64,000 nucleotides of DNA from Verrucomicrobiales bacterium (GCA_031266335.1 JAISBF010000031.1:12507-76506), one strand, 5' to 3'; shown: positions 1 through 64,000, numbered from the stretch's first letter. A program made the numbers and translations. The notes: a model not told the origin generated them from the sequence alone.

Positions 1-642
1 TCTGGAGCGGCAAGTTTGGTAAAATTGTTGTATATCCTTCAAGTAAATAGAATCTGAAGTTACCGCCACAATACCCGGCGGACTTTTTGGGGAAACATTG
101 GGTATGTCCCATTCCTGTGTACCGTGACAAAAACAACACCAGCCGTTAATCAAATCCGGCGTGGAACGCACCATGCTCAGCAACAGCAAATTACCGTTGC
201 GATTCCGACCGTAAACATAGACCGGCAGATAGGTGAAAAAAGTATCCGCAATGCCTGTCCTGAAAACCTTGGAACCGCCCAGCGTCGCCTTCTTATAACC
301 GCCGCCTTGCTGCACCTTGGCACCGTCAGCGACAATATCAACCAAGGATAACGCCAGATTATGCGATAAGGCGTACTGCTTCCATAATTCAATATCCTCC
401 ATTTCATCCTGATTAGGCGGATACATTTTATCATCAAAACACGCGAGCATGACAATCACTCCACGGGGAGCCTCTGGTTTCCATGTCTGAAATTTAGCCT
501 CAATGATGTCCTTGTCCTTGAACGGGCCATAATAATATTCGACCGGTGTTTGAGCAAAAACTTTTCCGCCGAAATACCATGCCAGAGAAAAGCAGAAAAA
601 TACTGTTCGGTAAAGTCCGGTAAAATTTTGCAAGGTTGTCAT
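1..642 (-). CDS. hypothetical secreted protein; 3' end cut by the window edge; absent from the supplied ORF track
   Basis: Plus-strand triplets phased from position 1 contain no TTA, CTA or TCA up to 642. The ATG is at 642-640. The translation MTTLQNFTGLYRTVFFCFSLAWYFGGKVFAQTPVEYYYGPF... starts with a signal/anchor-like hydrophobic stretch. It lies 7 nt downstream of the co-oriented esterase gene. Confidence 0.6.
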   Translation of the reverse strand, partial: MTTLQNFTGLYRTVFFCFSLAWYFGGKVFAQTPVEYYYGPFKDKDIIEAKFQTWKPEAPRGVIVMLACFDDKMYPPNQDEMEDIELWKQYALSHNLALSLVDIVADGAKVQQGGGYKKATLGGSKVFRTGIADTFFTYLPVYVYGRNRNGNLLLLSMVRSTPDLINGWCCFCHGTQEWDIPNVSPKSPPGIVAVTSDSIYLKDIQQFYQTCRSR

Positions 643-649
643 ATGTCGG

Positions 650-1558
650 TTATTTGGCGGTTGTGGTAAAAGCACGCCAGAGTTTGGCAAATTTAGCATC
701 GGGCAACCATATCATCATTTTACTGCCAGTGTAATTCAGCACCGACATAGTGCTTTTGGTGGCCGGGTTGCCCAACCAGCCTGATTGTTTGTCAATCATT
801 TGTAGGGGTAGCGATGCAACGGGATTCAATCGCAACGGAATTACAGCCTCAAAAAAGCCTATGGCCAGTTGCGGACTTTGGGCCGGTTCGTGTCGTGTAT
901 TCGGTTCAATGGCGAGACACCACAAGGCTTTTTCCTTGCGGTTAGCATACACTAACTCTGTCATGTTTTCATGACGATATTTTTCATCGTATTGCCCGAT
1001 GATAAACAAGCCGGGCACTGTCCTTACCGGTTCCGCGTCGTTCAAATCATGACAGCCACCCTTGACCGTGGCAAAAGCCATGACTTGTTCCGGTTTCCAT
1101 CTGGCAAAGTGATAGGCGAACTGCCCGCCCGCCGAGTGACCGTACAAACACAATGGCAGACTGGAAAATGACGGCTGGTTTAATTTTTCACCAAATGATA
1201 CCAAGGCCTTAAACAAAGCCGCACCGGAACCCTTCGCGGGATAATCGTAGTCCGCCCAAGGCAACTCACCTTTGAGGTTACAAGTGAGAATGGCGAAATT
1301 CTGTTCCACGGCAAATTTTTGCCAGATTGGTATTTTATGCCAATCCAAGGAGCTGCCCGACCATCCGGGCAGCAAAACCAAAATTCCCCTGACTGTTTGC
1401 GTTTCACCGGACACCCACAGGCGAAAATCCGCGCTGACAAAATTATCCTCGTCCTGCGGGGTAACGCTGAAATTCAGCACGGCTTCAGACGCCGAGGCTT
1501 TGAATATCGCCCCGACAGTCAATCCAATGCAAACAAGTGATTTAATTGTGCGGTTCAT
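650..1558 (-). CDS. secreted alpha/beta-fold hydrolase (esterase-like)
   Basis: N-terminal signal peptide MNRTIKSLVCIGLTVGAIFKASA. Nucleophile-elbow motif GHSAGG in LCLYGHSAGGQFAYHF. Confidence 0.7.
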   Translation of the reverse strand: MNRTIKSLVCIGLTVGAIFKASASEAVLNFSVTPQDEDNFVSADFRLWVSGETQTVRGILVLLPGWSGSSLDWHKIPIWQKFAVEQNFAILTCNLKGELPWADYDYPAKGSGAALFKALVSFGEKLNQPSFSSLPLCLYGHSAGGQFAYHFARWKPEQVMAFATVKGGCHDLNDAEPVRTVPGLFIIGQYDEKYRHENMTELVYANRKEKALWCLAIEPNTRHEPAQSPQLAIGFFEAVIPLRLNPVASLPLQMIDKQSGWLGNPATKSTMSVLNYTGSKMMIWLPDAKFAKLWRAFTTTAK

Positions 1559-1560
1559 TT

Positions 1561-2448
1561 TTATTCGGCGGATAATTGCAGGAATCGAGCTTCAATGTCC
1601 TTGTATTTGGGATACAGCGGGAATTTTTGCAGGAGTTCTTTCAAAACCGCAATAGCCTGTTTCTTTTGCCCAATTTTTTCCAGTGAAGCGGCCTTGGCCA
1701 GTAATAATTCCGCGTGACCTGCAATGGCAAATTGATCCGCGTTTTTTTTCGAAAGGGAGGCAGCCTTGGATTTGGCAATGATGAGCATATCCCACAGCGC
1801 GGCGATTTCCCGCGGCTGGTGCTGTTCATACCAAGGCAGAATAGAAGTATTAAACAATTTTTCCACATTGGCAATCGCGCCAGAATAACCGCCGTCCTCT
1901 TTCAAATAAGCATCCTCAATACGGTAATACTTGGTCAGCAGGGATTCTCCCAAAGATTCCTGCAGCAAATGAAATCCTGTCAGATTATCCGGTCCCTCTT
2001 GAATGCCCTTGAGCACCGTCAGGAAACAATTTATCGCGCGCGGTTGGTCTTCCAAGATGAGGTAAAGATGTCCCTGCAAATTGGCGGCCGCGAGTTCAGT
2101 GGCAATCGGGAGCCGAGAGTCACTGACGAGACCGGTATTTTTCTTTTGCCACTCACGAAAAGCCTGTTGCGGTTTAAGATCTTTCGCAAAGAAAACCTCA
2201 TAAACAGCGCTTAAATACAGGGCGCGATATTCCTCCGATGAATTGCGGGACAAATCTCGAATAGCCGGTTCAAAGCTGTCCTTCATCACCTGCGCCCTTT
2301 GCCAACCGGCTTCTTTTAGCAGTTTCTCGGCTTCGCGTGAAGGCGTTGCGGTTTCCTGTGACCAAAGAACATTGATTCCTGTCAGAAGGAACATCGCCGG
2401 CAATGCCGAAAAATGTGTTAGACTCATAGCGAGACATATGTTAAACAA
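1561..2448 (-). CDS. hypothetical secreted helical-repeat (TPR-like) protein
   Basis: 295-aa ORF with a signal-like N-terminus (an alternative start at 2427 gives MSLTHFSALPAMFLLTG...). Composition is helical and repeat-like. No catalytic motif was recognised. Confidence 0.45.
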   Translation of the reverse strand: MFNICLAMSLTHFSALPAMFLLTGINVLWSQETATPSREAEKLLKEAGWQRAQVMKDSFEPAIRDLSRNSSEEYRALYLSAVYEVFFAKDLKPQQAFREWQKKNTGLVSDSRLPIATELAAANLQGHLYLILEDQPRAINCFLTVLKGIQEGPDNLTGFHLLQESLGESLLTKYYRIEDAYLKEDGGYSGAIANVEKLFNTSILPWYEQHQPREIAALWDMLIIAKSKAASLSKKNADQFAIAGHAELLLAKAASLEKIGQKKQAIAVLKELLQKFPLYPKYKDIEARFLQLSAE

Positions 2449-2454
2449 TTCGCG

Positions 2455-3990
2455 GTGAATATTGAAGCAGAATTTTTTTATAAGTCACAGCCGCGTTTGC
2501 AGTTCATTTTTGACTCGCCCAATCATTGTTCGGTAATTCTGGGCATGTTGGCGTTGGTTTTGTGCGGCGCTCTGGCTTTGTTATGGGGAAATGGAAAGTC
2601 AGTTGCCCGCACAGCGAGCATGATTGCTTGCGCGGTGATGTTGCTTGGCTTGTTGGGCGGACTGGTGCTGACGTATTCACGGGGTGGTTGGGTGGCGTTC
2701 TTCGCGGGATTGGCATTTTATTGGGTAACAGCAAAACCGAAAAAAATAATTCCGGTCAGTGTGTTGGTCGGGTTCCTATGCCTGCTGTGGTTGCTACCTC
2801 ACGGCTGGCAGCGGATGAATTCAATGACCGATGTCACGGAAGACCGCTCAATTTTACATCGGGTGATGGTCTGGCAGGGAGCGCTGACGATGGCGGCGGA
2901 TCATCCATTGACCGGCATAGGCGGTGACAGTTTTGGCAATGAATTTTCAGCGTGGTACCAACCGCTAACCATGAACACCCGCTATTTGGCGGCGTTGAGC
3001 AATTATTTGACCTTGGCTTCGGAAAGAGGATTTCTCGCGTTGTTTATTTACCTCTTGCTATTAGGCTGTCCGTTTGCTATCTGCTTTTACCTTGCACGAA
3101 AACGGCAAAATGCCTTAATAATATCGTTATTGGCGGTAGAAGTGACTTATCTGATTTCTGGACTATTCACTTACAGCACCTCCTTTTGGCATGTAACGGG
3201 ATTATTTCTGTTCGTCTATATAATCGTCCTGGGTTATTTGGGCTATCATTTGGTCAAAAAGAATCTGACCCGAAAAACAGGATGCAAAATCTTGGCCACA
3301 ACGGCGGGAAGTGTCGGCGCGGTAGTATTGGTGTTGTATTTTACCGGTCTGTTTTTTCTGATGGAATTACCTTGTCGCGTTTCCCGTTTGCAAATTTCGG
3401 ATGACATCCCGGCGGTTATGGTTGTACCGCAAAATATCCCGGTGTACGGGACAATCATTCATTTTCACGACAAGGGCGGCTCCGTCCAAGAAGACGGTAA
3501 ATCATCCCTGCGACCGATGGCTCAGGCGGGTTTTATGATTATCGGCTGTGACTATCGGGCAGGAGGAATAGACGGGTTGCGTGATGCTGAAACTGTTATG
3601 CGGTGGGCAATTAATACCTTTTCAGAACAAGGAGTACCATTGTACTTGACAGGATTCGGCGTCGGTGGACGCATGGCGATTTTGGTTTCGGGCAACATCG
3701 AATTTCGAGATAAGGTAAAGGGAGTGGCAGCGGTTAACGCTGCCGTTGAATGGCCATTTCCTGAACTTTCACCTCTGGATCAGCTGGGTTCCCTGCAAGC
3801 CCCCGTGCTTCTGATTTACCATGATGCCTCGGCGCCGAAAATGCTTGCCAGCAACATCGCAAATTTTCTGGAAACTGCCAAAGTCAGGAATAAATCGGTG
3901 CAAATGATTTGTATTCCGAATGATGATAACCAATTAAATCTCGATGGGCTACCGGTGGAAAAGATAGACGAATTTTTCAGGCAATTATAG
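2455..3990 (+). CDS. O-antigen ligase/Wzy_C-like polytopic membrane protein fused to a C-terminal alpha/beta-hydrolase-fold domain
   Basis: Multiple hydrophobic helices. Wzy_C-like motifs TYSRGGWVAFFAGL and HRVMVWQGALTMAADHPLTGIGGDSFG. The C-terminal roughly 190 aa (IHFHDKGG...LTGFGVGGRMAILVSG) looks like a dienelactone-hydrolase-type fold. Confidence 0.6.
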   Translation: MNIEAEFFYKSQPRLQFIFDSPNHCSVILGMLALVLCGALALLWGNGKSVARTASMIACAVMLLGLLGGLVLTYSRGGWVAFFAGLAFYWVTAKPKKIIPVSVLVGFLCLLWLLPHGWQRMNSMTDVTEDRSILHRVMVWQGALTMAADHPLTGIGGDSFGNEFSAWYQPLTMNTRYLAALSNYLTLASERGFLALFIYLLLLGCPFAICFYLARKRQNALIISLLAVEVTYLISGLFTYSTSFWHVTGLFLFVYIIVLGYLGYHLVKKNLTRKTGCKILATTAGSVGAVVLVLYFTGLFFLMELPCRVSRLQISDDIPAVMVVPQNIPVYGTIIHFHDKGGSVQEDGKSSLRPMAQAGFMIIGCDYRAGGIDGLRDAETVMRWAINTFSEQGVPLYLTGFGVGGRMAILVSGNIEFRDKVKGVAAVNAAVEWPFPELSPLDQLGSLQAPVLLIYHDASAPKMLASNIANFLETAKVRNKSVQMICIPNDDNQLNLDGLPVEKIDEFFRQL

Positions 3991-4159
3991 CAAAATTGCC
4001 AAAAAATGCGGAGTTATTCAGCGCCCACCACCGGCCGGATCAAACAGTCGCAAAGTCACCGCTGTCGCCGAATATTCCAGCACCAGCGCAGTGCGTCGCA
4101 GTCCTCCATCCGCCAGACCTCAATGCCCAGTTCCCACGCCGTTTGCCACAATTCCAGTA

Positions 4160-4618
4160 TCAGCGAATTGTCCGCGAAATAGCCGCGCGCGGGACGGATG
4201 AGGTGGCGCGAAACGTTACCAAAGCCAGCAGGAGAAAAAGAAGATTGCGACCGACCACTTGCCAACCGGAAAGGTTTAACCATGTTGGCAAGGACACTTT
4301 GAAACAACCGCAATCGGATTGATTACCCGTGATGTTCATGATAACACCCAAAATCAGAAATAATATCAGTAATCCAGCCGCTAAAAGCGCTCCTTCGTGA
4401 CGGTAAGCTGGCAGCAAAAGACTCAGACCGATGGCAAGTTCCAATCCGGGGATGGTCAGTACAGTCAAGCCTTGAAGCCAAAACGGCAAGAAAGAAATTT
4501 TGAGAATAGCTTGATGAAAACTTTCCAAATCACCAATTTTAGAAAAAGCCGCTGTTAAAAAAACGACACCCAGAATGACGGTGCAGCAGCGGGATAAGCA
4601 TGGTAAAAAGCGATTCAT
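4160..4618 (-). CDS. MauE/DoxX-family membrane protein
   Basis: Four predicted helices and a CGCF motif (SDCGCFKV). It overlaps the upstream rhodanese gene by 4 nt, which is a common pairing. Confidence 0.55.
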   Translation of the reverse strand: MNRFLPCLSRCCTVILGVVFLTAAFSKIGDLESFHQAILKISFLPFWLQGLTVLTIPGLELAIGLSLLLPAYRHEGALLAAGLLILFLILGVIMNITGNQSDCGCFKVSLPTWLNLSGWQVVGRNLLFLLLALVTFRATSSVPRAAISRTIR

Positions 4619-5157
4619 TGGTCAGTTCCTTTTAATTCGTTTTCCACATCTTTTTTCATGGCTGGAGACATGGTCATAGGCAAGCGGCAACTTCTCCATT
4701 CAGGCCAGCCTTCGGGATAGACGTACACATTGTCCAAACCGCGCTGCATCAACTCACGAGCGGCAACATAAACCAAGCCGCAGGAAATGCCGTTGCAATA
4801 AACCACCACGGCGGGAACGGCTTTCAACTTAGCCAATAGTTCATCGGTAATGACGAAAGGGGGTTCCACCGGTAAGTTCAAGGCATCTTCAATATGTCCG
4901 TAGTCGTAAAACTGCTTGGCGCGGACATCTAGGAATATTGTCCTCTCGGCATGAAAAAAACGGATGGCTTGAGGCAAGCCGATGTTTTCAAATTTGACGG
5001 TTTCCTCCGTCTTGACGGGCTTGGCAATCGGAGCTAATAAATCGCGCCAGTTCAAATTTTCCTGCGTCATTAAAATTATCGTGCCAAACGTTAACGACAA
5101 AGCGATAATCTTGGCCAAATTTACCGGTTCAAGTTTTTTTAAAAATAAGGCATTCAT
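4615..5157 (-). CDS. membrane-anchored rhodanese-domain sulfurtransferase-like protein
   Basis: N-terminal TM segment. Rhodanese signatures FLDVRAKQFYDYGHIEDALNLP and the active-site loop VVYCNGISCG. Confidence 0.7.
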   Translation of the reverse strand: MNALFLKKLEPVNLAKIIALSLTFGTIILMTQENLNWRDLLAPIAKPVKTEETVKFENIGLPQAIRFFHAERTIFLDVRAKQFYDYGHIEDALNLPVEPPFVITDELLAKLKAVPAVVVYCNGISCGLVYVAARELMQRGLDNVYVYPEGWPEWRSCRLPMTMSPAMKKDVENELKGTDQ

Positions 5158-5579
5158 GTCTTTTAAAACCCGGTATCATCATTAGTTGAGGTTACCAATT
5201 GCCCATTGCCCAACTAAAAAAACGTAGCGTTGGCTAATGGTGAAGATCGTTACCTCATTCTTGACGATACCAAGAACCTCATAATACCCTGTTTGCTAAC
5301 TAACTGGCAAGTTATTTCTCAGTTAATTCGAGTGGCAGAGTTGCCTTAAATGAAAAGACCCCGAAGCGGCAAGGTGTTTTTGATTATGACGATATGTAAC
5401 AGTTACGTGCCGGAGTTGGTAAGGCCGCTGAGAGAGGTGTGGCTGGCGGCGCAGCCACTGTGGTTACCGCATGGCTGGAGCAACAGGAACTCTTCTCGAG
5501 GCCAGCGCGGCGACGCTGGACCGGCTGTTGCGTCTGCTGCGGACGCGGCAGCCCAAGGGGCGCTGCGGCACCAACCGTA

Positions 5580-5669
5580 TTTCACCACGAAGACACTAAG
5601 GCACGAAGGGAGACAGTTTTCATTTTAAAAAAACGCATCCCTTCGTGCCTTGGTGTCTTCGTGGTGAAA
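5580..5669. repeat. imperfect palindrome (32-nt arms, 31/32 complementary, 26-nt AT-rich loop) built of 8-nt-periodic CACGAAG-type units
   Basis: The left arm tttcaccacgaagacactaaggcacgaaggga (5580-5611) matches the reverse complement of tcccttcgtgccttggtgtcttcgtggtgaaa (5638-5669). Confidence 0.9.
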
Positions 5670-5710
5670 CCGTTCTTCCCCGTCCTCGGGGCCGGGAAAC
5701 GGAAAATTTA

Positions 5711-5739
5711 TTGACATGATATTAAACAATATGTTCTAT
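5711..5739 (+). promoter_or_regulatory. putative sigma70-type promoter with a TTGACATGA box (GH38 gene)
   Basis: TTGACA at 5711-5716, a 17-nt spacer, then TTCTAT at 5734-5739, with the ATG at 5753. The same 9-mer TTGACATGA precedes two other loci in this window. Confidence 0.4.
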
Positions 5740-5752
5740 ATGACTTTCATTT

Positions 5753-8332
5753 ATGACCCCACATAATTCCGCGCCCGTTCAACGCCAGAAATGTTTCCTC
5801 GTCTGCCAAGCTCACATCGACCCGGTGTGGTTATGGCCTTGGGAGGAAGGTTTGACCGAGGCGATTTCCACCTTCCGCGTCGCCGCCGATTTTTGCGACG
5901 AATATCCCGACTTCGTGTTCAACCATAACGAGTCGCTGCTCTACGAATGGGTGGAGCGCCACGACCCGCCGCTGTTCAAGCGCATCCAGGATTTGGTCAA
6001 GCGCGGGCGCTGGCACATCGCCGGCGGCGGCTATTTGCAACCGGACATGATCGGCGCGGCGGGCGAGTCGCTGATCCGGCACTTCCTCGTCGGCAAAACC
6101 TATTTCCGCGAGAAATTCAACGCGGAGCCGCGCGTGGCGTACAACTTTGACTCCTTCGGCCACCCGCAGGGCCTGGTGCAAATCCTCGCCGGCTGCGGCT
6201 TCGACGGCTACGTGTTCTGCCGCCCGAACCGCGCGGTGCTGCCGCTGCCGGTGGGCGCGTTCCGCTGGCGGCACGCCTCGGGCGCGGAGGTGCTGGCCCG
6301 CCGCAGCGACGAGCATTACATCACGCAGGGGCATTTGTTGCGGAAGATGAGCGACACCGACTGGGCGAAATTTTTCGCCGCCGAGGGTGACTTCATGTTC
6401 CTGTGGGGCATCGGCAACCACGGCGGCGGGCCGAGCCGCAAGGAGTACGCCGACTTGCGGAAACTGCCGCGCAAGTTCCCGCGGCTCGAGTTCATCGAGT
6501 CCGACCCGGACACCTTTTTCCGCCACACCGTCAGCGCGCGCGGGCGCGAGAATTTGCCCGTCGTCAGCGACCTCGATTTCAAGCCGGTGCAGGAGGGCTG
6601 CTACACCTCGCTGGCCACCGTCAAGCGCCGCCATCGCCGCGTGGAAAATTTGCTGCAACTGGTGGAGTCATTGTCAGCGGTGGCGTGGTGGCAGGGGCGG
6701 CAGGAGTATCCGGCCGCCGACCTCGCGGTGGCGTGGAAAGATTTGCTGTTCTCCGAGTTTCACGACATCCTGCCCGGCTCGTGCATCCCGTCCGCCGAGG
6801 CGGACAGCCTCAACCTGCTCGGCCACGCCGAGGAAATCCTGCGCCGCCGCCGCGCCAGCGCGCTCATCGCCCTGTTGCGGGACGAGCCGCTGGCCGAGCG
6901 CAACGAGACGCCGATCTTCGTGTTCAACCCGCACAGCTGGCCGGTGACGCAGGACGTGGAGGTCGAGTACGGCCTCGACCAGCAGTACGCGCCGGACAGC
7001 GTCGAGCGCTGGCTCACCGTCAACGGCAAAAAAATCCCCGCGCAGTTCGAGAAGGCGGAGGAAAACCTGCTGCAAAAAGACTGGGGCGAATGGCGCGCCC
7101 GCGCGGTGTTCCCGCTGACGGTGCCGCCGCTCAGCCGCGTGCGCCTGCAAACCCATTACCGCGTCCTGCCGCCGGAGAAAACCGTCCGCTGGCGCGCCCC
7201 GGCGCTGCCCAAGCGCGGCCGCTACCGCCTCAACGTCGGCGGCGGCTGGCAGGCGGGCATCAATGTGCGGACCGGCTTGCTGGACTCGATGTGGCACAGC
7301 GGGCGCGAGGTCCTCGGCCGCGGCTCCTGCCAGCCGCAGATTTTCCAGGACCTCAATCACAGCTGGGCCACGCTGACCGAGTGGGACCGGCCGGTGGCGC
7401 GCTTCACCCTGGCGACGCCCGAACGCACCGCGCAAATCATCGGCTCCGCCTACACGCATAAAATGTTCCCCAAGGGCAAACCGCCCGTCCGCATCATCGA
7501 GGACGGCCCCGTGCGCACGGTCATCGAGGCCGTCTTCGTCAGCGGCCACTCCTACCTCGTCCAGCGCTACGCCCTGCACAAGCTGCGCCCGCTCATCCAG
7601 ATTGACCAAACCATCTTCTGGGCCGAGCACGACCGCAAGCTGCGCCTCGCATTGAACGTCAACCCCGGCCTGAGCCGCGTCGAGGCGGAAAAGTGCTACA
7701 GCATCGACGACGAGACGGCCACCGTCAGCGACGGCAAGGAGCACGACTTCCAGCACTTCCTGTGCCTCTCCGGCCAAGGCCAGGCGCTGCCGCTGACCGT
7801 GGTCTCGCACGGCACCCACGCCTACTCCTTCCGCCCAGGCCTGTTGCGGCTGAACCTCCTGCGCAGCCCGTCCTACTCCACGCACGAGCAGCACCTGCCC
7901 GCCGACTGCGACCGTTACCTCGACCGCTACCAACCGCGGCAGGAGCAGGGCCTCAGCCACGCGCGGTTCTCCCTGCTGTTCGGCCCGCTGACCGGCAACC
8001 GCGCGTGGTCCGCCCGCGCCGCCGCCGAGTTGAACGTGCCGCTGGAGCCGTTCGTGTATTTCCCGACGCAACGGCAGCCCAAGGTCCGCCCGCGCAGCTT
8101 CGCGACGGTGACGCCCGCCAGCGTGCAACTCACCGCGCTGAAAAAAGCCGAGCGCGGCGACGACCTGGTGCTGCGCCTGTGGGAAACCGCCGGGCGCAAC
8201 ACCAAGGGGACACTGACCGTCGAGGGGAAAAAATACCCCTTCACCATCGGCGCGCACTGCCTGCAAACCCTGCGCCTCAACCGCGCCGGCCAGCTGACCG
8301 TGACGGACTTGCTGGAACGGCAGCTTCATTAA
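5753..8332 (+). CDS. GH38 alpha-mannosidase
   Basis: GH38 N-terminal signatures QAHIDPVWLWPWEEG, FNHNESLLYEWVE, GGGYLQPDMIGAAGESLIRH, NFDSFGHPQGLVQIL and WGIGNHGGGP. The length of 859 aa is typical. Confidence 0.85.
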   Translation: MTPHNSAPVQRQKCFLVCQAHIDPVWLWPWEEGLTEAISTFRVAADFCDEYPDFVFNHNESLLYEWVERHDPPLFKRIQDLVKRGRWHIAGGGYLQPDMIGAAGESLIRHFLVGKTYFREKFNAEPRVAYNFDSFGHPQGLVQILAGCGFDGYVFCRPNRAVLPLPVGAFRWRHASGAEVLARRSDEHYITQGHLLRKMSDTDWAKFFAAEGDFMFLWGIGNHGGGPSRKEYADLRKLPRKFPRLEFIESDPDTFFRHTVSARGRENLPVVSDLDFKPVQEGCYTSLATVKRRHRRVENLLQLVESLSAVAWWQGRQEYPAADLAVAWKDLLFSEFHDILPGSCIPSAEADSLNLLGHAEEILRRRRASALIALLRDEPLAERNETPIFVFNPHSWPVTQDVEVEYGLDQQYAPDSVERWLTVNGKKIPAQFEKAEENLLQKDWGEWRARAVFPLTVPPLSRVRLQTHYRVLPPEKTVRWRAPALPKRGRYRLNVGGGWQAGINVRTGLLDSMWHSGREVLGRGSCQPQIFQDLNHSWATLTEWDRPVARFTLATPERTAQIIGSAYTHKMFPKGKPPVRIIEDGPVRTVIEAVFVSGHSYLVQRYALHKLRPLIQIDQTIFWAEHDRKLRLALNVNPGLSRVEAEKCYSIDDETATVSDGKEHDFQHFLCLSGQGQALPLTVVSHGTHAYSFRPGLLRLNLLRSPSYSTHEQHLPADCDRYLDRYQPRQEQGLSHARFSLLFGPLTGNRAWSARAAAELNVPLEPFVYFPTQRQPKVRPRSFATVTPASVQLTALKKAERGDDLVLRLWETAGRNTKGTLTVEGKKYPFTIGAHCLQTLRLNRAGQLTVTDLLERQLH

Positions 8333-8478
8333 CGCAAAGGCGCAAAGGAACGAAGGCGCAAAGAATTTTTTTACAGGGAGATCATGGAGAACATGGAGAT
8401 TATTTTTTTAAAAACCTCCATGAACTCCGTGATCTCCCTGTAAAAAATTCTTTGTTCCTTTGCGCCTTTGCGTTAATG
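8327..8478. terminator. 152-bp imperfect palindrome between convergent genes; likely a bidirectional terminator; same repeat family as 5580-5669
   Basis: The left arm cattaacgcaaaggcgcaaaggaac[gaaggcgc]aaagaattttttt acagggagatcatggagaacatggag pairs with 8415-8478, apart from an 8-nt indel, a 1-nt indel and 3 mismatches. The GH38 stop codon TAA (8330-8332) lies inside the left arm. Confidence 0.6.
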
Positions 8479-8499
8479 CAGCTAATGAAGCTCCGGTAT

Positions 8500-10605
8500 T
8501 TACCTGACCGGCTCCAGTTTGAAATAATCAATGCCGATGCCCGCCGCGCGCTCCTGGCAGGCGGGATTCTTCCCGACCGGCGTGAGCTTCAACTCGTGCG
8601 CGCCGGCGCCCAGCGTCAGCGTGCCCAGCACCACCGGCGCGGCGGGCGACACGCCCTTGTAACCCTGCTCCGGCGCCTGGTACAAATCCACCGGCGCGCC
8701 GATATTCTCGCCGTCCACCGCCACCTGATAGATGCCGAATCCCGGCGCCTTGGTGAACCGCGCGATGAGGTTGTATTTGCCGGCGGCGCTGACGGTGAGC
8801 GTCAGCAGCAGCGCGTCGTCGCGCCGGTCGGTGAGCCACCACAACTGCCGGTCGTCGCTCCACGCGCCGGGCTGACGGTGCCACATGGTCTGGGTGTGCC
8901 CCGGGTTAGTGGCGTTGGTCCGCGGCATGGACTCCGCCTCGATGGCGCCCGGCTCGATATATTCGCCGCGCCACGGCGTCCAGTAGCCGACGCGCTCGGT
9001 CACCGGCAGCGGCTCGTAAGCGTCGTCACCGTCAGCGGCCTGATACCAGAACGCCGTCGCCGCGAACAGCGAGATGTTGCCGAACGGGCGCGGGTTGGTG
9101 TTGCGGTAATATTTTTCCAGGTAGCCGGCGAACTCCGTCTGGAACGGCACGTCGTCCGCGATGTGCCAGCGCAAATTCTCGACGTGCCCCGCGTTGCTCT
9201 CGTTGATGGGCTGCGCGTGATACGGGCGCGCGAACGGCGTCGGCGAGCACCAGGCGTAGCCGAAATAATCCTCCGCGCCGGTGCCGAACAGCGACGGGAA
9301 TTGCTCGCCGTCCACGAAAAACTTCTCGTCCCCCTCACCCCACCAGCCGCCGCTCGGACTCCACACGTGCAGCGCCACGCCGACGAAGCGCCCGCGGCCC
9401 TTGGTCACCAGCAGCGGCCAGTCAATCTCGCGGTCGGCGCGCGGCATGAACACGTCGCGGTGCCACTTGGCGTGGAAGCGGCCCAGCTTCGCCGCCTCCG
9501 CCACGGTCAGCGGCTGGTGTGCCACCGCGCAACTCAGCGTCACCGGCAGCGGACTGTCGTTGCCGATTTCAATTTTCGCGCCGCGCGCGAACGGCATGAA
9601 CCAGCGCGCGTAAAACTCGCCGTCAGCCGTCATGCCCGCCGCCCAGGTTTCATACGGCTTCGCGCCGCCGAGGAAGCCGAAGAAATCGCCCAGCGGCGAC
9701 CACACCGCCGGCCGGTCCGCGCCGTCCCACGTCATCGTCAGCGTCACCTGCCGCAGCAGCGTCCGCGCCGCCTCGGCGTCGGCGGGCAGGTCTGTTAACC
9801 TCACGCGCAGCGCCGTGACCGCGCCGCTGCCGGTCAGGCTGCCCACTGTCACTGAGCCGCCGGCGGGCACGGTCACCGTCAGCGGCCTGGCGTCCGCGTC
9901 ACGGTCAGCGCCGCGCACGACTTTCGCGTTCAACTCGTCCAGCGCCGCCGTGTCGTCCGCTGACAGTGGCAGCTTGAACGTCGGCACCGTCGTGCCTTTC
10001 GGCAACAGCGTGTAGTTGAACTGGAAATACTTGCCCCAGCCGGAATCCCTCACTTCCGGCGTGCCCTTGTCCGCCGTGATTTTGCAGGATTTTTGGAACG
10101 GTATCGGCACGTACAAATTCCCGCCCGGCGACCAGCCCTGCGGCCACACCACCACGCCGGGATACGACAGATTCGTCCACGCGGCGAACGGGCCGTTCTT
10201 GAAAAAATGCTCGAACGGCATGTCCACCGCCGGCTCCGCCGCGCCGTCGAGGAACAGGCGCACGTGCCCTTTGGCCGCCGCCGCCGACCACACGCGCCAG
10301 ATGACGCCCGGCCCCTCCAGTTCCGCCATGACCACCTGGTCGCCCTCCTCGCGGATGAAGCCCGTGCCGTCCCCGTTCCGGTCCCAGTCCGTATATTGGT
10401 CAGCGGCAGCGTCGTACTTGCTGGCGCGGTCGTAACTCGACGCCTCGCCCGCCCGCTCACCGTCAGCGGGCAGTGTCGCCAGCCGCGCCATGTCCGTGTA
10501 ACGCGCCACCAGGTCGCGATAGGTGTAAGTTTCCGCCGCGGCCGCTGACAGTGTGCTCACCGTCAGCGCCGCGCCCATGATTCCAACGATTAGTTGCTTG
10601 TTCAT
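8500..10605 (-). CDS. GH172 (DUF2961) family glycoside hydrolase with a C-terminal roughly 140-aa beta-sandwich/CBM-like extension, paralog a
   Basis: Signal peptide. DUF2961-like N-terminal region YRDLVARYTDMARLATLPADGE...SSYDRASKYD...ELEGPGVIWRVW. Central motifs WWGEGDEKFFVDGE and GTGAEDYFGYAW. The tail ends ...GIDYFKLEPVR, as in the two other paralogs. Confidence 0.75.
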   Translation of the reverse strand: MNKQLIVGIMGAALTVSTLSAAAAETYTYRDLVARYTDMARLATLPADGERAGEASSYDRASKYDAAADQYTDWDRNGDGTGFIREEGDQVVMAELEGPGVIWRVWSAAAAKGHVRLFLDGAAEPAVDMPFEHFFKNGPFAAWTNLSYPGVVVWPQGWSPGGNLYVPIPFQKSCKITADKGTPEVRDSGWGKYFQFNYTLLPKGTTVPTFKLPLSADDTAALDELNAKVVRGADRDADARPLTVTVPAGGSVTVGSLTGSGAVTALRVRLTDLPADAEAARTLLRQVTLTMTWDGADRPAVWSPLGDFFGFLGGAKPYETWAAGMTADGEFYARWFMPFARGAKIEIGNDSPLPVTLSCAVAHQPLTVAEAAKLGRFHAKWHRDVFMPRADREIDWPLLVTKGRGRFVGVALHVWSPSGGWWGEGDEKFFVDGEQFPSLFGTGAEDYFGYAWCSPTPFARPYHAQPINESNAGHVENLRWHIADDVPFQTEFAGYLEKYYRNTNPRPFGNISLFAATAFWYQAADGDDAYEPLPVTERVGYWTPWRGEYIEPGAIEAESMPRTNATNPGHTQTMWHRQPGAWSDDRQLWWLTDRRDDALLLTLTVSAAGKYNLIARFTKAPGFGIYQVAVDGENIGAPVDLYQAPEQGYKGVSPAAPVVLGTLTLGAGAHELKLTPVGKNPACQERAAGIGIDYFKLEPVR

Positions 10606-10629
10606 AAATTTTTCCTTTCGCGCGGCCGC

Positions 10630-12687
10630 TTATTTCGCCGGCTCCAGTTTGATATAATCAAGGCCAAACAAATAACCGCGCGACCGCTCGTGCTTGCCGC
10701 TGACGGTGACCCCCAGGAGGTGCGCCCCCGCCGTCAGCGTGAACTCGCCCAGCACCGTCTCGTCGCCGACGCTCACTTGCGGCGCGAAGCCATCCCACTC
10801 CGCGCCCGCCGCGCCGTCCACGTCAAACTTCACCGTCCCGTAATCGTGCGCGCGGGTGCAGCGCGCCAGCACGCGCCACTGGCCCGCCGACGGCGCCTTG
10901 AACTCCACCTCCAGCCGCTGCCCGACGGCGTCCGCGCGCCAGAACAACTGCTGCTGGCGGCTCCATTCGCCGGTCCAGTTCGGGTTGTCCATGATTTGCC
11001 CGCCCGCCGTGATTTTTTCGCGTTCGAGTTGTTCCCGGTTCACCACGCGCAACTTCTCGCCCTCCTGCGCGCCGGGCACGTGGAACACGACCGGGTTGGC
11101 GAGCGGCGCGCGCGCCGCCCACGGCGTCGCCGCGTAGTCGTCCTCACCGTCAGCGGCGAGATACCAATACGCCACCGCCGCGTAAGCCGCCTTGCGGAAA
11201 TATTTTTCCATCGCGCCCTCGAACAATTTTTGGAACGGGATGTTGTCCGCGATGTGCCAGCGCACATTGTCCACGTGCCCCTCGTTCTCCTCGTTCACCG
11301 GCTGCGCGTGCAGCGGGCGGACGAAGCGGTGCCAGTCGCACCAGGCGTAGCCGAAATAATCCTCGCTGCCGGTGCCGAGGGTCGAGGGGAATTTCTCGCC
11401 GTCCACCCAGAACTTCTCGTCGCCCTCGCCCCACCAGCCGCCGCCGGGATTCCACACGTGCAGCGTCACGCCGGCGAAGCGCCCGCGGCCCTTCGTCACC
11501 AGCAGCGTCCAGTCAATCGCGCGGTCCTTGGTCGCCGGCAAAAAGGCGTCGCCGTGCCATTTCGCGTGGAAGCGCAACAACTTGTCAACATCCGCCGGCG
11601 GCGGCGCGGTGACGGCCGCCCACGTCATCGTCACCGGCCGCGGGCCGTCGTTGCCGACCTCGATTTTCGCCCCGTGGCCGAACGGCATGAACCAGTAACA
11701 ATAAAACGTCCCGTCGTCGAGCTGCCCCGCCGGCAGCGTCCGAAACGGCTCCGGCGCCGCCGCCGCGCCGAAGAAATCGCCGAGTTGCGACCACACCGCC
11801 GGCTGCGGCCGGCCGTCCCAATACGCGCTGACGGTGAGTTGCGCCAACAGCGCGCGCCGCGCTTCAAGGTCGGCGGGCAAATCCTTGATGTTGACCTTCA
11901 GCGCCGTGATGGCGCCGCTGCCGGTGAACTCCGCCGCCACCGCCCGCCCGCTGCCGCTGACCGTGACCTCGCGCGTGACCAGCTTCGCCCCGGCGCGTTC
12001 CCCCGCCGGGTCAGCGCCGCTGTTGGCGAGGATGGCGTTCGCGCGATCCAGCGCCGCCTCGTCCGCCGCCGTCAGCGGCAGCTTGAAGGTCGGCACCACC
12101 GTGCCCGGCGGGAACTTGGTGTAATTGAACTGATAGTAATTGCCCCAGCCCGGCTCCGCGACGATTTTGCAGGATTTCTGGAACGGGATTGGCGTGTAAT
12201 TGTTCAGGCCCTGCGCCTCGGTCCGGTACACCAGCAGCGGGCGCGTGAACGGCGCGTGCCGCCCGTCGAAATATTCCTTGAAACGCAAATCCACCGCCGG
12301 CTCCGCCGCGCCGTCGAGGTAAATCTTCACCCGCCCGTCGCCCGCCGTGGCCGACCACGTCCGCCAAATCACGCCCGGCCCTTCCAGTTCCGCCATGACG
12401 ATTTGCCCGTGTTCCTCGCGAATGAAACCGCCGCCGTCGCCGTTGGCGCCCCACTCAAGATATTGGCCGCTGTCAGCGTCGTACTGGCTCTTGCGGTCGT
12501 AGCTCGACGCCAGCGCGCCGAGTTCGCCGTCGGCCGGCGGCGTGGCCAGCAATTCCAGGCTAGTCAGCCGCGCCGCCAAGTCGCCGTAGGTGTAAGTTGC
12601 CGCCCGGCCGCTGACGGTGACCGCGGTCACGGTCAGCGCCAGCGCCGCCATTTTCTGCCATTGTCTGGTAGTCATAAATTTTTTCAC
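10630..12687 (-). CDS. GH172 (DUF2961) family glycoside hydrolase, paralog b
   Basis: Same motif set (SSYDRKSQYD, ELEGPGVIWRTW, WWGEGDEKFWVDGE, GTGSEDYFGYAW, ...DYIKLEPAK). The listed start is GTG at 12687. An alternative ATG at 12675 gives MTTRQWQKMAALALTV. Confidence 0.75.
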   Translation of the reverse strand: MKKFMTTRQWQKMAALALTVTAVTVSGRAATYTYGDLAARLTSLELLATPPADGELGALASSYDRKSQYDADSGQYLEWGANGDGGGFIREEHGQIVMAELEGPGVIWRTWSATAGDGRVKIYLDGAAEPAVDLRFKEYFDGRHAPFTRPLLVYRTEAQGLNNYTPIPFQKSCKIVAEPGWGNYYQFNYTKFPPGTVVPTFKLPLTAADEAALDRANAILANSGADPAGERAGAKLVTREVTVSGSGRAVAAEFTGSGAITALKVNIKDLPADLEARRALLAQLTVSAYWDGRPQPAVWSQLGDFFGAAAAPEPFRTLPAGQLDDGTFYCYWFMPFGHGAKIEVGNDGPRPVTMTWAAVTAPPPADVDKLLRFHAKWHGDAFLPATKDRAIDWTLLVTKGRGRFAGVTLHVWNPGGGWWGEGDEKFWVDGEKFPSTLGTGSEDYFGYAWCDWHRFVRPLHAQPVNEENEGHVDNVRWHIADNIPFQKLFEGAMEKYFRKAAYAAVAYWYLAADGEDDYAATPWAARAPLANPVVFHVPGAQEGEKLRVVNREQLEREKITAGGQIMDNPNWTGEWSRQQQLFWRADAVGQRLEVEFKAPSAGQWRVLARCTRAHDYGTVKFDVDGAAGAEWDGFAPQVSVGDETVLGEFTLTAGAHLLGVTVSGKHERSRGYLFGLDYIKLEPAK

Positions 12688-12691
12688 TATT

Positions 12692-15600
12692 TCACGGATA
12701 GGTGCCGGGTTCGTGGAAATCCAGCGTCAGCGAGGTTATTTTGTCCGGCCCGCCGCCGAGGGTGAGGATGATTTCATTGTCAGCGCCGAACTTGACCCAC
12801 GGCGTGATGTTCAGCGTCAGCACGTCCGCCTCCTTGGTGTGCGGGCGCAGATAGTGACCGTTGATGACCACGCCGGTCATGCGATTGCCGCGGATGCACA
12901 CCGTGCGCCCGCGCGCCTCGTCACTGAGCCTGACCACGCGGCGCAGCGCCAGCGTGTTTTTTTCCGTCGTGCCGGGCACGCTGATAGCGGGGCGCCAGTT
13001 CAAGTAATCGCCGCTCGGCTGCCATTCGCCGGCCAAATCCTGCCGCGCCGCCGGGTCAGGGTAAAACGACATCCACGACGACTCGCGCGCGCCGAGTTTC
13101 ACGCGCTCGTTCTTCTCGCTGCGCACCTCAACCGCGAACACATGCGTGCTGCCCGGCGCCACCGGCAGCGCCATGCAGCGGTCGGCGAGCGGCTGCCCGT
13201 CCATATAATAACGCGTCCAGCCGTCGCAATGCGTGAGCCGCAGGTCGATGGTGCCGCCGCGCCAGTCGTCGGGGATGGTCACTGCCTTGCGAAAGATGCC
13301 GCGTTTCGCGCCGGGGTGGTCGGGATGTGTGAACACGTCGAACGCGCGCGTCTCCCAGTCACGGTCAGCGAACTCAACCGCCACCTCCGGCGGCAGCGCG
13401 CCCGCGCCCAGCTCGACGTTGTCGAGCACCTTGAATCGCCAGCCCTCGGTGAGGTTGACCATGCGCAGCGGCGCGGGCGTGGGGAACGGCTTGCCCAGGT
13501 CGCCGTCAGCGCCGCTCCACCAGCCGCGTTGCAACGCGAACCACTCGTCCGCCGCGCCACTGACGGTGCGCGGGGTGAGGTAAACATTGACTATGCACGG
13601 CGCCGGCACCCGCACCGGTAGCCGCCCGTCACTCATCGCGTGCCGCGCGCCGGTCTGCAAATTCACGAACCACGCGGGGCGCAGCGGCTCGTCCATCACC
13701 ACCGCGCCGGTCAACTCGGCATTCTGGCTGCGGTTGAACACGACCCACACGTCGTACAGGCCGTTGTTGCTGATGAAGCGCCGCCAGATGACGTTCTGGT
13801 TTTCACCGTCAGCCTCGAAACGCGCCGGCACCGGCGCCAGGCCGAGCCATTGGAACAAGTGGTGGAAAAACGGATTGCCGCGCTTCGCGTCAAACTGCGG
13901 GCCGACGGTGACCACATAACCTTTGCCGATTTTACGCCAGCCGACCGCCGCGCTGCCGTCTTTCCACTTGGCGAGGATTTGCGCGTCGTCCTCGACCCGC
14001 TGATAATGCGCGCCGCTGATGGTGCCGAAGTCAAGGCCGGCGGGCAAAAACCCGCGCGCCTCCTCAGCGGCGCTGACGCTGACGGTGTCGTGGTAAAAAT
14101 ATTTTCCCGGTTTCGCGCGAAAACCGCTGAGCCGCGCGAGCGGCCACGAGTCCGGCACCTCGTAGCTGTGCCGCCCGCTGTCGCCGTAAGTCACGAACAC
14201 GCCGCCGTGCTTGACGAAGCGCTCGATGCCGCTGACGGTGGCCTCGTCCATGAACGCGGTGTTGGCGTCCACGATGACGCGGTATTTGTCGCACTGATTG
14301 TTTTGGAACGACAGCTCGGTCACCGCGTCGCTTTCATAAATCGGGCCGGGCGGCACGCCCTCCAGCGGGCTGAACAAGTGGCGACTGTTGAACCCGGACA
14401 CGAAGCCGCTGCCGCGCAACAGCGGCTCACCGTCAGCGTTCGCGGCGAGGAAGCCGTTGCCCGTCCGCGGGTTCATCCACGGGAACCCCGGCAGCCGCTC
14501 GACGCGCGCGGAATAAATCGCCGCCACCTGCGCCGTGGTCGCGTGGTAGCGGCCGATGGTCGAATACACGTTGATGTAATCCTCGAAATTTTGCTTGATG
14601 TCCGGCCGCCAATAAACCTCGCCCATGTGCTGGAACAAATCCACCGCGTTCACGCCCTCGGTCAACCAGTTGCCGAACGAGAACGACAAATGCTCCGCGA
14701 TGGCCGGCCCCTGGCTCGGCTCGGTGCTCATCGGCAGCCCCGCCGCGCGCATGTGCGCCGGCAGCCGGTCGCACCACCAGCCGCCCATGTAGCCGGTGTT
14801 GTGGAAGTCGCCGCCGAACTCAATCGCCGCCTGCTGGATCACGTCCACGTAGGAATCCGGCGACATCAAAATAATCCCGCGGTCGGGGTCGGCCTGGCGA
14901 ATCATCTGCATCCCGCGCCGCACGACCTGCCCGCGAATGTGAAACATCCAGTGATAAAAATCCGCCCACCGCGCGTTTTTCGCCGCGCCGAGCAGCGGGT
15001 AATTTTGCGGCGCCTCGCCGGACAAATAAATCCGGTAGTTCATCATGCCGCGCGGCAGCCGCAGCGCCAGCGTGTTGCCGCTGTCCTTCAGCAGCGCCGT
15101 CACGTCGTACGCCCCGCGATGGCTCTCGTCGAACAGCGGGATGGCCGCCTCCAGCGCCTTGCCGTTGAGCGCGACGACGACGCGCTGGCTCAGGTCCTTG
15201 TTCCGCGCCGCGGCGCGCACGTCGTTCAGGTCCCAGACGTAGAGCCAGATTTTTTTGTGCGCCGAGCGCCAGCCACTGTCAGCGTCGAAGTGCCGCCGCC
15301 ACAACACCGGCTTCGGCGCGATGGTGCCGGCCAGCCGGGCGAGGCCGTGGTCGGGCGCGACAATGGTCGGCCACGCGCGGTCGTCGAAGTCCGCCGCCAG
15401 CGCCGCGTCATTGTCAGCGGCCTCGTAACTCGCGCGCCACTCGCCCTGCAAATCCCGCGCGTCCGGTCCCCAGCCGAAAAACTCCGCCACCTCCGGCACC
15501 CGCACGTCCGCCCACGAGCGCAGCGGCAAATCCCAGCGCGCTGCCAGTGCCGCCACGGTCTGATATTTGTCGCGCAAATACTCGCGATAATTCGCGTCCG

Positions 15601-16696
15601 CCAGCGGCCCGTGCTCGACCAGGTAATCCGCCGGCCCGTGCCCCATCTCGCCGTGCGGCTCCAGCCACGCGCTGATGTTCTCGATGCCGCGGGTTTTGCG
15701 CACGATTTGCTGCAACTGCGCGAACAGCGTGTCTTGCGCCTCCTCCGCGCACCACGACACGGTCTCGCCGCCCCAGCGCATCGAGCCGTAATACGAGCCG
15801 AGAAAGCCCGGCGCGAACTGCATCATCGTCAGCGGCTCGCGGTTATACACCCAGAAATGCGTCTTCGCCGTGAGGTCGAGATTCATCCCCACCGGCAGCC
15901 CCTTGTTGACCGCCGAGCGCAGCACCCATTCCCAGCCGACGTCGTTGGTCAGCCACTCCGCGCTGTGCCCGTATTGCGCGCCGGTCCAAATGGTGACGCC
16001 CGCGCGACGGTTCGCCGCGGCGAACTCGAAATCCTGCGCCTGGTCGTAGGCCGGGTCGCCGTGAATGCCGTCCGGCCCCAGCTTCAGCCAGCCCGGCCCG
16101 TAGTAAAAATGGAAACCGTATTTGTCAAACCGGTCGAGCCACATCGGCACCGGCACCGCCGCTGAGGATGACCAGCCGTCGCCCAGCGTCAGCGCCTTGC
16201 CTAACAAGTCGCCGAGCGCCGCCGCCGACGCTGACGCCGCGACCACCACCGTGCCGCCGCGTTGCAACGCCGCCACCGCGCCCTGCGCGCCGGCGTCGCG
16301 GAAATTGACGGTCTGCCCGCCGACGCTGACCGTGCCCGGCTTGGTGCCCGGCGGCAGCGAGTCGAGGTCGGACAAATATTTCGCCTGCGTCAACTTCGCC
16401 TTCTCCTCGCTCTCGCAGTTGATTTGCAACAACGTGCCGCCGTCAGCGCCGCGCCAACTGGTACCGCTGACCGTGCCGTAGGCGCGCAATTTTTTCGGCG
16501 CGAACATCCCGCTCACCGTCAGCGCCGTCCCGTTTACCAGCGTCGCCGGCGCGCGGTCAGCCGCGGCGGTGGCGGTTTTTTTTGCCGCGCCAGTGTCAGC
16601 GGCGGATTTTTTCGGCAACCGCTGCCCGCACACGGTCAGCGTCAGCGCCGGCAGCAAAGTCAAGGTCAACAACCATTTCATAGCATTTCCTGTCAT
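12692..16696 (-). CDS. giant secreted GH42-like multidomain glycosidase, paralog P1 of 5
   Basis: Signal peptide. AWLEPHGEMGHG is a clan GH-A acid/base-like xEP. REYLRDKYQTVAALAARW resembles the GH42 region. LPMSTEPSQGP is a GH42-type nucleophile region. YRVIVD...FVKHGGVFVTYGDSG resembles the GH42 trimerisation/GATase1-like domain. There are three galactose-binding-like beta-sandwich segments. The C-terminus is ...DFHEPGTYP. Confidence 0.65.
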   Translation of the reverse strand: MTGNAMKWLLTLTLLPALTLTVCGQRLPKKSAADTGAAKKTATAAADRAPATLVNGTALTVSGMFAPKKLRAYGTVSGTSWRGADGGTLLQINCESEEKAKLTQAKYLSDLDSLPPGTKPGTVSVGGQTVNFRDAGAQGAVAALQRGGTVVVAASASAAALGDLLGKALTLGDGWSSSAAVPVPMWLDRFDKYGFHFYYGPGWLKLGPDGIHGDPAYDQAQDFEFAAANRRAGVTIWTGAQYGHSAEWLTNDVGWEWVLRSAVNKGLPVGMNLDLTAKTHFWVYNREPLTMMQFAPGFLGSYYGSMRWGGETVSWCAEEAQDTLFAQLQQIVRKTRGIENISAWLEPHGEMGHGPADYLVEHGPLADANYREYLRDKYQTVAALAARWDLPLRSWADVRVPEVAEFFGWGPDARDLQGEWRASYEAADNDAALAADFDDRAWPTIVAPDHGLARLAGTIAPKPVLWRRHFDADSGWRSAHKKIWLYVWDLNDVRAAARNKDLSQRVVVALNGKALEAAIPLFDESHRGAYDVTALLKDSGNTLALRLPRGMMNYRIYLSGEAPQNYPLLGAAKNARWADFYHWMFHIRGQVVRRGMQMIRQADPDRGIILMSPDSYVDVIQQAAIEFGGDFHNTGYMGGWWCDRLPAHMRAAGLPMSTEPSQGPAIAEHLSFSFGNWLTEGVNAVDLFQHMGEVYWRPDIKQNFEDYINVYSTIGRYHATTAQVAAIYSARVERLPGFPWMNPRTGNGFLAANADGEPLLRGSGFVSGFNSRHLFSPLEGVPPGPIYESDAVTELSFQNNQCDKYRVIVDANTAFMDEATVSGIERFVKHGGVFVTYGDSGRHSYEVPDSWPLARLSGFRAKPGKYFYHDTVSVSAAEEARGFLPAGLDFGTISGAHYQRVEDDAQILAKWKDGSAAVGWRKIGKGYVVTVGPQFDAKRGNPFFHHLFQWLGLAPVPARFEADGENQNVIWRRFISNNGLYDVWVVFNRSQNAELTGAVVMDEPLRPAWFVNLQTGARHAMSDGRLPVRVPAPCIVNVYLTPRTVSGAADEWFALQRGWWSGADGDLGKPFPTPAPLRMVNLTEGWRFKVLDNVELGAGALPPEVAVEFADRDWETRAFDVFTHPDHPGAKRGIFRKAVTIPDDWRGGTIDLRLTHCDGWTRYYMDGQPLADRCMALPVAPGSTHVFAVEVRSEKNERVKLGARESSWMSFYPDPAARQDLAGEWQPSGDYLNWRPAISVPGTTEKNTLALRRVVRLSDEARGRTVCIRGNRMTGVVINGHYLRPHTKEADVLTLNITPWVKFGADNEIILTLGGGPDKITSLTLDFHEPGTYP

Positions 16697-19600
16697 GGAT
16701 ATGTCCCCGGTTCGTGAAAGTCCAGCGACAGCGTGGTGATGGGGTCCGGCCCGCCGCCGAGGGTGAGGATGATTTCATTGTCAGCGCCGGGTTTCACCCA
16801 CGGCGTGATGTTCAGCGTCAGCACATCGGCCTCCTTGGTGTGCGGGCGCAGATAATGACCGTTGATGACCACGCCGGTCATGCGATTGCCGCGGATGCAC
16901 ACCGTGCGCCCGCGCGCCTCGTCGCTGACCCTGACCACGCGGCGCAACGCCAGCGTGTTTTTCTCCGTCGTGCCGGGCACGCTGACGGTGGGACGCCAGT
17001 TCAAGTAATCGCCGCTCGGCTGCCACTCGCCGGACAAATCCTGCCGCGCCGCCGGATTGGGATAGAAGGCCAGCCACGACGCCTCGGCGGCGCCGAGGAA
17101 TTTGCGCCCGTTGTCGCTTTGGATATCCGCGGCAATCATAAATTTATCGCCCGGCCGCAGGTCCAGGTCGTCGTTGCGACCAATCGGCTGGCCGTTCAGA
17201 TAATACTGCTCCCGCCCGCGCCCGTAGGCTGACGACAACCGCAGGGAGATGGTGCCGTTGAGCCAGTTGTCAGGGATTTGGATTTCGCGCCGGAACACGC
17301 CGCGCCGCGCGTCGGGGTGGTCGGGCAGGGTGAACACATTGAGCGGGCGCGTCTCCCAGTCGCCGTCGCTGACGGTGGCGGCGACCTCCGGCGGCGGGTT
17401 GGTTTTTTGCTCCAGCGCCAGCGGCTTGAATTTCCAGCCGTCGGTGACGCCGACCGACCACTTCGGCGCCGGCTGGGGGAACGGTTTGCCGGGATCACCG
17501 GCAGCGCCGCTCCACCAGCCGCGTTGCAGCGTGAACCACTCGTCCGCCGCGCCGCTGACGGTGCGCGGCGTGAGCCACACGTTGACCGCCATCGGCGGCA
17601 GTTGCACCGTCAGCGTGTTGCCGGCGAGCGGGTGCCGCGCGGAGGTCTGCACGTCCACCAACCATGTCGGGCGTGCCGGCGTGTCCAGCGTCAGCGTGGC
17701 GGTCAGCGCGGAATCGCGGGTGCAGTTGAACACCACCCACACGTCGTAGAGGCCGCTGTTGCTGACGAAATGCCGCCACACCACGGTGCGCGGATTGCCG
17801 TCGCTGACCGTGATGTTCGCCGGCACCGGCTTGATGTTCAGCCACGCGAACAGGCTCTTGAAAAAGTCGTTGCCGCGTTGCATGTCAAACTGCGGGCCGA
17901 CCGTGACGACATAACCCTTGCCGATTTTTCGCAGGCCGACCGCCGCGCTGCCGTCGTTCCACTTGGCGAGGATTTGCGCGTCGTCCTCGATCCGCTGATA
18001 GTGCGCGCCGCCGATGGTGCCGAGGTCAAGGTCGGCGGGCAAAAACCCGCGCGCATCCTCAGCGGCGCTGACGCTGACCGTGCCGTTGGTGAAGTATTTG
18101 CCCGGCTTGGAACGGAAGCCGGTGAGTCGCGCGAGCGGCCACGAATCCGGCACCTCATAGGTATGCCGCCCGCTGTCGCCGTAAGTCACGAACACGCCGC
18201 CGTTCCTGACGAAGCGCTCGATGCCGCTGACGGTGGCCTCGTCCATGAACGAGGTGCTGGTGTCCACGATGACGCGATATTTGCCGCACTGGTCTTTTTG
18301 GAACGACAACTCGGTCACCGCGTCGCTCTCGAAATACAGGCAGCCTTCCGGCAGCAAGCCGTTGCCAAGCGGGCTGAACAGGCTGCGGACGTTGAACTGC
18401 GACACGTAGGCGTTGCCGCGAAACAGCGGCTCACCGTCAGCGTTCGTCTGCGCGCGCGCGTGCAGCCACGGGAAGCCGAGCAGCCGCTCGACGCGCCCGG
18501 AATACAGCGCCGCGATTTGCGCCGTCTCCGCGTGGTAACGCCCGACACTCGTATAGACGCGCATGTAATCGTCGAAATTTTTCTTCACCTCCGGCCACCA
18601 CAGCGTCTCGCCCATGTGCTGGAAAAAGTCCACCGCGTTCACGCCCTCGGTCAGCCAGTGCCCGACATACAGCGGCAGCTCCCACGCCGCCTGCGGCCCG
18701 CCGCCCGGCTCGACGCTCATCGGCAGCCCCGCCGCGCGCATGTAGGCGGCCAGCCGGTCGCACCACCAGGCCGCCATGTAGCCGGTGTTGTGAAAATCGC
18801 CGCCGTACTCAATCGCCGCCTGATGGATGGCCTCGACGTAATAATCCGGCGACATCAGGATAATCCCGCGGTCGGGGTCGGCCTGGCGAATCATTTGCAT
18901 CCCGCGCCGCAGCACGTTCGCGCGGATGTGAAAGGTCCAGTTGTAAAAATCCGTCCACTGCGCGTTGCCGCCCGCGCCGAGCAGCGGATACGCGCGCGGC
19001 GCCTCGCCTGATAAGTAAATACGATAGTTGACCGCGCCGCGCGGCAGCCGCAGCGCCAGCACGTTGCCGCTGTCCTTGAGCAGCGCCGTCACGTCAAACG
19101 CCGCGCGGTGGCTCTCGTCGAACAGCGGATTTTTTTCCTCCAATACCTTGCCGTTCAACGCCGCCACCACGCGCAGGCTGGCGTCTTTTTTCCGCCCGTG
19201 GTCAATGTTGTTGTTCATGTCCCAGATATAGAGCCAGACTTTTTTTTGCGCCGCGCGCCAAATACTGTCAGCGTCGAAGTGCCGCCGCCACAACACCGGC
19301 TTCGGCGCGATGGTGCCGGCCAGCCGGCCCAGCGCGTGATCGGGCGCGACGATGGTCGGCCACGCGCGGTCGTCGAAGTCCGCCGCCAGCGCCGCGTCAT
19401 TGTCAGCGGCCTCGTAGCTCGCACGCCACTCGCCTTTCAAGTCCCGCGCGTCCGGCCCCCAGCCCATAAACTCCGCCACCTCCGGCACCTTCACGTCGTC
19501 CCACGCGCGCAAATTTTTCTCCCAGCGCGCTGACAGTGCGGCGACGGTCCGGTATTTGCCGCGCAGGTATTCGCGGTAGCTCGCGTCCGCCAGCGGCCCG

Positions 19601-20694
19601 AACTCGACCAGGTAATCCGCCGGCCCGTGCCCCATCTCGCCGTGCGGTTCCAGCCACGCGCTGACGTTCTCCAAATCGGTGTATTTCCGCACGATTTGTT
19701 GCAACTGCGCGAACAGCAAGTCCTGCGCATCGTCAGCGCACCACGACACCGTCTCGCCGCCCCAGCGCATCGAGCCGTAATACGACCCCATGAAGCCCGG
19801 CGCGAATTGCATCATGCTTTCCGGCCAGCGGTTATACACCCAAAAATGCGTCTTCGACGTGAGGTCCACGTTCATCCCCACCGGCAGCCCCTTTTTGACC
19901 GCCGCGCGCACCGCCCAGTCCCACACCGGGTCGTTGGTCAGCCACTCCGCGCTGTGCCCCCACTGCGCGCCGACCCAAATGGTGATGCCGGCGTGGTTGC
20001 TCGCTTCCGCGAAATCGAAATCCTCCGCCAGGTCGTAAGTCAGGTCCGGGCGGCCGTTCAGGCCGAATTGCAACTGCTCCGGCAGCGGCTTCAGCCGGTA
20101 CCCGTAATAAAAATGCCAGCCGTATTGGTCAAACCGGTCGAGCCACATCGGCACTTTCACCGCCGCTGACGATGACCAGCCGTCGCCCACCGTCAGCGTC
20201 TTGCCTAACAAGTCGCCAAGCGCCGCCGCCGTCGGCGCCGTCGCGACCACCAGCGTGTCCCCGCGCTGCAACGCCGCGATCACGCCCTGCGCGCCGACGT
20301 CGCGGAAGTTGACGGTCTGCCCGCTGACGGTCAGCGTCCCCGGCTTGGTGCCCGGCGGCAGCGTGTCGAGGTCGGACAAATATTTCGCCTGCGCCAGTTG
20401 CGCCTTGGCCTCGCTCTCGCACTTGATTTGCAACAACGTGCCGCCGTCAGCGGCCCGCCAACTGGCGCCGCTGACCGTGCCGTACCCGCGCAGTTTTTTC
20501 GGCGCGAACACGCCGCCCGCCGTCAGCGCCGCGGTGTTCACCGCCGCCGGCGGACGGTCGGCGACCGCGGTTTTTTTCGCCGCGCCACCGTCAGCGGTGG
20601 CGCGCGGTTTGCTGAGGCGCTGCCCGCTGGCGTTCAGCGTCAGCGCCAGCAGCAAAGCCAGGGTGGTTTGCCAGTGCATAGTTTTAGCTTTCAT
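16693..20694 (-). CDS. giant secreted GH42-like multidomain glycosidase, paralog P2
   Basis: Collinear with P1 over its full length. Its stop overlaps the P1 start (ATGA at 16693-16696). The N-terminus MKAKTMHWQTTLALLLALTLN matches P4 over these 21 residues. Confidence 0.65.
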   Translation of the reverse strand: MKAKTMHWQTTLALLLALTLNASGQRLSKPRATADGGAAKKTAVADRPPAAVNTAALTAGGVFAPKKLRGYGTVSGASWRAADGGTLLQIKCESEAKAQLAQAKYLSDLDTLPPGTKPGTLTVSGQTVNFRDVGAQGVIAALQRGDTLVVATAPTAAALGDLLGKTLTVGDGWSSSAAVKVPMWLDRFDQYGWHFYYGYRLKPLPEQLQFGLNGRPDLTYDLAEDFDFAEASNHAGITIWVGAQWGHSAEWLTNDPVWDWAVRAAVKKGLPVGMNVDLTSKTHFWVYNRWPESMMQFAPGFMGSYYGSMRWGGETVSWCADDAQDLLFAQLQQIVRKYTDLENVSAWLEPHGEMGHGPADYLVEFGPLADASYREYLRGKYRTVAALSARWEKNLRAWDDVKVPEVAEFMGWGPDARDLKGEWRASYEAADNDAALAADFDDRAWPTIVAPDHALGRLAGTIAPKPVLWRRHFDADSIWRAAQKKVWLYIWDMNNNIDHGRKKDASLRVVAALNGKVLEEKNPLFDESHRAAFDVTALLKDSGNVLALRLPRGAVNYRIYLSGEAPRAYPLLGAGGNAQWTDFYNWTFHIRANVLRRGMQMIRQADPDRGIILMSPDYYVEAIHQAAIEYGGDFHNTGYMAAWWCDRLAAYMRAAGLPMSVEPGGGPQAAWELPLYVGHWLTEGVNAVDFFQHMGETLWWPEVKKNFDDYMRVYTSVGRYHAETAQIAALYSGRVERLLGFPWLHARAQTNADGEPLFRGNAYVSQFNVRSLFSPLGNGLLPEGCLYFESDAVTELSFQKDQCGKYRVIVDTSTSFMDEATVSGIERFVRNGGVFVTYGDSGRHTYEVPDSWPLARLTGFRSKPGKYFTNGTVSVSAAEDARGFLPADLDLGTIGGAHYQRIEDDAQILAKWNDGSAAVGLRKIGKGYVVTVGPQFDMQRGNDFFKSLFAWLNIKPVPANITVSDGNPRTVVWRHFVSNSGLYDVWVVFNCTRDSALTATLTLDTPARPTWLVDVQTSARHPLAGNTLTVQLPPMAVNVWLTPRTVSGAADEWFTLQRGWWSGAAGDPGKPFPQPAPKWSVGVTDGWKFKPLALEQKTNPPPEVAATVSDGDWETRPLNVFTLPDHPDARRGVFRREIQIPDNWLNGTISLRLSSAYGRGREQYYLNGQPIGRNDDLDLRPGDKFMIAADIQSDNGRKFLGAAEASWLAFYPNPAARQDLSGEWQPSGDYLNWRPTVSVPGTTEKNTLALRRVVRVSDEARGRTVCIRGNRMTGVVINGHYLRPHTKEADVLTLNITPWVKPGADNEIILTLGGGPDPITTLSLDFHEPGTYP

Positions 20695-20695
20695 T

Positions 20696-23600
20696 TCACG
20701 GATAGGTGCCGGGTGGATGGAAATCCAGGGTCAGCGAGGTTATTTTGTCCGGGCCGCCGCCGAGGGTGAGGATGATTTCATTGTCAGCGCCGGGTTTCAC
20801 CCACGGCGTGATGTTCAGCGTCAGCACGTCCGCCTCCTTGGTGTGCGGCCGCAGGTAATGACCGTTGATGACCACGCCGGTCATGCGGTTGCCGCGGATG
20901 CACACCGTGCGCTCGCGCGCCTCGTCGCTGACCCTGACCACGCGGCGCAACGCCAGCGTGTTTGCTTCCGTCGTGCCGGGCACGCTGACGGTGGCGCGCC
21001 AGTTCAAGTAATCGCCGCTCGGCTGCCACTCGCCGGACAAATCCTGCCGCGCCGCCGGATTGGGATAAAAGGCCAGCCACGACGACTCGTGCGCGCCGAG
21101 CAGGACGCGGCCATTGTCGCTCTGCACGTCGATGGCCAGTGTGTGTTGCTCGCCCGGCCGCAGGTCAAGGTCGTCGTTGCGGCCGATCAGCCGGCCGTCC
21201 AGGTAATACCGCGCCTGCCCCCGCATATAAGTTGACGACAACCGCAGGGAGGTGGTGCCGTTGAGCCAGTTGTCAGGGATTTGGATGGCGCGCCGGAACA
21301 CGCCGCGCTTCACGCCGGGGTGATCGGGATGCGTGAACACGTCGAACGCGCGCGTCTCCCAGTCGCCGTCGCTGACGGTGACACCGACTTCCGGCAGCGG
21401 GTCGGTGGCCTGCTCCAGCGGCAGCGGCTTGAATTTCCAGCCGTCGGTGACGTTCAGCGACCACTTTGGCGCCGACTGGGGAAACGGCTTGCCCAGGTCA
21501 GCGGCCGCGCCGCCCCACCAGCCGCGTTGCAGCGCGAACCATTCGTCCGCCGCGCCGCCGACCGCGCGCGGGGTGAGCCAGATTTTGACCGTCAGCGGCG
21601 GCGGCACCCGCACCGGCAGCCGCCCGTCGCTCAACGCGTGGCGCTCGCCGGTTTTCAAATCAACGCACCACGCGGGCCGCAGCGGCTCAGCCAGCACCAG
21701 CGTGCCCGACAACTCGTCCGTCTGGCTGCGGTTGAACACCGCCCATACGTCGTAGAGGCCGTTGTTGCTGATGAAATGCCGCCAGATGATATTTTTGCCG
21801 TCGCCCTCGAAACGCGCGGGCACGGGCGCGAGCTGGCGCCATTGCAGCAGGTGCTGGAAAAATTCCTGGCCATGCGCGACATCGAAGTGCGGGCCGACGG
21901 TGATCACATACCCCTGCCCCACCTGCCGCAGGCCGAGCGCCGCGCTGCCGTCCTTCCAGGTGGCGAGTATTTGCGCGTCATCCGCCACCCGCTGATAGTG
22001 AATGCCGTTGAGCTGCTTGGCGCCAAACTCATAGTCAGCGGGCAGAAACCCGCGCTCCGGCTTGACGCTGGCGGTGTCGGGGAAAAAGTATTTGCCCGGT
22101 TTCGCGCGGAAGCCGCTGAGCCTGGCCAGCGGCCAGGTGTCCGGCTCCTCGTAGGAATGCCGCCCACTGTCGCCGTAGGTGACGAACACGCCGCCGCTCT
22201 TGACGAACCGCTCGATGCCGCTGACGGTGGCCTCGTCCATGAACGAGGTGTTAGTGTCCACGATGACGCGATATTGGCCGCACTGATTGTTTTGGAACGA
22301 CAACTCGGTCACCGCGTCGCTCTCGTACATGGTGCCGTCCGGTATATGCTCCATCGGGCTGAACAGGGAGCGGACATTGAAGAAGGAGACGTAGGCGCTG
22401 CCGCGAAAATACGGCTCACCGTCAGCGTTGGCGGCGAGGAAGGCGTTGCCCAGCCACGGATTCAGCCACGGGAAGCCGGGCAACCGCTCGACGCGCGCGG
22501 AATACAGCGCCGCCACCTGCGCCGGCGCCGCGTGATAGCGCCCGATGGTGGTGTAGATGTTGATGTTGTCCTCGAAATTCTTTTTGATGGCCGGATGCCA
22601 GTACACCTCGCCCATGTACTGAAAGAAATCCACCGCGTTCACCCCCTCGGTGATCCAGTTGCCGAACGAGTTACTCAAGTGCCACGGCTCCGTCGGCCCC
22701 CCGCTCGGCTCGATGCTCATCGGCAGCCCCGCCGCGCGCATGTAGGCCGGCAGCCGGTCGCACCACCAGCCGGCCATATAGCCGGTGTTGTGAAAATCGC
22801 CGCCGTACTCGATCGCCGCCTGCTGGATCACATCCACGTAGGAATCCGGCGCCATCAAAATAATCCCGCGGTCGGGGTCGGCCTGGCGAATCATCTGCAT
22901 CCCGCGCCGCACGACCTGCCCGCGAATGTGAAACATCCAGTTATAAAAATCCACCCATTGCGCGTTTTTGGCCGCGCCGAGCATGGGATAGATTTGCGGC
23001 GCCTCGCCTGACAGGTAAATGCGATAATTAACCATGCCGCGCGGCAGCCGCAGCGCCAGCACGTTGCCGCGGTCCTGCACCAGCCCGGTCACGTCGAACG
23101 CCGCGCGGTGGCTCTCGTGAAACAACGGGGCTTTTTCCTCCAGCACCTGGCCGTTCAACGCGATGGTGACGCGCTGGCTGGAGTCCTGGGGCTGCTGGCG
23201 GTTGTCGTTCAGGTCCCACACGTACAGCCAGACTTTTTTTTGCGCCGACCGCCAGATGCTGTCCATGTCGAAGTGCCGCCGCCACAGCACCGGCTTCGGC
23301 GCGATGGTGCCCGCCAGCCGGCCGAGCGCGTGGTCGGGCGCGACGATGGTCGGCCACGCGCTATCGTCAAAGTCCAGCGTCAGCGCCGCGTCATTGTCAG
23401 CGTCGGCATAACTCGCCCGCCACTCGCCCCGCAAATCCCGCGCGTCCGGCCCCCAGCCGAAAAATTCCGCCACCTCCGGCACTTTCACGTCGTCCCACGC
23501 GCGCAAATTTTTCTCCCAGCGCGCTGACAGTGCCGCGACGGTCCGGTATTTGTCCCGCAAATAGTTCCGGTAACTCGCGTCCGCCACCGGCCCGTGCTCG

Positions 23601-24715
23601 ACCAGATAATCCGCCGGCCCGTGCCCCATTTCCCCGTGCGGTTCCAGCCACGCGCCGACATGCTCGGTGTCCTGGAACTTGCGCACGATTTGCTGCAACT
23701 GCGCGAACAACATATCCTGCGCATCGTCAGCGCACCACGACACCGTCTCGCCGCCCCAGCGCATCGAGCCGTAATACGAACCCAGAAACCCCGGCGCGAA
23801 CTGCATCATGCTTTCCGGCCAGCGGTTGTACACCCAGAAATGCGTATTCGAGGTGAGGTTCAGGTTCATCCCCACCGGCAGCCCGCTTTTCACCGCCGCC
23901 CGCACCGCCCACTCCCAGGACGGATCGTTGGTCAGCCACTCCGCGCTGTGGCCGTATTGCGCGTTCGCCCACATGGTGATGCCGGCGTGGTGGCTCGCCG
24001 CCGCGAAGTCAAAATCCTGTTGCGGGTCGTAGGAAACAATCGTCCGCTGATTCTCGTCCCACCGCAGCAGGCCCGGCTTGTAATAAAAATTGAAGCTGTG
24101 CCGGTCAAAGCGGTCGAGCCACATCGGCACTTTCGCCGACGCTGACGATGACCAGCCGTCGCCGACGGTCAGCGTCTTGCCTAACAAGTCGCCGAGCGCC
24201 GCCGCTGACGGCGCCGCCGCGACCACCAGCGTGTCCCCGCGCTGCAACGCCGCGATGCCCCCCTGCGCGCCGGCATCGCGGAAATTGACGGTTTGCCCGC
24301 TGACGGTGATGGTGCCCGGCTTGGTGCCCGGCGGCAGCGTGTCGAGGTCGGACAAATATTTCGCCTGCGCCAGCTTCGCCTTGGCCTCGCTCTCGCAATT
24401 GATTTGTAGCAACGTGCCGCCGTCAGCGCCGCGCCAGCTCGCGCCGCTGACCGTGCCATACGCGCGCAATTTTTTCGCCGCGAACGTGCCAGTCACCGCC
24501 AGCGCCGCGGTGTTCACCGCCGCCGGCGCGCGGTCGGCGATCGCGGTTTTTTGCGCCGGCTCGGCGGTGGTGGCGGCGCGCGCCGGTTTTTTCAGCCGCT
24601 GACCGCGCGCGTCCGCGCCCAGCGGCAACGTTAACAGGCCGACCACCAGCCCGGCGCCGGCCAGTCGCAGAACGGTTTTTTGCACCGCAACCATGCGTGA
24701 TGTTATATTTATCAT
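20696..24715 (-). CDS. giant secreted GH42-like multidomain glycosidase, paralog P3
   Basis: Collinear with P1 and P2. There is a 1-nt gap to the P2 start. An alternative start at 24694 (MVAVQKTVLRLAG...) is more likely than 24715. Confidence 0.65.
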   Translation of the reverse strand: MINITSRMVAVQKTVLRLAGAGLVVGLLTLPLGADARGQRLKKPARAATTAEPAQKTAIADRAPAAVNTAALAVTGTFAAKKLRAYGTVSGASWRGADGGTLLQINCESEAKAKLAQAKYLSDLDTLPPGTKPGTITVSGQTVNFRDAGAQGGIAALQRGDTLVVAAAPSAAALGDLLGKTLTVGDGWSSSASAKVPMWLDRFDRHSFNFYYKPGLLRWDENQRTIVSYDPQQDFDFAAASHHAGITMWANAQYGHSAEWLTNDPSWEWAVRAAVKSGLPVGMNLNLTSNTHFWVYNRWPESMMQFAPGFLGSYYGSMRWGGETVSWCADDAQDMLFAQLQQIVRKFQDTEHVGAWLEPHGEMGHGPADYLVEHGPVADASYRNYLRDKYRTVAALSARWEKNLRAWDDVKVPEVAEFFGWGPDARDLRGEWRASYADADNDAALTLDFDDSAWPTIVAPDHALGRLAGTIAPKPVLWRRHFDMDSIWRSAQKKVWLYVWDLNDNRQQPQDSSQRVTIALNGQVLEEKAPLFHESHRAAFDVTGLVQDRGNVLALRLPRGMVNYRIYLSGEAPQIYPMLGAAKNAQWVDFYNWMFHIRGQVVRRGMQMIRQADPDRGIILMAPDSYVDVIQQAAIEYGGDFHNTGYMAGWWCDRLPAYMRAAGLPMSIEPSGGPTEPWHLSNSFGNWITEGVNAVDFFQYMGEVYWHPAIKKNFEDNINIYTTIGRYHAAPAQVAALYSARVERLPGFPWLNPWLGNAFLAANADGEPYFRGSAYVSFFNVRSLFSPMEHIPDGTMYESDAVTELSFQNNQCGQYRVIVDTNTSFMDEATVSGIERFVKSGGVFVTYGDSGRHSYEEPDTWPLARLSGFRAKPGKYFFPDTASVKPERGFLPADYEFGAKQLNGIHYQRVADDAQILATWKDGSAALGLRQVGQGYVITVGPHFDVAHGQEFFQHLLQWRQLAPVPARFEGDGKNIIWRHFISNNGLYDVWAVFNRSQTDELSGTLVLAEPLRPAWCVDLKTGERHALSDGRLPVRVPPPLTVKIWLTPRAVGGAADEWFALQRGWWGGAAADLGKPFPQSAPKWSLNVTDGWKFKPLPLEQATDPLPEVGVTVSDGDWETRAFDVFTHPDHPGVKRGVFRRAIQIPDNWLNGTTSLRLSSTYMRGQARYYLDGRLIGRNDDLDLRPGEQHTLAIDVQSDNGRVLLGAHESSWLAFYPNPAARQDLSGEWQPSGDYLNWRATVSVPGTTEANTLALRRVVRVSDEARERTVCIRGNRMTGVVINGHYLRPHTKEADVLTLNITPWVKPGADNEIILTLGGGPDKITSLTLDFHPPGTYP

Positions 24716-24810
24716 CTGTTTAAAACGAACAAAATCTCCAATTGTCGCAATTTTCTTTAATCGATTATTCCATGGTCAGTTAGAATGCCGGCGTGTTCGT
24801 CGCCGGCGCT

Positions 24811-26865
24811 TTATTCGTCCGCCCGATACCAAATCAACAGCGAGCCGGGCGCCTTGTCAACCGCCAGCTCGACGCCGTTTTTCAATTCCCGCCCGCTCTT
24901 TTTCACGCGGACGTTTTTGTCCTCGTCGAACAGCTCGTACGTGTCAGCGTCAGCGAGGCCGGACAGCTTCACCGTCAGTGTCGCGTTTTGGTTCTGCTCG
25001 CGGCGGAAGGCGAGGATGATGCCGTCGCGCTGTTCGGGACGGTTGAGTTGATAGGCCAGCCACACATCGTCAGCGGCGTAATTTTCCACCGGCGTCAGCG
25101 GATAATAGTCGCCGTAATAATACGGGCGCAATTCCTTGAATGCGGCCAGCACCCGCTGCATCTCGGGAATCGGCCGCGTGCCTTTGCCGGTCGAGACTTC
25201 CCACGCGGTCGCCATCGTCGCGCCCAGCGCGGAGCGAAACTGATAATGATCCGCCGAATAAGTGGCGGTGCCGTGTTGCGGCAAATAAAAATGCAGCCCG
25301 TAGGTGTGGCATTGCTGGCCCTTCGGCTCGCCGTACTGGTAATCCGTCCGCCACAGCGGCGCTGACCGTGAGACGGTTTCCAAATCAATCCGCCGCCCGC
25401 CGCTGGCGCAGTTGTCAATCAGCAGATTGGGGAAGCGCTCCAGCAGCGTGTCCCAGAACGCGTACAATCCCTCGATGTGCCGGATTTCCGCCATGCCGAC
25501 GCGGTCGTCACCGTCAGCGGCGTCCTTCTTCGCCCAGAATGGCGCCGGGTCGAAATTGAAATCCTGCCGGTAATAGTCAACGCCCTCGCGGCGGAAAAAT
25601 TCCGTCATGAAATCGGCCAGCCACTTGACCGCGGCGGGGTTGCCGAGGTCGAACAGGAAAGTGTCGCCGTTGTGGGACAGTTTGATCATCCACTCCGGGT
25701 GCTCGCGGTCGAACAGCGAACCCGAGCGCACGCGCTCCGGCTCGAACCACAGGAGGAATTTCGCGCCGGTCGCGTGCGCCTCGTCGGCCATGGCGCGCAG
25801 GCCGTTGGGGAACCGCTCGCGCGGCACCGCCCAGTTGCCGACATTCACATACCAATTGCCGCCCGGCTTGAACCCGCAGCCGTCGTACCAGCCGGCGTCG
25901 ATCCAGATGGCCTCCGGCGTCAGGCCGAAGTAGTGGTAACGCTCGATCAGCCCGACCCCGTATTTCTCCGTCAGCGCCTCGAACTCGCCGCACGGCGGCG
26001 GGTCGCCGTAATCCAGCATACTGCTCAACGGATAATCGGCGCGCCGCCCGTCAATCTTCCGCGCATGGTGCGCCTGCACGAAGCGGCGAAACTGGTTGTG
26101 CCCGGTCATGCGCTCGCCGCGCCAGTGCAGCAACGCCACGCGCGGCGTGCGGATTTCCTCGCCCGGCCGCAGTGTCAGCCGCAGCCGCTCCATGCCCGCT
26201 GACAATGCGAACGCCGTGGCCGAGCGCCGCTCAAGGTCAGCGAACCATTTGCCGGTCCAGCCCACCGCGACGACCAGGCCCTGACCGCCCGGCGCCTCGA
26301 TGTTGAAAAACGGCAGCGCGGCGCCGTCCGACGAGCGCCCGCGATCCGGCGTCAGATAAATGTTCTTGCCCGCGGCGACCGGGTCGCGCAGCGGCTCGAA
26401 GTCATTGCGCTTGGCGTCGCTGCCGCGCGAGTGGTGCAAAATCAACTCGCCGCTGACGGTGGCGAACTCGCGGTCGATCACCTTGACTTTTTCCAGGATC
26501 GGCGTGTTTTGCTTCGCGGCGTTGGCGAAGCGCAGCACCCATTCGACCGCCGGGAAATCCTTGAACGCCGTCACCTCGCACTTCACCGTCAGCGCCGTGG
26601 CCGGGTCGGTGTAGGTGAACAGCGTCACGTCCTGATCCGGCGCGGAACGCACCGTCAGCGCCTGGTATTGCCAGCCGGTGATAAATTCGTCGGAGTTTTT
26701 CCCGCCATAGACAAAGGAAAACGGCGGACGTTCGCCGCGCGCGAAACTTTGCGCCACCCAGGCGGTGGATTGAAACGCCGATGTTGCGGTCAGCGTCGTC
26801 TCCCGCGCGAAAACCATGCCGCACGACAGCATCCCGCCCGCCCAAGCACAACCGATTTTTTTCAT
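24811..26865 (-). CDS. GH36-like alpha-galactosidase family protein
   Basis: Motifs YYRQDFNF (KxDxN-like nucleophile region) and IDNCASGGRRIDLE (CxSGGGRxD-like), with a signal peptide MKKIGCAWAGGMLSCGMVFA. The start was trimmed from the track's 26985 to the ATG at 26865. The longer version would overlap P4 and reads through an AT-rich spacer. Confidence 0.65.
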   Translation of the reverse strand: MKKIGCAWAGGMLSCGMVFARETTLTATSAFQSTAWVAQSFARGERPPFSFVYGGKNSDEFITGWQYQALTVRSAPDQDVTLFTYTDPATALTVKCEVTAFKDFPAVEWVLRFANAAKQNTPILEKVKVIDREFATVSGELILHHSRGSDAKRNDFEPLRDPVAAGKNIYLTPDRGRSSDGAALPFFNIEAPGGQGLVVAVGWTGKWFADLERRSATAFALSAGMERLRLTLRPGEEIRTPRVALLHWRGERMTGHNQFRRFVQAHHARKIDGRRADYPLSSMLDYGDPPPCGEFEALTEKYGVGLIERYHYFGLTPEAIWIDAGWYDGCGFKPGGNWYVNVGNWAVPRERFPNGLRAMADEAHATGAKFLLWFEPERVRSGSLFDREHPEWMIKLSHNGDTFLFDLGNPAAVKWLADFMTEFFRREGVDYYRQDFNFDPAPFWAKKDAADGDDRVGMAEIRHIEGLYAFWDTLLERFPNLLIDNCASGGRRIDLETVSRSAPLWRTDYQYGEPKGQQCHTYGLHFYLPQHGTATYSADHYQFRSALGATMATAWEVSTGKGTRPIPEMQRVLAAFKELRPYYYGDYYPLTPVENYAADDVWLAYQLNRPEQRDGIILAFRREQNQNATLTVKLSGLADADTYELFDEDKNVRVKKSGRELKNGVELAVDKAPGSLLIWYRADE

Positions 26866-26867
26866 AA

Positions 26868-26903
26868 TGATATTCATGTTGGTATTGATATTCATGTTGG
26901 TTT
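26868..26903. repeat. two direct copies of TGATATTCATGTTGGT with a 19-nt period in the AT-rich spacer upstream of the GH36-like gene
   Basis: tgatattcatgttggt occurs at 26868-26883 and again at 26887-26902. On the coding strand this reads ACCAACATGAATATCA twice, immediately 5' of the GH36 ATG. Confidence 0.8.
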
Positions 26904-26932
26904 GCATTGCCGATGGTTCACCGTCAGCGTCT

Positions 26933-29900
26933 TCACGGATAGGTGCCCGGCTCGTGGAATTCCAGCGCCAGTTCGGCGACCTCATGGCCGGGGCCGATGA
27001 TGATCAATTCATTGTCAGCGTCGGGCCGCACCCACGGCGTGATGTTCAGCGTCAGCCAGCCCGATTCCTTGGTGTGCGGGCGGACGTAACGGCCGTTGAT
27101 CACCACGCCGCTGACGTTCAGCCCCTGCAATACCACGGTGCGCCCGCGGGCCGCCGCGTCCACTTGCACCGTCCGCCGCAACGCGACGGTCTGCGCCTCC
27201 ATGCGCCCGGGCAGCTTGACGGCCGGCCGCCAGTTCAGGTAGTCGCCGGTTGGCTGCCAGTCGCCGGCCAGGTCCTGCCGCGCCGCCGGCGCGGGATGAT
27301 AGACCAGCCACGTCGCGCCGCGCGCGCCGAGCAGCGCGCGGTCGCGGTCGCTCTGGATGTCCACGGCCAGCAAATGAGTTTCGCCCGGCTTGACCGCCAG
27401 CACCGCGTTGCGGTCGGCCAGCGGCTTGCCGTCGAGATACAGGCGCGCGGCCCCGGTGAATTCCGGCGACCGCAGCCCGATGACGCCGTTCCCCCACGTG
27501 GCGGGAATTTGAATCGCGCGACGGAACACGGCGCGGCGCGCGCCCGGATGGTCGGGATGGGTAAAGGTGTCCAGCGCGCGCGTCTCCCAGTCGTCGTCGC
27601 TGACGCTGAGGCCGACCTCGGTCAGCGGGTCGTTGTTCTGCGTCAACTCAAGCACCTTGAACTTCCAGCCCGCAGTGATGTCCACAATCCATTTCTGGTC
27701 GGGCTGGGGAAACGGTTTGCCCGGGTCGCCGTCAGCGCCGCTCCACCAGCCGCGTTGCAGCGCGAACCATTCGTCCGCCGCGCCGCTGACCGCGCGCGGG
27801 GTGAGGTAAACATTGACGATGAACGGCGGCGGCAGCTTGACCGGGATGCGCCCGTCGCTCATCGCGTGGCGCTCGCCGGTTTTCAGGTCAATGAACCACG
27901 CCGGGCGCAGCGGCGCGTCCAGCACCACCGCGCCGGACAATTCCTCCCGGCTGCGGTTGAACACCACCCACACGTCGTACAGGCCGCTGTTGCTGACGTA
28001 GTGCCGCCAGAGCGCGCGCTGGTTGCCGCTGGTTTCGGCGTGTTCGAAATGCGCCGGCACGGGCGTGAGTTCGAGCCACCGGAACAGGTGGCGGAAAAAC
28101 TCGCCGCCGGCCGGGTTGGCAAACCACAGCGGGCCGACCGTAACCACGTACCCCTGGCCCACCTGCCGCAAGCCGAGCGCCGCGCTGCCGTCCTTCCAGG
28201 TGGCGAGTATCTGCGCGTCATCCGCCACCCGCTGATAGTGCGCGCCGTTGATCGGTTTCTCGCCGAGCGTATAGTCGGCGGGCAGGAACCCGCGCTCCGA
28301 CTTGACGCTGGCGGTGTCGGGGAAAAAGTATTTGCCCGGCTTGGCGCGGAACCCGCTGAGCCTGGCCAGCGGCCAGGTGTCCGGCTCCTCGTAGGAATGC
28401 CGCCCGCTGTCACCGTAAGTCACGAACACCCCGCCGTTCTTGACGAACCGCTCGATGCCGCTGACGGTGGCCTCGTCCATGAACGACGTGCTGGTGTCCA
28501 CGATAACGCGGTATTTGCCGCACTGGTCTTTTTGGAACGACAGCTCGGTCACCGCGTCGCTCTCGTAAACCGGGCTGTCCGGCACCGACTCCATCGGGCT
28601 GAAACTGGCGCGGACGTTGAACGCGGAGACAAAGGCATTGCCACGATAATACGGTTCGCCGGCGGCGTTCACCGAGTCGCGCGCCGCCAGCCACGGGAAG
28701 CCCAGCAGCCGCTCGACCCGCCCCGAATACAGCGCCGCCACCTGCGCGGTCGCCGCGTGATAACGGCCGGTTGTCGTGTAGATGTTCACGTACTCCTCGA
28801 AATTCTTGCGAATGTCGTCGTGCCAGTACACCTCGCCCATGTATTGGAACAAATCCACCGCGTTCACCCCCTCGGTGATCCAGTGGCCGAACGCGCCTGA
28901 CAAGTGATCCGGCGCATACGGCCCCTGGCTCGGCTCCGTCGTCATCGGCAGCCCCGCCGCGCGCATGTAGGCCGGCAGCCGGTCGCACCACCAGCCGCCC
29001 ATGTAGCCGGTGTTGTGGAAATCGCCGCCGTAGTCAATCGCCGCCTGCTGGATCACGTCCACGTAGGAATCCGGCGACATCAAAATAATCCCGCGGTCGG
29101 GATCGACCTGCCGCACCATCTGCATCCCGCGCCGCAACGCCCGCTCGCGGATGTAAAACGTCCAGTTATAAAAATCCGCCCACCGCGCGTTTTTGCCCGC
29201 GCCGAGATTGGGATACGCCTTCGGCTCCTCGCCGGACAGATACACGCGGTAATTGACCATGCCGCGCCCCAGCCGCAGCGCCAGCACATTGCCGCTATCT
29301 TTCACCAGCCCGGTCACGTCAAACACCGCGCGGTGATCCTGGTTGTACAACGGCGGCGTCTCCGCCAGGATTTTGCCGTTCAGCGCGACGACAATCCGCC
29401 GGCTGGGATCCGGCTCCTTTTGCGCGACGGCGCGGTTGTCGTTCATGTCCCACACGTACAGCCAGACTTTTTTATGCGCCGACAGCCAGCCGCTGTCAGC
29501 GTCAAAGTGCCGCCGCCACAGCACCGGTTTCGGCGCGACGGTGCCCGCCAGCCGGCCGAGGCCGTGGCCGGGGGCGCTGATGGTCGGCCACTGGCCGTCG
29601 TCAAAGTCCGCTGTTAGCGCCGTGTCATTGTCAGCGTCCGCGTAACTCACCCGCCAGTCGCCGCGCAAGTCCAGCGCGTCCGGCCCCCAGCCGAGAAACT
29701 CCGCGACCTCCGGCGCCTTGATCTCGTCCCACGAGCGCAACGGCAAATCCCAGCGCGCCGCCACCGCTGACAGTGCGCCGTACTTGCCCCGCAAATATTC
29801 GCGATAATTGGCGTCCGCCACCGGCCCGTACTCGACCAGCAAATCCGCCGGCCCGTGCCCCATTTCCTCGTGCGGCTCCAGCCAGGCGGTGATGTTTTCC

Positions 29901-30904
29901 ACCGGATGGTATTTCTTCACCATCTGCTGAATCTGCGACAGCAGCGTGTCCTGCCCCAGGTCCGAGCACCACGAGACCATCGCGCCGATGCCGAAATTCA
30001 TCGAGCCGTAATACGAACCCTGGAAATCCGGCGCGAACTGCATCAGCGTCAGCGGGTCGCGGTTGTAAATCCAGTAATGAATTTTCGAGTTCAACTCCAG
30101 GTTCAACCCGACGGTCAGGTCCTGCCGCACGGCGGAACGCAACGCCCAGTCCCAGCGCCCGTCGTTGTTCAGCCACTCGGCGGTCTCGCCGAACTGCGCG
30201 CCCGTCCACATGGTGATGCCGGCGTGGTTCTTCGCCGCAAACGCGAAATCCTGCGCCGGATCGTAGGAAGGAATCGGCCGCCGGTTTTCATCGGGCTTCA
30301 GGATGCCCGGCCCGTAATAAAAATGGAAACTGTACTTGTCGAACCGGTCAAGCCACCTCGGCACCTTCGTTTCCGCTGACGATGACCAATCGCTGACGGC
30401 GCCCAGCGTCTTGCCTAACAAATCACCAAGCGCCGCCGCTGACGCTGACGCCGCGACCACCACCGTGTCCCCGCGCCGCAACGCCGCGATCACCCCCTGC
30501 GCGCCGGCATCGCGGAGGCTGACGCTGTGCCCGCCGACGGTCAGCGTTCCCGGCTTGGTGCCCGGCGGCAGCGTGTCGAGGTCGGACAAATATTTCGCCT
30601 GCGTCAGCCTGGCCTTGTCCTCGCTCTCGCAATTGATTTGCAGCAACGTGCCACCGTCAGCGCCGCGCCAACTGGTACCGCTGACCGTGCCATACGCGCG
30701 CAATTTTTTCGCCGCGAACGTGCCGGTCACCGTCAGCGCCGCAGTGTTTATCGTCGCGGTCGGACGGTCGGCGACCGCGGTGGTTTTCACCGCAGCGCCA
30801 GCGGCGGCGGCGCGCGGTTTCGTGATACGCTGCCCGCTGACGTTCAACGTCAGCGCCAGCAGCAGGGCCAGGGTGGTTTGCCAGTGCATAGTTTTAGCTT
30901 TCAT
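26933..30904 (-). CDS. giant secreted GH42-like multidomain glycosidase, paralog P4 (most divergent)
   Basis: Same domain order. Motifs AWLEPHEEMGHG, LPMTTEPSQGP and YRVIVDTSTSFMDEATVSGIERFVKNGGVFVTYGDSG. The C-terminus ...EFHEPGTYP is more diverged at the DNA level than the other four. Confidence 0.65.
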   Translation of the reverse strand: MKAKTMHWQTTLALLLALTLNVSGQRITKPRAAAAGAAVKTTAVADRPTATINTAALTVTGTFAAKKLRAYGTVSGTSWRGADGGTLLQINCESEDKARLTQAKYLSDLDTLPPGTKPGTLTVGGHSVSLRDAGAQGVIAALRRGDTVVVAASASAAALGDLLGKTLGAVSDWSSSAETKVPRWLDRFDKYSFHFYYGPGILKPDENRRPIPSYDPAQDFAFAAKNHAGITMWTGAQFGETAEWLNNDGRWDWALRSAVRQDLTVGLNLELNSKIHYWIYNRDPLTLMQFAPDFQGSYYGSMNFGIGAMVSWCSDLGQDTLLSQIQQMVKKYHPVENITAWLEPHEEMGHGPADLLVEYGPVADANYREYLRGKYGALSAVAARWDLPLRSWDEIKAPEVAEFLGWGPDALDLRGDWRVSYADADNDTALTADFDDGQWPTISAPGHGLGRLAGTVAPKPVLWRRHFDADSGWLSAHKKVWLYVWDMNDNRAVAQKEPDPSRRIVVALNGKILAETPPLYNQDHRAVFDVTGLVKDSGNVLALRLGRGMVNYRVYLSGEEPKAYPNLGAGKNARWADFYNWTFYIRERALRRGMQMVRQVDPDRGIILMSPDSYVDVIQQAAIDYGGDFHNTGYMGGWWCDRLPAYMRAAGLPMTTEPSQGPYAPDHLSGAFGHWITEGVNAVDLFQYMGEVYWHDDIRKNFEEYVNIYTTTGRYHAATAQVAALYSGRVERLLGFPWLAARDSVNAAGEPYYRGNAFVSAFNVRASFSPMESVPDSPVYESDAVTELSFQKDQCGKYRVIVDTSTSFMDEATVSGIERFVKNGGVFVTYGDSGRHSYEEPDTWPLARLSGFRAKPGKYFFPDTASVKSERGFLPADYTLGEKPINGAHYQRVADDAQILATWKDGSAALGLRQVGQGYVVTVGPLWFANPAGGEFFRHLFRWLELTPVPAHFEHAETSGNQRALWRHYVSNSGLYDVWVVFNRSREELSGAVVLDAPLRPAWFIDLKTGERHAMSDGRIPVKLPPPFIVNVYLTPRAVSGAADEWFALQRGWWSGADGDPGKPFPQPDQKWIVDITAGWKFKVLELTQNNDPLTEVGLSVSDDDWETRALDTFTHPDHPGARRAVFRRAIQIPATWGNGVIGLRSPEFTGAARLYLDGKPLADRNAVLAVKPGETHLLAVDIQSDRDRALLGARGATWLVYHPAPAARQDLAGDWQPTGDYLNWRPAVKLPGRMEAQTVALRRTVQVDAAARGRTVVLQGLNVSGVVINGRYVRPHTKESGWLTLNITPWVRPDADNELIIIGPGHEVAELALEFHEPGTYP

Positions 30905-30905
30905 T

Positions 30906-33900
30906 TTATGGATAGGTGCCGGGTGCGTGGAATTCCAGCGCCAGCGAAGTTATTGGGTCCGGCCCGCCGCCGAGGGTGAGGATGATTTCATTGTCAGCGC
31001 CGGGCTTGACCCACGGCGTGATGTTCAGCGTCAGTTCGTCGGCCTCCTTGGTGTGCGGGCGCAGATAATGACCGTTGATGACGACGCCGGTCATGCGATT
31101 GCCGCGGATACATACCGTGCGCCCGCGCGCCGCGTCGCTGACCCTGACCACCCGGCGCAACGCCAGCGTGTTCTGCTCCGTCGTGCCGGGCACGCTGACG
31201 GTGGCGCGCCAGTGCAAGTAATCGCCGCTCGGCTGCCACTCGCCCGCCAAATCCTGTCGCGCCGCCGGGTCGGGATGGAACGACAGCCACGACGCCTCGC
31301 GCGCGCCGAGCAGCGCGCGCCCGTTGTTCTCGCCGCGCACGTCAATGGCGAACACGTGTTTGCTGCCCGGCGTCACCGGCAGCGCCATGCAGCGGTCGGC
31401 CAGCGGCTGGCCGTCCATGTAATATCGCATCCAGCCGTGACCATGCGCCAGCCGCAGGTCAATGGCGCCGCCGCGCCAGTCGTCGGGAATGCGCACTGTC
31501 TTGCGAAACACGCCGCGCCGCGCGCCCGGATGGTCGGGATTGGTGAACAGGTCGAACGCGCGCGTCTCCCAGCCGCTATCGTCAAACCCGGCGGCGATTT
31601 CCGCCGGCGGTTCGGCGTGGTCGGTATTGTCGAGCACTTTGAATTTCCAGCCCTCGGTGAGGTTAACCAGCCGCTTGGGCGCCGGCCGGGGAAACGGCCG
31701 GCCCAGGTCATCGGCAGCGCCGCCCCACCAGCCGCGTTGCAAGGCGAACCACTCGTCCGCCGCGCCGCTGACCGCGCGCGGGGTGAGCCAGATATTGACC
31801 GCCATCGGCGGCACGGTCACTGGCAGCGTGTTTTCAGTGAGCGGGTGCCGCGCCGCGGTTTGCAAATTCCAACACCACGCGGGCGGCGCCGGCACCGTCA
31901 GCGTCAGCGTCGCGTCAAGCGCTTGGTCGCGGCTGACGTTGAACACCACCCACACATCGTACAAGCCGCTGTTGCTGACAAAATGCCGCCACACCACGGC
32001 GCGCGTGTCGCCGCCGCTGACGGTGAGGCTGCCCGGCACCGGCGCGATGTGCAGCCACGCGAACAGGCGGTCGAAAAAGGCGTTGCCGCGCGGGAAATCG
32101 AAGTGCGGGCCGACGGTGATGACACAGCCCTTGCCGATTTTTCTCAGGCCGACCGCCGCGCTGCCGTCGTTCCACTTGGCGAGGACTTGCGCGTCGTCCG
32201 CGACCCGCTGATAGTGGCCGCCGCCGAGGGTGCCGAGGTCAAGGTCAGCGGGCAAAAACTCCCGCGCCGCGCCGGCGCTGACACTGACGGTGCCGTTGGT
32301 GAAATATTTGCCTGGCCGCGCGCGAAAACCGGTCAACCGCGCCAGCGGCCAGGTGTCCGGCTCCTCGTAGGAGTGCCGTCCGCTGTCGCCGTAAGTCACG
32401 AACACGCCGCCGTTTTGCACGTAGCGCTCGATGCCGCTGACGGTGGCCTCGTCCATGAACGAGGTGCTAGTGTCCACGATGACGCGGTATTTGCCGCACT
32501 GGTCTTTCTGGAACGACAGCTCGGTCACCGCGTCGCTTTCAAAATACCGCGCGCCGGCCGGCGGCAAGCCGCCGCCGAGCGGGCTGAACAGGCCGCGCGT
32601 GTTGAATTGCGAAACGTAAGCCGCGCCGCGATACAACAACTCACCGTCAGCGTTTGTCTGCTCGCGCGCGCCGGCCAGCCACGGGAAGTCAAGCAACTGC
32701 TCGACGCGCGCGGAATACAGCGCGGCGATGCTCGCGGTCGCCGCGTGATAGCGCCCGACGCTGGTATAGACATTGCGGTAGTCCTCGAAATTTTTCCGGA
32801 TGTCCGGCCACCACTGCACCTCGCCCATGTGCTGAAACAAATCCACCGCGTTCACGCCCTCGGTGAGCCAGTGCCCGACGAACAGCGGCAGGTCCATCAC
32901 CGTCTGCGGCCCGTTGCCCGGCTCGACGCTCGTCGGCAAGCCCGCCGCGCGCATGTAGGCGGCCAGCCGGTCGCACCACCAGCCGGCCATGTAGCCGGTG
33001 TTGCGGAAGTCGCCGCCGTACTCGATGGCGGACTGCTGAAGCACATCCACGTAGGCATCCGGCGCCATCAAGACAATCCCGCGGTCGGGGTCGGCCTGGC
33101 GAATCATCTGCATCCCGCGCCGCAGCACCTGCCCGCGCAGGTGAAACATCCAGTCATAAAAATCCACCCACCGCGCGTTGCCGGCCGCGCCGAGCATGGG
33201 ATACGCGCGCGGCGCCTCGCCTGACAAGTAAATACGGTAATTGACCATGCCGCGCGGCAGCCGCAGCGCCAGCACGTTGCCGTTGTCCCGCACCAGCCCG
33301 GTCACGTCGAACGCGGCGCGGTGGCTCTCGTGAAACAGCGGGATTTTTTCCTCCAGCACCTGGCCGTTCAACGCGACGGTGACGCGCTGGCTCGCGTCGT
33401 CGGGCTGCCGGCGGTTGTCGTTCAGGTCCCACACGTACAGCCAGACTTTTTTTCGCGCTGACAGCCAAATACTATCCGCGTCGAAATGCCGCCGCCACAA
33501 CACCGGTTTCGGCGCGATGGTGCCCGCCAGCCGGCCGAGGCCGTGGCCGGGCGCGACCAGGGTCGGCCACGCGCCGTCGTCAAAATTCACCGTCAGCGCC
33601 GCGTCATCGTCAGCGGCCGCGTAACTCACCCGCCACTCGCCCTTTAAATCCCGCGCGTCCGGCCCCCAGCCGAAAAACTCCGCGATTTCCGGCGCCCGCA
33701 CATCGTCCCACGAGCGTAAATTTTGCTCCCAGCGCGCTGACAGTGCCGCAACGGTCCGGTATTTCTCCCGCAAATATTGCCGGTAACTCGCATCCGCCAG
33801 CGGCCCGTGCTCGACCAGGTAATCCGCCGGCCCGTGTCCCATTTCCCCGTGCGGCTCCAGCCACGCGCTGACGTTCTCGGTGTCCTTGAACTTGCGCACG

Positions 33901-34901
33901 ATTTGCTGCAATTGCGCGAACAGCAGGTCTTGCGCGTCGTCCGCGCACCACGAGACCATCGCGCCGAGGCCGAAGTTCATCGAGCCGTAGTAGGTGCCTT
34001 GAAAATCCGGCGCGAATTGCATCAGGCTTTCCGGCCAGCGGTTGTACACCCAGAAATGCGTGCTTGACGTGAGATCCACGTTCATCCCCACTGGCAGCCC
34101 GTTTTGCACCGCCGCGCGCAGCACCCACTCCCAGCCGACCTCGTTGGTCAACCACTCCGCGCTGTGGCCGTATTGCGCGCCGGTCCAAATCGTGAGGCCG
34201 GCATGGTTGCTCGCCGCCGCGAACGCGAAATCCTCCGCCGGGTCGTAAGCCGGGTCCGGGCGGCCGTCCAGGCCAAACCGCAATTGGTCGGGCAGCGGCT
34301 TCAACCGCCCCGGCCCGTAGTAGAAATGCCAGCCGTATTTGTCAAAGCGGTCGAGCCACATCGGCACTTTCACCGCCGCTGCCGATGACCAGCCGTCGCC
34401 CACCGTCAGCGTCTTGCCTAACAAGTTGCCAAGCGCCGCCGCTGACGTTGCCGCCGCGACCACCAGCGTGTCCCCGCGCCGCAACGCCGCGAGCACGCCT
34501 TGCGCGCCGGCGTCGCGGAGGCTGACGGTCTGCCCGCCGACGGTCAGCGTGCCCGGCTTGGTGCCCGGCGGCAGCGTGTCGAGGTCGGACAAATATTTCG
34601 CCTGCGTCAGTCGCGCCTTGGCCTCGCTCTCGCAATTGATTTGCAGCAACGCGCCGCCGTCAGCGGCCCGCCAACTGACGCCGCTGACCGTGCCGTACGC
34701 GCGCAATTTTTTCGCCGCGAACGTGCCGATCACCGTCAGCGCCGCGGTGTTCACCGCCGCGCCATGATCAGCGGCGGCGTCCGGCTTTGGGGCGGCGCGC
34801 GGTTGGGGAACCCGTTGCCCGCAGGCGGTCACGCACAGCGTCAGCGCCAGTCCGCCCGCCGTCAGCGCCACCCGGGTTGCCCGCGCGCCGCGATATTTCA
34901 C
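30906..34901 (-). CDS. giant secreted GH42-like multidomain glycosidase, paralog P5
   Basis: Collinear with P1-P4. It has a lipobox-like LTLCVTACGQ. The GTG start overlaps the upstream GH172 stop (GTGA). Confidence 0.65.
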   Translation of the reverse strand: MKYRGARATRVALTAGGLALTLCVTACGQRVPQPRAAPKPDAAADHGAAVNTAALTVIGTFAAKKLRAYGTVSGVSWRAADGGALLQINCESEAKARLTQAKYLSDLDTLPPGTKPGTLTVGGQTVSLRDAGAQGVLAALRRGDTLVVAAATSAAALGNLLGKTLTVGDGWSSAAAVKVPMWLDRFDKYGWHFYYGPGRLKPLPDQLRFGLDGRPDPAYDPAEDFAFAAASNHAGLTIWTGAQYGHSAEWLTNEVGWEWVLRAAVQNGLPVGMNVDLTSSTHFWVYNRWPESLMQFAPDFQGTYYGSMNFGLGAMVSWCADDAQDLLFAQLQQIVRKFKDTENVSAWLEPHGEMGHGPADYLVEHGPLADASYRQYLREKYRTVAALSARWEQNLRSWDDVRAPEIAEFFGWGPDARDLKGEWRVSYAAADDDAALTVNFDDGAWPTLVAPGHGLGRLAGTIAPKPVLWRRHFDADSIWLSARKKVWLYVWDLNDNRRQPDDASQRVTVALNGQVLEEKIPLFHESHRAAFDVTGLVRDNGNVLALRLPRGMVNYRIYLSGEAPRAYPMLGAAGNARWVDFYDWMFHLRGQVLRRGMQMIRQADPDRGIVLMAPDAYVDVLQQSAIEYGGDFRNTGYMAGWWCDRLAAYMRAAGLPTSVEPGNGPQTVMDLPLFVGHWLTEGVNAVDLFQHMGEVQWWPDIRKNFEDYRNVYTSVGRYHAATASIAALYSARVEQLLDFPWLAGAREQTNADGELLYRGAAYVSQFNTRGLFSPLGGGLPPAGARYFESDAVTELSFQKDQCGKYRVIVDTSTSFMDEATVSGIERYVQNGGVFVTYGDSGRHSYEEPDTWPLARLTGFRARPGKYFTNGTVSVSAGAAREFLPADLDLGTLGGGHYQRVADDAQVLAKWNDGSAAVGLRKIGKGCVITVGPHFDFPRGNAFFDRLFAWLHIAPVPGSLTVSGGDTRAVVWRHFVSNSGLYDVWVVFNVSRDQALDATLTLTVPAPPAWCWNLQTAARHPLTENTLPVTVPPMAVNIWLTPRAVSGAADEWFALQRGWWGGAADDLGRPFPRPAPKRLVNLTEGWKFKVLDNTDHAEPPAEIAAGFDDSGWETRAFDLFTNPDHPGARRGVFRKTVRIPDDWRGGAIDLRLAHGHGWMRYYMDGQPLADRCMALPVTPGSKHVFAIDVRGENNGRALLGAREASWLSFHPDPAARQDLAGEWQPSGDYLHWRATVSVPGTTEQNTLALRRVVRVSDAARGRTVCIRGNRMTGVVINGHYLRPHTKEADELTLNITPWVKPGADNEIILTLGGGPDPITSLALEFHAPGTYP

Positions 34902-36943
34902 TGGGCCGGTTCCAGTTTGATATAGTCAAGGCCGAAGAAATGCTGCGAGGACTGGTCGTTCTTGCCGGTGCAGGTCACGCCCAGCACATGATCGCCCGCC
35001 GTCAGCTCGACCACGCCCAAGTCGGTCGTTTCCTCCGACATGACGCGCGGCCCGAACAAGTCCACCAGCGCGCCCTGCGGCTTGCCGTCAACGTCAACCT
35101 GGAAAATGCCGTAGTTCCCGGCCCGGGTGAATTTCGCCAGCAGCTTGAACTTGCCCGCGGCCGGCGCCTTGAAGCCCAGTTCCAGCCGCTTGCCAACCGC
35201 GGCGCCCGGCCAGAGCAATTGCCGCCAATTGCTCCAGTTATCCTGGCCCCAGGCAAACATCTCCTGCCCGTGATAAGAACCGGCGACCTCGCGGTTCAAC
35301 ACCCGCAGCGACTCGCCCTCGATGACGCCCGCGACCCGGAAAACATTCGGCTGCACCCACCAGCCGACGCGCTCGGTCACCGGCAGCGGCGCGTAGGGAT
35401 CGTCACCGGTGGCGTCCAGGTACCAAAAGGAAATCGCCGCGTAACGGGTGCCGCGCGCCTCGGGAAAATATTTCTCAATCGCGCCCTCGAAGGATTGTTG
35501 GAACGGGATGTTGTCGGCGATGTGCCAGCGGTTGACGCTGACGTGGCCGTTGTTGTGCTCGTTCACCGGCTGGCTGTGCAGCGCCTGGATGAACGTGCCG
35601 CCGGACGACCAGGCGTAGCCGAAATAATCCTCGCTGCCGGTGCCGATGGTGGACGGGAATTTTTCACCATCCACCCAGAATTTTTCATCGCCCTCGCCCC
35701 ACCAGCCGCCGAGCGGGTTCCAGACATGCAACTGCACGCCAACCAGCCGGCCGCGGCCCTTGGTCACCAGCAGCGTCCAGTCGATTTCGCGCCGTTCCGG
35801 GGCATCCGGCAAAAAGGCGTCGCGGTGCCACTTCGCGTGGAACCGGCCGAGGCGCGCCGCCGCGTCCGCCGCCAGCGGCGCGGTGGTCACTTCCCACGCC
35901 AGCGTCACCGGCAGCGGGCTGTCATTGCCGACGGCAAGTTTCGCGCCCGCGGCGAACGGCAGGTACCAGTAGCTGTAAAACTGCCCGTCCTCGCTAACGC
36001 CCGCGGGCAGCGTCCGGAACAGCGTCGCGCCCGCCGAGGAGCCGAAGAAATCGCCCAGCGGCGACCACACCGCCGGCTTGGCCGCGCCGTCCCACGCGGC
36101 GCTGACGGTGAGTTGCGCCAGCAGCGTCCGCTGCTCCTCAGGGTCGGCGGGCAGGTTGTCAATCTTCACCTTCAGCGCCGTGATCGCGCCGCTGCCGGCG
36201 AGATCCGCCACCGTCGCGCTGCCGCCGGCGGGCACGGTCAGCGTCTTGCTCTCGGTCTTGGCGCCCGCGCGCTCGCCGGCCGGGTCGGCGCCGACGGCGG
36301 CGAAAATCTTATCCGCGCGGTCCAGCGCCGCCTCGTCCGCCGCTGACAGCGGCAGCTTGAAGGTCGGCACCACCGTGCCCGGCGGGAATTTGGTGTAATT
36401 GAAGTGATAGTAATTGCCCCACTGCGGGTCGGCGACAATCTTGCACGACTTCTGGAACGGAATCGGCGTGTAATTGTTGTAGCCGTTGGCCTTGGTTTTA
36501 TAGATCAATTGCTCGCGCGTGAACGGCGCGGTCGAGCGGTCGAAATACGCCTTGAACGGCAAATCCACCGCCGGCGTCGTCGCGCCGTCGAGGTAAATCT
36601 TGACATGTCCCTCGCCGACCGTGGCCGACCAGATGCGCCAAATCACGCCCGGCCCCTCGAGTTCCGCGAACACCGCCTCCTCGCCCTCCCTGCGGATGAC
36701 CCCGCCGCCGTCGCCGTTGGCGCCCCAGGCGACATACTTGCCGGTCGCCTCGTCGTATTTGCTGGCGCGGTCGTAACTCGACGCCAGCGCGCCCGTCTCA
36801 CCGTCAGCGGGCAGCGTCGCCAGCCGCTCCAAATCGGTGAGCTGCCCCACCAAATCGGGATAAGTATATGTCGTCGCCGACCAGGATTCCGTTGCCCACG
36901 CCAGCCCGCCGGCCAGCACCAACCATTGCGCTATTTTTTTCAT
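34898..36943 (-). CDS. GH172 (DUF2961) family glycoside hydrolase, paralog c; first gene of the minus-strand run
   Basis: Motifs SSYDRASKYD, ELEGPGVIWRIW, WWGEGDEKFWVDGE, GTGSEDYFGYAW and ...DYIKLEPAQ. The start was trimmed to the ATG at 36943 (MKKIAQWLVLAGGLAWA signal peptide) from the track's TTG at 36970. Confidence 0.75.
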   Translation of the reverse strand: MKKIAQWLVLAGGLAWATESWSATTYTYPDLVGQLTDLERLATLPADGETGALASSYDRASKYDEATGKYVAWGANGDGGGVIRREGEEAVFAELEGPGVIWRIWSATVGEGHVKIYLDGATTPAVDLPFKAYFDRSTAPFTREQLIYKTKANGYNNYTPIPFQKSCKIVADPQWGNYYHFNYTKFPPGTVVPTFKLPLSAADEAALDRADKIFAAVGADPAGERAGAKTESKTLTVPAGGSATVADLAGSGAITALKVKIDNLPADPEEQRTLLAQLTVSAAWDGAAKPAVWSPLGDFFGSSAGATLFRTLPAGVSEDGQFYSYWYLPFAAGAKLAVGNDSPLPVTLAWEVTTAPLAADAAARLGRFHAKWHRDAFLPDAPERREIDWTLLVTKGRGRLVGVQLHVWNPLGGWWGEGDEKFWVDGEKFPSTIGTGSEDYFGYAWSSGGTFIQALHSQPVNEHNNGHVSVNRWHIADNIPFQQSFEGAIEKYFPEARGTRYAAISFWYLDATGDDPYAPLPVTERVGWWVQPNVFRVAGVIEGESLRVLNREVAGSYHGQEMFAWGQDNWSNWRQLLWPGAAVGKRLELGFKAPAAGKFKLLAKFTRAGNYGIFQVDVDGKPQGALVDLFGPRVMSEETTDLGVVELTAGDHVLGVTCTGKNDQSSQHFFGLDYIKLEPAQ

Positions 36944-37064
36944 AATTTTTCGTTTCCAATCAATTTGCAAATTCCCCGGTCATCGGACAATTTGTCTGGC
37001 GGATTGTTTCACAAGCCCCGTCGCAAAACGATCCAAATGCAACCACCAAACATTAACATAATAA

Positions 37065-37093
37065 CCCTATAAATGTCCCATATGTCATGTCAA
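37065..37093 (-). promoter_or_regulatory. putative promoter with a TTGACATGA box for the 28.5-kb minus-strand gene run
   Basis: On the minus strand, TTGACA lies at 37093-37088, followed by TGA, a 16-17 nt spacer and TATAGG at about 37071-37066. This is roughly 115 nt upstream of the ATG at 36943. Confidence 0.35.
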
Positions 37094-37218
37094 TGGCAAT
37101 TTTGCTGGCGATGATGATTTTTAGGCGAATAAATTTTATGGAGCGCTGCCGGTCAGCATCAGCGTTTATATTCCCCTCCCCCGTCATCCCAAGCAGGGGT
37201 CTTAGCCCCTAATAAAAC

Positions 37219-37991
37219 CTAGGTCGTGTTAACACTACGCAAGCAAATCACAATTAAAGCGAGCGAGACATAGGCGGCGAACATGCGGTCGAGTTTGTCG
37301 TAGCGCGTGAAGATGCGCCGAAAACTTTTCAGCCTGCGGAACAGGCGTTCAACCTCATTGCGTCGCCGGTAGCGTCGTTTGTTGAGCCGCCAGGGGCGGC
37401 GGCGGCGCGGGTGGGGCGGCACGACCGGCTTAAAGCCCAGTTGGCGCACCAGCGCACGGGTGGCATCCCCCTCGTAAGCACAGTCCATCGCCATGGCGCA
37501 GTGGCGTCCGGGGCTGGTCAGCCCCTGGAGCAAGACCCGCCCCTCCGGGCCGTCCCCGGCCTGCCCGCCGGACAACCGGAACCTCAGCGCGCACCGGTCA
37601 GTTGCGGCAACCAAATGCAGTTTGGTGGTCCACCCGCCGCGACTCTTGCCGATGGCTGGCGGCCCGTTTTTTTCCGCGCGCCAGCGCCGTCGGGAGGCAC
37701 TTTTACCGTGGTGCTGTCCAGGGACAGCACGGTCAGCCGCACCGCGATAATCTGTGCCTGTTGCAAGTGCGCAAAGACCCGTGCCAGCACGCCCGCCTTG
37801 CTCCAGCGGTTCATCCGCGTGTACAGCGTATGCCAGTTGCCGTATTCCCTGGGCAGCCGCCGCCACTTGCAGCCGTTCTCCAGCACATATAAAATGGCGT
37901 TGAGAAAGTTCAGTTGCCGGATGCTGACATTGCCGCGCTCCACCGGCAGACTGCTTTTGATTCGCGCGAATTGTTCGGGGGTGATGGACAT
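37219..37991 (-). CDS. IS5-family DDE transposase, orfA-orfB joined by a -1 frameshift on an A7 run
   Basis: orfA is MSITPEQFARIKSSLPVERGNVSIRQLNFLNAILYVLENGCKWRRLP.... orfB is ...GKSRGGWTTKLHLVAATD...DCAYEGDATR...RRNEVERLFRRLKSFRRIFTRYDKL. The frames differ by -1 at minus-strand CGG AAA AAA ACG (T7 on the plus strand, 37667-37673). Confidence 0.8.
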
Positions 37992-38056
37992 GGCTGGTTT
38001 TGTAGCCCACGCCCAGGCACTTGTCAATTAATGTTAACACGACCTAAGGCACCAAG
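37220..38056 (-). mobile_element. IS5-family insertion sequence (IS427-like organisation), copy 1
   Basis: Perfect 15-bp terminal inverted repeats: taggtcgtgttaaca at 37220-37234 and tgttaacacgaccta at 38042-38056. This can also be read as a 13-bp IR GGTCGTGTTAACA flanked by a TA/TA duplication. It encodes a two-frame DDE transposase. Confidence 0.85.
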
Positions 38057-38113
38057 ACACGAAGGATTTTTTTAGGGGCTAAAGTAGCTAAGGACCAAAA
38101 AAAAGGTCTAACA

Positions 38114-38776
38114 ATGGCTACGATGTATGAACGGAAAAGTCGTCTGAAGGTACGGCCACAAACTCGGTTGATTGCCTTGTTTGTCGCCGGCGCGACGGCA
38201 CGTGCGGCGGCAGCGTTAACCGGGGTGCAGGCCAACACGGCGATCCGCTTTTTCTGCGGTTTACGCAAATTGATTGCCAGTAAGTTACCCAGCCATGAGC
38301 TCTCCGGTGAAGTGGCGGCCGACGAGAGTTATTTTGGTGGCGTGCGCAAAGGTCACCGCAGTCGAGGTGCGGCCGGCAAGGTGGCCGTCTTTGGTCTGTT
38401 GAAGCGGCAAGGCAAGGTTTATACCGCCATCATTCCCAATGTTAAAACCGAGACGATCCTGCCGATCATCAAAGAGCAAGTCCGCCCCGACAGTATCGTC
38501 TATACCGATACCTTTGGCGCTTATAATGCGCTGGATGTTGCCACCTTCCGTCATGTGCGCATCAACCATTCCGAACGCTTTGCCCAGCAAGGTAACCATA
38601 TCAACGGTATTGAGAATTTTTGGAACCAAGCGAAACGCCATTTACGCCGCTTTAACGGCATTACAAAAGAATAGTTTTACTGGTTTTTGCAGGAGTGTGA
38701 ATGGCGCTTTAATTCAGGCAACCATAAATCCCTTCTTTACCAGCTTAAATACTGGTATAAAACCGCTAAACACTAG
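38114..38776 (+). pseudogene. IS1016-like transposase with an in-frame TAG at 38672-38674
   Basis: GEVAADESYFGGVRKGHRSRGAAGKVAVFGLLKRQGKVYTAIIPN...PDSIVYTDTFGAYNALDV...RINHSERFAQQGNHINGIENFWNQAKRHLRRFNGITKE*FYWFLQECEWRFNSGNHKSLLYQLKYWYKTAKH. The conserved C-terminal LxECEWRFN block continues in frame after the stop. Confidence 0.8.
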
Positions 38777-38778
38777 GC

Positions 38779-39636
38779 CTCAGAGCCTGTACATAATCTT
38801 GCTTCTGTGTACAGTGAGCCTGATGGAAATCATCAGTGGTCGGCAATATCCCAGTGACATCAGAAAAGAGCAATTTGCGGCAATTAAACCGTTATTGACA
38901 AGTGCGCGTAAAAGGACTCGGCCACGTGAGGTGGAGTTGTACGAAGTGTTTTGCGCCGTACTCTATGTGTTACGTAGCGGCTGCCAATGGCGGATGTTGC
39001 CTGATGGTTTCCCCAAGTGGCGCACGGTCTATGCCTACTGGCGAATTTGGCAACACGCCGACCACACCGAGCGCCTGTTGCAACAGGCCCTTAAAAAAAT
39101 CGGTTGGCGAGGCCCGCGTCAACCTTGGGCGCAAGGCCAGGCCCAGCCTGCTAATCGTTGACGCACAGAGCGTCAAGCACACCGACAGCGCCAGGCACAA
39201 GGGTTACGACGCCGGCAAAAAAGTCTCCGGCCTCAAACGTCATCTGCTGGTGGACACGCAAGGGTTGCCGCATGGCATTATGGTCACCCCCGCCGACTGC
39301 ACCGACCGGCAGGGCGCGGTGACACTGCGGCGCGGCCACCACGCCGACTTGCCGCAAACCCAGACTGGGCTGGCCGCCGGCGGTTACAGCGGCCAGCCGT
39401 TTGCCGCCGCTGTACGTCAGTGGCTGCCGCAGGCCAGGGTGCAAATCGTCAAACGCTCGGACTTGTCAACTTTTGTGGTGCTTCCCAAACGCTGGATTGT
39501 CGAACGCTCCTTTGCTTGGCTGGAGAAACACCGCCGCCACTGGAAAAATTGCGAACGCCGCCTCAACTCTTCTCGCCAATTCGTCATCCTCGCGCTCCTC
39601 GTTTTGCTCCTCAATAGATTATGAACAGGTTCTGAG
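38779..39636 (+). mobile_element. IS5-family insertion sequence, copy 2 (a different lineage from copy 1)
   Basis: Inverted repeats ctcagagcctgtacataatc (38779-38798) and gattatgaacaggttctgag (39617-39636) match at 18/20 positions. It encodes a DUF4096-type N-terminus plus a DDE_Tnp_1-type C-terminus. Confidence 0.75.
38824..39624 (+). pseudogene. IS5-family transposase split at an A7 run (39093-39099); a +1 shift or loss of one A is needed to fuse the frames
   Basis: The N-terminal part is MEIISGRQYPSDIRKEQFAAIKPLLTSARKRTRPREVELYEVFCAVLYVLRSGCQWRMLPDGFPKWRTVYAYWRIW...LKK. The C-terminal part, in the frame displaced by +1, is SVGEARVNLGRKARPSLLIVDAQSVKHTD...GYDAGKKVSGLKRHLLVDTQGLPHGIMVTPADCTDRQGA...VVLPKRWIVERSFAWLEKHRRHWKNCERR. 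Confidence 0.7.
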
Positions 39637-39711
39637 CTACTTCAGCCCCATCTTAAATTTCCAACCATCTTCAGCGGCCCAAAATTTTTTAAAAAATTTT
39701 TAAAAAACCAG

Positions 39712-39740
39712 TTGACATGATTTATCAGGTAGTTCAACAT
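39712..39740 (+). promoter_or_regulatory. putative sigma70-type promoter with a TTGACATGA box (LamG/CBM locus)
   Basis: TTGACA at 39712-39717, a 17-nt spacer, then CAACAT at 39735-39740. It is preceded by an A/T-rich UP-like tract (aaaattttttaaaaaatttttaaaaaa). The SD AAGGAG at 39755-39760 precedes the ATG at 39769. Confidence 0.45.
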
Positions 39741-39768
39741 AACCACATAAATGAAAAGGAGCAAATTA

Positions 39769-40587
39769 ATGAAATCAAGTCTAGCAATTGTTATGGCGGC
39801 GCTGTTACTGACGACGCAGCCTTGGAATCAAGCCGAAGCTACTGTGTTCATTGACCTGAATTTTTCCGGCGACACCGCGAAAAATTCCGGCGTGATGGGT
39901 GACGGCAATGTGGGGCTGCACGACGGCAGAGGCACTTTTTTGGGCGCGGGTACCGGCGCCTGGGAAAATGTCAACGCCACGGGCAATCCCGCCGGACGCG
40001 CTTACAAGACTGGGGCGGCTGTTTCGGGTTCGGGCACGGGCAACGGGACGATTTCCTGGGTTTCCGCCAAGCCCATGGAGGGGATCAAGACGCTCACGTT
40101 TTACGCGTGGCTCAAGCCGAGCGCGCTGATGGAGGGCGGACGGTTGTGGTCCTGGGGTTCCGGGCGCGCGAACGCTTTGATTCAGGTGGCGGGCGACGGC
40201 ACGATGCGGTTGAATACGGTGGTTAACAGTGAATTGGTGGGCAGCAGCCTGAGTTTCGGATTCGCTGATAGTAGCGTGTTAGGCAAGGAGGCAATCGGCA
40301 AGTGGTTGTTTGTCGGCGTGACCTATGACAGCGTGGCGGGCACGCTGACCGGGTATGCCGGACGGGCGGACGACGAGTATCTCGCCAGCGAGAGCAGGGA
40401 ATACTCGGCGGGGGCGCTTACCCAGGCCGCGGTGAGCGGGCTGACCCTGCTGAATTCGACGCCGTTGGCGACCAACAACCGGCCGTTTGCCGGTTCGCTC
40501 GGCGCTTTTTATCTCTCGGATGAAAAAGTGGATTTCAAGGCAATCTTCAACGCGCAGAAAACCGCTTTTAAGGCGGTATCAAAATAA
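39769..40587 (+). CDS. secreted LamG-like (concanavalin A-like lectin fold) protein lacking a C-terminal anchor
   Basis: Signal peptide MKSSLAIVMAALLLTTQPWNQAEA. LamG-like blocks LTFYAWLKPSALMEGGRLWSWG, KWLFVGVTYDSVAGTLTGY and RPFAGSLGAFYLSDE. The start at 39769 was chosen over 39751 because of the SD. Confidence 0.55.
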   Translation: MKSSLAIVMAALLLTTQPWNQAEATVFIDLNFSGDTAKNSGVMGDGNVGLHDGRGTFLGAGTGAWENVNATGNPAGRAYKTGAAVSGSGTGNGTISWVSAKPMEGIKTLTFYAWLKPSALMEGGRLWSWGSGRANALIQVAGDGTMRLNTVVNSELVGSSLSFGFADSSVLGKEAIGKWLFVGVTYDSVAGTLTGYAGRADDEYLASESREYSAGALTQAAVSGLTLLNSTPLATNNRPFAGSLGAFYLSDEKVDFKAIFNAQKTAFKAVSK

Positions 40588-40618
40588 CCCTGAAAAATGA
40601 AAGAAAGGCGAGGCTGAA

Positions 40619-41500
40619 ATGAAAACAAATATATTGGCGATAATGACGGCGCTGTTGTTGACGTCGCAACCTTGGAATCAGGCAAAGGCCACCGTGTTCA
40701 TTGACTTGGACCTTTCTGATCACACCACCAACACCGTTAAAAACGATGGCACATGGGGAAATGGAACGGTGGGGCTTCTAGTGAGTGGTTCTATAGTACC
40801 TGGTGCGGGCACTTGGGAAAATGTCAATGCAACAGGCGATCCCGCCGGATTAGCCTATAATACCGGGGCTACTGCCAGCACCGCTGATGGCGGGAAGATC
40901 TGGTGGAATAACGGCACTATAGCTACTACTGGTACCCTCACGTTTTACACGTGGATCAAGCCAAGCCAACTGATGGCGGGTGGTCGGGTGTTTGAGTCTT
41001 ATAATAATGGTACGAGTTTGAATGTCATAATTGAGCCTGTTAGTGACCATATGGCACTGAAGTTTACGATTAACGGTCAAAGTAGCGGTAATAGTATTAA
41101 TTTTGGGGCTACTGAAAGCAGTGTATTGGGGGATTTGGCAATCGACAATTGGCTGTTTGTCGGTGTGACTTATGACAAGACGAGCGGAGTGACTGCATTC
41201 GCTGGGCTGGCAACTGACGATGCGCTCGTCAATTTTACTAATAGTTATATGGTAGGAGATGTTTCACTGTCATCACAGCTGCTTACATTATTGGACAATA
41301 ATTATAACGGCTCTCGGCCGTTTCTCGGATCGCTTGGCGATTTTTACCTCTCGGATGAAGTGGTGGACTTTGAGTCTATTTTCGACTCGACAAAATATCT
41401 TTTCATCGCCGTCCCCGAAGTTTCCACCAGTCTCCTGATGCTCGCGGGTGGCGCGCTGCTGCTGGGCTTGCTGCATCGTCAGCGTCGCCGGGCTTCCTAA
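40619..41500 (+). CDS. secreted LamG-like protein with a PEP-CTERM sorting signal
   Basis: Paralog of the preceding gene (TALLLTSQPWNQAKATVFIDL..., LTFYTWIKPSQLMAGGRVF, NWLFVGVTYD, RPFLGSLGDFYLSDE). The C-terminus is VPEVSTSLLMLAGGALLLGLLHRQRRRAS, that is PE-, a TM helix and an Arg cluster. Confidence 0.65.
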   Translation: MKTNILAIMTALLLTSQPWNQAKATVFIDLDLSDHTTNTVKNDGTWGNGTVGLLVSGSIVPGAGTWENVNATGDPAGLAYNTGATASTADGGKIWWNNGTIATTGTLTFYTWIKPSQLMAGGRVFESYNNGTSLNVIIEPVSDHMALKFTINGQSSGNSINFGATESSVLGDLAIDNWLFVGVTYDKTSGVTAFAGLATDDALVNFTNSYMVGDVSLSSQLLTLLDNNYNGSRPFLGSLGDFYLSDEVVDFESIFDSTKYLFIAVPEVSTSLLMLAGGALLLGLLHRQRRRAS

Positions 41501-41525
41501 CGGATCTGGCGAAAGATACCCCTCC

Positions 41526-43028
41526 ATGAGCGCGCCATTCAAGGTCTTGTACAGCAACGACCTCACGCACATCGAAACCTGCGTCAGTCCCTATCACCGC
41601 CAGGGTGAAAAATTCAATCGCGACATGCTGGATGCCTCGGTGGATGAAACCGCTGACACTGGCATTGACGCGCATCTGCTGCAACCGGGCTTCGGCTGGA
41701 TGGCGCTCTGGCAAAGCCAGGTGCTGCCGCCCGCGCGGCACTGGGATTGGCTCAGGAACACATACGACATTCGGGAAGCGGATCACTATCTGGCATATGT
41801 GCTGAACGGGGGCGACATTGTCCGGGATTTCACCCGGCGCTGCCGCGAGAAAAACCTGGCGCCGTTCATCTCCTACCGCATGAATGACACGCATCATCTC
41901 GAAAAGTTGCACAGTAAACACGCTGACGGCGCGCAGCTCAATGTCAGCGAATTTTACCAACAGCATCCCGAATACATTCTGGAACCCGCCTCGAACTCCT
42001 GGCAGGACCGCGGCCAGAATTGGGCTATTCCAGAAGTCCGGGAGTACAAGTTTTCCTTCATTCGGGAGTTATGTGAAAATTACGACCTCGACGGCCTGGA
42101 ACTGGATTTCGTGCGCTATCCGCGATTGTTCCGCCTGCATGAGACGCCGCCGGAGCAGCGGGAAGCCATTCTCACCGAATTTGTCACCAGAGTGCGGACG
42201 CTGCTGGACGCCACGGCGCGGGGAACCAAGCGCTGGCTGTCGCTGCGCCTGCCGTTGCCCGCTGACATGCACGGCAAACTGGGGATTAATTTCGACCGGC
42301 TGGACGCTGCCGGTGTCGATATGTTTAATTTGTCCAGCTACTATTATACCGTACAAAATACAGATATATCTCTTATACGACAGGCAACTAAAAATACTTC
42401 TTTGTATCTGGAAATGACCAACTGTATTTCCGTCGGCGCCGCGGTTGACCAGGAGGATGGTGACAATTTTGAATTGCTGAACGCGACGGAAAATCAGCTG
42501 CGCACAACGGCGCAGGGCGCCTATGCCCGGGGCATTGACGGCATCAGCCTGTTCAACTTTGTGTACTACCGGAAACACGGTTCCGAAAAAAAGCAAACCG
42601 CTGTCAGTGAGCCGCCGTTCGGGGCCATCAAGCGGCTGCGGGAGCGCGAGGTCGCGCCCAACAGCGTCCGGCATTATTTCATCGGTTCGCATTGGCAGGA
42701 CGACGGCTCCCTCCCCAAAAGCATGTCCTTGTACGGCCAGTATGCCGCGCTGACCATGAACGTTGCCCCGTCCGGCGCTGACCATGCCGCCTTGTTCGCG
42801 CATGTGGACCATGCCGCGGCGGGCGATTGGGAGGCGTGGGTCAACGACCGGCCGGTGTTCCGCCACGATGCCGTGCCCTGTGAGTGGCGGACGCCGCGAC
42901 ATGCCGCAAAGGTGCTCGGTTGGCCGATTCCCGTGGCAATTTTGAATAACGGAGCGAATGAGATTGTGTTTCGCTCGAAGGACGCGGTGAAGTCGGTGCT
43001 TGATTTTGTGGAACTCATTGTCTGGTAG
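41526..43028 (+). CDS. hypothetical protein, possibly a TIM-barrel glycosyl-hydrolase-like protein
   Basis: 500-aa ORF starting at MSAPFKVLYSNDLTHI. The track start at 41448 overlaps the PEP-CTERM tail and was trimmed. It has an alternating beta/alpha-like pattern, but no signal peptide or diagnostic motif was recognised. Confidence 0.4.
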   Translation: MSAPFKVLYSNDLTHIETCVSPYHRQGEKFNRDMLDASVDETADTGIDAHLLQPGFGWMALWQSQVLPPARHWDWLRNTYDIREADHYLAYVLNGGDIVRDFTRRCREKNLAPFISYRMNDTHHLEKLHSKHADGAQLNVSEFYQQHPEYILEPASNSWQDRGQNWAIPEVREYKFSFIRELCENYDLDGLELDFVRYPRLFRLHETPPEQREAILTEFVTRVRTLLDATARGTKRWLSLRLPLPADMHGKLGINFDRLDAAGVDMFNLSSYYYTVQNTDISLIRQATKNTSLYLEMTNCISVGAAVDQEDGDNFELLNATENQLRTTAQGAYARGIDGISLFNFVYYRKHGSEKKQTAVSEPPFGAIKRLREREVAPNSVRHYFIGSHWQDDGSLPKSMSLYGQYAALTMNVAPSGADHAALFAHVDHAAAGDWEAWVNDRPVFRHDAVPCEWRTPRHAAKVLGWPIPVAILNNGANEIVFRSKDAVKSVLDFVELIVW

Positions 43029-43035
43029 TCCCGGC

Positions 43036-46000
43036 ATGAAAAAATTCGGTATGCGTAAAAAATCCCTGATCATGTTGTTTGGAGCGGCCTGCGCCGCTGT
43101 CACTGTGGTTCCGCCCGATGCCGTCGCCGCTGACGCTGGCGAGCTGTTCGGCAATTATCCGCCGCCGTATGCGAAACTGCAACCGGTCGGCGCGGCGGAC
43201 AAGCCGTATGGAACGGTTAATTTCTGGAAAACGGACCGGCTGGAGGTGCCGGTTTACTCGGGCAGCGGGAATATGCTGTTGAACCCGTCGTTCGAGGAAG
43301 GGTTTAAATATTACACGTTTCCGCCGGACATCGGCACCTATGAAAAAGGTTATGAGGAGAAATACTCCATCGACCAGACGGAGCATAAATTTGGCCGGGC
43401 TTCCTTGAAAATCAAGGCGCTGACGCTGACGGGCATCAGATCGTTCGATAACCTGCAATCGTTCGGTTATCCGGTCAAGGCGGGCACTGCGTATGTGCTG
43501 AGTTTTTACGCGAAAGCCAGCCAGCCGAACATTCGCCTCAGGGTGGGGCATTATTCCGAAAACACCAATGCCAAAGAGAAGGCCCCTAACGTCTCAAACG
43601 GCGAGTTTGCGCTCACGGACAGTTGGGAGCGGTATGTCATTACCGTCAAAGCCAATTCGAGCGGTTACTCCTTTAATCTGCAAATTCTGGACAACGTGGC
43701 GGGCGGGGCCGCGTGGGTGGATGGCCTCCAGTTTGAAGAAGGGGACAGCGCGACGGAATTTGCCGACCGGCCAGTGTCAGCGACGCTAGTCACCGCGGCG
43801 CCGGGCAATTTCCTGACGCCGGGCCAAAAAACGGACGGCACGCTGCTGGTGAAAACCGCCGTCCCCGCGCAAACCGGCGCGGTGGAAGTCATCGTCAGGG
43901 ATTTCTTCTACCATGAAACCAGCCTGGGAAAATTCGAGTTCACCACCGACGCTGACGGTGTGGCGAACATAAAATTGCCGCTGGACGATTTTGTGGCGCA
44001 CCGGACAGGCGTGTTCGTCGTGCGCACCCAGATCAAGCTCGCTGACGGACAAGCGTGGGTTGAGTATTCCCGCTTTTCGGTCATGCACAAGATGCAGGGC
44101 CGGCATCGGAACAAAAACATTTTTGCCTATCATCAACTGGTTATTCCAAATCAAGAGGCGGGCTTGCAACGCTGGCGGGACATCGGCCTGGGATCAGTCA
44201 ATTATTTCTTTTATAATTTCCATAACAAACTGTTGTTCGATCTGCTCAAAAAATATGACATCGAGGACACCGGCGCCCTGATGCGCCAGCATTGGGAAAA
44301 ATCCGGCCCGCGCTTCACGGGCAATACCATCGCCATCCAGGAACACGGGGCCGCCGACCCGAATCCCAGGGTGTTGGTGCAGGGAATGGTGGAATGGGAC
44401 AGCGTCAGCCCGGAGCGGGAACAGGCGGTGCAGTCCGCCGCCAGGGAATGGGCGCGGTATTATCACTGGCGGAAAAATTTCGCCTTCCATCAGGAAATCG
44501 AAAACAAGATGATGCTCAACGGCCGCTATGATGACCTGGCCAGGCTGTTGATCGCGTGCGCCAGGGGCGTGAAAGAAGCCTCCGCTGATAATCAAGCCTA
44601 TCTCGAAGGCGGCGCTGCCAATGTGAAAATGGGCACTTCCCTCGTGGATAATTTGCTGACCGCCAGTGAAAAAGTCGCGCCGGGCTTCAAGTTCGACCGC
44701 TTCGCGGTGCACGCTTACGGACACCCCGAAAACGAGGAAATGGAGGATTTGTTAAAAAACTTTTTGGCAGTGCTGGACCGGCACGGCTACGGCGACGCGC
44801 CGCTCTATATCAACGAAGGCGGGTATTACGCCCCGTTTTGCATCGAGGACTGGCGGCTGACGCCGTATCGGCCGTTCCTCATGGATCAATATCACTTGTG
44901 GGGCATCAGTTACGACATGGGTTGGGGCGAGCGAGTGTCAGCGGCCCTCAAGGCCAGGGCGTGGCTGCTGACCTTGAAACATCAGGACCGCATCAAGCAA
45001 TTCAACATGTGGCGACCGTTCATCTATCTGGATTGCGACTTGACGCCGCTGGCGGTGCAAAAAACGGTCAATACGCTGGCCCGGTTGTTTGGCAACGCCT
45101 CGTTCAAGCAGGAAGTATCCTTTGCTCCCAAAAGCAAGGCGTATGTGTTTGAGGACGACGACCAAATCCCCATCGCCGCGATTTGGGGATATGAGGACGC
45201 GGTGGAAACCGGCATGAAGTCGCCCCCGCTGCTGTCCATTCCGTTGAATGGCGGCATTGTCAGCGTGGTGGATCTCATGGAGAACACCATGCCGATTCCC
45301 GCGACGCAAACTTCCCTGAAGCTGCCGCTGACGCCGTTCCCGATTTTTCTCAAGGGCAATAAGGGCGGGCTAAAAAAGTTAGTCGATATCGTGGAAAACA
45401 TCTCGGTCGAAGACGCGAATTATCCCCCGATTCAACTGACGTCCCGCCTCAAAGACCGCGATACGCTGACGTTGCGGGTTAAAAATTTGCTGAATCGGAG
45501 TTTTGCCGGCGACTTGAGCGTGAGAAACGGGAGCGCGCCGGCAAAAGAGCAGCGTCTTGAAATTCCGGGCCTGACTGAAATTACCGTCGATGTCAAATTG
45601 CGCGCGCCGGTTGCAAACTCGCAAATCAACCGGGACTCCATCTCGTGGACGCTGACCGACTCAGGGAGTAATCGCTATTCCGGTATCATCGTGGAAGAAT
45701 CCTTCGGCATCCGCAAGGCCGCCGCCAAAATATCCCTGACTGGTAATTTGTCGGAATGGGACGGCATCCCGTATATTCCGATGACGAATCTCCGGGTGCG
45801 TTCCAAGGGCATCGAGAAGGATTTTCGCGTCAGTCCGGACGGAACCGCGGCCCCGGCGGAATTGCAGGCCAAGTTCAAGACGGCGTGGGACGACAAGTAT
45901 TTTTATCTGCTGGTCGATGTCACGGACCGCAAGCTGTTTGCCGGCGCCCGCATCACCAATCGGGCGGAAGTGACGGATTGCGACGTGATGATCGCCTACT

Positions 46001-46413
46001 TCGACACGTTGTGCGACGGCAAGGACCGGAACACGCTGCGGGTGGACAGCGACGATTATTACTACGCTTTCCTGCCGAAACCCGAGGAGGGGAAGGTGCT
46101 GGTCTATACCCAGGAGACGGCCAATCAGCAACTCGGCCTCGGAGTGAACGCGGTAAAGGCCAGAGCGCTGGTGACGGAAGTGCGGACGGTGTTCAAGCAA
46201 ACCGAGCAGGGATACTTTTACGAAGTCGCGTTTCCCAAATGGATGCTGCTGCCGTTGCAACTGCGCGAGGGGGCTACATTTGGCTTCGGGTTGCTGGTCA
46301 ACGATAAGAACGATGAGCAGGACGCGGGTCGCAGCCTGAATCTTTCCTATCCGCCGAAGTCTTCCTGCTGGCGGCGCGCCGACTTCTGGCCCCATGCCAT
46401 TCTGGAGAAATAA
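43036..46413 (+). CDS. large secreted carbohydrate-active protein: N-terminal CBM4_9-like domain, central putative catalytic region, C-terminal CBM9-like domain
   Basis: Signal peptide MKKFGMRKKSLIMLFGAACAAVTVVPPDAVA. A CBM_4_9-like block NPSFEEG...ASLKIKA...WERYVITVKA...WVDGLQFEEG. A CBM9-like block TAWDDKYFYLLVDVTDRKL...MIAYFD...GYFYEVAFP...GFGLLVNDKND. Confidence 0.55.
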   Translation: MKKFGMRKKSLIMLFGAACAAVTVVPPDAVAADAGELFGNYPPPYAKLQPVGAADKPYGTVNFWKTDRLEVPVYSGSGNMLLNPSFEEGFKYYTFPPDIGTYEKGYEEKYSIDQTEHKFGRASLKIKALTLTGIRSFDNLQSFGYPVKAGTAYVLSFYAKASQPNIRLRVGHYSENTNAKEKAPNVSNGEFALTDSWERYVITVKANSSGYSFNLQILDNVAGGAAWVDGLQFEEGDSATEFADRPVSATLVTAAPGNFLTPGQKTDGTLLVKTAVPAQTGAVEVIVRDFFYHETSLGKFEFTTDADGVANIKLPLDDFVAHRTGVFVVRTQIKLADGQAWVEYSRFSVMHKMQGRHRNKNIFAYHQLVIPNQEAGLQRWRDIGLGSVNYFFYNFHNKLLFDLLKKYDIEDTGALMRQHWEKSGPRFTGNTIAIQEHGAADPNPRVLVQGMVEWDSVSPEREQAVQSAAREWARYYHWRKNFAFHQEIENKMMLNGRYDDLARLLIACARGVKEASADNQAYLEGGAANVKMGTSLVDNLLTASEKVAPGFKFDRFAVHAYGHPENEEMEDLLKNFLAVLDRHGYGDAPLYINEGGYYAPFCIEDWRLTPYRPFLMDQYHLWGISYDMGWGERVSAALKARAWLLTLKHQDRIKQFNMWRPFIYLDCDLTPLAVQKTVNTLARLFGNASFKQEVSFAPKSKAYVFEDDDQIPIAAIWGYEDAVETGMKSPPLLSIPLNGGIVSVVDLMENTMPIPATQTSLKLPLTPFPIFLKGNKGGLKKLVDIVENISVEDANYPPIQLTSRLKDRDTLTLRVKNLLNRSFAGDLSVRNGSAPAKEQRLEIPGLTEITVDVKLRAPVANSQINRDSISWTLTDSGSNRYSGIIVEESFGIRKAAAKISLTGNLSEWDGIPYIPMTNLRVRSKGIEKDFRVSPDGTAAPAELQAKFKTAWDDKYFYLLVDVTDRKLFAGARITNRAEVTDCDVMIAYFDTLCDGKDRNTLRVDSDDYYYAFLPKPEEGKVLVYTQETANQQLGLGVNAVKARALVTEVRTVFKQTEQGYFYEVAFPKWMLLPLQLREGATFGFGLLVNDKNDEQDAGRSLNLSYPPKSSCWRRADFWPHAILEK

Positions 46414-46464
46414 AATGATTGCGGCGGTGATCACTCTTTTTTATGCACCAAAACCAAGCGGCTT

Positions 46465-47250
46465 ATGTCCATAACCAATAAGGTAAAAAAAGCTTTGATT
46501 AACCGGCAGGTGACGTTTGGCTCGTGGCTACAAATTGGCACGTGTCCGGGCATCGCGGAGATTCTGGCCAATGCCGGTTACGATTGGCTGGTAGTCGATT
46601 GCGAGCATTCCGATATTGACGTCGAAGGATTTTCCGCCTTGGCGCGGGGAATGTATGGGCGAGGGCCGCTGCCGTTGGCCCGTGTCCGGGAAAACGACAC
46701 GCTGGCCATCCGGCAAATGCTCGACGCGGGTGCGCAGGGAATCATTGTGCCGTTAGTGAACAACGCTGATGAAGCGCGCCGGGCGGTCGCTGCGGCGAAG
46801 TATCCGCCGCAGGGCATTCGCGGCTTTTGCTTTTCCCGGATGAACGATTACGGCGTCAATTTTTCCGCATACGCCGCCGCTGCCAATGACAACATCGCGC
46901 TGATCGTGATGATCGAATCAAAACAAGCGGTCGAGGAAATCGACCAAATCCTGAATGTCAGCGGAGTAGATGGTGTCTTGATCGGCCCGTATGATTTGAG
47001 CGGTTCGTATGAGTTGACCGGCCAAACGAATCATCCGACCGTCCGGGCGGCGTGCAAAAAAGTGGCCGACGCCTGTCAGCGACACGGTAAGTCGGCGGGC
47101 TTGCACCTGGTTCATCCCACGCGGGAGTCGATTCAGGACACAATCGACAATGGTTTTACTTTTATTGCCCTGGGGGTTGACATGGTGTTTTTGAATGAAG
47201 CCTCCCGTTCCGCGCTCAACCTGGCCAGGAAAATTTTGGCCAATAACTAA
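46465..47250 (+). CDS. HpcH/HpaI-family 2-keto-3-deoxy-sugar-acid aldolase
   Basis: FGSWLQIGTCPGIAEILANAGYDWLVVDCEHSDID...RVRENDTLAIRQMLDAGAQGIIVPLVNNADEARRAVAAAKYPPQGIRG are typical HpcH/HpaI blocks. Confidence 0.8.
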   Translation: MSITNKVKKALINRQVTFGSWLQIGTCPGIAEILANAGYDWLVVDCEHSDIDVEGFSALARGMYGRGPLPLARVRENDTLAIRQMLDAGAQGIIVPLVNNADEARRAVAAAKYPPQGIRGFCFSRMNDYGVNFSAYAAAANDNIALIVMIESKQAVEEIDQILNVSGVDGVLIGPYDLSGSYELTGQTNHPTVRAACKKVADACQRHGKSAGLHLVHPTRESIQDTIDNGFTFIALGVDMVFLNEASRSALNLARKILANN

Positions 47251-47279
47251 CCGCCAACCGATCAGATTTTCATTTTCTT

Positions 47280-49349
47280 ATGCCGCTTGCAGAAATTCTT
47301 GTCGTGCATCATACCCATACCGATTGGGGGTACACGTCGCATCCCCGCGTGGTGGAAGCGCAACATTATCGTTACATCGACCAGGCCGTTGATTTGTGCC
47401 GCCGGTATCGGGATCAGGGAACTTCCTCGCGGTATCGTTGGACGTGTGAATCATCCTGGGTGGTGCATGGCTGGCTGCAATCACGCGCTCCCCGTGAACG
47501 GCGCGCGTTTCTCGATTGCGTGCGGCGCGGCGAAATTGAAGTCGCCGCCATGCCCCTGCACCCCACGCCGCTGGCGGACAGCCGCACGATTGCGGCGGCT
47601 TTGCGGATACTCGACGAGTTGCGCGCCGAGGGCATTCCCATCTCCGTGGCGCTGATTTGCGACATTAACGGGTTAAGCTGGCCCTGGGCGGACGCGCTGC
47701 TGGACCATGGCGTCACGACATTATGCACGGCCATGAATTTTGTTTGCGGCGGCGGGTTGCCGCGTTATACGGCATTTCAATGGCAGAGCGTGTCAGGCCG
47801 CAAACTGTTGTGCTGGCAGGGCGCGCATTACAATCAGGGGGCTTTTTGGGGCATCAACTACGACGCGCCGCAACCGGCGCCCACGGTCAGCGCCCCGGCC
47901 CGACCCGGTAACCAGTCAATTGATGCCGGCGCTTCAAGGCGGCGGGAAGTTGATTTGGTGAAACGATTGGCGGAGCTTAAGGATTATCCTTACGAAAAGT
48001 TGCTGCTCCAGGTCACCAATGTTCCGCCGGACAATGGCCCGCCGCATCCACAATATTTGGATTACATTGCCGCCTACAATCGGCAAGCCCGCTCGAATGA
48101 ATGGCCGATGATGCGTCCGGCAACCTTGCTGGAATGGGCGAATTACTTGTCCAAGCACGCGGCCAGGCTGCCGGTCTTCACGGGCGACTGGACGGATTGG
48201 TGGGCGTCGGGAGTGGCGAGCACGCCGCGTGAGACCGCCGCGCTGATGGAAGCTCAGCGCCACATTCACGCGGCCGAGCGGCGGGGGCTGCCCGCTGAAC
48301 ATGCGACAGCTGTCAGGCGAAAGATTTTTTTGGCGGCGGAACACACCTGGGGTGGCAGCACCAGCGCCCTCAAGCCCTATCAATTGCTGTCGCTCGCCGG
48401 ACTCGCGGCCAAACAGGAACTCATGTATGCCGCTGTCGTTGACGCCAACGAGGCTTTGCGCGCCTCACTGCAACCGCGTTACCGGTTGTTGGATACCCGG
48501 CTGGAATCATTCGATCCCTTGTGGAACGAGTTGGTCCGGGGCAAAGCTGACGTTGTGCCAGTTCAGCCTTTGCGCCAGGTGAAAGCTTCCCGCCGGAGAA
48601 AAGTTGACTGGCAGCGATGGATTAATCCCGCGACGCTGAAGGTGATCCTTGAGGAACCGCTGAACGGGGAGCGTTCCACCTGGTTTGAGGTTGGAAAATT
48701 TGACCGACCGGAAGCACACGGTCACTGGAACGAGGCGCCCCGCTGGCAGCGAACGGTGCTGAAGTCTGCCCACATTGATTGGGACGCTGCGGGTGATACC
48801 GTCCGCCTCGAGGTACACGTCAAACTCGGTTATACGGAACGTCCCCGTTCCCTCTACATCCTGTTTCCGTTTGGGTTTCAATCGTCACTGCTCGCTGATG
48901 TTGGCGGCGCGTGGGCCGATCCTTGCGGGGAAAATATTCCCGGCTCATGCAAAAACTGGTGGACGGTGCATCGTGGCATTCTGCTGCGCGGACGCGCCAC
49001 CTCGATGCTGTGGACGCCGTGGGATGCGCCACTGGTCATGTTCGATGAACCTTGTCCAACGCCGCCCCGAAAACACAATACGTGGCACGCGCGCACTTTG
49101 GTGTCTTGGCCGATCAATACCTATTGGTTCACAAACTTTTGCGGCTTGAGCGGCGGCGATTACACCTTCCGTTACCGCCTGAAATGGTGGCCCGGCGCGG
49201 TGAGTATGCGCGATGTGGAAGAATATTGCGCGAGCGACCCGCTGGCCGATTATCCGCAGGTGATCGCTGTCGCGCAAGACACTGTTCCTGCCGCAGCGAA
49301 AAACAGAATTCCCAAAAAAATTAACCACCTGAAAAAAAGAAAAATATGA
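47280..49349 (+). CDS. GH38-N-domain-like protein (putative glycosidase)
   Basis: The N-terminus ILVVHHTHTDWGYTSHPRVVEAQHYRYIDQAVDLC resembles the GH38/NodB-like metal-binding start (HxHxDxGW). The remainder was not recognised. Confidence 0.45.
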   Translation: MPLAEILVVHHTHTDWGYTSHPRVVEAQHYRYIDQAVDLCRRYRDQGTSSRYRWTCESSWVVHGWLQSRAPRERRAFLDCVRRGEIEVAAMPLHPTPLADSRTIAAALRILDELRAEGIPISVALICDINGLSWPWADALLDHGVTTLCTAMNFVCGGGLPRYTAFQWQSVSGRKLLCWQGAHYNQGAFWGINYDAPQPAPTVSAPARPGNQSIDAGASRRREVDLVKRLAELKDYPYEKLLLQVTNVPPDNGPPHPQYLDYIAAYNRQARSNEWPMMRPATLLEWANYLSKHAARLPVFTGDWTDWWASGVASTPRETAALMEAQRHIHAAERRGLPAEHATAVRRKIFLAAEHTWGGSTSALKPYQLLSLAGLAAKQELMYAAVVDANEALRASLQPRYRLLDTRLESFDPLWNELVRGKADVVPVQPLRQVKASRRRKVDWQRWINPATLKVILEEPLNGERSTWFEVGKFDRPEAHGHWNEAPRWQRTVLKSAHIDWDAAGDTVRLEVHVKLGYTERPRSLYILFPFGFQSSLLADVGGAWADPCGENIPGSCKNWWTVHRGILLRGRATSMLWTPWDAPLVMFDEPCPTPPRKHNTWHARTLVSWPINTYWFTNFCGLSGGDYTFRYRLKWWPGAVSMRDVEEYCASDPLADYPQVIAVAQDTVPAAAKNRIPKKINHLKKRKI

Positions 49350-49795
49350 TTTTCAACCGACTCGAAGAGGCCAGTCGTTTATACAACCTGCATTCCGGCT
49401 TTGCCAAAGCGTTTGAGTTTCTAAAGCAAGACGGCTTGGCAACACTGCCCATCGGCAGCTATGAGATCAATGGGGAACAGGTTTATGCTATGGTACAACA
49501 AGGCGTTGGCAAAGGGCCGGCCTCGGCCCGCCTGGAAACGCATAAAAAATATATTGATATTCAGTTTACGTTAACAGGGCTGGAGTTGATTGGTTGCGGC
49601 CACGCCAGGTGGCATCAACCCGATTCCCAAGGCTGGGATTACGCCAGGGACATTTGTTTTCTGACCGGGACTCCGGACTTTTGGCTGCTGGTGCCTGAGG
49701 GGAGTTTTGCCATTTTTTATCCAGAAGAAGATTTGCATGCTCCCATGTGCGGAAACGAAGCGGTGCGGAAGATTGTCGTAAAAGTGAGTGCCTAG
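49346..49795 (+). CDS. YhcH/YjgK/YiaL (DUF386, EbgC-like) family protein
   Basis: 149 aa with a 4-nt overlap on the upstream gene. Blocks LHSGFAKAFEFLK, HKKYIDIQFTLTGLELIG and FAIFYPEEDLHAPMC are typical of the family. Confidence 0.7.
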   Translation: MIFNRLEEASRLYNLHSGFAKAFEFLKQDGLATLPIGSYEINGEQVYAMVQQGVGKGPASARLETHKKYIDIQFTLTGLELIGCGHARWHQPDSQGWDYARDICFLTGTPDFWLLVPEGSFAIFYPEEDLHAPMCGNEAVRKIVVKVSA

Positions 49796-49805
49796 TTTAA
49801 CCGTC

Positions 49806-51200
49806 ATGAATGCCACCACTGAAGCAAACGGCGCCGTTGCCACGCCAAATCGCTATGCCGTTGGCACGCTGAAATATGACAAGCGCGCCATCGTGATTTT
49901 ATTCGGCTGGCTGTTATGGGGTGATTTTGCCTTCAATTTTTTCGAGTCGGTCTTCGGGCGGTTCATGCCGTTGTATCTCAAGGAGCTGAACGCTTCCAAT
50001 GTCTTCATCGGCATTACCACCGGCAGCGTCGCCGGCTTGGTCAATATCCTCTTTCTGCCCAATATCAGCCAATGGAGCGACCGATTGCGCGCCCGGCTGG
50101 GACGGCGCATTCCCTTTCTGTTGATTGTCACGCCCCTGACCACCCTATCCCTGCTGGCCATCGGCTTTGCGCCGGAAATCGGCGCCTTGACGCACCGGTA
50201 TTTGCCGTCGTTTTCCTGGCTGACCCAGACCGGGTTGGTGCTGTCCCTGTTGTGCCTGTTCACGATAGCGTTTCATTTTTTCAACATGATTTTGGTCAAT
50301 GTCTTTAACTGGCTGGTGCGCGATGTCGTTCCGCAAGTCCTGATGGCCCGCTTTCTCACCTGGTTTCGCGTCGTCGGGACCGTGGCAGCAATGTTGTTCC
50401 TTTGGTATGTCTTTCCCACGATGCTGTTCCACCGCAAGCTGACCTTCCTTCTGGTCGGCTTTTTCTATCTCGCCGCATTTCTGTTGATGTGCTGGAAAGT
50501 AAAGGAAGGCGATTATCCCGCGCCTGAATCTCGCGGTTCCGCTGATAACTTTTTGCGGCGTTTCGTCACTTATTTCCGGGACTGTCTGGGCATTCCGCTT
50601 TATCGCAATTTTTTTCTCGTCCATGTCCTGTTTGTCATCGGCAATGTTTGCGCCAATTACTCGTTTCTCACTCTTTATGCCCGGCATACCTTGCGCTTGG
50701 AAATGGAGGCCATGGGGCAAATCTACGCCTATGCCGCCCTGTTGAGCGCCGTGGTTTATATTCCGATCGGCTGGTTGTGCGGCAAGATTGGTGAAATGAA
50801 GGTTACGCTGGCCAGTCTGGTCACGCTGGTGATCGTGGCAATCCTGGCTTATTATTTGGTAACCGATCAAACCAGCTGGCTGGTCTATAGTCTCGTGTCC
50901 TCGCTTCCCGCGGTGGGATGGACGCTCGGTTCGCTCACGGTCAGCATGCGTCTGTTCCCGGAGAAAAGTTTCGGCCAGTTTGCGTCGGGCATCAATGTCT
51001 TCAGTTGCGGCGGCATGATTGCCGGCAACTACATCTGCGGAGAATACATGGATTTCGTGGATAGTAATTACCGGCTTATTTTCTGGTGGGTCGCGGGTTT
51101 TTGCACGCTGGCGATCGTGCCGATGGTGGCAGTTTATCGCGGCTGGAGACAACATGGCGGCCCCGATCACTACGTGGCCCCGTCGCCAATACGGAAATAG
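49806..51200 (+). CDS. MFS-type sugar transporter
   Basis: About 12 hydrophobic helices and a basic loop DRLRARLGRRIPFLL after TM2. The start was trimmed to the ATG at 49806 from the GTG at 49788. Confidence 0.65.
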   Translation: MNATTEANGAVATPNRYAVGTLKYDKRAIVILFGWLLWGDFAFNFFESVFGRFMPLYLKELNASNVFIGITTGSVAGLVNILFLPNISQWSDRLRARLGRRIPFLLIVTPLTTLSLLAIGFAPEIGALTHRYLPSFSWLTQTGLVLSLLCLFTIAFHFFNMILVNVFNWLVRDVVPQVLMARFLTWFRVVGTVAAMLFLWYVFPTMLFHRKLTFLLVGFFYLAAFLLMCWKVKEGDYPAPESRGSADNFLRRFVTYFRDCLGIPLYRNFFLVHVLFVIGNVCANYSFLTLYARHTLRLEMEAMGQIYAYAALLSAVVYIPIGWLCGKIGEMKVTLASLVTLVIVAILAYYLVTDQTSWLVYSLVSSLPAVGWTLGSLTVSMRLFPEKSFGQFASGINVFSCGGMIAGNYICGEYMDFVDSNYRLIFWWVAGFCTLAIVPMVAVYRGWRQHGGPDHYVAPSPIRK

Positions 51201-51240
51201 AATAATGAAACCTACTTTATCAGCATCAACCCCGTGACTT

Positions 51241-52446
51241 ATGCAAATGACTCCTCCCACTATTCTGCCTTGCCTGCAGGCCCGCCTCCAGGCTCAGGAA
51301 AATCTATACGCGTCGCGCAACCGGATTTCCTCCTCGGCCTGGTCCAATGGGATTTTCGACCGTTACGAACATCCGGTGCTCACCGCCGCGCATGTCCCGC
51401 TTGCCTGGCGTTTCGATTTTAATCCGGCCACCAATCCGCGCGGCCTCGAACGACTCGGCATCAATGCGGTGTTAAATCCCGGCGCCATTGAACTCAACGG
51501 CCGTTTTTATCTGATCGCCCGCGTCGAGGGCGCCGACCGCAAATCGTTTTTTGCCGTCGCGGAAAGCGCTTCCGGCATTGATCAGTTCCGGTTCCATGCA
51601 GATCCGATTTTGCTCGACCAAATCGACGATCCCGATGTCAACGTCTATGACATGCGGCTGGTGAAACACGAGGACGGCTGGATCTACGGGCTGTTTTGCA
51701 CCGAACGGCGCGATCCCACGGCTCCACAGTCCGACACCAGCAGCGCGGTCGCGCAATGCGGCATGGTCCGCACTCACGATTTGAAAAACTGGGAACGACT
51801 GCCTGACTTCAAATCATCCTCCGCCCAGCAGCGCAATGTGGTGCTGCATCCCGAATTCGTCAACGGTCGTTATGCCTTCTACACCCGACCGCAGGATGAT
51901 TTCATCTCGACCGGCTCCGGTGGCGGCATCGGCTGGGCTTTGTCCGCGTCAATGAATCCGGCGGTAATCGGTGCCGAGGAAATCATGGATCCGCGAGTTT
52001 ATCATACCGTCAAGGAGCTTAAAAACGGACAAGGGCCGGCCCCCTTGCGCACTTCCGCCGGCTGGCTGCATCTGGCGCACGGCGTGCGCAACACCGCCGC
52101 CGGGTTGCGTTACGTGGTCTATGCGTTGCTTTCCGATTTGCGCGAACCCGCCAAAGTGCTGCGGCGTCCCGCCGGCTACCTGATTGCCCCCGAGGGCGAG
52201 GAGCGAATCGGCGACGTAGCCAATGTCATTTTCTGCAACGGCGCCATCGCGCGGGAAAACGGCGACGTTTACATCTACTACGCCTCATCGGACACCCGCA
52301 TTCACGTTGCCACCAGCACCGTGGAGCGTTTGCTTGACTACGTCATGAACACCCCGGCAGACCCGCTTATTTCTTCCGAATGTGTGCGTCAGCGCCGGTC
52401 ATTGATTCACGCTAACCGTGAATTTTTGGCCGCCGCCCATTTATGA
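51241..52446 (+). CDS. GH130 family phosphorylase, 4-O-beta-D-mannosyl-D-glucose phosphorylase-like
   Basis: Long blocks match remembered GH130_1 sequence: [110 protein letters not shown] and [22 protein letters not shown]. Confidence 0.85.
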
Positions 52447-52532
52447 TTATGCGCCACGCTGACCATCACCTGACCGACGATTATTAGCTAGTGTCGCTGA
52501 TGGTAATCCATACGCCGGGAGCATCCCGGTGG

Positions 52533-53405
52533 TTATCTCGCCACGCCGGACGCTGACAATGGGATCGTCTGCGTCTCGGAAAGTTTGGCCCGCTCGGTCG
52601 CGTCCTTTTTGGTTAAACCGCCGACAAACTGCACCGTGCCGTGATCGCTTCTGGCCAGTGTCGGCGTCATGACCCCGGCGATGGACTGACGGTCCTCCTG
52701 GGCCAGAATGCCGCCATTGGCATCCGCCTCGGTGTAACGGTAATTCTTGGCGCTAATCACTTGCACGATATGAAGATTGCCCGTACGGTCAAACGCAATC
52801 TGCGGATCGGCAAAGGAGACCACTTTGCCCAACCGAACCGTGTTGTACATCAAATTCTGATCCGGTTCCTCCACCCGCAAATACAAATTCGCCTCGTTCA
52901 CATCCAAAAACCGCACCAGACTGTACACTCGTTTCACGCCGGTGTTGTAAACGTCTTGCGTCCAAATCGTCTCGCCCTTGCCCACAGTAAAATAAAGTTT
53001 GCCGGTCATGATAGGCTTCAGACCGGGAATGTGAACAATGGCTTGCGCGGTATAACCGCCGGTGGAGCGAATGGCGTAATAAGGCAAAATGTCCACGCTG
53101 ATCCGCTTGGTTTCCCCGGGCGCCAGGTTAATTTGTTTGGCGGTGATGCTTTTAACCTGATTGACCACGCCGCTGGCTTGGTTGAACACCAAAAAGCCCA
53201 GCCACGACTTACCGTCGTCATTCGCGCTCAGGCTGAATGGAGCGTCGGTCACGTTGGTTAACTCCAGGGTCAGGTCAATTGATTCATATTGCAGGTAAAG
53301 ACTGCGCTGTTGGGAAAATTGCACCTCCACCTGCGCTGACACTGGTGTCACGACCAGCCATGAAAATATCCCGGCACAAACCGCACAAATAAATTTCATT
53401 GGCAA
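52533..53405 (-). CDS. hypothetical secreted beta-rich protein
   Basis: 290-aa ORF with the signal peptide MKFICAVCAGIFSWLVVTPVSAQ. No motif was recognised. Confidence 0.5.
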   Translation of the reverse strand: MPMKFICAVCAGIFSWLVVTPVSAQVEVQFSQQRSLYLQYESIDLTLELTNVTDAPFSLSANDDGKSWLGFLVFNQASGVVNQVKSITAKQINLAPGETKRISVDILPYYAIRSTGGYTAQAIVHIPGLKPIMTGKLYFTVGKGETIWTQDVYNTGVKRVYSLVRFLDVNEANLYLRVEEPDQNLMYNTVRLGKVVSFADPQIAFDRTGNLHIVQVISAKNYRYTEADANGGILAQEDRQSIAGVMTPTLARSDHGTVQFVGGLTKKDATERAKLSETQTIPLSASGVAR

Positions 53406-53455
53406 ATATTATCGTAACAGCGTCAGCGTGACAATATTCATTTCCACCCCTGACA

Positions 53456-53492
53456 ACAAAAAGGCCGGAGGAAATATCCTCCGGCCTTTTCG
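53456..53492 (-). terminator. rho-independent terminator (bidirectional shape)
   Basis: aaaaaGGCCGGAGGaaatatCCTCCGGCCttttcg: a 9-bp GC stem at 53463-53471/53478-53486 flanked by an A-run and a T-run, about 30 nt downstream of the stop of the 53517-54302 gene. Confidence 0.8.
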
Positions 53493-53516
53493 TCAATATC
53501 AGCGGCAACCGCCGAT

Positions 53517-54302
53517 TCAGGCAACTGTCGCGGTATTTTTCGCGGCGGTGGCGGCGGCCAGGGCTTTTAGCCACGAACCGAAGAAGCGCGGTTTGCAGGC
53601 GGCGGCAAACAGCGCCGGGGCGTGTCTGCGCACCTCGCCGCTTTGCAGCCGTATTCCCTGGCGCTGCAAGTCGCGGATGCCGTCAATCACCATCGCACTG
53701 GTCCAGCGCCGGCGGCGGCGGATGCTGGCGTAATCAATCCCGGCTTTCTCCACCGCGGCGCCCCAGTTGCCGAACCGCCGGCGGGCGGTGGCGATCAGCG
53801 GGTTGGCAGTTTCATCCATGGTCTTCGAACTGAGATCCACGCCTTGCTCCTTGAGCCGGCGGATTTCGTCCAGAATGGTTTCCTCATTCCAGGAGCGGTA
53901 ACGGTAAATTTCGTTCGGCGCCAAACCGGCTGCCGTCAGCGCCGTTTTCCACGAGCCGAAATGCTTCGGGCGAATCGCCGCATAGACCATGCTGTTATAG
54001 GAACTGAGCATCATCGCGCGGAACGAAAGATCGGCGCCCTGTTTGAATAACTCCTGAATCTGCGCCACGATGCCGTCCTTGGTCCAATGCTGGTATTTGC
54101 GGACTTCATTGTATTGGATGCCGGCTTTTTCAACGGCGGCCTGCCAGCTGCCGTAGTAGCGGATGCCGGCCGCGAGCAATTCCTGGAAATTCTTGCGCAC
54201 ATGATGGGAATAGAGCGGCTCGCCGCGCAAATTCCATTGCCTGATTTCTTCCAGCACGATTGCTGCCGACCATTTTCTATTTTTACGTGAACGTGTTTTC
54301 AT
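53517..54302 (-). CDS. protein made of four tandem repeats of about 65 aa (homing-endonuclease-associated-repeat-like)
   Basis: The repeat core W..xxIxxxIxxLxxxGxxL...(Y/F)GSWxxAxxxAGI occurs four times: YGSWQAAVEKAGIQY, FGSWKTALTAAGLAP, FGNWGAAVEKAGIDY and FGSWLKALAAA. Confidence 0.45.
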   Translation of the reverse strand: MKTRSRKNRKWSAAIVLEEIRQWNLRGEPLYSHHVRKNFQELLAAGIRYYGSWQAAVEKAGIQYNEVRKYQHWTKDGIVAQIQELFKQGADLSFRAMMLSSYNSMVYAAIRPKHFGSWKTALTAAGLAPNEIYRYRSWNEETILDEIRRLKEQGVDLSSKTMDETANPLIATARRRFGNWGAAVEKAGIDYASIRRRRRWTSAMVIDGIRDLQRQGIRLQSGEVRRHAPALFAAACKPRFFGSWLKALAAATAAKNTATVA

Positions 54303-54483
54303 TGTAGCTTGACCTTTCTTTGTCAGTTTGGGGTTAAAAACATATCAACAGTAATTGTTCTTTCAATAATTGCAAGAACGGCATAACTCGCGCCGGTTTA
54401 TGTTGTTCGTAACTAATTGATTTTAAAATAGTTATAAATGTATTACATTTTAGTAATTAAGATGATAATCAATACCGATAATA

Positions 54484-55443
54484 TCAATCCGCCAATGATC
54501 GCCAGGCGGCGGCCACCTGTGCGGGGGTAATCGCCCGCAGGCACGCCATGCGGTTAGCCCGCTGGCAGTGACGGCGCAGGCACGGGCGGCACGACAAGTC
54601 GATTGTTAGCAGTTTCACCTGCCGGGCGCGCGGCGCGGTCTTGTGCGGGTCAGTCGCGCCAAACAAGGCCACCAGTGGACGGTCAAACGCCGCCGCCACG
54701 TGCAGCGGGCCGGAATCCGTGCCGACCACCGCGCGGGCCGCGCCCAGCAGCGTCAGCAAACCGCGCAGGTCCGTCTGGCCGCGCAAATCCAGCAGATTGG
54801 GCGCGGTGGCCGGGAAAAAATCCCCTTGGCCGACCAGCACAAACTTTTCCTCCGGCAGCAGTCGCGCCAGTTGCTCGTAATTCCGCCACGGCCACAGTTT
54901 CGTTTCCCATTTGCTGTACGGGTGCAGCACGGTGTAGCCGCCCGTCTGTAATCCGGCGGGTAATTCATCCGGCGGTCTAACTAATAATTGAGTATTAGCT
55001 ATGGCGTCGCCGCTGGCGGTGCCGGTCACGGTCAGCGCCGCGGTCAGGTAACGGTCCGTCGCGTGAGCCTGGACATCCGCCACCACCTCGTCGTAGGCCA
55101 GCCGCGACCACTCGCGGCCCGATTGCAAGCCCACCCGCCGCGCCGCGCGCACCGCCCGCGTCATCAGCGCGCTGCGCGCCAGTCCTTGCAAATCCAGTGC
55201 CAGGTCGAACTTGTGTCGCCGCAGGGTCAGCAGCCAGCGCGCGAACGCCGCCGGCGCGGCGCGCAGCCGCCGGCGCGGAAAGGTGATGAGTTCATCCACC
55301 CACGGGCACGCCGCCACCAGTGGCGCGTAATCCTCGTCCACCAGCCAGGCCAGCCGGCCGCCGCGCGACTTTAGCACCGGCGCCACCGTCAGCGCCTGCG
55401 CCACATCGCCGAGCGCGGTCGGCTTGATGACCAGCATATTCAC
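54484..55443 (-). CDS. glycosyltransferase family 9 (LPS heptosyltransferase-like)
   Basis: MLVIKPTALGDVAQALTVAPVLK at the N-terminus and GTDSGPLHVAAAFDRPLVALFGATDP near the C-terminus are typical GT9 blocks. Confidence 0.8.
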   Translation of the reverse strand: MNMLVIKPTALGDVAQALTVAPVLKSRGGRLAWLVDEDYAPLVAACPWVDELITFPRRRLRAAPAAFARWLLTLRRHKFDLALDLQGLARSALMTRAVRAARRVGLQSGREWSRLAYDEVVADVQAHATDRYLTAALTVTGTASGDAIANTQLLVRPPDELPAGLQTGGYTVLHPYSKWETKLWPWRNYEQLARLLPEEKFVLVGQGDFFPATAPNLLDLRGQTDLRGLLTLLGAARAVVGTDSGPLHVAAAFDRPLVALFGATDPHKTAPRARQVKLLTIDLSCRPCLRRHCQRANRMACLRAITPAQVAAAWRSLAD

Positions 55444-55480
55444 TGCGCCAGCCTAACCGCGCGCCGTGAAGTTACGAACA

Positions 55481-55515
55481 AAAAAGCCGCTGACAGTGAC
55501 TGCACTGTCAGCGGC
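55481..55515 (-). terminator. rho-independent terminator whose stem is an inverted pair of the abundant GCCGCTGACAGTG word
   Basis: gccgctgacagtg (55486-55498), a 4-nt loop, then cactgtcagcggc (55503-55515). On the minus strand the hairpin is followed by TTTTTTGTT. It lies 21 nt downstream of the SGNH hydrolase stop. Confidence 0.8.
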
Positions 55516-55535
55516 GGTTGGTGAATATCGCAATG

Positions 55536-56294
55536 TTATTGCAAATATTTGTCAATATACGGCTGAATGGCGTCGGCCCAGATCTGGTAACCGTTGGCGT
55601 TCGGATGCAAAAAGTCGGGCATGATGTCCTTGCCCAGCGTGCCGTCGGATTGCAGGAATTTGTCGCTGAAATCCACGAACACCACCTTGTCGCCGTCGTC
55701 CAGTTTGGCGATGGCGGCGTTGACTTCCTTGATTTTCGCGCGCCAGGGATGGTCGGCCTTTTCGTTGCGCGGGAAAATGGCTTGCAGCAGAATCACCGCG
55801 TCGGGACAGAGCTTGCGGTATTCCGCGACTATCGCCGTGACCCCGTCGATGATATCCTCGGCTGAGTTGCCGATGTTGTTGGTGCCGATCATGATGGCAA
55901 CCAGCTTCGGTTGCAGGCTGCTCATCTGGCCCTGCGACAGGCGCCACAGCACGTTTTCCGTGCGGTCGCCGCCGATGCCAAAGTTGAACGCGCCGTATTT
56001 CACATAGCGTTCCTGCCAGATTTTCTGTCCACCGCCGTGCCAGCCGTCGGTGATGGAATCGCCGTCGAATACCAGCTTGATGGACTGCGTGCGGTTTTGC
56101 GTCTGGGCGGCGTCGTTGCTGCGTTTCACCCGCTCCACCCATTCGGCGCGCGGATAAGGGAAGACGGTGACCTTGGCACCGGCCGGTCGGGACGGCAGTT
56201 CGGCGGGCATCGGCCACACCTTGGGATTGTTTTGGGCGTTAACGGCGACTACGCTCACGAGCGCCATGACGGATGTAAGAAGGAATTTCTTCAT
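55536..56294 (-). CDS. secreted SGNH/GDSL hydrolase
   Basis: Blocks I-V: VFDGDSITDGW, GIGGDRTENVLWRL, AIMIGTNN and DFLHPNANGYQIWA. Signal peptide MKKFLLTSVMALVSVVAVNA. The start was trimmed to 56294. Confidence 0.8.
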   Translation of the reverse strand: MKKFLLTSVMALVSVVAVNAQNNPKVWPMPAELPSRPAGAKVTVFPYPRAEWVERVKRSNDAAQTQNRTQSIKLVFDGDSITDGWHGGGQKIWQERYVKYGAFNFGIGGDRTENVLWRLSQGQMSSLQPKLVAIMIGTNNIGNSAEDIIDGVTAIVAEYRKLCPDAVILLQAIFPRNEKADHPWRAKIKEVNAAIAKLDDGDKVVFVDFSDKFLQSDGTLGKDIMPDFLHPNANGYQIWADAIQPYIDKYLQ

Positions 56295-56380
56295 TCCGTC
56301 CAACTTAATGAATTGCCGCTGATGGTCAACTCTTAAACTGCGTTGGCTAACCGTTTGGCCGCCGAAATTTTCATCAGCGG

Positions 56381-57157
56381 TCAATGATCGGCCGGTTGAA
56401 AGAATTGTTGTTCCGTCGGAATGGCCAGGGTGATTTCCAGTTTTTGAATATGTTCCTTGACCACATCCCAGCGATGCTGATCAACGCCGTGTTCCTTGAA
56501 ACTCTGCCACAAGTGTCGCCAGTATTCGTAAGCTTCCCGGTCTTGCTCTGCTTTCTCCAGCATAAAACCGACAAATCTTTCCAGATATAACGGCGCCTTC
56601 GGCCGCTGCAATGCTTCTTTATAACATTCCGCGGCTTGCTCGTAATTGCCCAACCGTCGCCAATACAAGTCGCCCAGGCGCTGGTATAAAATCGGCTTTT
56701 CGGGAATCACCCGGATGCCGCGCTCCAGCAAATCCTTGCCCGCCTCAATCCACATTCTGGCATCATGCTTGCGCCGGTCGAGGCCTCCCTTGACCGGGCC
56801 GTGCTCGACCGCCACGCTCGCGTTCCACGCCAGATTCCACGCCCCCATGTCCCAAAAAAACGCCACCCGCGGCTGCAACAGCACGCACATTTCCGCCAAC
56901 GCCGCCACCCGCTCCCATTCCTGTTCCTGCCAAGCGCCGGTCAGCGAAAGCCACAGCGAATCCGCCGCCAGGCCGCGAAACCCGCCCAACGCCGCCATGG
57001 TGAAGCCCTGTCCCAGACTGTCACGCAATTGGTAACTCATCGGCAAGTCCTGCCCCACCATCACCACTTTGCGCTCGGCGGCCAGCCGGTTTTCCCAACC
57101 GACTTTTCCCGCGCCCCAGATGACGATCAGCGCCAATGCCAGCAACCGGAGTTTCAT
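56381..57157 (-). CDS. hypothetical membrane-anchored TPR-like protein
   Basis: N-terminal TM segment MKLRLLALALIVIWGA and a helical C-terminal half (LGNYEQAAECYKEAL). It overlaps its neighbours by 4 nt. Confidence 0.45.
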   Translation of the reverse strand: MKLRLLALALIVIWGAGKVGWENRLAAERKVVMVGQDLPMSYQLRDSLGQGFTMAALGGFRGLAADSLWLSLTGAWQEQEWERVAALAEMCVLLQPRVAFFWDMGAWNLAWNASVAVEHGPVKGGLDRRKHDARMWIEAGKDLLERGIRVIPEKPILYQRLGDLYWRRLGNYEQAAECYKEALQRPKAPLYLERFVGFMLEKAEQDREAYEYWRHLWQSFKEHGVDQHRWDVVKEHIQKLEITLAIPTEQQFFQPADH

Positions 57158-58035
57158 AATTCGCGGCTTTCAAATAACAGCGAGGAAACTCCCAGCGCGA
57201 TGACCGTGTATCCCCCCGTATAAAGCAGGATGTGCCGCGTGTTGAGCCACAGCACCCGGTTGCCGCCGATAATTTCATCAATCAGGTTGAACGTCTGGAA
57301 ATCCGGGATGAGCAGCGAAATCGCCGCCAAAAAAACGGTGGTGAGCCAGCTGGCGCCACTCTCCGGCGCCAGCCAAAAATCCCGCGCCACCGACTGCAAG
57401 TGGCCGATCAAATACACAAACAGGGTGCAACTGACAATGAACACGGTGGAGGATGCCAGCGTGGAGAAAAACACGCTGATCACCGTCACCAGGCACAACT
57501 TCGCCCACACCAGCGTCAGCGCCTGCCACATCGCCGGATCATACGCGCCGGCGCGAAACTCATTGATCTGCTGCAACTGGAGTTCGGTCGGCCGCCCCTG
57601 GCTGGTCGCCATGATGTCGTTGGTCAGCGAACTCTCGTGGCTCCACATCACCAGCATGAAAATCCCCGCCATCAACGCCATGAACAAGGTCAGCAGCAGC
57701 GTCAGCCCCAGATACTTACCGACGATGAATTCAAACTTCCGCACCGGCTTGCTCAACAGCGTGTAAATCGTGCGCTTCTCCAACTCCGCCGGAATCAGCA
57801 TGGCCGCCCCTAACAAGGCAACCAGCAGACCAATCACGCTGATGGCGGCGTAGGCCAAATCCTTCATGAACTTGAACTCGTCGCCGTGAAAATCGAACTG
57901 CGTGTAAAAGCTCGACCCGCCCAGCATGATCAGGCAGAACACCGTCAGCACATACAACACTTTTTGCCGGATGGCCTCGGTAAAGGTGTTGCCGGCGATG
58001 GCCAAAATATGACACAAACTGTTTTTCATGATCAC
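57154..58035 (-). CDS. ABC-2-type transporter permease
   Basis: Six or seven hydrophobic helices. It overlaps the upstream ATPase gene by 4 nt. Confidence 0.65.
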   Translation of the reverse strand: MIMKNSLCHILAIAGNTFTEAIRQKVLYVLTVFCLIMLGGSSFYTQFDFHGDEFKFMKDLAYAAISVIGLLVALLGAAMLIPAELEKRTIYTLLSKPVRKFEFIVGKYLGLTLLLTLFMALMAGIFMLVMWSHESSLTNDIMATSQGRPTELQLQQINEFRAGAYDPAMWQALTLVWAKLCLVTVISVFFSTLASSTVFIVSCTLFVYLIGHLQSVARDFWLAPESGASWLTTVFLAAISLLIPDFQTFNLIDEIIGGNRVLWLNTRHILLYTGGYTVIALGVSSLLFESREL

Positions 58036-58880
58036 TTGCTCACTGCGCGAATAAAATAATCCTCAAGCTGCTGCTTCGGCTGCGTCACCGCGATCAGCTC
58101 CGCGCCCGCGTTTTGCAACCAGGCCACCAGCTGCTCCTGCAACTCCGGCGTCAGGCCGCTGACGGTGACTTGACGCTGTCCTTGCACCGATAGTAACTCG
58201 TCCAGCGTCCCCTCCTGGATTTTTTTGCCGCGATGAAGAATAATCACCCGGTCGGCGACTTCCTGCACCTGCTCCAGCAAATGCGAGGAAAAAATAATCG
58301 TCTTGCCGCGCTTTTTCAGCGCCAGAATCAAGTCGCGAATCTGCCGCGAGCCGACCGGATCGACGCCCGCCGTCGGCTCGTCCAGCAACAGCAAATCCGG
58401 GTCGTGCAACAGCGCCTGCGCCAGCCCGACGCGCTGCAACATGCCCTTGGAATAAGTTTTCAACGCCCGGCCCGCCGCCGGTTGCAGGCTCACCAACTCA
58501 AGCAATTCCTCCACCCGCGCGCGCAAGCGCTGGCCGTGCAAATCCACCAGCTTGCCGTAGTAATTCAACACCTCGCGTCCCGATAAAAAACCGGGAAAAT
58601 ACGGATTTTCCGGCAGAAACCCGAGCCGCCGTCGCGAGGCCAGCGAGCCGGCCTCCTGGCCAAACACCCGCGCCTGCCCCGTCGTCGGCCTGATCAAGCC
58701 GAGCAACAACTTCAGCGTCGTGCTTTTGCCGGAACCGTTGGGGCCGAGCAAACCGAACACCTCGCCCCGCCGGACTCGCAGGTCCAGGCCATCCAGCGCC
58801 AGTAATCGTTTGCGCGTCCATTCCAACGTGAAAGTCTTGGTCAGGTTCGCGGCGCTGACGGCGAAGTCTGGTTCGTTCAT
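58032..58880 (-). CDS. ABC transporter ATP-binding protein
   Basis: Walker A GPNGSGKST, signature YSKGMLQRVGLA, Walker B LLLLDEPTAGVD. Confidence 0.9.
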   Translation of the reverse strand: MNEPDFAVSAANLTKTFTLEWTRKRLLALDGLDLRVRRGEVFGLLGPNGSGKSTTLKLLLGLIRPTTGQARVFGQEAGSLASRRRLGFLPENPYFPGFLSGREVLNYYGKLVDLHGQRLRARVEELLELVSLQPAAGRALKTYSKGMLQRVGLAQALLHDPDLLLLDEPTAGVDPVGSRQIRDLILALKKRGKTIIFSSHLLEQVQEVADRVIILHRGKKIQEGTLDELLSVQGQRQVTVSGLTPELQEQLVAWLQNAGAELIAVTQPKQQLEDYFIRAVSK

Positions 58881-59149
58881 GGCAGAATATTGAATCCTCT
58901 CAATTGCGCATCAACCGCCGCGTCACTGCTCTCGACCGACTTGATATGCCCGTTCAAGTGACTGCGCGCAACATCATCCGCCATCGCCGCCACCTCATCG
59001 TCAGCGCCCTGCAGGAACAACTCCACCCGCCCGTCCGGCAGATTGCGGACATAACCGGTCACGTCGAACCCCGCCGCGATTTGGCGCACGGAATAACGAA
59101 ACCCGACGCCCTGCACGCTGCCGGTGTAGAAAAATTTCCGCGCCTTCAT
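58877..59149 (-). CDS. acyP: acylphosphatase
   Basis: 90 aa with GSVQGVGFRYSVRQIA...GYVRNLPDGRVE. Confidence 0.85.
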   Translation of the reverse strand: MKARKFFYTGSVQGVGFRYSVRQIAAGFDVTGYVRNLPDGRVELFLQGADDEVAAMADDVARSHLNGHIKSVESSDAAVDAQLRGFNILP

Positions 59150-59394
59150 GGCGACAGATCATAAAAGCGCGCTACACTGCTGGCAACATGAAACCCGCCC
59201 GCCGAAAAGTTGTCCGACCGAAAAAAAACGCCGCTGACCGTGACCGTGCTCCCACCAGGCGCGCCGTCCGCGCCGAGTTGTACCGGCCGGAAAACCTCGA
59301 AAAAGCCCGCCGTCTTGACCGCGGCCCGATTGTATAAAGCGCCGCTGACGATGTCCCGAAATCAATCCGGCTGGTTTTCCGCCGGCGCTGGCCG

Positions 59395-59429
59395 CAAAAA
59401 ATAAAAACGCCCGGCCGGACGGTCGGGCG
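59395..59429 (-). terminator. rho-independent terminator downstream of rplS
   Basis: The stem cgcccggcc/ggtcgggcg lies at 59408-59429. On the minus strand it is followed by GTTTTTATTTTTT. It sits about 25 nt after the rplS stop. Confidence 0.75.
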
Positions 59430-59453
59430 CTGATATTGAAGGCAAACCGTGAA

Positions 59454-59828
59454 TTATTTCGCGGCGGCTTTGGCAGCTTTAGCGGCCTTGCGGTCCACGG
59501 ATTTGACTTCCATGGTGCCCTTCTTCTTGCGGAGATAGCCGAGGCTGGCGCGCCGGACTTTGCCCTGGATTTCGACCACGACCTTTTCAATGAAAGGCGA
59601 GTGAATCGGGAACACGCGCTCGACTCCCTCGCCGTAGCTGATGCGGCGGACGGTGAAAGTGGCGTTGATGCCGCTGCCTTTCTTACCGATGACGATGCCG
59701 GCATAGTTCTGGATGCGTTCTTTTTCGCCTTCCTTGACGCGGGTGGAAACCTTCACGGTATCGCCGACGCTGAAGCTCGGTATTTCCTTCTTGAGTTGTG
59801 CGCTCTCGATTTTTTCTATCGCTTTCAT
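59454..59828 (-). CDS. rplS: 50S ribosomal protein L19
   Basis: FSVGDTVKVSTRVKEGEKERIQNYAGIVIGKKGSGINATFTVRRISYGEGVERVFPIHSP. Confidence 0.95.
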   Translation of the reverse strand: MKAIEKIESAQLKKEIPSFSVGDTVKVSTRVKEGEKERIQNYAGIVIGKKGSGINATFTVRRISYGEGVERVFPIHSPFIEKVVVEIQGKVRRASLGYLRKKKGTMEVKSVDRKAAKAAKAAAK

Positions 59829-59839
59829 ATCATTTGTTT

Positions 59840-60580
59840 TTATTGCTGGTCGTTTGCCGCCGCGTTTAACGGCGACTTTACGCTACCAATGTTCTTGCTT
59901 TTTTCCAGCAGGTCCTTCCGACGTTCCGACGTCCTCCGGGCTGCCTGTTCTTTTCTCCATGCGCTAATGGCGGCATGGTGGCCTGTTAATAAAATCTCCG
60001 GCACTTTTCTGCCGCGAAACTCTTCCGGGCGCGTGTATTGCGGGCCTTCCAGCAAGGCGTCGGCGCCGAACGAATCCATTTGCGCCGAGGCCTCGTTGCC
60101 CAGCACACCGGGCAACAGCCGCACCACGGCGTCAATGACGATCAGCGCCGCGATGGTGCCGTTGCTGAGGACATAGTCGCCAATGGACAATTCCTCGTCA
60201 ATCCAGCCCTCGCGCACGCGCTCATCCACGCCCTCGTAATGTCCGCTGACAAAGATCAATCGCTCCAGCCTGCTGTATGCCAGCGCCTTCGCCTGGTCGA
60301 ATTTCACGCCTTCCGGCGTCAGGTACACGACCCTGCCCCTGACCGCTTCCCGCGTTTGCACGCTCTCGATGCATTCGACGAGCGGCTCGCATTTCATCAC
60401 CATCCCGGGACCGCCGCCAAACGGGCGGTCATCCACCGTGCGATGTTTCGCGCGCGCGTAGTCCCGAATGTCATGGACATCAATTCGCACCTGCCCGCCG
60501 CGCTGCGCCCGACTCACGATGCTGGCCTGCAACGGCCCCGCCAGCATTTCGGGAAACAACGTCAGGACGTCAATTTTCAC
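59840..60580 (-). CDS. trmD: tRNA (guanine37-N1)-methyltransferase
   Basis: [12 protein letters not shown]...[14 protein letters not shown]...[10 protein letters not shown]...[10 protein letters not shown]. Confidence 0.95.
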
Positions 60581-60592
60581 GTCCCGGCCCCC

Positions 60593-60829
60593 TTAGTTGG
60601 TTTCCACGAGCTCAATCTGCACTTGCTTGCCACCCTTGGCGGCGACGGCATTGCACAGGTTGCGAATCGCGAAAATCGTGCGGCCTTTTTTGCCGATTAC
60701 CCTGCCGATGTCGAGCGAATTTAAACGCACCAGACAGTCAATGCCATCCGGCCGTTCCGTCATTTCGACCTCCACTTCCCCCGCGCGTTGCACCAATGCG
60801 GAAACCACAAATTCCACAAAGTATTTCAT
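60593..60829 (-). CDS. KH-domain RNA-binding protein (UPF0109/YlqC-like)
   Basis: 78 aa with the GRVIGKKGRTIFAIR GxxG loop, in the conserved position between rpsP and trmD. Confidence 0.85.
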   Translation of the reverse strand: MKYFVEFVVSALVQRAGEVEVEMTERPDGIDCLVRLNSLDIGRVIGKKGRTIFAIRNLCNAVAAKGGKQVQIELVETN

Positions 60830-60859
60830 ACGCGGTAAAGTTCACTGTCAGCGCCGGTC

Positions 60860-61114
60860 TCAGGCCTTGGCGGCCTTGGCTTGCGCCTTTTTCACCAAGT
60901 GCCTGACCGTGTCGCTGGCCTTGGCGCCCTGGGCGAGCCAATGTTCGACGCGCTCCAGTTTGAGTTGTTTTTCCTGGTTCTTGCCGATCGGATCGTAGGA
61001 ACCCACAATCTCGATGAACTTGCCGTCACGGGGCGCGCGCTTGTCCGCCACCACCACGTTGTAAAACGGCCTGTTTTTCGCGCCCTCACGGCGCAGACGA
61101 ATCACTACTGCCAT
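60860..61114 (-). CDS. rpsP: 30S ribosomal protein S16
   Basis: MAVVIRLRREGAKNRPFYNVVVADKRAPRDGKFIEIVGSYDP. Confidence 0.95.
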   Translation of the reverse strand: MAVVIRLRREGAKNRPFYNVVVADKRAPRDGKFIEIVGSYDPIGKNQEKQLKLERVEHWLAQGAKASDTVRHLVKKAQAKAAKA

Positions 61115-61135
61115 ATATAATCACCTGTTCTTTCG

Positions 61136-62473
61136 CTACCTGCCCGCCGACCCTATGCCGCCGAACAGTCGCTTTAGTTTATTCTCCCGATTGCCGCCCT
61201 TGAACAGCTTGCCCAGCATTTTCTGCATGGCACGGAAGCGATGCAACAGTTCGTTGACTTCCGTCACGCTGGTGCCGCTGCCCGTGGCGATTCTTTGGCG
61301 ACGTTTCGCATTCAAAACCTCGGGGCGTCGCCGTTCCTGAAAAGTCATGGCACTGACAATCGCCTCCGTTCGCTTTAACACTTTATCGTCCAGAGAGAAA
61401 TTTTGCATACTACCCATGCCGGGCAACATGCCAAGCAGATTTTGCAGCGGCCCCAATTTTTTTAACTGCCTCATCTGATCCATGAAATCCTGCAAGTCAA
61501 ATTCCGCGTTGCGCAATTTGGCTTCCATTTTGGCGGCGTCCTCCAAATCGATCTGCTCCGCGACCTTCTCCGCCAGCCCGTACAAATCGCCCATGCCCAG
61601 CAGCCGCTGGATGAGACGGTCAGCGTGGAACGCCTCAAACTGCTCCGCGCGCTCGCCGGTGCCGATGAACTTGATGGGCACCCCGGTCACCGCCTGCAAC
61701 GAAAACGCCGCGCCGCCCTTCGCGTCGCCGTCGAACTTTGACAGCACGATCCCCGTCAGCGGCACCGCCGCGTGAAACGCCCGCGCCACCTCCGCCGCGC
61801 TCTGGCCCAGCGCCGCGTCCGCCACCAACAGCGACTCGTCAGGGGTGATTTGCGTCGCGGCATTTTTTAGCTCGGCCAACAACTCCGCGTTGATTTCCGT
61901 GCGCCCCGCCAAGTCGAAAATGGTCACATCGAACCGGCCATTGGCAGCGTGCGCCAGCGCCGCCTGCAAGTGTGTTGGCAAATTCATCCCCGGCGCCGGC
62001 GCGAAAACCTCAAGTTCATGCTGCCGCCCCAAAGTTTGCAACTGTTGCACCGCCGCCGGACGACTCAAATCCGCCGCCACCAGCAAGACTTTTTCCCGCT
62101 GTTTCTTCAACATCAGCGCCAGCTTGCCCGCCGTGGTGGTCTTGCCCGCGCCGTTCAAACCGCACAGCGCCACCGTCAGCGGCCGCCGCGCTGACAGTGC
62201 GCCGTCGCCCGCCTGGAAAATCGCCAGCAACTCATCGTGCACCACCTTGACGAACATATCGCCGGGCCGGATGGATTTGCTGAATTCCTCGCCCAGCGCC
62301 TTGGCCTTGACCCGCTCGCAAAAATCCCTGGTAACCCGATAATTGACATCCGCCGCCAGCAGCGCCAGCCGCACCTCGCGCAACGCCTCCGCCACATTGC
62401 TTTCCGTCAGCCTGCCGTAACCGCGCAGCTTGGAAAACACGCCTTGAAATTTATCTGCCAATTGCTCCAGCAT
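61136..62473 (-). CDS. ffh: signal recognition particle protein Ffh (SRP54)
   Basis: GLNGAGKTTTAGKLA, DLAGR and TKFDGDAKGG-like blocks, plus a Met-rich M domain. Confidence 0.95.
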   Translation of the reverse strand: MLEQLADKFQGVFSKLRGYGRLTESNVAEALREVRLALLAADVNYRVTRDFCERVKAKALGEEFSKSIRPGDMFVKVVHDELLAIFQAGDGALSARRPLTVALCGLNGAGKTTTAGKLALMLKKQREKVLLVAADLSRPAAVQQLQTLGRQHELEVFAPAPGMNLPTHLQAALAHAANGRFDVTIFDLAGRTEINAELLAELKNAATQITPDESLLVADAALGQSAAEVARAFHAAVPLTGIVLSKFDGDAKGGAAFSLQAVTGVPIKFIGTGERAEQFEAFHADRLIQRLLGMGDLYGLAEKVAEQIDLEDAAKMEAKLRNAEFDLQDFMDQMRQLKKLGPLQNLLGMLPGMGSMQNFSLDDKVLKRTEAIVSAMTFQERRRPEVLNAKRRQRIATGSGTSVTEVNELLHRFRAMQKMLGKLFKGGNRENKLKRLFGGIGSAGR

Positions 62474-62555
62474 GGGAAAAATAATCTAGGGACGAACCAG
62501 CCCCGGCGCAAAGCAAAACTCCACCCGCTGACCGTGCCCGTCGAATTGGTTACCG

Positions 62556-63368
62556 TCAGCGCCCGCGACCGCCGCCCCAGCCGCCGCCGCGTCCGCCCGG
62601 GCCGCCCGGACCACCGCCACCACCGGGACGGATTTCGGCGTCAATGCCCCGCGATTCCTGCTCCACGGCCTTCATGTAGTCGGGATAAGTTTTCCACCAT
62701 TCGCGGCGTTCCTGCAAATAATCAAACAACGGCAGGTTGGTGTTCAGCCGGCTGAGCAGGGTTTCCCGCTCGGTCAGCATGGCCTGGATTTTCTCGCCGT
62801 CAGCGCGCTTGGCGATGGCGGCCAGCACGTCGGTTTTCATCATCTGGTACAATGCGGAATCCAGCGGCACCAGGCTTTCCTCGCGGCCATACCAAAACTC
62901 GCTGGCCTGAATCGCCGCGTATGCCTTGTCAAAATATTCCAGGATGCCTTCGGGCGTCTGGTTGTCGGCGGAACGCTGTTTGCGAAACACTGCCGGTGAC
63001 CGGCGCGACAGGGATTGTTTCATGAGAAACAGGTATTCCTCGGGCTTGATGCCGTACAGCCGGTTGGCGGTCTCGCCAAGGATGGGATTGACATAGGCGT
63101 CAATTTCCAGGATGCGCTTGGTGGCTTTGTCGTTCTGTTCCTGGACTTTTTTGACCAGTTCATTGACATTATTGACGGCTTGCATGCCGAGCGTGAACTC
63201 GTCGTTGGCCTCCTGGTTTCGTGCCGTGCCGCTGACGGTGGTCGCGGCGGTACCGCTGGCGGTGGCGCTGCCAGTGGCAGTGGCGGCGGCCTTGCCGCGA
63301 TAATCCTGCCCGTGCGCCGGCGGCCAGGCCAGGGCCAGCAATCCCAGTATCAGCGTAATCGGTTTCAT
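62556..63368 (-). CDS. hypothetical secreted protein with a Gly/Arg-rich C-terminal tail
   Basis: Signal peptide MKPITLILGLLALAWPPAHG. The tail is RPGGGGGPGGPGGRGGGWGGGRGR. The stop TGA lies inside a CGCTGACGG copy of the abundant word. Confidence 0.5.
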   Translation of the reverse strand: MKPITLILGLLALAWPPAHGQDYRGKAAATATGSATASGTAATTVSGTARNQEANDEFTLGMQAVNNVNELVKKVQEQNDKATKRILEIDAYVNPILGETANRLYGIKPEEYLFLMKQSLSRRSPAVFRKQRSADNQTPEGILEYFDKAYAAIQASEFWYGREESLVPLDSALYQMMKTDVLAAIAKRADGEKIQAMLTERETLLSRLNTNLPLFDYLQERREWWKTYPDYMKAVEQESRGIDAEIRPGGGGGPGGPGGRGGGWGGGRGR

Positions 63369-63925
63369 TGGTATTTCCCCAGCGCGGTTTGGTAATATTG
63401 CAGATGTTCCTGAATCAGGCGGATGATGTCGGTCACCTGGGTGTCCGCCGTTTGATACAAACCCAGATACCGTTGCAATTCGCCAACCGAACGCCCGAAA
63501 TCGCCGCGCGACTTGGCAAACATATTGTCGGGATCGGTGTCCTGGATGGCCTTGCTCATTCGTTCCTCGCGCTCCTTGTCCGACAGGCTGTAACCGGCCT
63601 GCCGTTTTTGCTTTTCCTGCTGTTCCAGGAATTGTCGTCGTTTGCCCGCGCCGCCGCCGGAGCGGTAATAGCGCGAAATATCCTGCGCCTTGGCAATCAC
63701 CGTCAGCAGCAGTTGATGAGTGTCCTCATCGTGCATCCGGATGGATAGGTTTTTATCCAGCGCGGTCAGGTTTCGCGTGAACGCGCCGGTAATCTGGCTG
63801 AGGTCAATGTTGCTGGTGTTGCGAATCGGATCCAAGTCCTGCGCCCGCAAGGTCACGGTCAGCGCCAGTGTCGCGAGCGTCACGGTCAGCGTCAGTTTCA
63901 GTTTCAATGCCGTTTTTTTCATCAT
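63365..63925 (-). CDS. hypothetical secreted protein
   Basis: Signal peptide MMKKTALKLKLTLTVTLATLALTVTLRAQ. SD GGAGG lies 5-8 nt upstream. It overlaps the downstream gene by 4 nt. Confidence 0.5.
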   Translation of the reverse strand: MMKKTALKLKLTLTVTLATLALTVTLRAQDLDPIRNTSNIDLSQITGAFTRNLTALDKNLSIRMHDEDTHQLLLTVIAKAQDISRYYRSGGGAGKRRQFLEQQEKQKRQAGYSLSDKEREERMSKAIQDTDPDNMFAKSRGDFGRSVGELQRYLGLYQTADTQVTDIIRLIQEHLQYYQTALGKYQ

Positions 63926-63955
63926 TACCTCCCGCCTTTAATCTACCGCATTTTA

Positions 63956-64000
63956 TCACCGCGTTGTTTTGAAATTCTGGTCCGCCGCGCGCTCGAACGC
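63956..64000 (-). CDS. 3' end of an unidentified minus-strand gene entering from the window edge
   Basis: An open frame reads ...AFERAADQNFKTTR then TGA (63958-63956). Only 14 codons are visible. Confidence 0.3.
   Translation of the reverse strand, partial: AFERAADQNFKTTR

Follow-up and report, generated by a model that had tools for sequence, protein, structure and literature searches.

Why should a single short word recur throughout otherwise unrelated genes, and what keeps it there? In the 64-kb stretch of Verrucomicrobiales DNA that was analyzed here in full (the window), CGCTGAC/GTCAGCG is the most frequent 7-mer, with 218 copies on both strands (3.4 per kb), compared to 12.92 ± 3.43 copies expected from 100 dinucleotide-preserving shuffles, the highest of which contained 22. 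This corresponds to an approximately 17-fold enrichment (218 vs 12.9), and an order-2 Markov model, which predicts 30.4 copies, identifies the word as the strongest outlier of the window (z = 34). The copy numbers that a sequence-only reading had reported were reproduced exactly, both for individual genes (GH38, 9; GH172a, 12; GH172b, 10; paralog P1, 20; CBM protein, 11; ffh, 4) and for the low-GC stretch at the start of the window. Furthermore, an independent Logan assembly matches positions 5640–8351 exactly, which argues against an assembly artifact.

The proposed extension of the word to about 13 nt is real. The logo, G(−2) N CGCTGAC V G T G (A)(C), describes a word of approximately 13 bases and was recovered without the paralog array as well as within the 57% GC part, and the extended form CGCTGACNGTG is present in 87 perfect copies, compared to approximately 0.2 expected under a first-order model. 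With its 10 specified bases, the extended form is enriched more than 400-fold, reaches 1.4 per kb overall, and occurs 238 times if up to 1 mismatch is allowed (6.5 ± 2.3 expected). While the full CGCTGACNGTG is carried by 87 of the 218 copies, G-N-CGCTGAC-N-GTG is carried by 62. A first-order model gives an enrichment of only approximately 1.9-fold for variants of the 7-mer with 1 mismatch, but of 17.7-fold for the exact 7-mer. The gaps between copies have a coefficient of variation of 1.1–1.5, and neither even spacing nor periodicity beyond random was found at the 64-kb scale. The examples of flanking extensions reported earlier exist, but the positions of CACCGTCAGCGGC (9027, 9874, and 11145, not 9028, 9868, and 11146) and GCCGCTGACGGTG (10696 and 12607, not 10698 and 12608) had to be corrected, and those of GCCGCTGACAGTG (10541 and 55486) were exact. 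No description of CGCTGAC/G-N-CGCTGAC-N-GTG was found in the literature searched.

Features of the 64-kb window and their content of CGCTGAC/GTCAGCG, in positional order.
Feature	Position	Strand	Details
Low-GC stretch (~48% GC)	1–5300		3 copies in 5.3 kb; O-antigen-ligase-like gene, MauE, rhodanese
comEC remnant	4020–4208	−	~last 62 codons left
High-GC block (63–68% GC per gene)	5753–36970		163 copies, 5.3 per kb; GH38, three GH172/DUF2961, five tandem ~1330-aa paralogs, melibiase
Inverted pair GCCGCTGACAGTG-tgct-CACCGTCAGCGCC	10541–10570		Within 5' end of GH172a
IS-bearing stretch	36971–39750		0 copies in 2.8 kb vs ~5.6 expected from neighboring density
DDE transposase gene of the IS	37219–38040		
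Terminal inverted repeats of the IS	37220–37237 / 38029–38046		18 nt
Ordinary region (54–60% GC, 2-kb windows)	39751–64000		52 copies, ~2 per kb; includes ffh, trmD, S16 and L19 genes
Motif-poor block	47280–52446	+	2 copies in 5.2 kb; GH38-like, DUF386, MFS, GH130 genes
Perfect inverted pair GCCGCTGACAGTG-CAGT-CACTGTCAGCGGC	55486–55515	−	13-bp stem, 4-nt loop, then TTTTTT
Noncoding copy CGCTGACAGTG	60843–60853	−	Begins 6 nt past TGA stop of ribosomal protein S16 gene
ffh copy	61755–61761	−	Conserved across all motif-bearing relatives
Imperfect inverted pair	62526–62561	−	Between gene 62556–63368 and ffh

The word operates at the DNA level, in coding as well as noncoding DNA. As had been claimed, it is found in several reading frames: all five stop-free frames are occupied, namely sense frames 1 (xLT, 66 copies) and 2 (xAD, 55) and antisense frames 0 (VSx, 58), 2 (xSA, 24), and 1 (xQR, 6), while sense frame 0, reading CGC-TGA, is closed by its stop codon. 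Only 9 of the 218 copies fall outside the listed long ORFs (96% are intragenic); the density outside listed genes is 3.7 per kb compared to 2.0 within, with part of the outside copies belonging to short unlisted genes.

Being short, asymmetric, and G-rich, and by eye loosely similar to Chi of E. coli (GCTG..GGTG vs GCTGGTGG), the word could be taken for a Chi-like or KOPS-like polar signal in recombination or segregation, read by RecBCD/AddAB or FtsK, all the more as Chi sequences vary between taxa. However, this alternative, which the sequence-only reading had also listed, did not hold up, and we regard it as extremely improbable. Over the 64 kb, 96 copies lie on the + strand and 122 on the − strand, which represents no skew. 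Relative to genes, 121 copies are sense and 88 antisense, at ratios of 19:15 in + strand genes and 102:73 in − strand genes; since the sense fraction is equal on both gene strands, this weak bias tracks transcription and not replication. Moreover, Chi occurs about once per 4.5 kb in E. coli, and the present word is 10–25 times as dense. A sense bias of 2–3:1, as described previously, applies to GH172a, P1, the CBM protein, and ffh, but not to GH38 (4:5) and GH172b (6:4).

A further explanation is that the word arises secondarily from GC content, codon usage, or the composition of the encoded proteins, with duplication of paralogs multiplying the copies; an example would be the TLTV, TVSG, and PADG peptides of beta-rich glycoside hydrolases in a GC-rich genome. 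Two nulls were used, codon-order shuffling and synonymous shuffling, the latter keeping each protein sequence together with its codon usage. Genes outside the high-GC block contain 45 copies, compared to 5.0 under the codon-order null (largest of 1000 shuffles, 13) and 10.6 under the synonymous null (largest, 21); the high-GC block contains 163, compared to 10.3 and 35.1, respectively. What the synonymous null retains shows that the excess lies partly at the amino-acid level, but 4.2–4.6 times the synonymous and 9–16 times the codon-order null is still left (4.6 and 15.8 times in the high-GC block, 4.2 and 9.0 times in the genes of the ordinary region). The single-copy GH38 and melibiase genes, with 23 copies compared to 1.2 (codon-order) and 5.4 (synonymous), are enriched to the same degree as the paralogs. 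The five paralogs are 75–83% identical in nucleotides, and their 113 copies occupy 48 distinct aligned positions, 16 of which are private to one paralog; together with the equal enrichment of unique genes, this means that paralog copying does not account for the word. Thus, in the genes of the window, the enrichment is neither close to 1 under a codon-aware null nor confined to the paralog family, the two outcomes named beforehand as speaking against it. With respect to GC content, the density does rise with GC class, as stated earlier, and unrelated GC-rich contigs from metagenomes do contain local clusters produced by ACG-CTG-ACG-GTG (TLTV) repeats. However, GC alone does not suffice, as three GC-rich controls are at background: an AXE1 gene of the sister MAG with 69% GC (0 copies), a contig of another phylum with 63% GC (0.27 per kb), and 718 kb of metagenome DNA, mostly GC-rich at about 60–75% GC (0.48 per kb). 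Likewise, the closest homolog of GH38, from another phylum, contains 2 copies compared to 9 in the window gene. Given also the occupation of five frames and of noncoding DNA, a purely compositional origin has next to no likelihood in our view; besides the codon-aware nulls, it is contradicted by a sister lineage that writes another word, in place and with a rare codon, into the same proteins (see below).

The word is specific to a lineage, being common to three related termite-gut MAG lineages. CGCTGAC is the top outlier 7-mer of the sister MAG (2.4–3.7 per kb) and ranks at the top or directly below it in two more termite-gut MAG lineages of approximately 80% nucleotide identity (1.7–3.6 per kb); in outgroups (66–72% identity) and other phyla, it is at background (0.07–0.33 per kb). 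Sites are gained and lost between orthologs, yet kept above random 7-mers in close genomes: orthologous genes of different lineages carry copies at differing positions, with one-off precursors visible in other lineages, and between two genomes that differ by 4.8%, 41 of 45 and 41 of 44 copies have stayed intact, compared to 74% of random 7-mers. Furthermore, the word is depleted from likely foreign DNA, namely the IS and the motif-poor block, to which the low-GC stretch of the window and the AXE1 gene of the sister MAG can be added. The GH130 protein of the motif-poor block is 70–72% identical to Paenibacillus proteins; therefore, the block was probably acquired horizontally from outside the phylum.

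Nested inside the motif-bearing clade, a sister lineage recovered from three samples (L128, L141, L142) has a one-nucleotide dialect of the word. Here, CGCTAAY reaches 2.5–2.7 per kb and CGCTGAC 0.28–0.44 per kb, and the flank preference is GRC instead of GTG (CGCTAAY-GRC). The word is swapped in place at orthologous sites: the ffh site reads GCCGCTAACGGG at the exact position, through a synonymous CTG to CTA change, and the site downstream of S16 reads CGCTAACGGCA at the matching place. Of 20 rare CTA leucine codons in this lineage, 13 lie inside the word, and the frame-specific peptides change accordingly from AD to AN and from SA to LA.

To our knowledge, the only other cases of such a pattern are the DNA uptake sequences (DUS) of Neisseria and Haemophilus relatives and the HIP1 word of cyanobacteria. 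We see about an even chance that the word is a lineage-specific mark of 'self' DNA of the DUS type, kept abundant by molecular drive. A DNA-binding component of the natural-transformation machinery, a role filled in Neisseria by the minor pilin ComP, would favor double-stranded DNA with G-N-CGCTGAC-V-G-T-G. DNA of relatives would then be taken up more often through the ComEC channel and recombined into the chromosome, word-bearing alleles would be imported more often than wordless ones, and the resulting molecular drive would spread the word wherever protein or noncoding function tolerates it. A shift in receptor specificity would shift the word at thousands of sites and generate dialects such as CGCTAAY-GRC. 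Uptake as the driving step, such a receptor, and the natural transformability of these bacteria are what we infer from this pattern.

The likeness to DUS/USS that had been suggested is partly supported by lineage specificity, turnover, the nested dialect, depletion from likely foreign DNA, a terminator pair, and ComEC of the sister MAG; DUS similarly form dialects along the phylogeny, contain a stop codon in one frame, and occur as inverted pairs at terminators (PMC3630211). A density above that of DUS/USS was correct for the 7-mer, but the 10-specified-base form is within the known range, the upper end of which is marked by Kingella oralis (5,918 kingDUS in 2.4 Mb, ~2.5 per kb; PMC3630211). 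The competence gene found is comEC: two genes upstream of the GH38 ortholog, the sister MAG encodes an intact 753-aa ComEC-family protein (Pfam Competence, 173.6 bits, and DUF4131). At the corresponding locus, the window retains a remnant of this gene, which counts against the uptake reading, and ComEC is widespread, also among bacteria for which no transformability is known. Besides ComEC, the loci examined yielded no pilus, ComEA, or DprA gene, no candidate receptor, and no prepilin motif, and the literature searched contained no report of natural transformation in Verrucomicrobiota. Moreover, about half of the uptake words of Neisseriaceae and Pasteurellaceae lie in predicted terminators (bioRxiv 10.1101/2025.10.24.684340), in contrast to the predominantly intragenic copies and one clean terminator pair found here, and the ratio of perfect to perfect-plus-one-mismatch copies is looser for the long form (1:2.7) than for DUS (1:1.15–1.45; PMC3630211). 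The spacing, no more even than random, also counts against uptake. So does the similarity to HIP words, for which a drive by methylation-dependent mismatch repair has been suggested: they are likewise reported or expected to be lineage-specific, conserved, replaced by an alternate word, and depleted from foreign DNA (PMC4390886, PMC5861425).

A HIP-like word, made and maintained within the cell without any part played by uptake, is a serious rival, although we consider it rather unlikely; the sequence-only reading had listed this type of drive as 'methyltransferase-linked bias'. A methyltransferase or another site-specific enzyme, together with mismatch repair or nicking, would turn near-matches into exact words by biased repair or gene conversion, and an altered enzyme specificity would produce the alternate word of the sister lineage. 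HIP words are 15- to 300-fold over-represented, conserved between genomes, and present in all frames, and some lineages use alternate words in their place (PMC5861425, PMC4390886); these properties match those described here. A uniform process on resident DNA would also fit the similar coding and noncoding densities without concentration at terminators, and the 5–8 copies per kb in GC-rich housekeeping genes. However, the present word is asymmetric, about 13 nt long, and tapers in information into its flanks, unlike HIP words, which are short and palindromic with a type II methyltransferase site at their core. If a methylated cytosine underwent very-short-patch-type repair, C-to-T/G-to-A one-off variants should be selectively scarce, but TGCTGAC and CGCTGAT are at 3.0 and 3.7 times expectation, and CGCTAAC, with 4 copies in the window compared to 7.1 expected, does not deviate significantly. 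In addition, a DNA methyltransferase or Vsr-like gene is absent from the approximately 150 kb of lineage DNA examined, which is a small sample.

Improbable, in our estimation, is a binding site of an abundant DNA-binding protein, such as a nucleoid-organizing or chromosome-structuring factor, with selection acting on each site singly and the protein co-evolving with its sites. The asymmetric word of approximately 18 bits is operator-like, its sites are conserved above background in close genomes, and a role in nucleoid structure has been argued for HIP1 (PMC5861425). However, 2–8 sites per kb would imply thousands of sites, each under very weak selection, and sites in nearly every gene and in both orientations are unlikely to be needed. 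The lack of periodicity or even spacing at this scale also argues against such a factor, as does the dialect: without drive, selection on single sites could hardly exchange one nucleotide throughout the sites of a sister lineage, a change that extends to the use of a rare codon and to amino-acid replacements in conserved proteins.

Finally, some copies form inverted pairs. The hairpin at 55486–55515 had been described correctly, having a perfect stem; located 21 nt past the stop codon of a GDSL-lipase gene (55536–56384), it is the best terminator-like site between 46 and 64 kb, the folded 98-nt stretch reaching −38.4 kcal/mol, and looks like an intrinsic terminator. The second reported hairpin is present as well, but starts at 62526 rather than 62527 and is imperfect; its copy at 62555–62561 provides the TGA stop of the adjacent gene (CGC-TGA-C). 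The pair in GH172a, read on the gene strand, encodes a hydrophobic stretch of the ALTVS-LSA type, and a similar inverted pair is found in GH172b (12607–12640).

The 7-mer CGCTGAC and its complement GTCAGCG (the word) occur 218 times in the window, compared to 12.9 +/- 3.4 copies (maximum 22) in dinucleotide-preserving shuffles, and the word is both the commonest 7-mer in a 7-mer count and the strongest 7-mer outlier under an order-2 Markov model (z = 34). This confirms the hyper-abundance claimed in the sequence-only reading, whose six per-gene counts and count of 3 copies in positions 1-5300 were exact; some of its example coordinates were off by 1-6 bases. Its proposal that the flanks extend the word was borne out as well: the alignment of all window copies yielded the logo G(-2)-N-CGCTGAC-V-G-T-G-(A)-(C), the flanks of which add ~4 bits, and copies lying beyond the paralog array, like those in the part of the window with ordinary GC, gave the same extended logo. 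Correspondingly, CGCTGACNGTG was found 87 times (~0.2 expected) and, allowing up to 1 mismatch, 238 times (6.5 expected), while the exact 7-mer is enriched 17.7-fold compared to a mean of 1.9-fold for the 21 one-mismatch 7-mers. According to the logo, the word is not palindromic; its window copies lie in both orientations (strands 96:122), are 96% intragenic, and are spaced no more evenly than random. Maximal-order Markov O/E values on sub-words gave no information, since all sub-words of the motif are inflated alike. Across the window and ~90 kb of relatives, we thus observe an asymmetric, hyper-abundant word in coding and non-coding DNA.

The word is a DNA-level signal and no by-product of protein sequence or codon usage. 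In the window, its copies occupy all stop-free frames (xLT 66, xAD 55, VSx 58, xSA 24, xQR 6), with the sixth frame reading CGC-TGA, and are present in non-coding DNA too. When codon order was shuffled within each gene, 5.0 copies were obtained for the genes of 39.7-64 kb and 10.3 for the high-GC block (GH38, three GH172/DUF2961, five tandem paralogs, and melibiase), compared to 45 and 163 observed; synonymous-only shuffles, which leave the proteins unchanged, gave 10.6 and 35.1, respectively. The observed counts were matched by 0 of 1000 shuffles, and relative to the synonymous null, the two GC classes show the same excess (4.2-4.6 fold). Furthermore, single-copy genes match the paralogs in enrichment (23 copies found, compared to 1.2 in codon-order and 5.4 in synonymous shuffles), and the 113 copies in the five tandem paralogs (75-83% nucleotide identity) fall on 48 distinct aligned positions, 16 of which are private to one paralog. 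Therefore, the enrichment in the window neither shrinks to an O/E near 1 under a codon-aware null nor is confined to duplicated paralogs, the two outcomes that the sequence-only reading had itself named as speaking against its proposal. The paralogs, each of ~1330 aa, match Pfam only weakly and below the cut-off (Glyco_hydro_42M).

That the word is a compositional artefact appears so improbable as to be negligible. Metagenome contigs totalling 718 kb and mostly rich in GC carry it at background density (0.48 per kb, seed pair removed). These contigs came from scanning metagenomes for CGCTGACNGTG-N(0-15)-CACNGTCAGCG inverted pairs, which yielded at least 120 loci; the matches listed comprised almost exclusively unrelated, GC-rich contigs in which the word is at background, apart from a few repetitive proteins that encode TLTV, and included no homologue of the window. 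The nearest homologue of the GH38 protein, from another phylum (64% amino-acid identity, 63% GC contig), carries 2 copies compared to 9 in the window gene, and its contig 0.27 per kb; beyond this species, the GH38 gene has no close homologue, the next best being at this 64%. Moreover, the word in the window is not an assembly artefact, as positions 5640-8351 were reproduced exactly by an independent raw-read assembly (Logan, SRR14710922).

Within the window and its relatives, the word is depleted in mobile and likely acquired DNA, namely the IS stretch, the block containing GH130, the 48% GC stretch, and the AXE1 gene in the sister metagenome-assembled genome (MAG; see table). The last of these, at 69% GC and devoid of the word, doubles as a GC-matched control. 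The GH130 protein of the motif-poor block was 70-72% identical to Paenibacillus proteins in a protein search, which suggests that this block was acquired across phyla; the same search brought no further relatives of the window lineage and is uninformative in this respect, since the family is ~70% identical across phyla. We also considered the high-GC block as a foreign island carrying its donor's motif. This idea was dropped because housekeeping genes of the sister MAG with 64-70% GC (QRPTase, Sua5, GHMP kinase, rsmA, and comEC) are motif-rich (4.7-8.2 copies per kb) and because the synonymous excess does not differ between the GC classes. Across the L139 housekeeping genes (57-70% GC), the density of the word climbs with GC from ~2 to 8 per kb, a coupling that may come from opportunity or from a shared cause, for instance recombination rate. 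The window additionally encodes a protein with a homing-endonuclease-associated HNH_repeat domain, which is kept in the sister MAG.

Features of the window and of related loci, with the abundance of the word; positions refer to the window unless a locus is named
Feature	Position	Identity to window	Word	Details
48% GC stretch, LPS-type genes	1-5300		0.6 per kb (3 copies in 5.3 kb)
comEC remnant	4020-4208 (- strand)			~last 62 codons, abutting the cassette below
Low-GC MauE/rhodanese cassette	4160-5157
Long hairpin	5580-5669			41-nt arms (88% complementary), 8-nt loop, just upstream of GH38
High-GC block, 63-68% GC	5753-36970		5.3 per kb
Five tandem paralogs	12692-34901			interleaved with melibiase, flanked by three GH172/DUF2961
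IS stretch	36971-39750		0 per kb (0 in 2.8 kb)
Small IS	37202-38082			DDE transposase gene 37219-38040, 18-nt terminal inverted repeats, outer 16-nt inverted repeat
Ordinary region, 54-60% GC	39.7-64 kb		~2 per kb
GH38-like, DUF386, MFS, GH130 block	47280-52446		0.4 per kb (2 copies in 5.2 kb)
HNH_repeat protein, 261 aa	53517-54302 (- strand)
Inverted pair, full 13-nt word	55486-55515			4-nt loop, TTTTTT tail, 21 nt past GDSL-lipase gene
Imperfect inverted pair	62526-62561			between gene 62556-63368 and ffh; provides TGA stop of 62556-63368
ComEC/Rec2-family gene, intact, 753 aa	L139 6146-8407		14 copies	two genes upstream of GH38 orthologue
Long hairpin, two copies	L139 8389-8477 and ~9828-9916			flanking rsmA-NUDIX gene
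AXE1 gene, 69% GC	L139 13283-14175		0 copies
Sister MAG (L004, L138, L139)		95-97% (nucleotide)	2.1-3.7 per kb	top outlier 7-mer
L001, L002		~80-81% (nucleotide)	3.6 and 1.7 per kb	same extended logo
Outgroups L129, L131, L133, L003		66-72%	background
Three loci of other phyla (L005, L006, L007)		45-47% (ffh protein)	0.07-0.33 per kb

A Chi/KOPS-like polar signal had been among the alternatives raised in the sequence-only reading. Chi and KOPS/AIMS octamers, which are read by DNA-processing machines, resemble the word in being short, taxon-specific, and over-represented; unlike the word, they are strongly skewed with replication direction. Given the strand ratio of 96:122 and a weak sense bias that is equal in + strand genes (56%) and - strand genes (58%), the word has no replication polarity. 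Furthermore, Chi/KOPS-type octamers are 10-25 times rarer, and we regard a signal of this type as extremely unlikely.

The window matches MAGs labelled Verrucomicrobiales, the sample codes of which stand for two lower termites, Glyptotermes sp. (Gx485) and Prorhinotermes canalifrons (Pc512) (PMC11707648); exact-protein look-ups with the window's own ffh gave no match. CGCTGAC enrichment was found in four assemblies of three lineages, and a variant, CGCTAAY, in three assemblies of one nested lineage, while four outgroup lineages showed neither enrichment, and no other outlier word was found in the outgroup loci L129, L131, L133, and L003. In aligned orthologues (ffh, S16, a KH-domain gene, and trmD), the positions of copies differ between lineages, and lineages without a copy at a given orthologous position show a version with one or two mismatches (e.g., CCGCTGACGGTGAG in L001, CCGCTGGCGGTGAG in L002, and CCGTTGCAGGCCAG in the window at the same position). 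Therefore, copies arise repeatedly and independently by point substitution. Existing copies are protected: over the 21 kb in which the window aligns with the sister MAG (4.8% divergence), both sequences preserve 41 of 45 and 41 of 44 copies, i.e., 91-93% of word sites compared to 74% of random 7-mers. The gain, in-place conversion, and upkeep of sites are compatible with any sequence-specific drive, be it uptake or another.

The CGCTAAY lineage was found via relatives of ffh and consists of the contigs L128, L141, and L142, each from a different sample, which are 96.5-98% identical among themselves. A neighbour-joining tree of ~2.6 kb placed it inside the motif-bearing clade, grouping with the window and the sister MAG, and its nucleotide identity to the window (~84%) is slightly above that of L001/L002 (~81%). 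In these contigs, CGCTGAC is nearly absent (0.28-0.44 per kb), CGCTAAC and CGCTAAT together reach 2.5-2.7 per kb, with 30 copies of CGCTAAC compared to 1.1 expected (z = 27.7), and the flank preference is altered to G-N-CGCTAAY-G-R-C-S-A. At several orthologous positions, the switch has occurred in place: GCCGCTGACGGG in the window (61755-61761) corresponds to GCCGCTAACGGG in L128, GGCGCTGATG to GGCGCTAATG, and the non-coding CGCTGACAGTG (60843-60853), 6 nt past the S16 stop, to CGCTAACGGCA. Since the switch forces a rare leucine codon, 13 of the 20 CTA codons in L128 sit within a CGCTAAY word; in other frames, AD peptides become AN and SA peptides become LA, so that codon usage and peptide content are visibly distorted. 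As the window's form also occurs in L001 and L002, CGCTGAC is likely the ancestral dialect. In the 2.6 kb of L132 (JGI 3300042636), a fourth contig of the ingroup, neither dialect is seen; two ancestral sites read CGTTGAC and ancestral sites look decayed, so that either the system was lost, a third dialect is in use, or 2.6 kb is too little sequence. Overall, this population-wide one-letter switch points to a specific recognising protein together with a site-converting drive, and is very difficult to account for by the choice of codons, the encoded peptides, or selection acting on each site separately. That the word is a selected protein-binding site is, in our view, improbable.

The sequence-only reading had likened the word to DNA uptake sequences. 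Descriptions of sequence-specific DNA uptake are confined to two proteobacterial families, the Neisseriaceae and the Pasteurellaceae (bioRxiv 10.1101/2025.10.24.684340). The Neisseriaceae DUS, e.g., ATGCCGTCTGAA and its dialects, are bound by the minor pilin ComP, and share with the word an asymmetric form of 10-13 nt in both orientations, at ~1-2.5 per kb and 1-2.5% or more of the DNA; a location within and between genes, with a stop codon in one frame and inverted pairs that form terminators or, for the word, resemble them; dialects that are 1-3 nucleotides apart and track phylogeny; and absence from recently acquired DNA (PMC3630211; bioRxiv 10.1101/2025.10.24.684340). However, the sequence and the phylum (uncultured Verrucomicrobiota of lower-termite guts) are unrelated, the 3' flank is looser, GC-rich genes carry as many as 5-8 copies per kb, and the window copies are largely intragenic, with few in terminators, compared to about half of the words lying in terminators in the known families. 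The Pasteurellaceae USS, with two family-level dialects (AAGTGCGGT and ACAAGCGGT types), likewise combine a core with a weaker extended flank, and are mostly intragenic in tolerated frames, where they shape peptide content; their build-up is explicable by mutation and uptake bias, i.e., molecular drive (PMC1939737, PMC1626085). Here, too, sequence and taxon are unrelated, and no AT-rich, helically phased flanks were seen around the word.

Regarding terminators, no site in 46-64 kb looks more like one than the perfect inverted pair with a T-tail, which together with the imperfect pair next to ffh involves ~2% of copies. Further inverted pairs lie within the 5' ends of two GH172 genes, and in the window, inverted pairs at close range are no more frequent (22) than direct pairs at close range (18). 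An intergenic repeat of the REP/MITE type was rejected, as the copies are overwhelmingly intragenic and arise by point substitution at aligned positions, and no Rfam family reached the gathering score anywhere in the 64-kb window. The long hairpins upstream of GH38 and in the sister MAG constitute a separate repeated element without the word.

While no competence genes were found in the window, the sister MAG encodes an intact ComEC/Rec2-family protein (Pfam Competence 173.6 bits, a DUF4131 match, and a score above the TIGR00360 cut-off), the gene of which itself carries the word. Because only ~62 codons remain in the window compared to the intact sister gene, the window strain may have lost comEC at this locus. 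A motif scan detected no prepilin motif in any lineage locus examined. The likeness to DUS and USS holds for the genomic signature and is accompanied by a ComEC-family gene in the sister MAG, with terminator pairs accounting for a small share of copies. We favor the word being a self-recognition signal of the DNA-uptake type because its features match the DUS and USS descriptions: ~13-nt asymmetry, both orientations, intra- and intergenic copies, a stop in one frame, lineage specificity with dialects, independent gains and maintenance, absence from mobile and acquired DNA, and a terminator-like inverted pair (PMC3630211, PMC1939737, bioRxiv 10.1101/2025.10.24.684340). An uptake preference for the word would then drive its accumulation, a step that we infer, and we hold this reading to be evenly balanced between right and wrong.

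The cyanobacterial HIP1 (GCGATCGC) and alternate HIPs provide another precedent, their role being debated as methylation-dependent repair, nucleoid structure, or transformation aid (PMC4390886, PMC5861425, bioRxiv 10.1101/2024.09.10.611283). HIP words are 15- to 300-fold over-represented, with up to more than 1 copy per gene in all frames, are conserved between genomes, and are replaced by alternate words in some lineages; over-representation, conservation, and alternate words are thus common to both. A methylation-dependent mismatch-repair origin, which has been proposed for HIP words alongside a nucleoid role (PMC4390886, PMC5861425), would also be in line with a density of the word that hardly differs between coding and non-coding DNA, with terminator pairs being scarce, and with the fact that no competence is known in Verrucomicrobiota. 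However, HIPs are 8-nt palindromes containing methyltransferase sites, whereas the word is asymmetric and spans ~13 nt, no DNA methyltransferase was found in the loci examined, and a deamination-repair signature is lacking, as C-to-T and G-to-A one-off variants are not selectively missing. We therefore consider mismatch repair as the cause of the word rather unlikely, while according it appreciable weight.

Literature searches on the word itself returned primers only, and those on uptake sequences or competence in Verrucomicrobia no prior description. Whichever drive applies, the word is a new instance, in a new phylum, of the very small class of genome-wide self-marking words. If the uptake reading holds, it could represent a third independently evolved DNA-uptake self-recognition system and the first outside Proteobacteria, with a ~13-nt word in at least two dialects (CGCTGAC-VGTG and CGCTAAY-GRC) that rewrites codon choice and peptides genome-wide and was maybe inactivated in one strain by comEC loss; for this full proposal, we stop slightly short of an even chance. 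The two sister dialects make the mechanism directly testable by co-variation, as the responsible protein should co-vary with the dialect and would decide between the uptake and the methylation/repair models, which bears on the 30-year-old HIP1 question; CGCTGACGGTG and CGCTAACGGCG, set beside scrambled DNA, may serve as binding targets for candidate receptors. If true, the full genomic signature, dialects included, for an unrelated word of another phylum would suggest a broader phenomenon, detectable in metagenomes by sequence alone, and at stake is whether kin-restricted genetic exchange is a rare oddity or a widespread bacterial strategy. Moreover, the word sensitively distinguishes native from acquired DNA in these MAGs, and is a binning signal and a candidate tag for DNA delivery into so far intractable termite-gut Verrucomicrobia. 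A weaker second 7-mer, CTGCAAC/GTTGCAG, was observed in the sister MAG, with 15-17 copies in L004 and L138 compared to ~3 expected (0.3-1 per kb), and is present at 0.3 per kb in the window.

Follow-up and report, generated by a model that had tools for sequence, protein, structure and literature searches.

Cases of interlocus (ectopic) gene conversion and concerted evolution among prokaryotic paralogs have been surveyed (PMC6053082), and conversions are also described in repeat families of M. tuberculosis (PMC12046097, PMC13061034). In bacterial interlocus conversion, paralogs of the same genome swap short tracts by homologous recombination to yield mosaic genes, some stretches are more alike between paralogs than between orthologs, and transfer is non-reciprocal, leaving the donor unchanged. 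Interlocus conversion has likewise been reported to give mosaic divergence among the tandem HMA4 paralogs of Arabidopsis halleri (PMC3749932; bioRxiv 10.1101/2025.10.29.685298), where homogenised and divergent segments alternate along the tandem copies, a pattern read as conversion opposed by segment-specific selection for divergence.

Comparable patterns are found among five paralogous genes, P1 to P5, in a 64,000-nucleotide stretch of DNA (hereafter the window) from an uncultured Verrucomicrobiales bacterium. With a probability of roughly 0.85, we judge these genes to be mosaics created by repeated recombination or gene conversion between tandem copies, as a first-pass annotation had proposed. 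The array is a clear but ordinary example of gene conversion among tandem duplicates, wherein a known process acts on an uncharacterised enzyme family. Unlike the surveyed bacterial cases, it concerns five glycosidase-like genes of 4 kb each, arranged in tandem in an uncultured Verrucomicrobiales bacterium, and one terminal domain is homogenised in four of the five copies whereas the adjacent domain exists in three types. It also differs from whole-gene concerted evolution in that the mosaic is mostly old and stable, and from HMA4, a recent eukaryotic triplication, in being a bacterial set of five old copies that are probably operonic and whose exchange edges are those of protein domains.

The genes reside in a tightly packed minus-strand block of nine, ordered GH172c, P5, P4, GH36-like, P3, P2, P1, GH172b and GH172a, which probably form one or two operons and would presumably be co-transcribed. 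The P genes are intact ORFs of 1323-1339 aa, all on the minus strand and exactly where they had been placed previously.

8500-10605, minus strand: GH172a, downstream of P1
10630-12687, minus strand: GH172b, downstream of P1
12692-16696, minus strand: P1, ORF for a 1334-aa secreted GH42-like multidomain protein (NCBI locus tag LBK76_01605; 100% identical to P0004 / MDR1303895.1)
16693-20694, minus strand: P2, ORF of 1333 aa; its stop overlaps the P1 start (ATGA), and its own start is without overlap
20696-24715, minus strand: P3, ORF of 1339 aa
24811-26985, minus strand: GH36/melibiase-like gene (Pfam Melibiase 3.5e-27), between P4 and P3, splitting the array; true start probably near 26907
26933-30904, minus strand: P4, ORF of 1323 aa; the most divergent copy
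30906-34901, minus strand: P5, ORF of 1331 aa; its GTG start overlaps the GH172c stop
34898-36970, minus strand: GH172c, a GH172 (DUF2961) gene (Pfam DUF2961 6.7e-72), immediately upstream of P5 and first in the conserved nine-gene block

A 95-nt AT-rich gap separates the GH36-like gene from the P3 start.

Each P protein (~1330 aa) opens with a signal peptide and a small alpha/beta domain at the N-terminus, continues with a GH42-like body (TIM barrel, GH42M-like domain and beta-sandwich) and ends in two C-terminal domains. In structure models built from the P2 copy, the latter are predicted to be GH2-N-like beta-sandwiches (pLDDT 87.9; Foldseek ~1e-8 to GH2 N-terminal domains), and the predicted fold of aa 26-1060 matches a whole GH42 chain (Foldseek E = 1.6e-21, TM 0.66 normalised to target). 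The modelled body thus appears to share the three-domain build of GH42 beta-galactosidases (Gan42B, PDB 4oif) and of clan GH-A (GH35, 7vky; GH164, 6t7g). However, the P proteins exhibit only 10-13% sequence identity to GH42, are twice as long, and add the N-terminal alpha/beta domain and the two C-terminal beta-sandwiches. Pfam matches to Glyco_hydro_42 and Glyco_hydro_42M are weak, with all scores below gathering thresholds; no NCBIfam family matches the P proteins, and a sequence search found no solved relative. A C-terminal motif, ...NITPWV...PGTYP, is conserved family-wide, out to Planctomycetota.

Pairwise identity among P1-P5 is 67-77% (aa) or 75-82% (nt), and which paralog resembles which depends on position, such that the nearest copy switches along the gene. 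All the identities and peptides quoted in the first-pass annotation were located as described. A 74-nt run (16751-16824 and 20754-20827) and a 40-nt run (20657-20696 and 30867-30906) are perfect, maximal matches, and MKAKTMHWQTTLALLLALTLN is the start of both P2 and P4. YGYRLKPLPEQ... (P2, aa 197) and YGPGRLKPLPDQ... (P5, aa 195) form one internal group, YKPGLLRWDEN... (P3, aa 212) and YGPGILKPDEN... (P4, aa 197) another; PDDWRGG and YYMDGQPLADRCMALPV occur only in P1 and P5, and PDNWLNGT only in P2 and P3. Over the last ~350 nt, windows of 60-150 nt give 88-97% identity among P1, P2, P3 and P5; P4 reaches only 61-74% with these copies there. This contrast is as had been claimed, but with an average of ~92-95% the earlier wording ‘nearly identical’ is slightly generous. 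Identity among copies in the block adjoining this homogenised end is 59-87%.

The conflict among these groupings was assessed with our own implementations of recombination tests, used in place of GENECONV, RDP or 3SEQ. Sliding-window trees yielded no single topology that is consistent along the gene: the mutually incompatible groupings {3,5}, {2,5}, {3,4}, {2,3} and {1,5} all attain 95-100% bootstrap, but in different 300-nt windows. Every one of the ten 2|3 splits that five copies allow has support, from 34-81 sites that are clustered along the gene. The PHI statistic is 0.432, compared with 0.516 +/- 0.005 in 2000 permutations, none of which was as low (z = -17.6). The longest concordant runs of polymorphic sites for P1-P2, P1-P3, P1-P4 and P2-P4 were equalled in 0 of 5000 permutations; permutation p values are 0.0002 for P2-P3, 0.0024 for P3-P4, 0.014-0.025 for P1-P5, P2-P5 and P3-P5, and a non-significant 0.09 for P4-P5.

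Several exchange blocks can be delimited, and their edges track structure, given that blocks F and G are the two modelled beta-sandwich domains and block A is the signal peptide.

12695-13048, minus strand: block G of P1, homogenised, 3'-terminal; last beta-sandwich domain (~aa 1216-1333)
16696-17049, minus strand: block G of P2, homogenised; holds the 74-nt perfect run common with P3
20699-21052, minus strand: block G of P3, homogenised (identity, pS)
30909-31262, minus strand: block G of P5, homogenised (pS)
26936-27283, minus strand: block G of P4, not homogenised; 96.6% identical to its ortholog in the relative described below (R4)
13049-13492, minus strand: block F of P1, type A, penultimate beta-sandwich; pairs with P5
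31263-31700, minus strand: block F of P5, type A; pairs with P1
17050-17487, minus strand: block F of P2, type B; pairs with P3, and with copy 5 of the relative (R5)
21053-21490, minus strand: block F of P3, type B; pairs with P2
27284-27718, minus strand: block F of P4, a third type of its own (identity, pS/pN)
20590-20694, minus strand: block A of P2, signal-peptide 5' end common with P4; includes the 40-nt perfect identity
30800-30904, minus strand: block A of P4, signal-peptide 5' end common with P2
14816-14965, minus strand: block D of P1, recent exchange with P3 (and P4); contains an 89-nt perfect match
22805-22954, minus strand: block D of P3, partner of P1 block D
23105-23695, minus strand: block C of P3; pairs with P5
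33318-33908, minus strand: block C of P5; pairs with P3

Synonymous divergence is lowered in the recent blocks. In block G, pS is 0.15-0.22 among P1, P2, P3 and P5 versus 0.28-0.35 in the core, and P4, the sole copy outside this homogenisation, stands at 0.44-0.49 from the others. Block D is 96% identical for both P1-P3 and P1-P4 (pS 0.06 and 0.14, versus 0.30-0.37 for P2 pairs). Block A includes a run of 33 concordant polymorphic sites between P2 and P4 (pS 0.24, versus 0.39-0.53 for other pairs), and block C has a {3,5} split with 95-98% bootstrap (pS 0.20, versus 0.28-0.44). In block F, the {1,5} split receives 98-100% bootstrap (nt 3301-3900) and the {2,3} split 97-100%; P1-P5 pN is 0.15 versus 0.27-0.35 for other pairs except P2-P3, for which pN is 0.16 and pS 0.27.

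Comparison with a related genome, as had been recommended, was made with the termite-gut MAG Gx485_bin111, beyond which no close relatives were found in the collections searched. It carries the same nine-gene array, with the same five P copies in the same order and the same GH36-like gene. The orthologs R1 to R4 are 96.3%, 95.2%, 94.4% and 95.5% identical (nt) to P1 to P4 and exhibit the same mosaic, and nearly all 150-nt windows of P1-P4 have the ortholog as their closest sequence (92-100%). The mosaics of copies 1-4 therefore predate the split. The neighbouring GH36 and GH172 orthologs are 90.6-96.1% identical (aa), including 94.5% for the GH36-like gene, which is called at 698 aa in the relative, and 90.6% for GH172c. 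Judging from the intact ORFs in both genomes and an ortholog dN/dS of 0.16-0.26 for copies 1-4, all copies appear to be functional.

Exchange at or after the split is seen only in the 3'-terminal ~350 nt and in several copy-5 tracts of the relative; the earlier description of recombination as ‘ongoing’ fits at most these regions, since most of the mosaic is old. Copies 1, 2, 3 and 5 continue to be homogenised over their final ~350 nt. Paralogs there are equal to or closer than orthologs, with R1-R2 at 97%, R3-R5 at 95% and P2-P3 at 96-97%, versus 92-93% for P1-R1, 90-92% for P3-R3 and 89% for P5-R5. Informative sites uniting ortholog pairs versus same-genome paralogs number 7:14 at the 3' end and 317:29 in the core (Fisher p = 7e-10), or 9:8 and 618:18 for copies 1-3 alone.

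R5 is just 85.4% identical to P5 (nt) because it has tracts of copy-3 type. These lie at nt ~590-720, 1650-1800, 1960-2560 and 2990-3700 of the 10-sequence codon alignment (~1.6 kb in total, including a 3-type block F), and R5 switches sharply between 5-type and 3-type runs. Within the tracts, R5 shares 91-98% identity with P3 and R3 but just 61-83% with P5, and R3-P3 identity stays at 94-99%. Copy 3 being unchanged, the transfer was non-reciprocal. R5 agrees with P3 as often as with R3 where these two diverge (33:33), which places the tracts near the time of the split and not clearly later.

The replaced copy may instead be P5. Its divergent tracts have best matches of 72-89%, to P1/R1 or P2/R2, and no close match among the sampled sequences, as might be expected if the mosaic had been made by exchange with alleles outside the array, through recombination with other strains or horizontal segment transfer. 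In the same direction, ortholog identity swings from 85% to 100% between windows; the block common to both genomes (window 8322-37146) lies in a high-GC island beside three transposase genes, with flanks that differ from those of the relative; and the closest Ffh outside the window's MAG is just 87% identical (aa), in contrast to 94-96% (nt) for P orthologs 1-4 and the values given above for the other island genes. Nevertheless, we consider this origin unlikely for the mosaic as a whole. Most blocks have a partner within the array ({2,3}, {1,5}, {3,5}, {2,4}, {1,3,4}), the R5 tracts closely match copy 3 of the same array, and 3'-end variants common to the paralogs of one genome are absent from the other. 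Outside exchange can have played a contributory part at best, mainly in copy 5.

It is considerably less plausible that there was no recombination, and that the pattern arose from a single duplication history together with constraint that differs by region, unequal rates or convergent selection on domains. Some data accord with such an origin. PHI computed on synonymous third positions of amino-acid-invariant codons is not significant (z = -0.65, p = 0.29, 88 informative sites), and thus the older {2,5}/{3,4} pattern rests mainly on amino-acid-changing sites. Over nt 1950-3300, pS is nearly flat across pairs (0.29-0.41) and pN alone separates {2,5} and {3,4}; differing constraint may therefore contribute to those blocks. 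Likewise, since the C-terminal motif is conserved family-wide, purifying selection adds to the 3'-end similarity (dN/dS 0.16-0.29). However, rate variation cannot yield incompatible groupings at 95-100% bootstrap each, and in blocks A, C, D and G it is synonymous divergence itself that falls, two- to five-fold and between pairs that vary from block to block. Moreover, P4 retains the motif yet is saturated at synonymous sites relative to the others, and neither the genome-specific 3'-end variants nor the sharp switches in R5 fit this reading, which for the recent blocks is largely refuted.

Both sequences are short-read MAG contigs, and the relative's assembly breaks inside R2, where 2 mismatches in a ~50-nt overlap indicate strain heterogeneity. 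An artefact of assembly or binning, through chimeric inter-paralog paths or co-assembled strains, is nonetheless very improbable. A chimeric path would leave blocks of 100% identity, but identity in the shared blocks is 83-97%. Exact inter-paralog matches, which extend to 89 nt at most in the window and to 99 nt in the relative, are shorter than the final k-mer of 119, a value taken from the relative's k119_ contig names that may not hold for the window contig; this also speaks against the proneness to assembly collapse that had been suggested. All ten ORFs are intact, and both the gene order and, at 94-96% identity, the block arrangement of copies 1-4 recur in an independent assembly that most probably stems from another sample (different MAG, different locus-tag series); the array is therefore not an artefact. 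Programmed diversification, by a diversity-generating retroelement or a silent-cassette system like pilE/pilS or vlsE, is the least credible origin: the near-identical 3' ends, with a hypervariable block beside them, bear a superficial resemblance to template/variable repeats or cassette flanks, but Pfam scans of the main ORFs revealed no reverse transcriptase or site-specific recombinase, differences are not adenine-specific, all five copies are full-length with their own start codon and signal peptide and under purifying selection, and copies 1-4 have kept their block pattern since the split.

According to the preferred reading, gene conversion among the tandem copies, the five genes would be old duplicates, near saturation at synonymous sites where not homogenised. 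Internal segments of ~100-700 nt would have been exchanged via homologous recombination between direct repeats, presumably of the RecA type, mostly as non-reciprocal conversions anchored in conserved stretches present in all copies. An old layer may comprise {2,5} and {3,4} at nt ~1950-3300 of the five-copy codon alignment, mainly at amino-acid-changing sites; an intermediate layer, {2,4} in the signal peptide, {3,5} at nt 1050-1650, and two pairings in the penultimate beta-sandwich, {2,3} and {1,5}; and a recent layer, {1,3,4} at nt 1800-1950 plus the continuing homogenisation of the last beta-sandwich in copies 1, 2, 3 and 5. The outcome could be a set of co-expressed enzymes with a common terminal domain that differ in their penultimate carbohydrate-binding-like domain and in segments of the catalytic body.

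The first-pass annotation had also suggested duplication of a two-gene unit on either side of the GH36-like gene, and this is weakly indicated. The first ~300 nt ({3,5} 96%, {2,4} 76% bootstrap) and nt 1051-1650 ({3,5}) fit a correspondence of copy 5 with 3 and of 4 with 2, and the 40-nt junction identity is common to both units. However, window trees give the crossed pairing {2,5} and {3,4} over most of the gene, and at the junction P2, not P5, is the closer match to the 3' end of P3. The suggestion that the array is prone to expansion and contraction is not borne out by the two genomes, which have the same copy number and order with all copies intact.

GH172 loci are known to degrade D-arabinan or alpha-D-fructofuranoside (PMC10115798, PMC8605356). 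As in those loci, multiple GH172 (DUF2961) genes here cluster with other glycosidases, and there are three copies, as in the D-arabinan system of Dysgonomonas gadei (bioRxiv 10.64898/2026.08.13.744632); the arabinan and fructofuranoside loci have no documented link to the 1330-aa P family. Among distant relatives, a tblastn search with the three GH172 proteins of the window (E <= 1e-10) gave just one match to a GH172-like neighbour, in L012. GH172a, b and c are mutually 50-62% identical (aa), without near-identical tracts.

The five minus-strand paralogs P1 to P5, each about 4 kb long, are mosaics of one another, as the first-pass annotation proposed, and a sliding-window comparison of identities shows that the closest pair of copies shifts along the gene. 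Their coordinates agree with those of that annotation, and they are part of a block of nine tightly packed genes (8.3-37.1 kb of the window), given here in transcription order:

34898-36970, minus strand, GH172c (a DUF2961 gene), first gene of the block
30906-34901, minus strand, P5
26933-30904, minus strand, P4
24811-26985 as listed, minus strand, GH36/melibiase-like gene, between P4 and P3
20696-24715, minus strand, P3
16693-20694, minus strand, P2
12692-16696, minus strand, P1
10630-12687, minus strand, GH172b (DUF2961), downstream of P1
8500-10605, minus strand, GH172a (DUF2961), last of the nine genes

The intergenic gaps range from -4 to +25 nt, with TGA-A-ATG at the P3/P2 junction, TAA-A-ATG at the P5/P4 junction and an ATGA overlap between P2 and P1, and the one exception to this tight spacing is a 95-nt AT-rich gap before P3. 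Given the small gene spacing, co-transcription of the block as one or two units is likely; scans for promoter and terminator consensus sequences gave counts near the shuffle expectation and leave the transcription units undefined. The P1 protein is 100% identical to NCBI entry MDR1303895.1 (LBK76_01605), which is encoded on an 81,571-bp MAG contig labelled ‘Verrucomicrobiales bacterium’. The GH36/melibiase-like ORF as listed overlaps the 3′ end of P4 by 53 nt, and its true start is probably near 26907, because the gene call in a related genome (described below) is 698 amino acids long and follows the P4 ortholog after a gap of 25 nt.

Pairwise identities among P1 to P5 are 67-77% for protein and 75-82% for DNA, with P4 as the outlier. 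All ten possible groupings of two copies against three are supported, each by 34-81 sites that cluster along the gene, and the pairwise homoplasy index (PHI) is 0.432 compared with 0.516 ± 0.005 in 2000 permutations (z = -17.6). By permutation, the longest stretches over which polymorphic sites agree are significant for four pairs (p ≤ 0.0002), for P3-P4 (p = 0.0024) and for three pairs at p = 0.014-0.025, and not for P4-P5. Trees for successive parts of the gene group the copies as follows.

Splits recovered by neighbour-joining on 300-nt windows (nucleotide positions of the five-copy codon alignment)
P3 with P5: nt 1-300 and 1051-1650, bootstrap 95-98%
P2 with P5: nt 451-750 and 1801-3300, bootstrap 98-100%
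P3 with P4: nt 451-900 and 2401-3000, bootstrap 93-100%
P2 with P3: nt 751-1050 and 3301-3900, bootstrap 95-100%
P1 with P5: nt 3301-3900, bootstrap 98-100%

Several of these splits cannot stand together in one tree. The internal blocks thus conflict as had been claimed, with incompatible splits at 95-100% bootstrap and no single tree holding along the gene, and such well-supported phylogenetic incongruence along paralogs is a mark of gene conversion. The finer sequence details reported earlier also bear scrutiny: the perfect matches of 74 nt and 40 nt are exact and maximal, the N-terminus MKAKTMHWQTTLALLLALTLN is common to P2 and P4, and every quoted peptide occurs in the copy to which it had been assigned.

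A comparison with a related genome, which the first-pass annotation had recommended, separates older from younger exchanges. The relative is the termite-gut MAG Gx485_bin111, in which two contigs, 19,457 bp and 9,977 bp long, meet within R2 (the ortholog of P2) and together give the identical nine-gene order with five copies, R1 to R5, and the same block patterns in copies 1 to 4. At the assembly break in R2, the contig ends (end of L003, start of L004) overlap by some 50 nt and differ there at two positions, a sign that strains co-exist in the relative’s sample. A genome scan returned this one close genome only, and a scan of metagenome contigs yielded distant relatives only (at most 52% identity). 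Ortholog DNA identity is 96.3% for copy 1, 95.2% for copy 2, 94.4% for copy 3, 95.5% for copy 4 and 85.4% for copy 5. For each of P1 to P4, the ortholog is the closest sequence (92-100%) in almost all 150-nt windows, and the block patterns of these four copies (ortholog dS 0.09-0.16) therefore predate the split between the two genomes and have been stable since. The number, order and intactness of the copies are the same in both genomes, and this intactness, together with ortholog dN/dS values of 0.16-0.26 for copies 1 to 4, indicates that all copies are functional.

The 3′ ends have a different history. Over their last ~350 nt, P1, P2, P3 and P5 are 88-97% identical to one another and 61-74% identical to P4, in keeping with the earlier description of these ends as alike and of P4 as set apart. 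From alignment nt ~3750 on, the nearest neighbours are paralogs (R1-R2 97%, R3-R5 95%, P2-P3 96-97%, P5-P2 95%), compared with 89-95% identity between orthologs, so that within this tract paralogs match each other at least as well as orthologs do. Ortholog dS at the 3′ end is 0.26-0.29 for copies 3 and 5; in the core it is 0.15 for copy 3 and 0.28 for copy 5, the latter value being inflated by the tracts in R5 described below. At the 3′ end, 14 variants are shared exclusively by paralogs of the same genome and 7 by ortholog pairs, compared with 29 and 317 in the core (Fisher p = 7e-10); for copies 1 to 3 alone the counts are 8:9 and 18:618. The 3′ ends have thus continued to evolve in concert after the split. 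The earlier proposal of ongoing recombination holds for these ends, but not for the block patterns of P1 to P4.

Copy 5 records transfer in one direction. Along R5, runs of 5-type states give way abruptly to runs of 3-type states and back, and the 3-type tracts of R5 (nt ~590-720, 1650-1800, 1960-2560 and 2990-3700 of the ten-sequence codon alignment, ~1.6 kb in all) are 91-98% identical to P3 and R3 and 61-83% identical to P5. Given that R5 carries copy-3 tracts while R3 is unchanged (94-99% identical to P3), the transfer was non-reciprocal. Whether R5 was converted or P5 was replaced may be judged from P5, whose sequence in these tracts matches nothing sampled. At sites where P3 and R3 differ, R5 agrees with each 33 times, which implies either an event at about the time of the split or replacement of P5 from an unsampled donor; import of segments from outside the array is a possible contributor for copy 5. 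Judged by eye, the R5 tracts begin and end near sequence that every copy conserves, which is what homologous recombination would produce.

Similarity of protein blocks could also reflect pure constraint instead of recombination, and synonymous sites bear on this alternative. PHI restricted to synonymous sites of invariant codons was not significant with too few sites (88), after which pS (synonymous divergence) was computed per block with bootstrap errors. The GC3 of the paralogs is 0.85-0.87, from which we estimate that synonymous differences saturate near pS 0.45-0.5.

Synonymous divergence (pS) in exchanged blocks, with comparison values
Block G, 3′ end: 0.15-0.22 among P1, P2, P3 and P5; 0.44-0.49 to P4
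Block D, nt 1800-1950: 0.06 for P1-P3 and 0.14 for P1-P4; 0.30-0.37 for P2 pairs
Block C, nt 1050-1650: 0.20 for P3-P5; 0.28-0.44 for comparison pairs
Block A, nt 1-150: 0.24 for P2-P4; 0.39-0.53 for comparison pairs
Block F, nt 3300-3750: 0.27 for P2-P3; 0.35-0.45 for comparison pairs

The low values in blocks A, C, D, F and G reflect likeness at the DNA level and hence exchange, not constraint alone, and synonymous sites are homogenised in blocks G, D, C and A. The P2-P5 and P3-P4 blocks at nt 1950-3300 do not share this homogenisation: pS is flat there (0.29-0.41), and the signal sits in amino-acid-changing sites, with nonsynonymous divergence (pN) of 0.12-0.13 compared with 0.20. Old exchange would account for these blocks; constraint is the less likely alternative.

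We also weighed the possibility that the mosaic is an artefact of assembly, given that both sequences compared for the array come from MAG contigs. No two paralogs share an exact match longer than 89 nt in the window or 99 nt in the relative, compared with a final k-mer of 119 implied by the k119_... names of the relative’s contigs; the shared blocks are 83-97% identical, where a chimeric assembly path would give 100%; and the pattern is reproduced by another assembly, most likely of a different sample. The mosaic is therefore not an assembly artefact, and the array is assembled correctly.

With these alternatives in mind, we put the probability at roughly 0.85 that the array is best explained by repeated homologous recombination in short patches, mostly gene conversion, among old paralogs arranged as direct repeats, acting together with selection that would tolerate or favour a uniform last domain in four of the copies and would keep distinct versions of the penultimate domain. 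Such exchange is presumably RecA-dependent. Programmed diversification is rejected, because no recombinase was found in the ORFs scanned and the array is neither a DGR target (there is no RT domain in the scanned ORFs, and substitution spectra involve all four bases without adenine bias) nor a silent-cassette system for antigenic or phase variation, having five full-length copies under purifying selection, each with a start codon and signal peptide, and none of the rapid turnover of such systems in copies 1 to 4, whose block pattern was kept.

Gene conversion between tandem paralogs is textbook biology, and the process itself is not new. What the array shows, interlocus gene conversion with partial concerted evolution, is known for bacterial paralogs (PMC6053082, PMC12046097, PMC13061034) and for tandem paralogs generally (PMC3749932); our literature search returned nothing specific on gene conversion in glycosidase arrays of this kind. 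The array adds a bacterial case of unusual clarity, for which an outgroup genome is available and in which old, intermediate and current layers of conversion can be separated, and trees built from single domains of the P genes will mislead.

The proteins themselves belong to an uncharacterised family of ~1300-amino-acid GH42-like enzymes. Pfam gave only sub-threshold matches to GH42, GH42M and DUF4350: for the GH42 catalytic family (PF02449, threshold 21 bits) P5 scored 18.6 and P3 16, with no match in P1, P2 or P4, and for the GH42 trimerisation family (PF08532, threshold 25.8 bits) all five copies fell just below at 17.5-24. NCBIfam had no match, and a PDB sequence search gave no informative relative. 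An AlphaFold model of P2 residues 26-1060 (pLDDT 85.5, pTM 0.88) has the predicted three-domain fold of a TIM barrel, an alpha/beta domain and a beta-sandwich, and in Foldseek it matches whole GH42 beta-galactosidases (4oif, E = 1.6e-21; 3tts, target-normalised TM 0.70). The GH35 enzyme 7vky and the GH164 enzyme 6t7g, which have the same build, match equally well, and all these enzymes share 10-13% sequence identity with the model. The predicted fold is thus GH42-like, although the Pfam membership thresholds are not passed. In GH42, conserved glutamates that close barrel strands 4 and 7 serve as acid/base and nucleophile. Invariant glutamates in an alignment of 11 close homologues of the P proteins are E346 and E350 of a WLEPHGE motif and E659 of an E-P motif (P1 numbering); those in a family-wide alignment are E328, E380 and E637, in a separate fragment numbering. 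Some 30 homologues, with identities as low as 32%, keep the architecture, and a search of 5.8 billion proteins recovered ~35 relatives in Verrucomicrobiota, Planctomycetota, Armatimonadota and related groups.

A second model, of residues 1040-1333 (pLDDT 87.9), predicts two beta-sandwiches like the GH2 N-terminal sugar-binding domain. Block F (residues ~1070-1215) corresponds to the penultimate sandwich, which occurs in three types (P1/P5, P2/P3/R5 and P4), block G (residues ~1216-1333) to the last sandwich, and block A to the signal peptide. Blocks F and G agree with the two modelled sandwiches, and the units exchanged at the C terminus are thus domain-sized, with tract edges that coincide with protein domains, a uniform last domain and a neighbour kept in three types. 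In the penultimate domain, dN/dS reaches 0.6-0.95 between types and is 0.03-0.48 between orthologs.

A bolder interpretation, which we consider improbable, is that the array is a selected, domain-wise combinatorial system in an undescribed glycoside hydrolase family on a mobile 29-kb high-GC island. If so, conversion would keep the last sandwich identical in four co-expressed paralogs because these would need a partner or contact surface in common, such as hetero-oligomer contacts of the kind seen in trimeric GH42 enzymes, or the same anchoring or export factor. The penultimate carbohydrate-binding-like domain and pieces of the catalytic body would be reshuffled between copies, which in the termite gut would yield new substrate specificities. 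The agreement of block edges with domains, the three penultimate types and the exclusion of P4 are compatible with this interpretation but do not demonstrate it.

The signal peptides of P5 and its ortholog end in a lipobox-like VTAC|GQR, P1 has LTVC and its ortholog LTVY, and P2, P3 and P4 lack the cysteine; the paralogs may therefore differ in localisation, as lipoproteins or soluble proteins. Members of the family turn up again in the arrays of the related termite-gut MAG, where those of the conserved array have GH172 genes as neighbours, and the family is on this account a candidate for enzymology. The relative’s second array (L002/L006, 2968-16823) encodes a 691-amino-acid protein followed by family members of 1272, 1331 and 1282 amino acids, of which the one in the middle shares 64% identity with P2 and the two flanking it ~24%, so that tandem multiplicity recurs in this family. 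The three GH172 paralogs of the P array, two of them adjacent, share 50-62% amino acid identity with no near-identical tracts, and thus tandem position alone did not cause homogenisation there.

The array lies in a high-GC island (window ~5800-37100, with edges at ~5700 and ~37100-39600), where GC is 0.62-0.73 compared with 0.41-0.56 on its left side and 0.44-0.61 on its right. GC-biased conversion was rejected as the cause, since the single-copy GH38, GH36 and GH172 genes are equally GC-rich. Three transposase genes mark the right edge:

37219-38040, minus strand, IS5 transposase
38114-38674, plus strand, IS1595-type transposase
38902-39624, plus strand, DDE_Tnp_1 transposase

The high GC content and these transposases suggest horizontal acquisition or IS-mediated rearrangement of the island. 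Synteny with the relative’s L003 and L004 is limited to a 28.8-kb block (8322-37146, 91-94% nucleotide identity), and the relative’s contigs end in 353 nt and 176 nt that lack a match to the window; the converging GH38 gene (5753-8332, plus strand) and the IS cluster are thus not shared. The two genomes may share the island by descent or by transfer. The closest non-self matches to Ffh, a marker compared to distinguish the two, (87%, 84% and 81% amino acid identity) come from other samples or MAGs, none assignable to the relative.

Beyond the island, a second carbohydrate locus of ordinary GC (40619-52446, plus strand) encodes a Laminin_G_3 protein, a 1137-amino-acid CBM4_9 and CBM9 protein (43000-46413), an HpcH/HpaI aldolase, a GH38-N-like protein (47280-49349), an MFS sugar transporter and a GH130 phosphorylase. 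A 261-amino-acid ORF (53517-54302, minus strand) with a homing-endonuclease-associated HNH repeat (PF18780, 5e-20) lies among LPS and ABC-transporter genes.

What the first reader, a model, noticed from the sequence alone, without database searches (positions are those of the whole stretch)
55481..55515. A terminator built from an inverted pair of the abundant word
The hairpin gccgctgacagtg-actg-cactgtcagcggc is followed on the minus strand by TTTTTTGTT. It sits 21 nt after the SGNH hydrolase stop.

A weaker inverted pair lies immediately after the 62556 gene: cgctgaccgtg at 62527-62537 and taccgtcagcg at 62551-62561. In that case the TGA of the word is the stop codon itself.

Use of an over-represented word as paired terminator arms is the arrangement known for uptake sequences in Neisseria and Haemophilus. 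It therefore helps discriminate between the hypotheses for the motif.
Basis: partly seen in the sequence, partly recalled or inferred. Interest (0 to 1): 0.55.

Follow-up and report, generated by a model that had tools for sequence, protein, structure and literature searches.

The report
Terminator hairpin made from abundant word
A textbook transcription-stop hairpin after a lipase-like gene is built from two opposite copies of an 11-14-base word that saturates this uncultured Verrucomicrobiales genome; the word has the genomic hallmarks of the DNA "uptake sequences" known only from Neisseria and Haemophilus relatives, and a sister species uses a different "dialect".

Summary
The main hairpin is real. 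Arms 55486-55498 and 55503-55515 are 13/13 complementary with a 4-nt loop. On the minus strand TTTTTTGTT follows directly, 20 nt after the SGNH hydrolase stop. It is the best terminator-like site in 18 kb (-24.7 kcal/mol; z -5.9). Both arms are full copies of the word G-N-CGCTGAC-NN-TG.

The second, weaker pair exists but folds no better than shuffled sequence, so it is not evidence.

The word is a DNA-level signal, not a protein motif. There are 150 copies in 64 kb, on both strands and in four reading frames. CDS holds 144 copies against 16 after synonymous-codon shuffling. The word is nearly absent from IS elements and from two atypical segments.

Close relatives share it. One sister lineage, seen in three assemblies, instead carries CGCTAAY-GGCG at about 2.6 per kb, with orthologous sites switched.

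The pair-to-terminator rule could not be tested genome-wide. In this window convergent pairs are not in excess, 13 of 15 lie inside genes, and two other terminators lack the word.

Verdict: a probable intrinsic terminator co-opted from two word copies. An uptake-sequence-like role for the word is plausible but unproven, and the hairpin adds little to that case.

The parts
55503..55515 (-). 5' arm of the RNA hairpin (minus-strand reading GCCGCTGACAGTG). It is a full copy of the word with the favoured G at -2.
   Evidence: 13/13 complementary; extended motif.
55499..55502 (-). Loop, CAGU in the minus-strand RNA.
55486..55498 (-). 3' arm of the RNA hairpin (CACTGTCAGCGGC), the reverse-complement copy of the word.
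55476..55485 (-). U-tract (TTTTTTGTTC) directly after the stem. An A/T run is not part of the word's usual flank, so it is an independent terminator feature.
   Evidence: (only 9 of 218 words have an A-rich 5' flank, and the only uninterrupted A6-A8 runs are the 2 non-coding cases).
55536..56384 (-). Upstream gene: secreted SGNH/GDSL hydrolase. The likely true start is the MKKF... methionine at 56294. Its stop lies 20 nt before the stem.
   Evidence: (PF13472, 6.7e-29).
54484..55443 (-). Downstream co-directional gene: GT9 heptosyltransferase-like. It starts 32 nt after the U-tract.
   Evidence: (PF01075, 6.6e-36).
62526..62561 (-). The 'weaker inverted pair' (arms 62526-62536 and 62551-62561). 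The word's TGA is the stop codon of the 62556-63368 gene. It is NOT a significant structure.
   Evidence: (z -0.09).
1..64000 (.). Background. There are 150 copies of CGCTGACNNTG (218 of the core CGCTGAC) on both strands. Consensus is G-N-CGCTGAC-[G/C/A]-G-T-G-A. The word is densest in the glycoside-hydrolase array at 8500-36970 (3.9 per kb). It runs at 1.5-1.6 per kb in ordinary genes and is nearly absent from 1-5157, 36971-39750 and 47280-52446.

Best explanation
The element at 55476-55515 is a Rho-independent terminator for the minus-strand SGNH hydrolase transcript. It has a 13-bp, 9-GC stem with a 4-nt loop, followed immediately by U6GUU.

Its two arms are opposite-orientation copies of a clade-specific, hyper-abundant DNA word (G-N-CGCTGAC-NN-TG-A).

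The word is selected or driven at the DNA level, independently of what it encodes. Its most likely role is a 'self DNA' recognition tag of the uptake-sequence type. On that model a surface receptor prefers DNA carrying the word, and biased uptake plus recombination spreads the word through native DNA.

The terminator is then a co-option. Where a hairpin is needed after a gene, two nearby copies of a word that works in either orientation supply the stem, and only a T-run has to be added.

Shown: the hairpin, the T-run, its position, the word statistics and the dialects.

Inferred: that termination actually occurs (my estimate about 0.75-0.8). Also inferred: that the word is an uptake sequence (about 0.4-0.45), with some other genome-wide sequence-specific drive taking most of the remainder.
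For: Terminator:
- Perfect 13-bp inverted repeat, -24.7 kcal/mol alone, z -5.9 in context.
- The U-tract is flush with the stem, on the strand of both flanking genes only, and the stem starts 20 nt after the stop.
- The lineage does use canonical hairpin + U-tract terminators elsewhere: 53463-53486 (z -9.3), and rplS terminators in the window, L131 and L002.
- The A/T tail is not supplied by the word's own flanks.
- The variable NN positions match in both arms (AG/CT), as pairing requires.
- The hairpin is identical in a 96.9%-identical relative, L004. It sits in a 202-nt stretch (55373-55574) with no differences, where about 8 would be expected.

Word as a DNA-level signal:
- 143 of 150 copies are in CDS, spread over four frames (LTV 42, ADG 39, TVS 43, PSA 18). 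There are none in the frame where TGA would be a stop.
- 144 observed in CDS vs 16.4 +/- 3.8 after synonymous shuffling and 1.5 after codon-order shuffling. The excess holds both inside the GH array and outside it.
- Both orientations are similarly common (96:122 for the core).
- About 1.1 per kb outside the array, by division counts. IS region 0 per 2.8 kb, 47%-GC flank 0.39 per kb, 47.3-52.4 kb 0.19 per kb.

Lineage specificity and dialects:
- The word is abundant in L001, L002 and L004. It is absent from Methylacidiphilales-level relatives L003, L132 and L135.
- L131, L136 and L137 come from three samples and have Ffh 87% identical to the window's. They carry CGCTAAC/T-GGCG-A at 2.5-2.7 per kb and lack CGCTGAC.
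- In L131 CDS there are 44 copies vs 4.5 +/- 2.0 after shuffling, and 13 of 20 CTA leucine codons lie inside the word.
- Orthologous sites switch dialect. One example is CCG CTG ACG -> CCG CTA ACG in ffh. Others are an N/D amino-acid swap in ffh and the intergenic site between rpsP and the downstream KH-domain gene.

Known precedent for word-pair terminators.
Against: - There are no transcript data, so termination is inferred from sequence only.
- No sigma-70-like promoter was found in the 32 nt between the U-tract and the GT9 start. A strong terminator here implies either a non-canonical promoter or GT9 expression by read-through.
- There is only one solid word-pair terminator in about 100 kb of clade sequence. 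None was seen in the A-dialect loci. Convergent pairs show no excess, and most pairs are intragenic. In Neisseria, by contrast, hairpin pairs are almost all intergenic (3 of 231 intragenic).
- 95% of words are in CDS, against about half of DUES lying in terminators.
- No competence genes, receptor or uptake data are available for this uncultured lineage. Uptake sequences have never been reported outside two proteobacterial families.
- The word is extremely dense in the GH array (3.9 per kb, at 66% GC). Part of this is inherited among paralogs (82 copies on 34 alignment columns), and no model explains the rest.
Confidence: 0.6

Rival explanations
1. The hairpin terminates transcription as described. 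The word, however, is not an uptake sequence but some other genome-wide sequence-specific signal. Candidates are a recombination or repair signal (Chi-like), a binding site for a nucleoid or self-recognition protein, or a motif kept abundant by a sequence-specific repair or conversion system linked to a DNA methyltransferase (as has been proposed for cyanobacterial HIP1; from my own knowledge).
For: No uptake machinery or receptor has been seen. 95% of copies are intragenic, and pairs are not enriched, unlike Neisseria. Dialects, frame independence and depletion in foreign DNA are expected of any specificity-driven genome-wide signal, not only of uptake.
Against: Orientation is nearly balanced (96:122), whereas Chi and KOPS-type signals are strongly strand-skewed (my knowledge). 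A density of 1-4 per kb for an 11-14-mer is far above Chi. An excess of roughly 9-fold over synonymous shuffles and 90-fold over codon-order shuffles seems too large for a deamination-repair bias. The word is not palindromic, unlike HIP1.
Confidence: 0.3
2. The hairpin is a functionless by-product. Two copies of a very dense word happened to land head-to-head in a short intergenic region, and the T-run is coincidental.
For: Words are dense. Close inverted pairs arise at the rate expected by chance across the window and even inside signal-peptide codons. The weak pair at 62526 is such a case.
Against: The arms match at all 13 positions, including both variable NN positions and both flank positions. 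A T6 run starts exactly at the stem end, on the transcribed strand only, 20 nt after a stop. A-rich flanks are rare among words. By my arithmetic counts, only about 0.05 such intergenic pairs are expected. There are no substitutions in 202 nt relative to a relative that is 4% diverged locally.
Confidence: 0.12
3. The palindrome is a DNA-level protein-binding site, either a dimeric regulator's operator for the GT9 gene or a recombinase site. Alternatively it is one copy of a REP/MITE-like palindromic repeat, rather than an RNA terminator.
For: It is a perfect palindrome lying just upstream of a gene start.
Against: The complete hairpin occurs once in the window and once, orthologously, in L004. 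The word itself is mainly intragenic, so it is not a REP or MITE. The flush, one-sided T-run is a terminator feature and has no role in an operator. Rfam finds no matching family.
Confidence: 0.04

Closest known systems
Inverted-repeat DUS terminators of Neisseriaceae (GCCGTCTGAA ... TTCAGACGGC)
   Same: An abundant 10-12-mer occurs at about 1 per kb on both strands. Two opposite copies in the +- configuration form a long (11-13 bp) terminator stem after genes. Related taxa carry dialects, and foreign DNA is depleted (window).
   Different: The word sequence is unrelated and the phylum is different (Verrucomicrobiota). Here 95% of copies are in CDS and most close pairs are intragenic. In N. 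meningitidis only 3 of 231 hairpins are intragenic, and about 55% of high-confidence terminators carry the DUS. The T-tail here is not supplied by the extended motif. No ComP-type receptor or uptake evidence is available.
USS pairs in Pasteurellaceae terminators (AAGTGCGGT)
   Same: The word is mostly intragenic, is tolerated in several reading frames and in poorly constrained protein regions, and is occasionally paired as a terminator stem.
   Different: The sequence is different, and there is no AT-rich extended 3' motif. An excess of pairs is documented there and not seen here.
Canonical Rho-independent (intrinsic) terminator
   Same: A GC-rich stem-loop followed immediately by a U-tract, just downstream of a stop codon, on the gene's strand.
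   Different: Nothing structural differs. The only unusual point is that the stem sequence is dictated by a genome-wide word.
Cyanobacterial HIP1 (GCGATCGC) hyper-abundant word (from my own knowledge)
   Same: A very dense short word inside coding regions in several frames, with lineage-specific variants and an unexplained drive.
   Different: HIP1 is a palindrome; this word is asymmetric and occurs in both orientations.
Chi / KOPS-type oriented signals (from my own knowledge)
   Same: A species-specific over-represented oligomer.
   Different: Those signals are shorter and rarer, and they are strongly skewed to one replication strand. Here orientation is 96:122 within a 64-kb window.

Membership tests
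Rho-independent terminator | Stable GC-rich stem-loop | tested here: met
   13 bp, 9 GC pairs, loop of 4, -24.7 kcal/mol; z -5.9 in context.
Rho-independent terminator | U-rich tract immediately 3' of the stem on the transcribed strand | tested here: met
   UUUUUUGUU is flush with the stem on the minus strand. There is no T-run on the plus strand.
Rho-independent terminator | Location just downstream of a stop codon of a co-oriented gene | tested here: met
   20 nt after the SGNH hydrolase stop.
Rho-independent terminator | Transcript 3' ends map to the U-tract | not testable with these tools
   No RNA data are available for this uncultured MAG.
DNA uptake sequence (DUS/USS, 'DUES') | Short word at roughly 1 per kb, with both orientations about equal | tested here: met
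   150 copies of the 11-mer pattern in 64 kb, and about 1.1 per kb outside the GH array. Orientation is 96:122.
DNA uptake sequence (DUS/USS, 'DUES') | Abundance is a DNA-level property: several reading frames, beyond codon usage and protein sequence | tested here: met
   Four frames are used. 144 observed vs 16.4 after synonymous shuffling and 1.5 after codon-order shuffling. L131: 44 vs 4.5.
DNA uptake sequence (DUS/USS, 'DUES') | Lineage-specific, with dialects among related taxa | tested here: met
   The G dialect is found in the window, L004, L001 and L002. The A dialect (CGCTAAY-GGCG) is found in L131, L136 and L137. More distant relatives have none.
DNA uptake sequence (DUS/USS, 'DUES') | Depleted in mobile or recently acquired DNA | tested here: met
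   IS region 0 per 2.8 kb. 47%-GC flank 0.39 per kb. 47.3-52.4 kb 0.19 per kb. Elsewhere 1.5-3.9 per kb. One window only.
DNA uptake sequence (DUS/USS, 'DUES') | Excess of closely spaced inverted pairs, mostly intergenic and in terminators | tested here: inconclusive
   There is one perfect intergenic pair. No excess over the orientation permutation (4 vs 2.2, P 0.17). 13 of 15 pairs are in CDS. No whole genome was available.
DNA uptake sequence (DUS/USS, 'DUES') | Word-bearing DNA is preferentially taken up, and a cognate receptor exists (ComP-type minor pilin) | not testable with these tools
   No culture and no complete genome. No competence genes were seen in the loci fetched.
Neisserial DUS / Pasteurellaceae USS (sequence families) | Core GCCGTCTGAA-type or AAGTGCGGT-type sequence | tested here: not met
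   The core here is CGCTGAC / CGCTAAY. This is not a member of either sequence family.
REP / MITE-like palindromic repeat | Whole palindromic unit repeated at many intergenic sites | tested here: not met
   The 30-nt unit occurs once in the window. Words are 95% intragenic.
Chi / KOPS-type oriented signal | Strong skew to one strand within a replichore | tested here: inconclusive
   96:122 in the window argues against it, but the replication direction is unknown.

The most novel reading that the evidence does not exclude
An uncultured Verrucomicrobiales clade (MAG-only) has independently evolved a DNA-uptake-sequence system, or another genome-wide self-recognition word system. Sister species have switched dialect (CGCTGAC-NGTG to CGCTAAY-GGCG) and rewritten thousands of sites, including rare codons and amino acids. 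The 55486 hairpin is the first example of this word being co-opted as a terminator. It would be the third known uptake-sequence lineage and the first outside Proteobacteria.
Probability: 0.4. Interest if true: 0.8.

Novelty: new variant of a known kind. Interest (0 to 1): 0.55.

Why it matters
Uptake sequences are the textbook example of a genome-wide sequence 'signature' created by biased DNA uptake. They are known from only two proteobacterial families.

A third, unrelated lineage would offer several things. It would have a very dense, mostly intragenic word. It would also include a dialect switch between species whose ffh-KH segment is only about 19% diverged at the nucleotide level. Together these would give an independent test of the molecular-drive model. 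They would also provide a natural experiment on receptor/word co-evolution, and a handle for predicting competence and gene-flow barriers in uncultured gut or soil Verrucomicrobia.

The terminator itself is ordinary biology. Its value is as a small, consistent piece of the analogy, and as a concrete site where termination can be checked in metatranscriptomes.

Tried and rejected
1. Metagenome-wide scan for the pair pattern CGCTGACNGTG-N2-10-CACNGTCAGCG. None of the metagenome loci (L008-L127) exceeded 0.64 further words per kb (the window has 2.3; most had none), and many are GC-rich. These look like chance LTV...TVS coding coincidences.

2. The same pattern in viral contigs gave 0 hits.

3. 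Orthologues of the SGNH gene, to test conservation of the hairpin. Only the same species turned up (98% identity, the L004 contig). The next hits are <=68% identical, and the only ones with retrievable DNA (L128-L130) lack the word. Two other look-ups had no DNA.

4. IS transposase as a route to other places in the same genome. There is no relative above 62% identity.

5. Exact look-ups of the window's Ffh and of P0121 are not on record, so the source contig (81,571 nt, MDR1303926.1) could not be extended.

6. Rfam and tRNA scans of the window found nothing.

7. The word at 59232 followed by T8 was considered as a second word terminator. It has no significant hairpin (z +0.59) and was rejected.

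8. The weak pair at 62526 was rejected as a structure (z -0.09).

9. The maximal-order Markov expectation for the 7-mer is uninformative, because the sub-words are enriched too.

10. My strict perfect-stem terminator scan misses terminators whose stems run into the A/T tails or contain mismatches. It could not be used as a census.

11. Protein-repeat explanation for the word (for example a TVSA motif in repetitive glycosidases). This was rejected because of four-frame usage and the synonymous-shuffle result.

Full report
THE OBSERVATION

At 55486-55515 the window reads GCCGCTGACAGTG-ACTG-CACTGTCAGCGGC. The repeat finder reports arms 55486-55498 and 55503-55515, 13 nt, 100% complementary, 4 nt apart. 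On the minus strand the stem is followed at once by TTTTTTGTTC (55485..55476). On the plus strand no T-run follows.

The flanking genes are both on the minus strand:
- an SGNH/GDSL hydrolase (55536-56384; PF13472, 6.7e-29), whose TAA stop lies 20 nt before the stem;
- a family-9 glycosyltransferase (54484-55443; PF01075), which starts 32 nt after the T-run.

The 76-nt RNA context folds at -28.2 kcal/mol, against -12.95 +/- 2.58 for shuffles (z -5.9). The hairpin alone is -24.7 kcal/mol. It is the top terminator-like site in 46-64 kb.

The second item is the weak pair. The TGA inside the word really is the stop codon of the 62556-63368 gene. However, it pairs only 7 bp + mismatch + 2-3 bp around a long loop, and it folds no better than shuffles (z -0.09). 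The T-rich stretch behind it is conserved upstream of ffh in relatives that lack both the pair and that upstream gene. I therefore read that stretch as part of the ffh upstream region. Only the first item is above chance.

THE WORD

The core CGCTGAC occurs 218 times in 64 kb (96 forward, 122 reverse). The pattern CGCTGACNNTG occurs 150 times, and CGCTGACGGTG alone 53 times. The flanks give a consensus of G-N-CGCTGAC-[G/C/A]-G-T-G-A.

Of the 150 copies, 143 lie inside genes. They are spread over four reading frames:
- sense xCG-CTG-ACG-GTG (LTV): 42
- sense GCT-GAC-GGT (ADG): 39
- antisense ACC-GTC-AGC (TVS): 43
- antisense CCG-TCA-GCG (PSA): 18
- antisense HRQR: 1
- the frame where TGA would be a stop: 0

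Coding sequence holds 144 copies. Shuffling synonymous codons within each gene leaves 16.4 +/- 3.8, and shuffling codon order leaves 1.5. The excess holds in the glycoside-hydrolase array (112 vs 12) and in the remaining genes (32 vs 4.4). The word is therefore a DNA-level signal that has shaped both codon choice and amino-acid sequence. It is not a protein repeat.

Part of the array's count is inherited among five paralogs of about 1330 aa that are 75-83% identical (82 copies on 34 alignment columns). Even so, each paralog still carries about 4 copies per kb.

Density is very uneven:
- 0 copies in the 2.8-kb IS region
- 0.39 per kb in the 47%-GC left flank
- 0.19 per kb in a mannoside-utilisation cluster at 47.3-52.4 kb
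- 1.5-3.9 per kb elsewhere

WHOSE GENOME, AND THE DIALECTS

Ffh places the window in uncultured Verrucomicrobiales MAGs. The source-like contig carries MDR1303926.1.

A 96.9%-identical relative (L004) has the identical hairpin. Two relatives with 81-82% Ffh identity (L001, L002) also carry the word, at 1.1-1.7 per kb. Relatives at 70-75% (L003, L132, L135) and unrelated controls do not.

The unexpected result concerns a sister lineage with 87% Ffh identity. It was sampled in three assemblies from three samples (L131, L136, L137). It has almost no CGCTGAC. Instead it has CGCTAAC/CGCTAAT at 2.5-2.7 per kb, with the logo G-N-CGCTAA[C/T]-G-G-C-G-A.

In L131 coding sequence there are 44 copies against 4.5 +/- 2.0 after synonymous shuffling. 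Thirteen of its 20 CTA leucine codons sit inside the word.

Orthologous sites have switched dialect:
- In ffh, CCG CTG ACG in the window becomes CCG CTA ACG in L131.
- In ffh, GCG CTG ATG becomes GCG CTA ATG.
- One ffh site encodes Asn in the A-dialect genome (GCT AAT) and Asp in a G-dialect genome (GCT GAC).
- In the intergenic site between rpsP and the downstream KH-domain gene, CGGCGCTGACAGTGAA becomes AGCCGCTAACGGCAAA.

A further relative, L134 (84% Ffh identity, only 2.6 kb), shows neither dialect.

The architecture is shared while two positions have changed. This is the pattern described as 'dialects' for the neisserial DUS.

IS THE PAIR-TO-TERMINATOR ARRANGEMENT GENERAL?

I could not obtain a whole genome. 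The viral scan returned nothing. Routes through SGNH orthologues and through the IS transposase failed.

Within the window:
- Fifteen word->reverse-word pairs lie within 40 nt. Thirteen of these are inside genes, and two of them are in signal-peptide codons.
- Permuting orientation labels among the word positions gives 2.2 convergent pairs at gap <=12, against 4 observed (P = 0.17).
- Two other good terminators are not made from a word pair. These are 53463-53486 (z -9.3) and the rplS terminator.
- In L002 the rplS terminator does carry a full word in its 3' arm.
- The A-dialect loci show no intergenic pair.

In N. meningitidis, by contrast, 228 of 231 DUS hairpins touch intergenic DNA, and about 55% of high-confidence terminators contain the DUS. 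A 2025 survey puts about half of all DUES inside predicted terminators. On present evidence the arrangement here is one clear case, not a rule.

WHY I STILL CALL IT A TERMINATOR

- All 13 positions pair, including the two variable NN positions and the two flank positions.
- The T6 run begins exactly at the stem end and only on the transcribed strand.
- A-rich flanks are not part of the word. Nine of 218 copies have an A-rich flank (>=5 A among 8 upstream bases), and the only two that are uninterrupted A6-A8 runs are non-coding. In Neisseria and Haemophilus the extended motif itself supplies the tails; here the tail is an independent feature.
- With 7 intergenic words in 2.9 kb, I estimate about 0.05 such pairs by chance (arithmetic).
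- The 202 nt around the element are identical between the window and L004, although the surrounding 2.1 kb differs at 4%.

Against this, no sigma-70-like promoter is seen between the tail and the next gene, and there are no RNA data.

MECHANISM

Shown: the structure, its position, the word's statistics and the dialects.

Inferred:
- RNA polymerase transcribing the hydrolase gene terminates at the U-tract (about 0.75-0.8).
- The stem arose by co-option of two nearby word copies. This is the 'evolutionary expediency' argument of Kingsford et al..
- The word itself is maintained by a sequence-specific, strand-symmetric, lineage-specific process acting on native DNA.

An uptake-sequence system fits the following: the density, the balanced orientation, the frame tolerance, the depletion in IS and atypical DNA, and the dialects. 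I give it about 0.4-0.45.

The main rival is another genome-wide specificity-driven signal (repair- or methylation-linked, recombination, or a binding protein), at about 0.3. It is favoured by the overwhelmingly intragenic location and by the lack of any competence evidence.

Chi/KOPS-type signals fit poorly, because the orientation is balanced and the density is too high. A REP/MITE origin is excluded by the intragenic location. A protein repeat is excluded by frame usage.

COMPARISON AND NOVELTY

The hairpin is a member of the class of intrinsic terminators by every sequence criterion.

It works like a DUS/USS inverted-repeat terminator, but it is not a member of either sequence family. The core is different, the phylum is different, and uptake is untested.

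No paper in the searchable library mentions this word or uptake sequences in Verrucomicrobia.

I file it as a new variant of a known kind. The terminator alone is modestly interesting. The word system it belongs to, and especially the dialect switch, is the part worth following.

Noticed in passing
L131 1-17328; L136 1-21338; L137 1-11378 (relatives with 87% Ffh identity): A sister lineage carries a different dialect of the abundant word: G-N-CGCTAA[C/T]-GGCG-A at 2.5-2.7 per kb instead of CGCTGAC-NGTG. Orthologous sites are switched, and 13 of 20 CTA leucine codons lie inside the word.
   Followed up: yes
L134 1-2605 (84% Ffh identity): This relative shows neither dialect. At orthologous sites it uses TTG instead of CTG/CTA. 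This could be loss of the system or a third dialect, but 2.6 kb is too little sequence to tell.
   Followed up: partly
window 8500-36970: A minus-strand array of glycoside-hydrolase genes. It holds five paralogs of about 1330 aa (75-83% nt identity), three DUF2961 proteins and a GH36-like melibiase. GC is 66%, against about 57% elsewhere, and word density is the highest in the window (3.9 per kb). The reason for the extra density and GC is unexplained.
   Followed up: partly
window 10544-10573 and 12610-12640; L004 3494-3528: Inverted word pairs sit inside signal-peptide codons (for example GAALTVSTLSAAA). The word seems to accumulate in sequence-tolerant hydrophobic leader regions. These pairs are coding, not terminators.
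   Followed up: partly
window 8317-8497: A near-perfect palindrome of about 180 nt (nested arms of 34-38 nt, 87-94% complementary; fold about -88 kcal/mol). It fills the gap between the convergent GH38 and DUF2961 genes and overlaps both stop codons, at the boundary where GC jumps to 66%. It could be a bidirectional terminator or a MITE-like element. It contains no word.
   Followed up: partly
window 36971-39750; 47280-52446; 1-5157: Three word-poor segments. The first holds IS5- and IS1595-type transposase genes (0 words). The second is a GH38-like / YhcH / MFS / GH130 mannoside cluster (0.19 per kb). The third is a 47%-GC flank with an O-antigen-ligase-like gene (0.39 per kb). They may be recently acquired DNA.
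   Followed up: partly
window 55373-55574: 202 nt around the hairpin are identical to L004, although the surrounding 2.1 kb differs at about 4%. The stretch covers the 3' end of the SGNH gene, the intergenic region and the 5' end of the GT9 gene. This reflects either constraint or a recent recombination tract.
   Followed up: no
window 59222-59245 (minus strand): A single word (CACGGTCAGCGGCG) is followed by T8 in the 304-nt gap after rplS, but no significant hairpin forms (z +0.59). It may be a decayed terminator or part of an unannotated small transcript. A second word lies at 59343.
   Followed up: partly
L002 4330-4400: Downstream of rplS in this relative there are two strong hairpins. The first has the word CGCTGACGTTG across its loop. 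The second (CGCCCGCTG...CAGCGGGCG + T7) is the terminator and carries a full word in its 3' arm.
   Followed up: partly
window 53406-53434 (minus strand): A promoter-like site (TTGTCA - 17 nt - TAATAT) upstream of the 52533-53405 gene has a word (CGCTGACGCTG) in its spacer.
   Followed up: no
window 53517-54302: A gene for a protein made of 'homing endonuclease associated repeat' units (PF18780) but with no nuclease domain found. It is followed by the strongest canonical terminator in the window (53463-53486).
   Followed up: no
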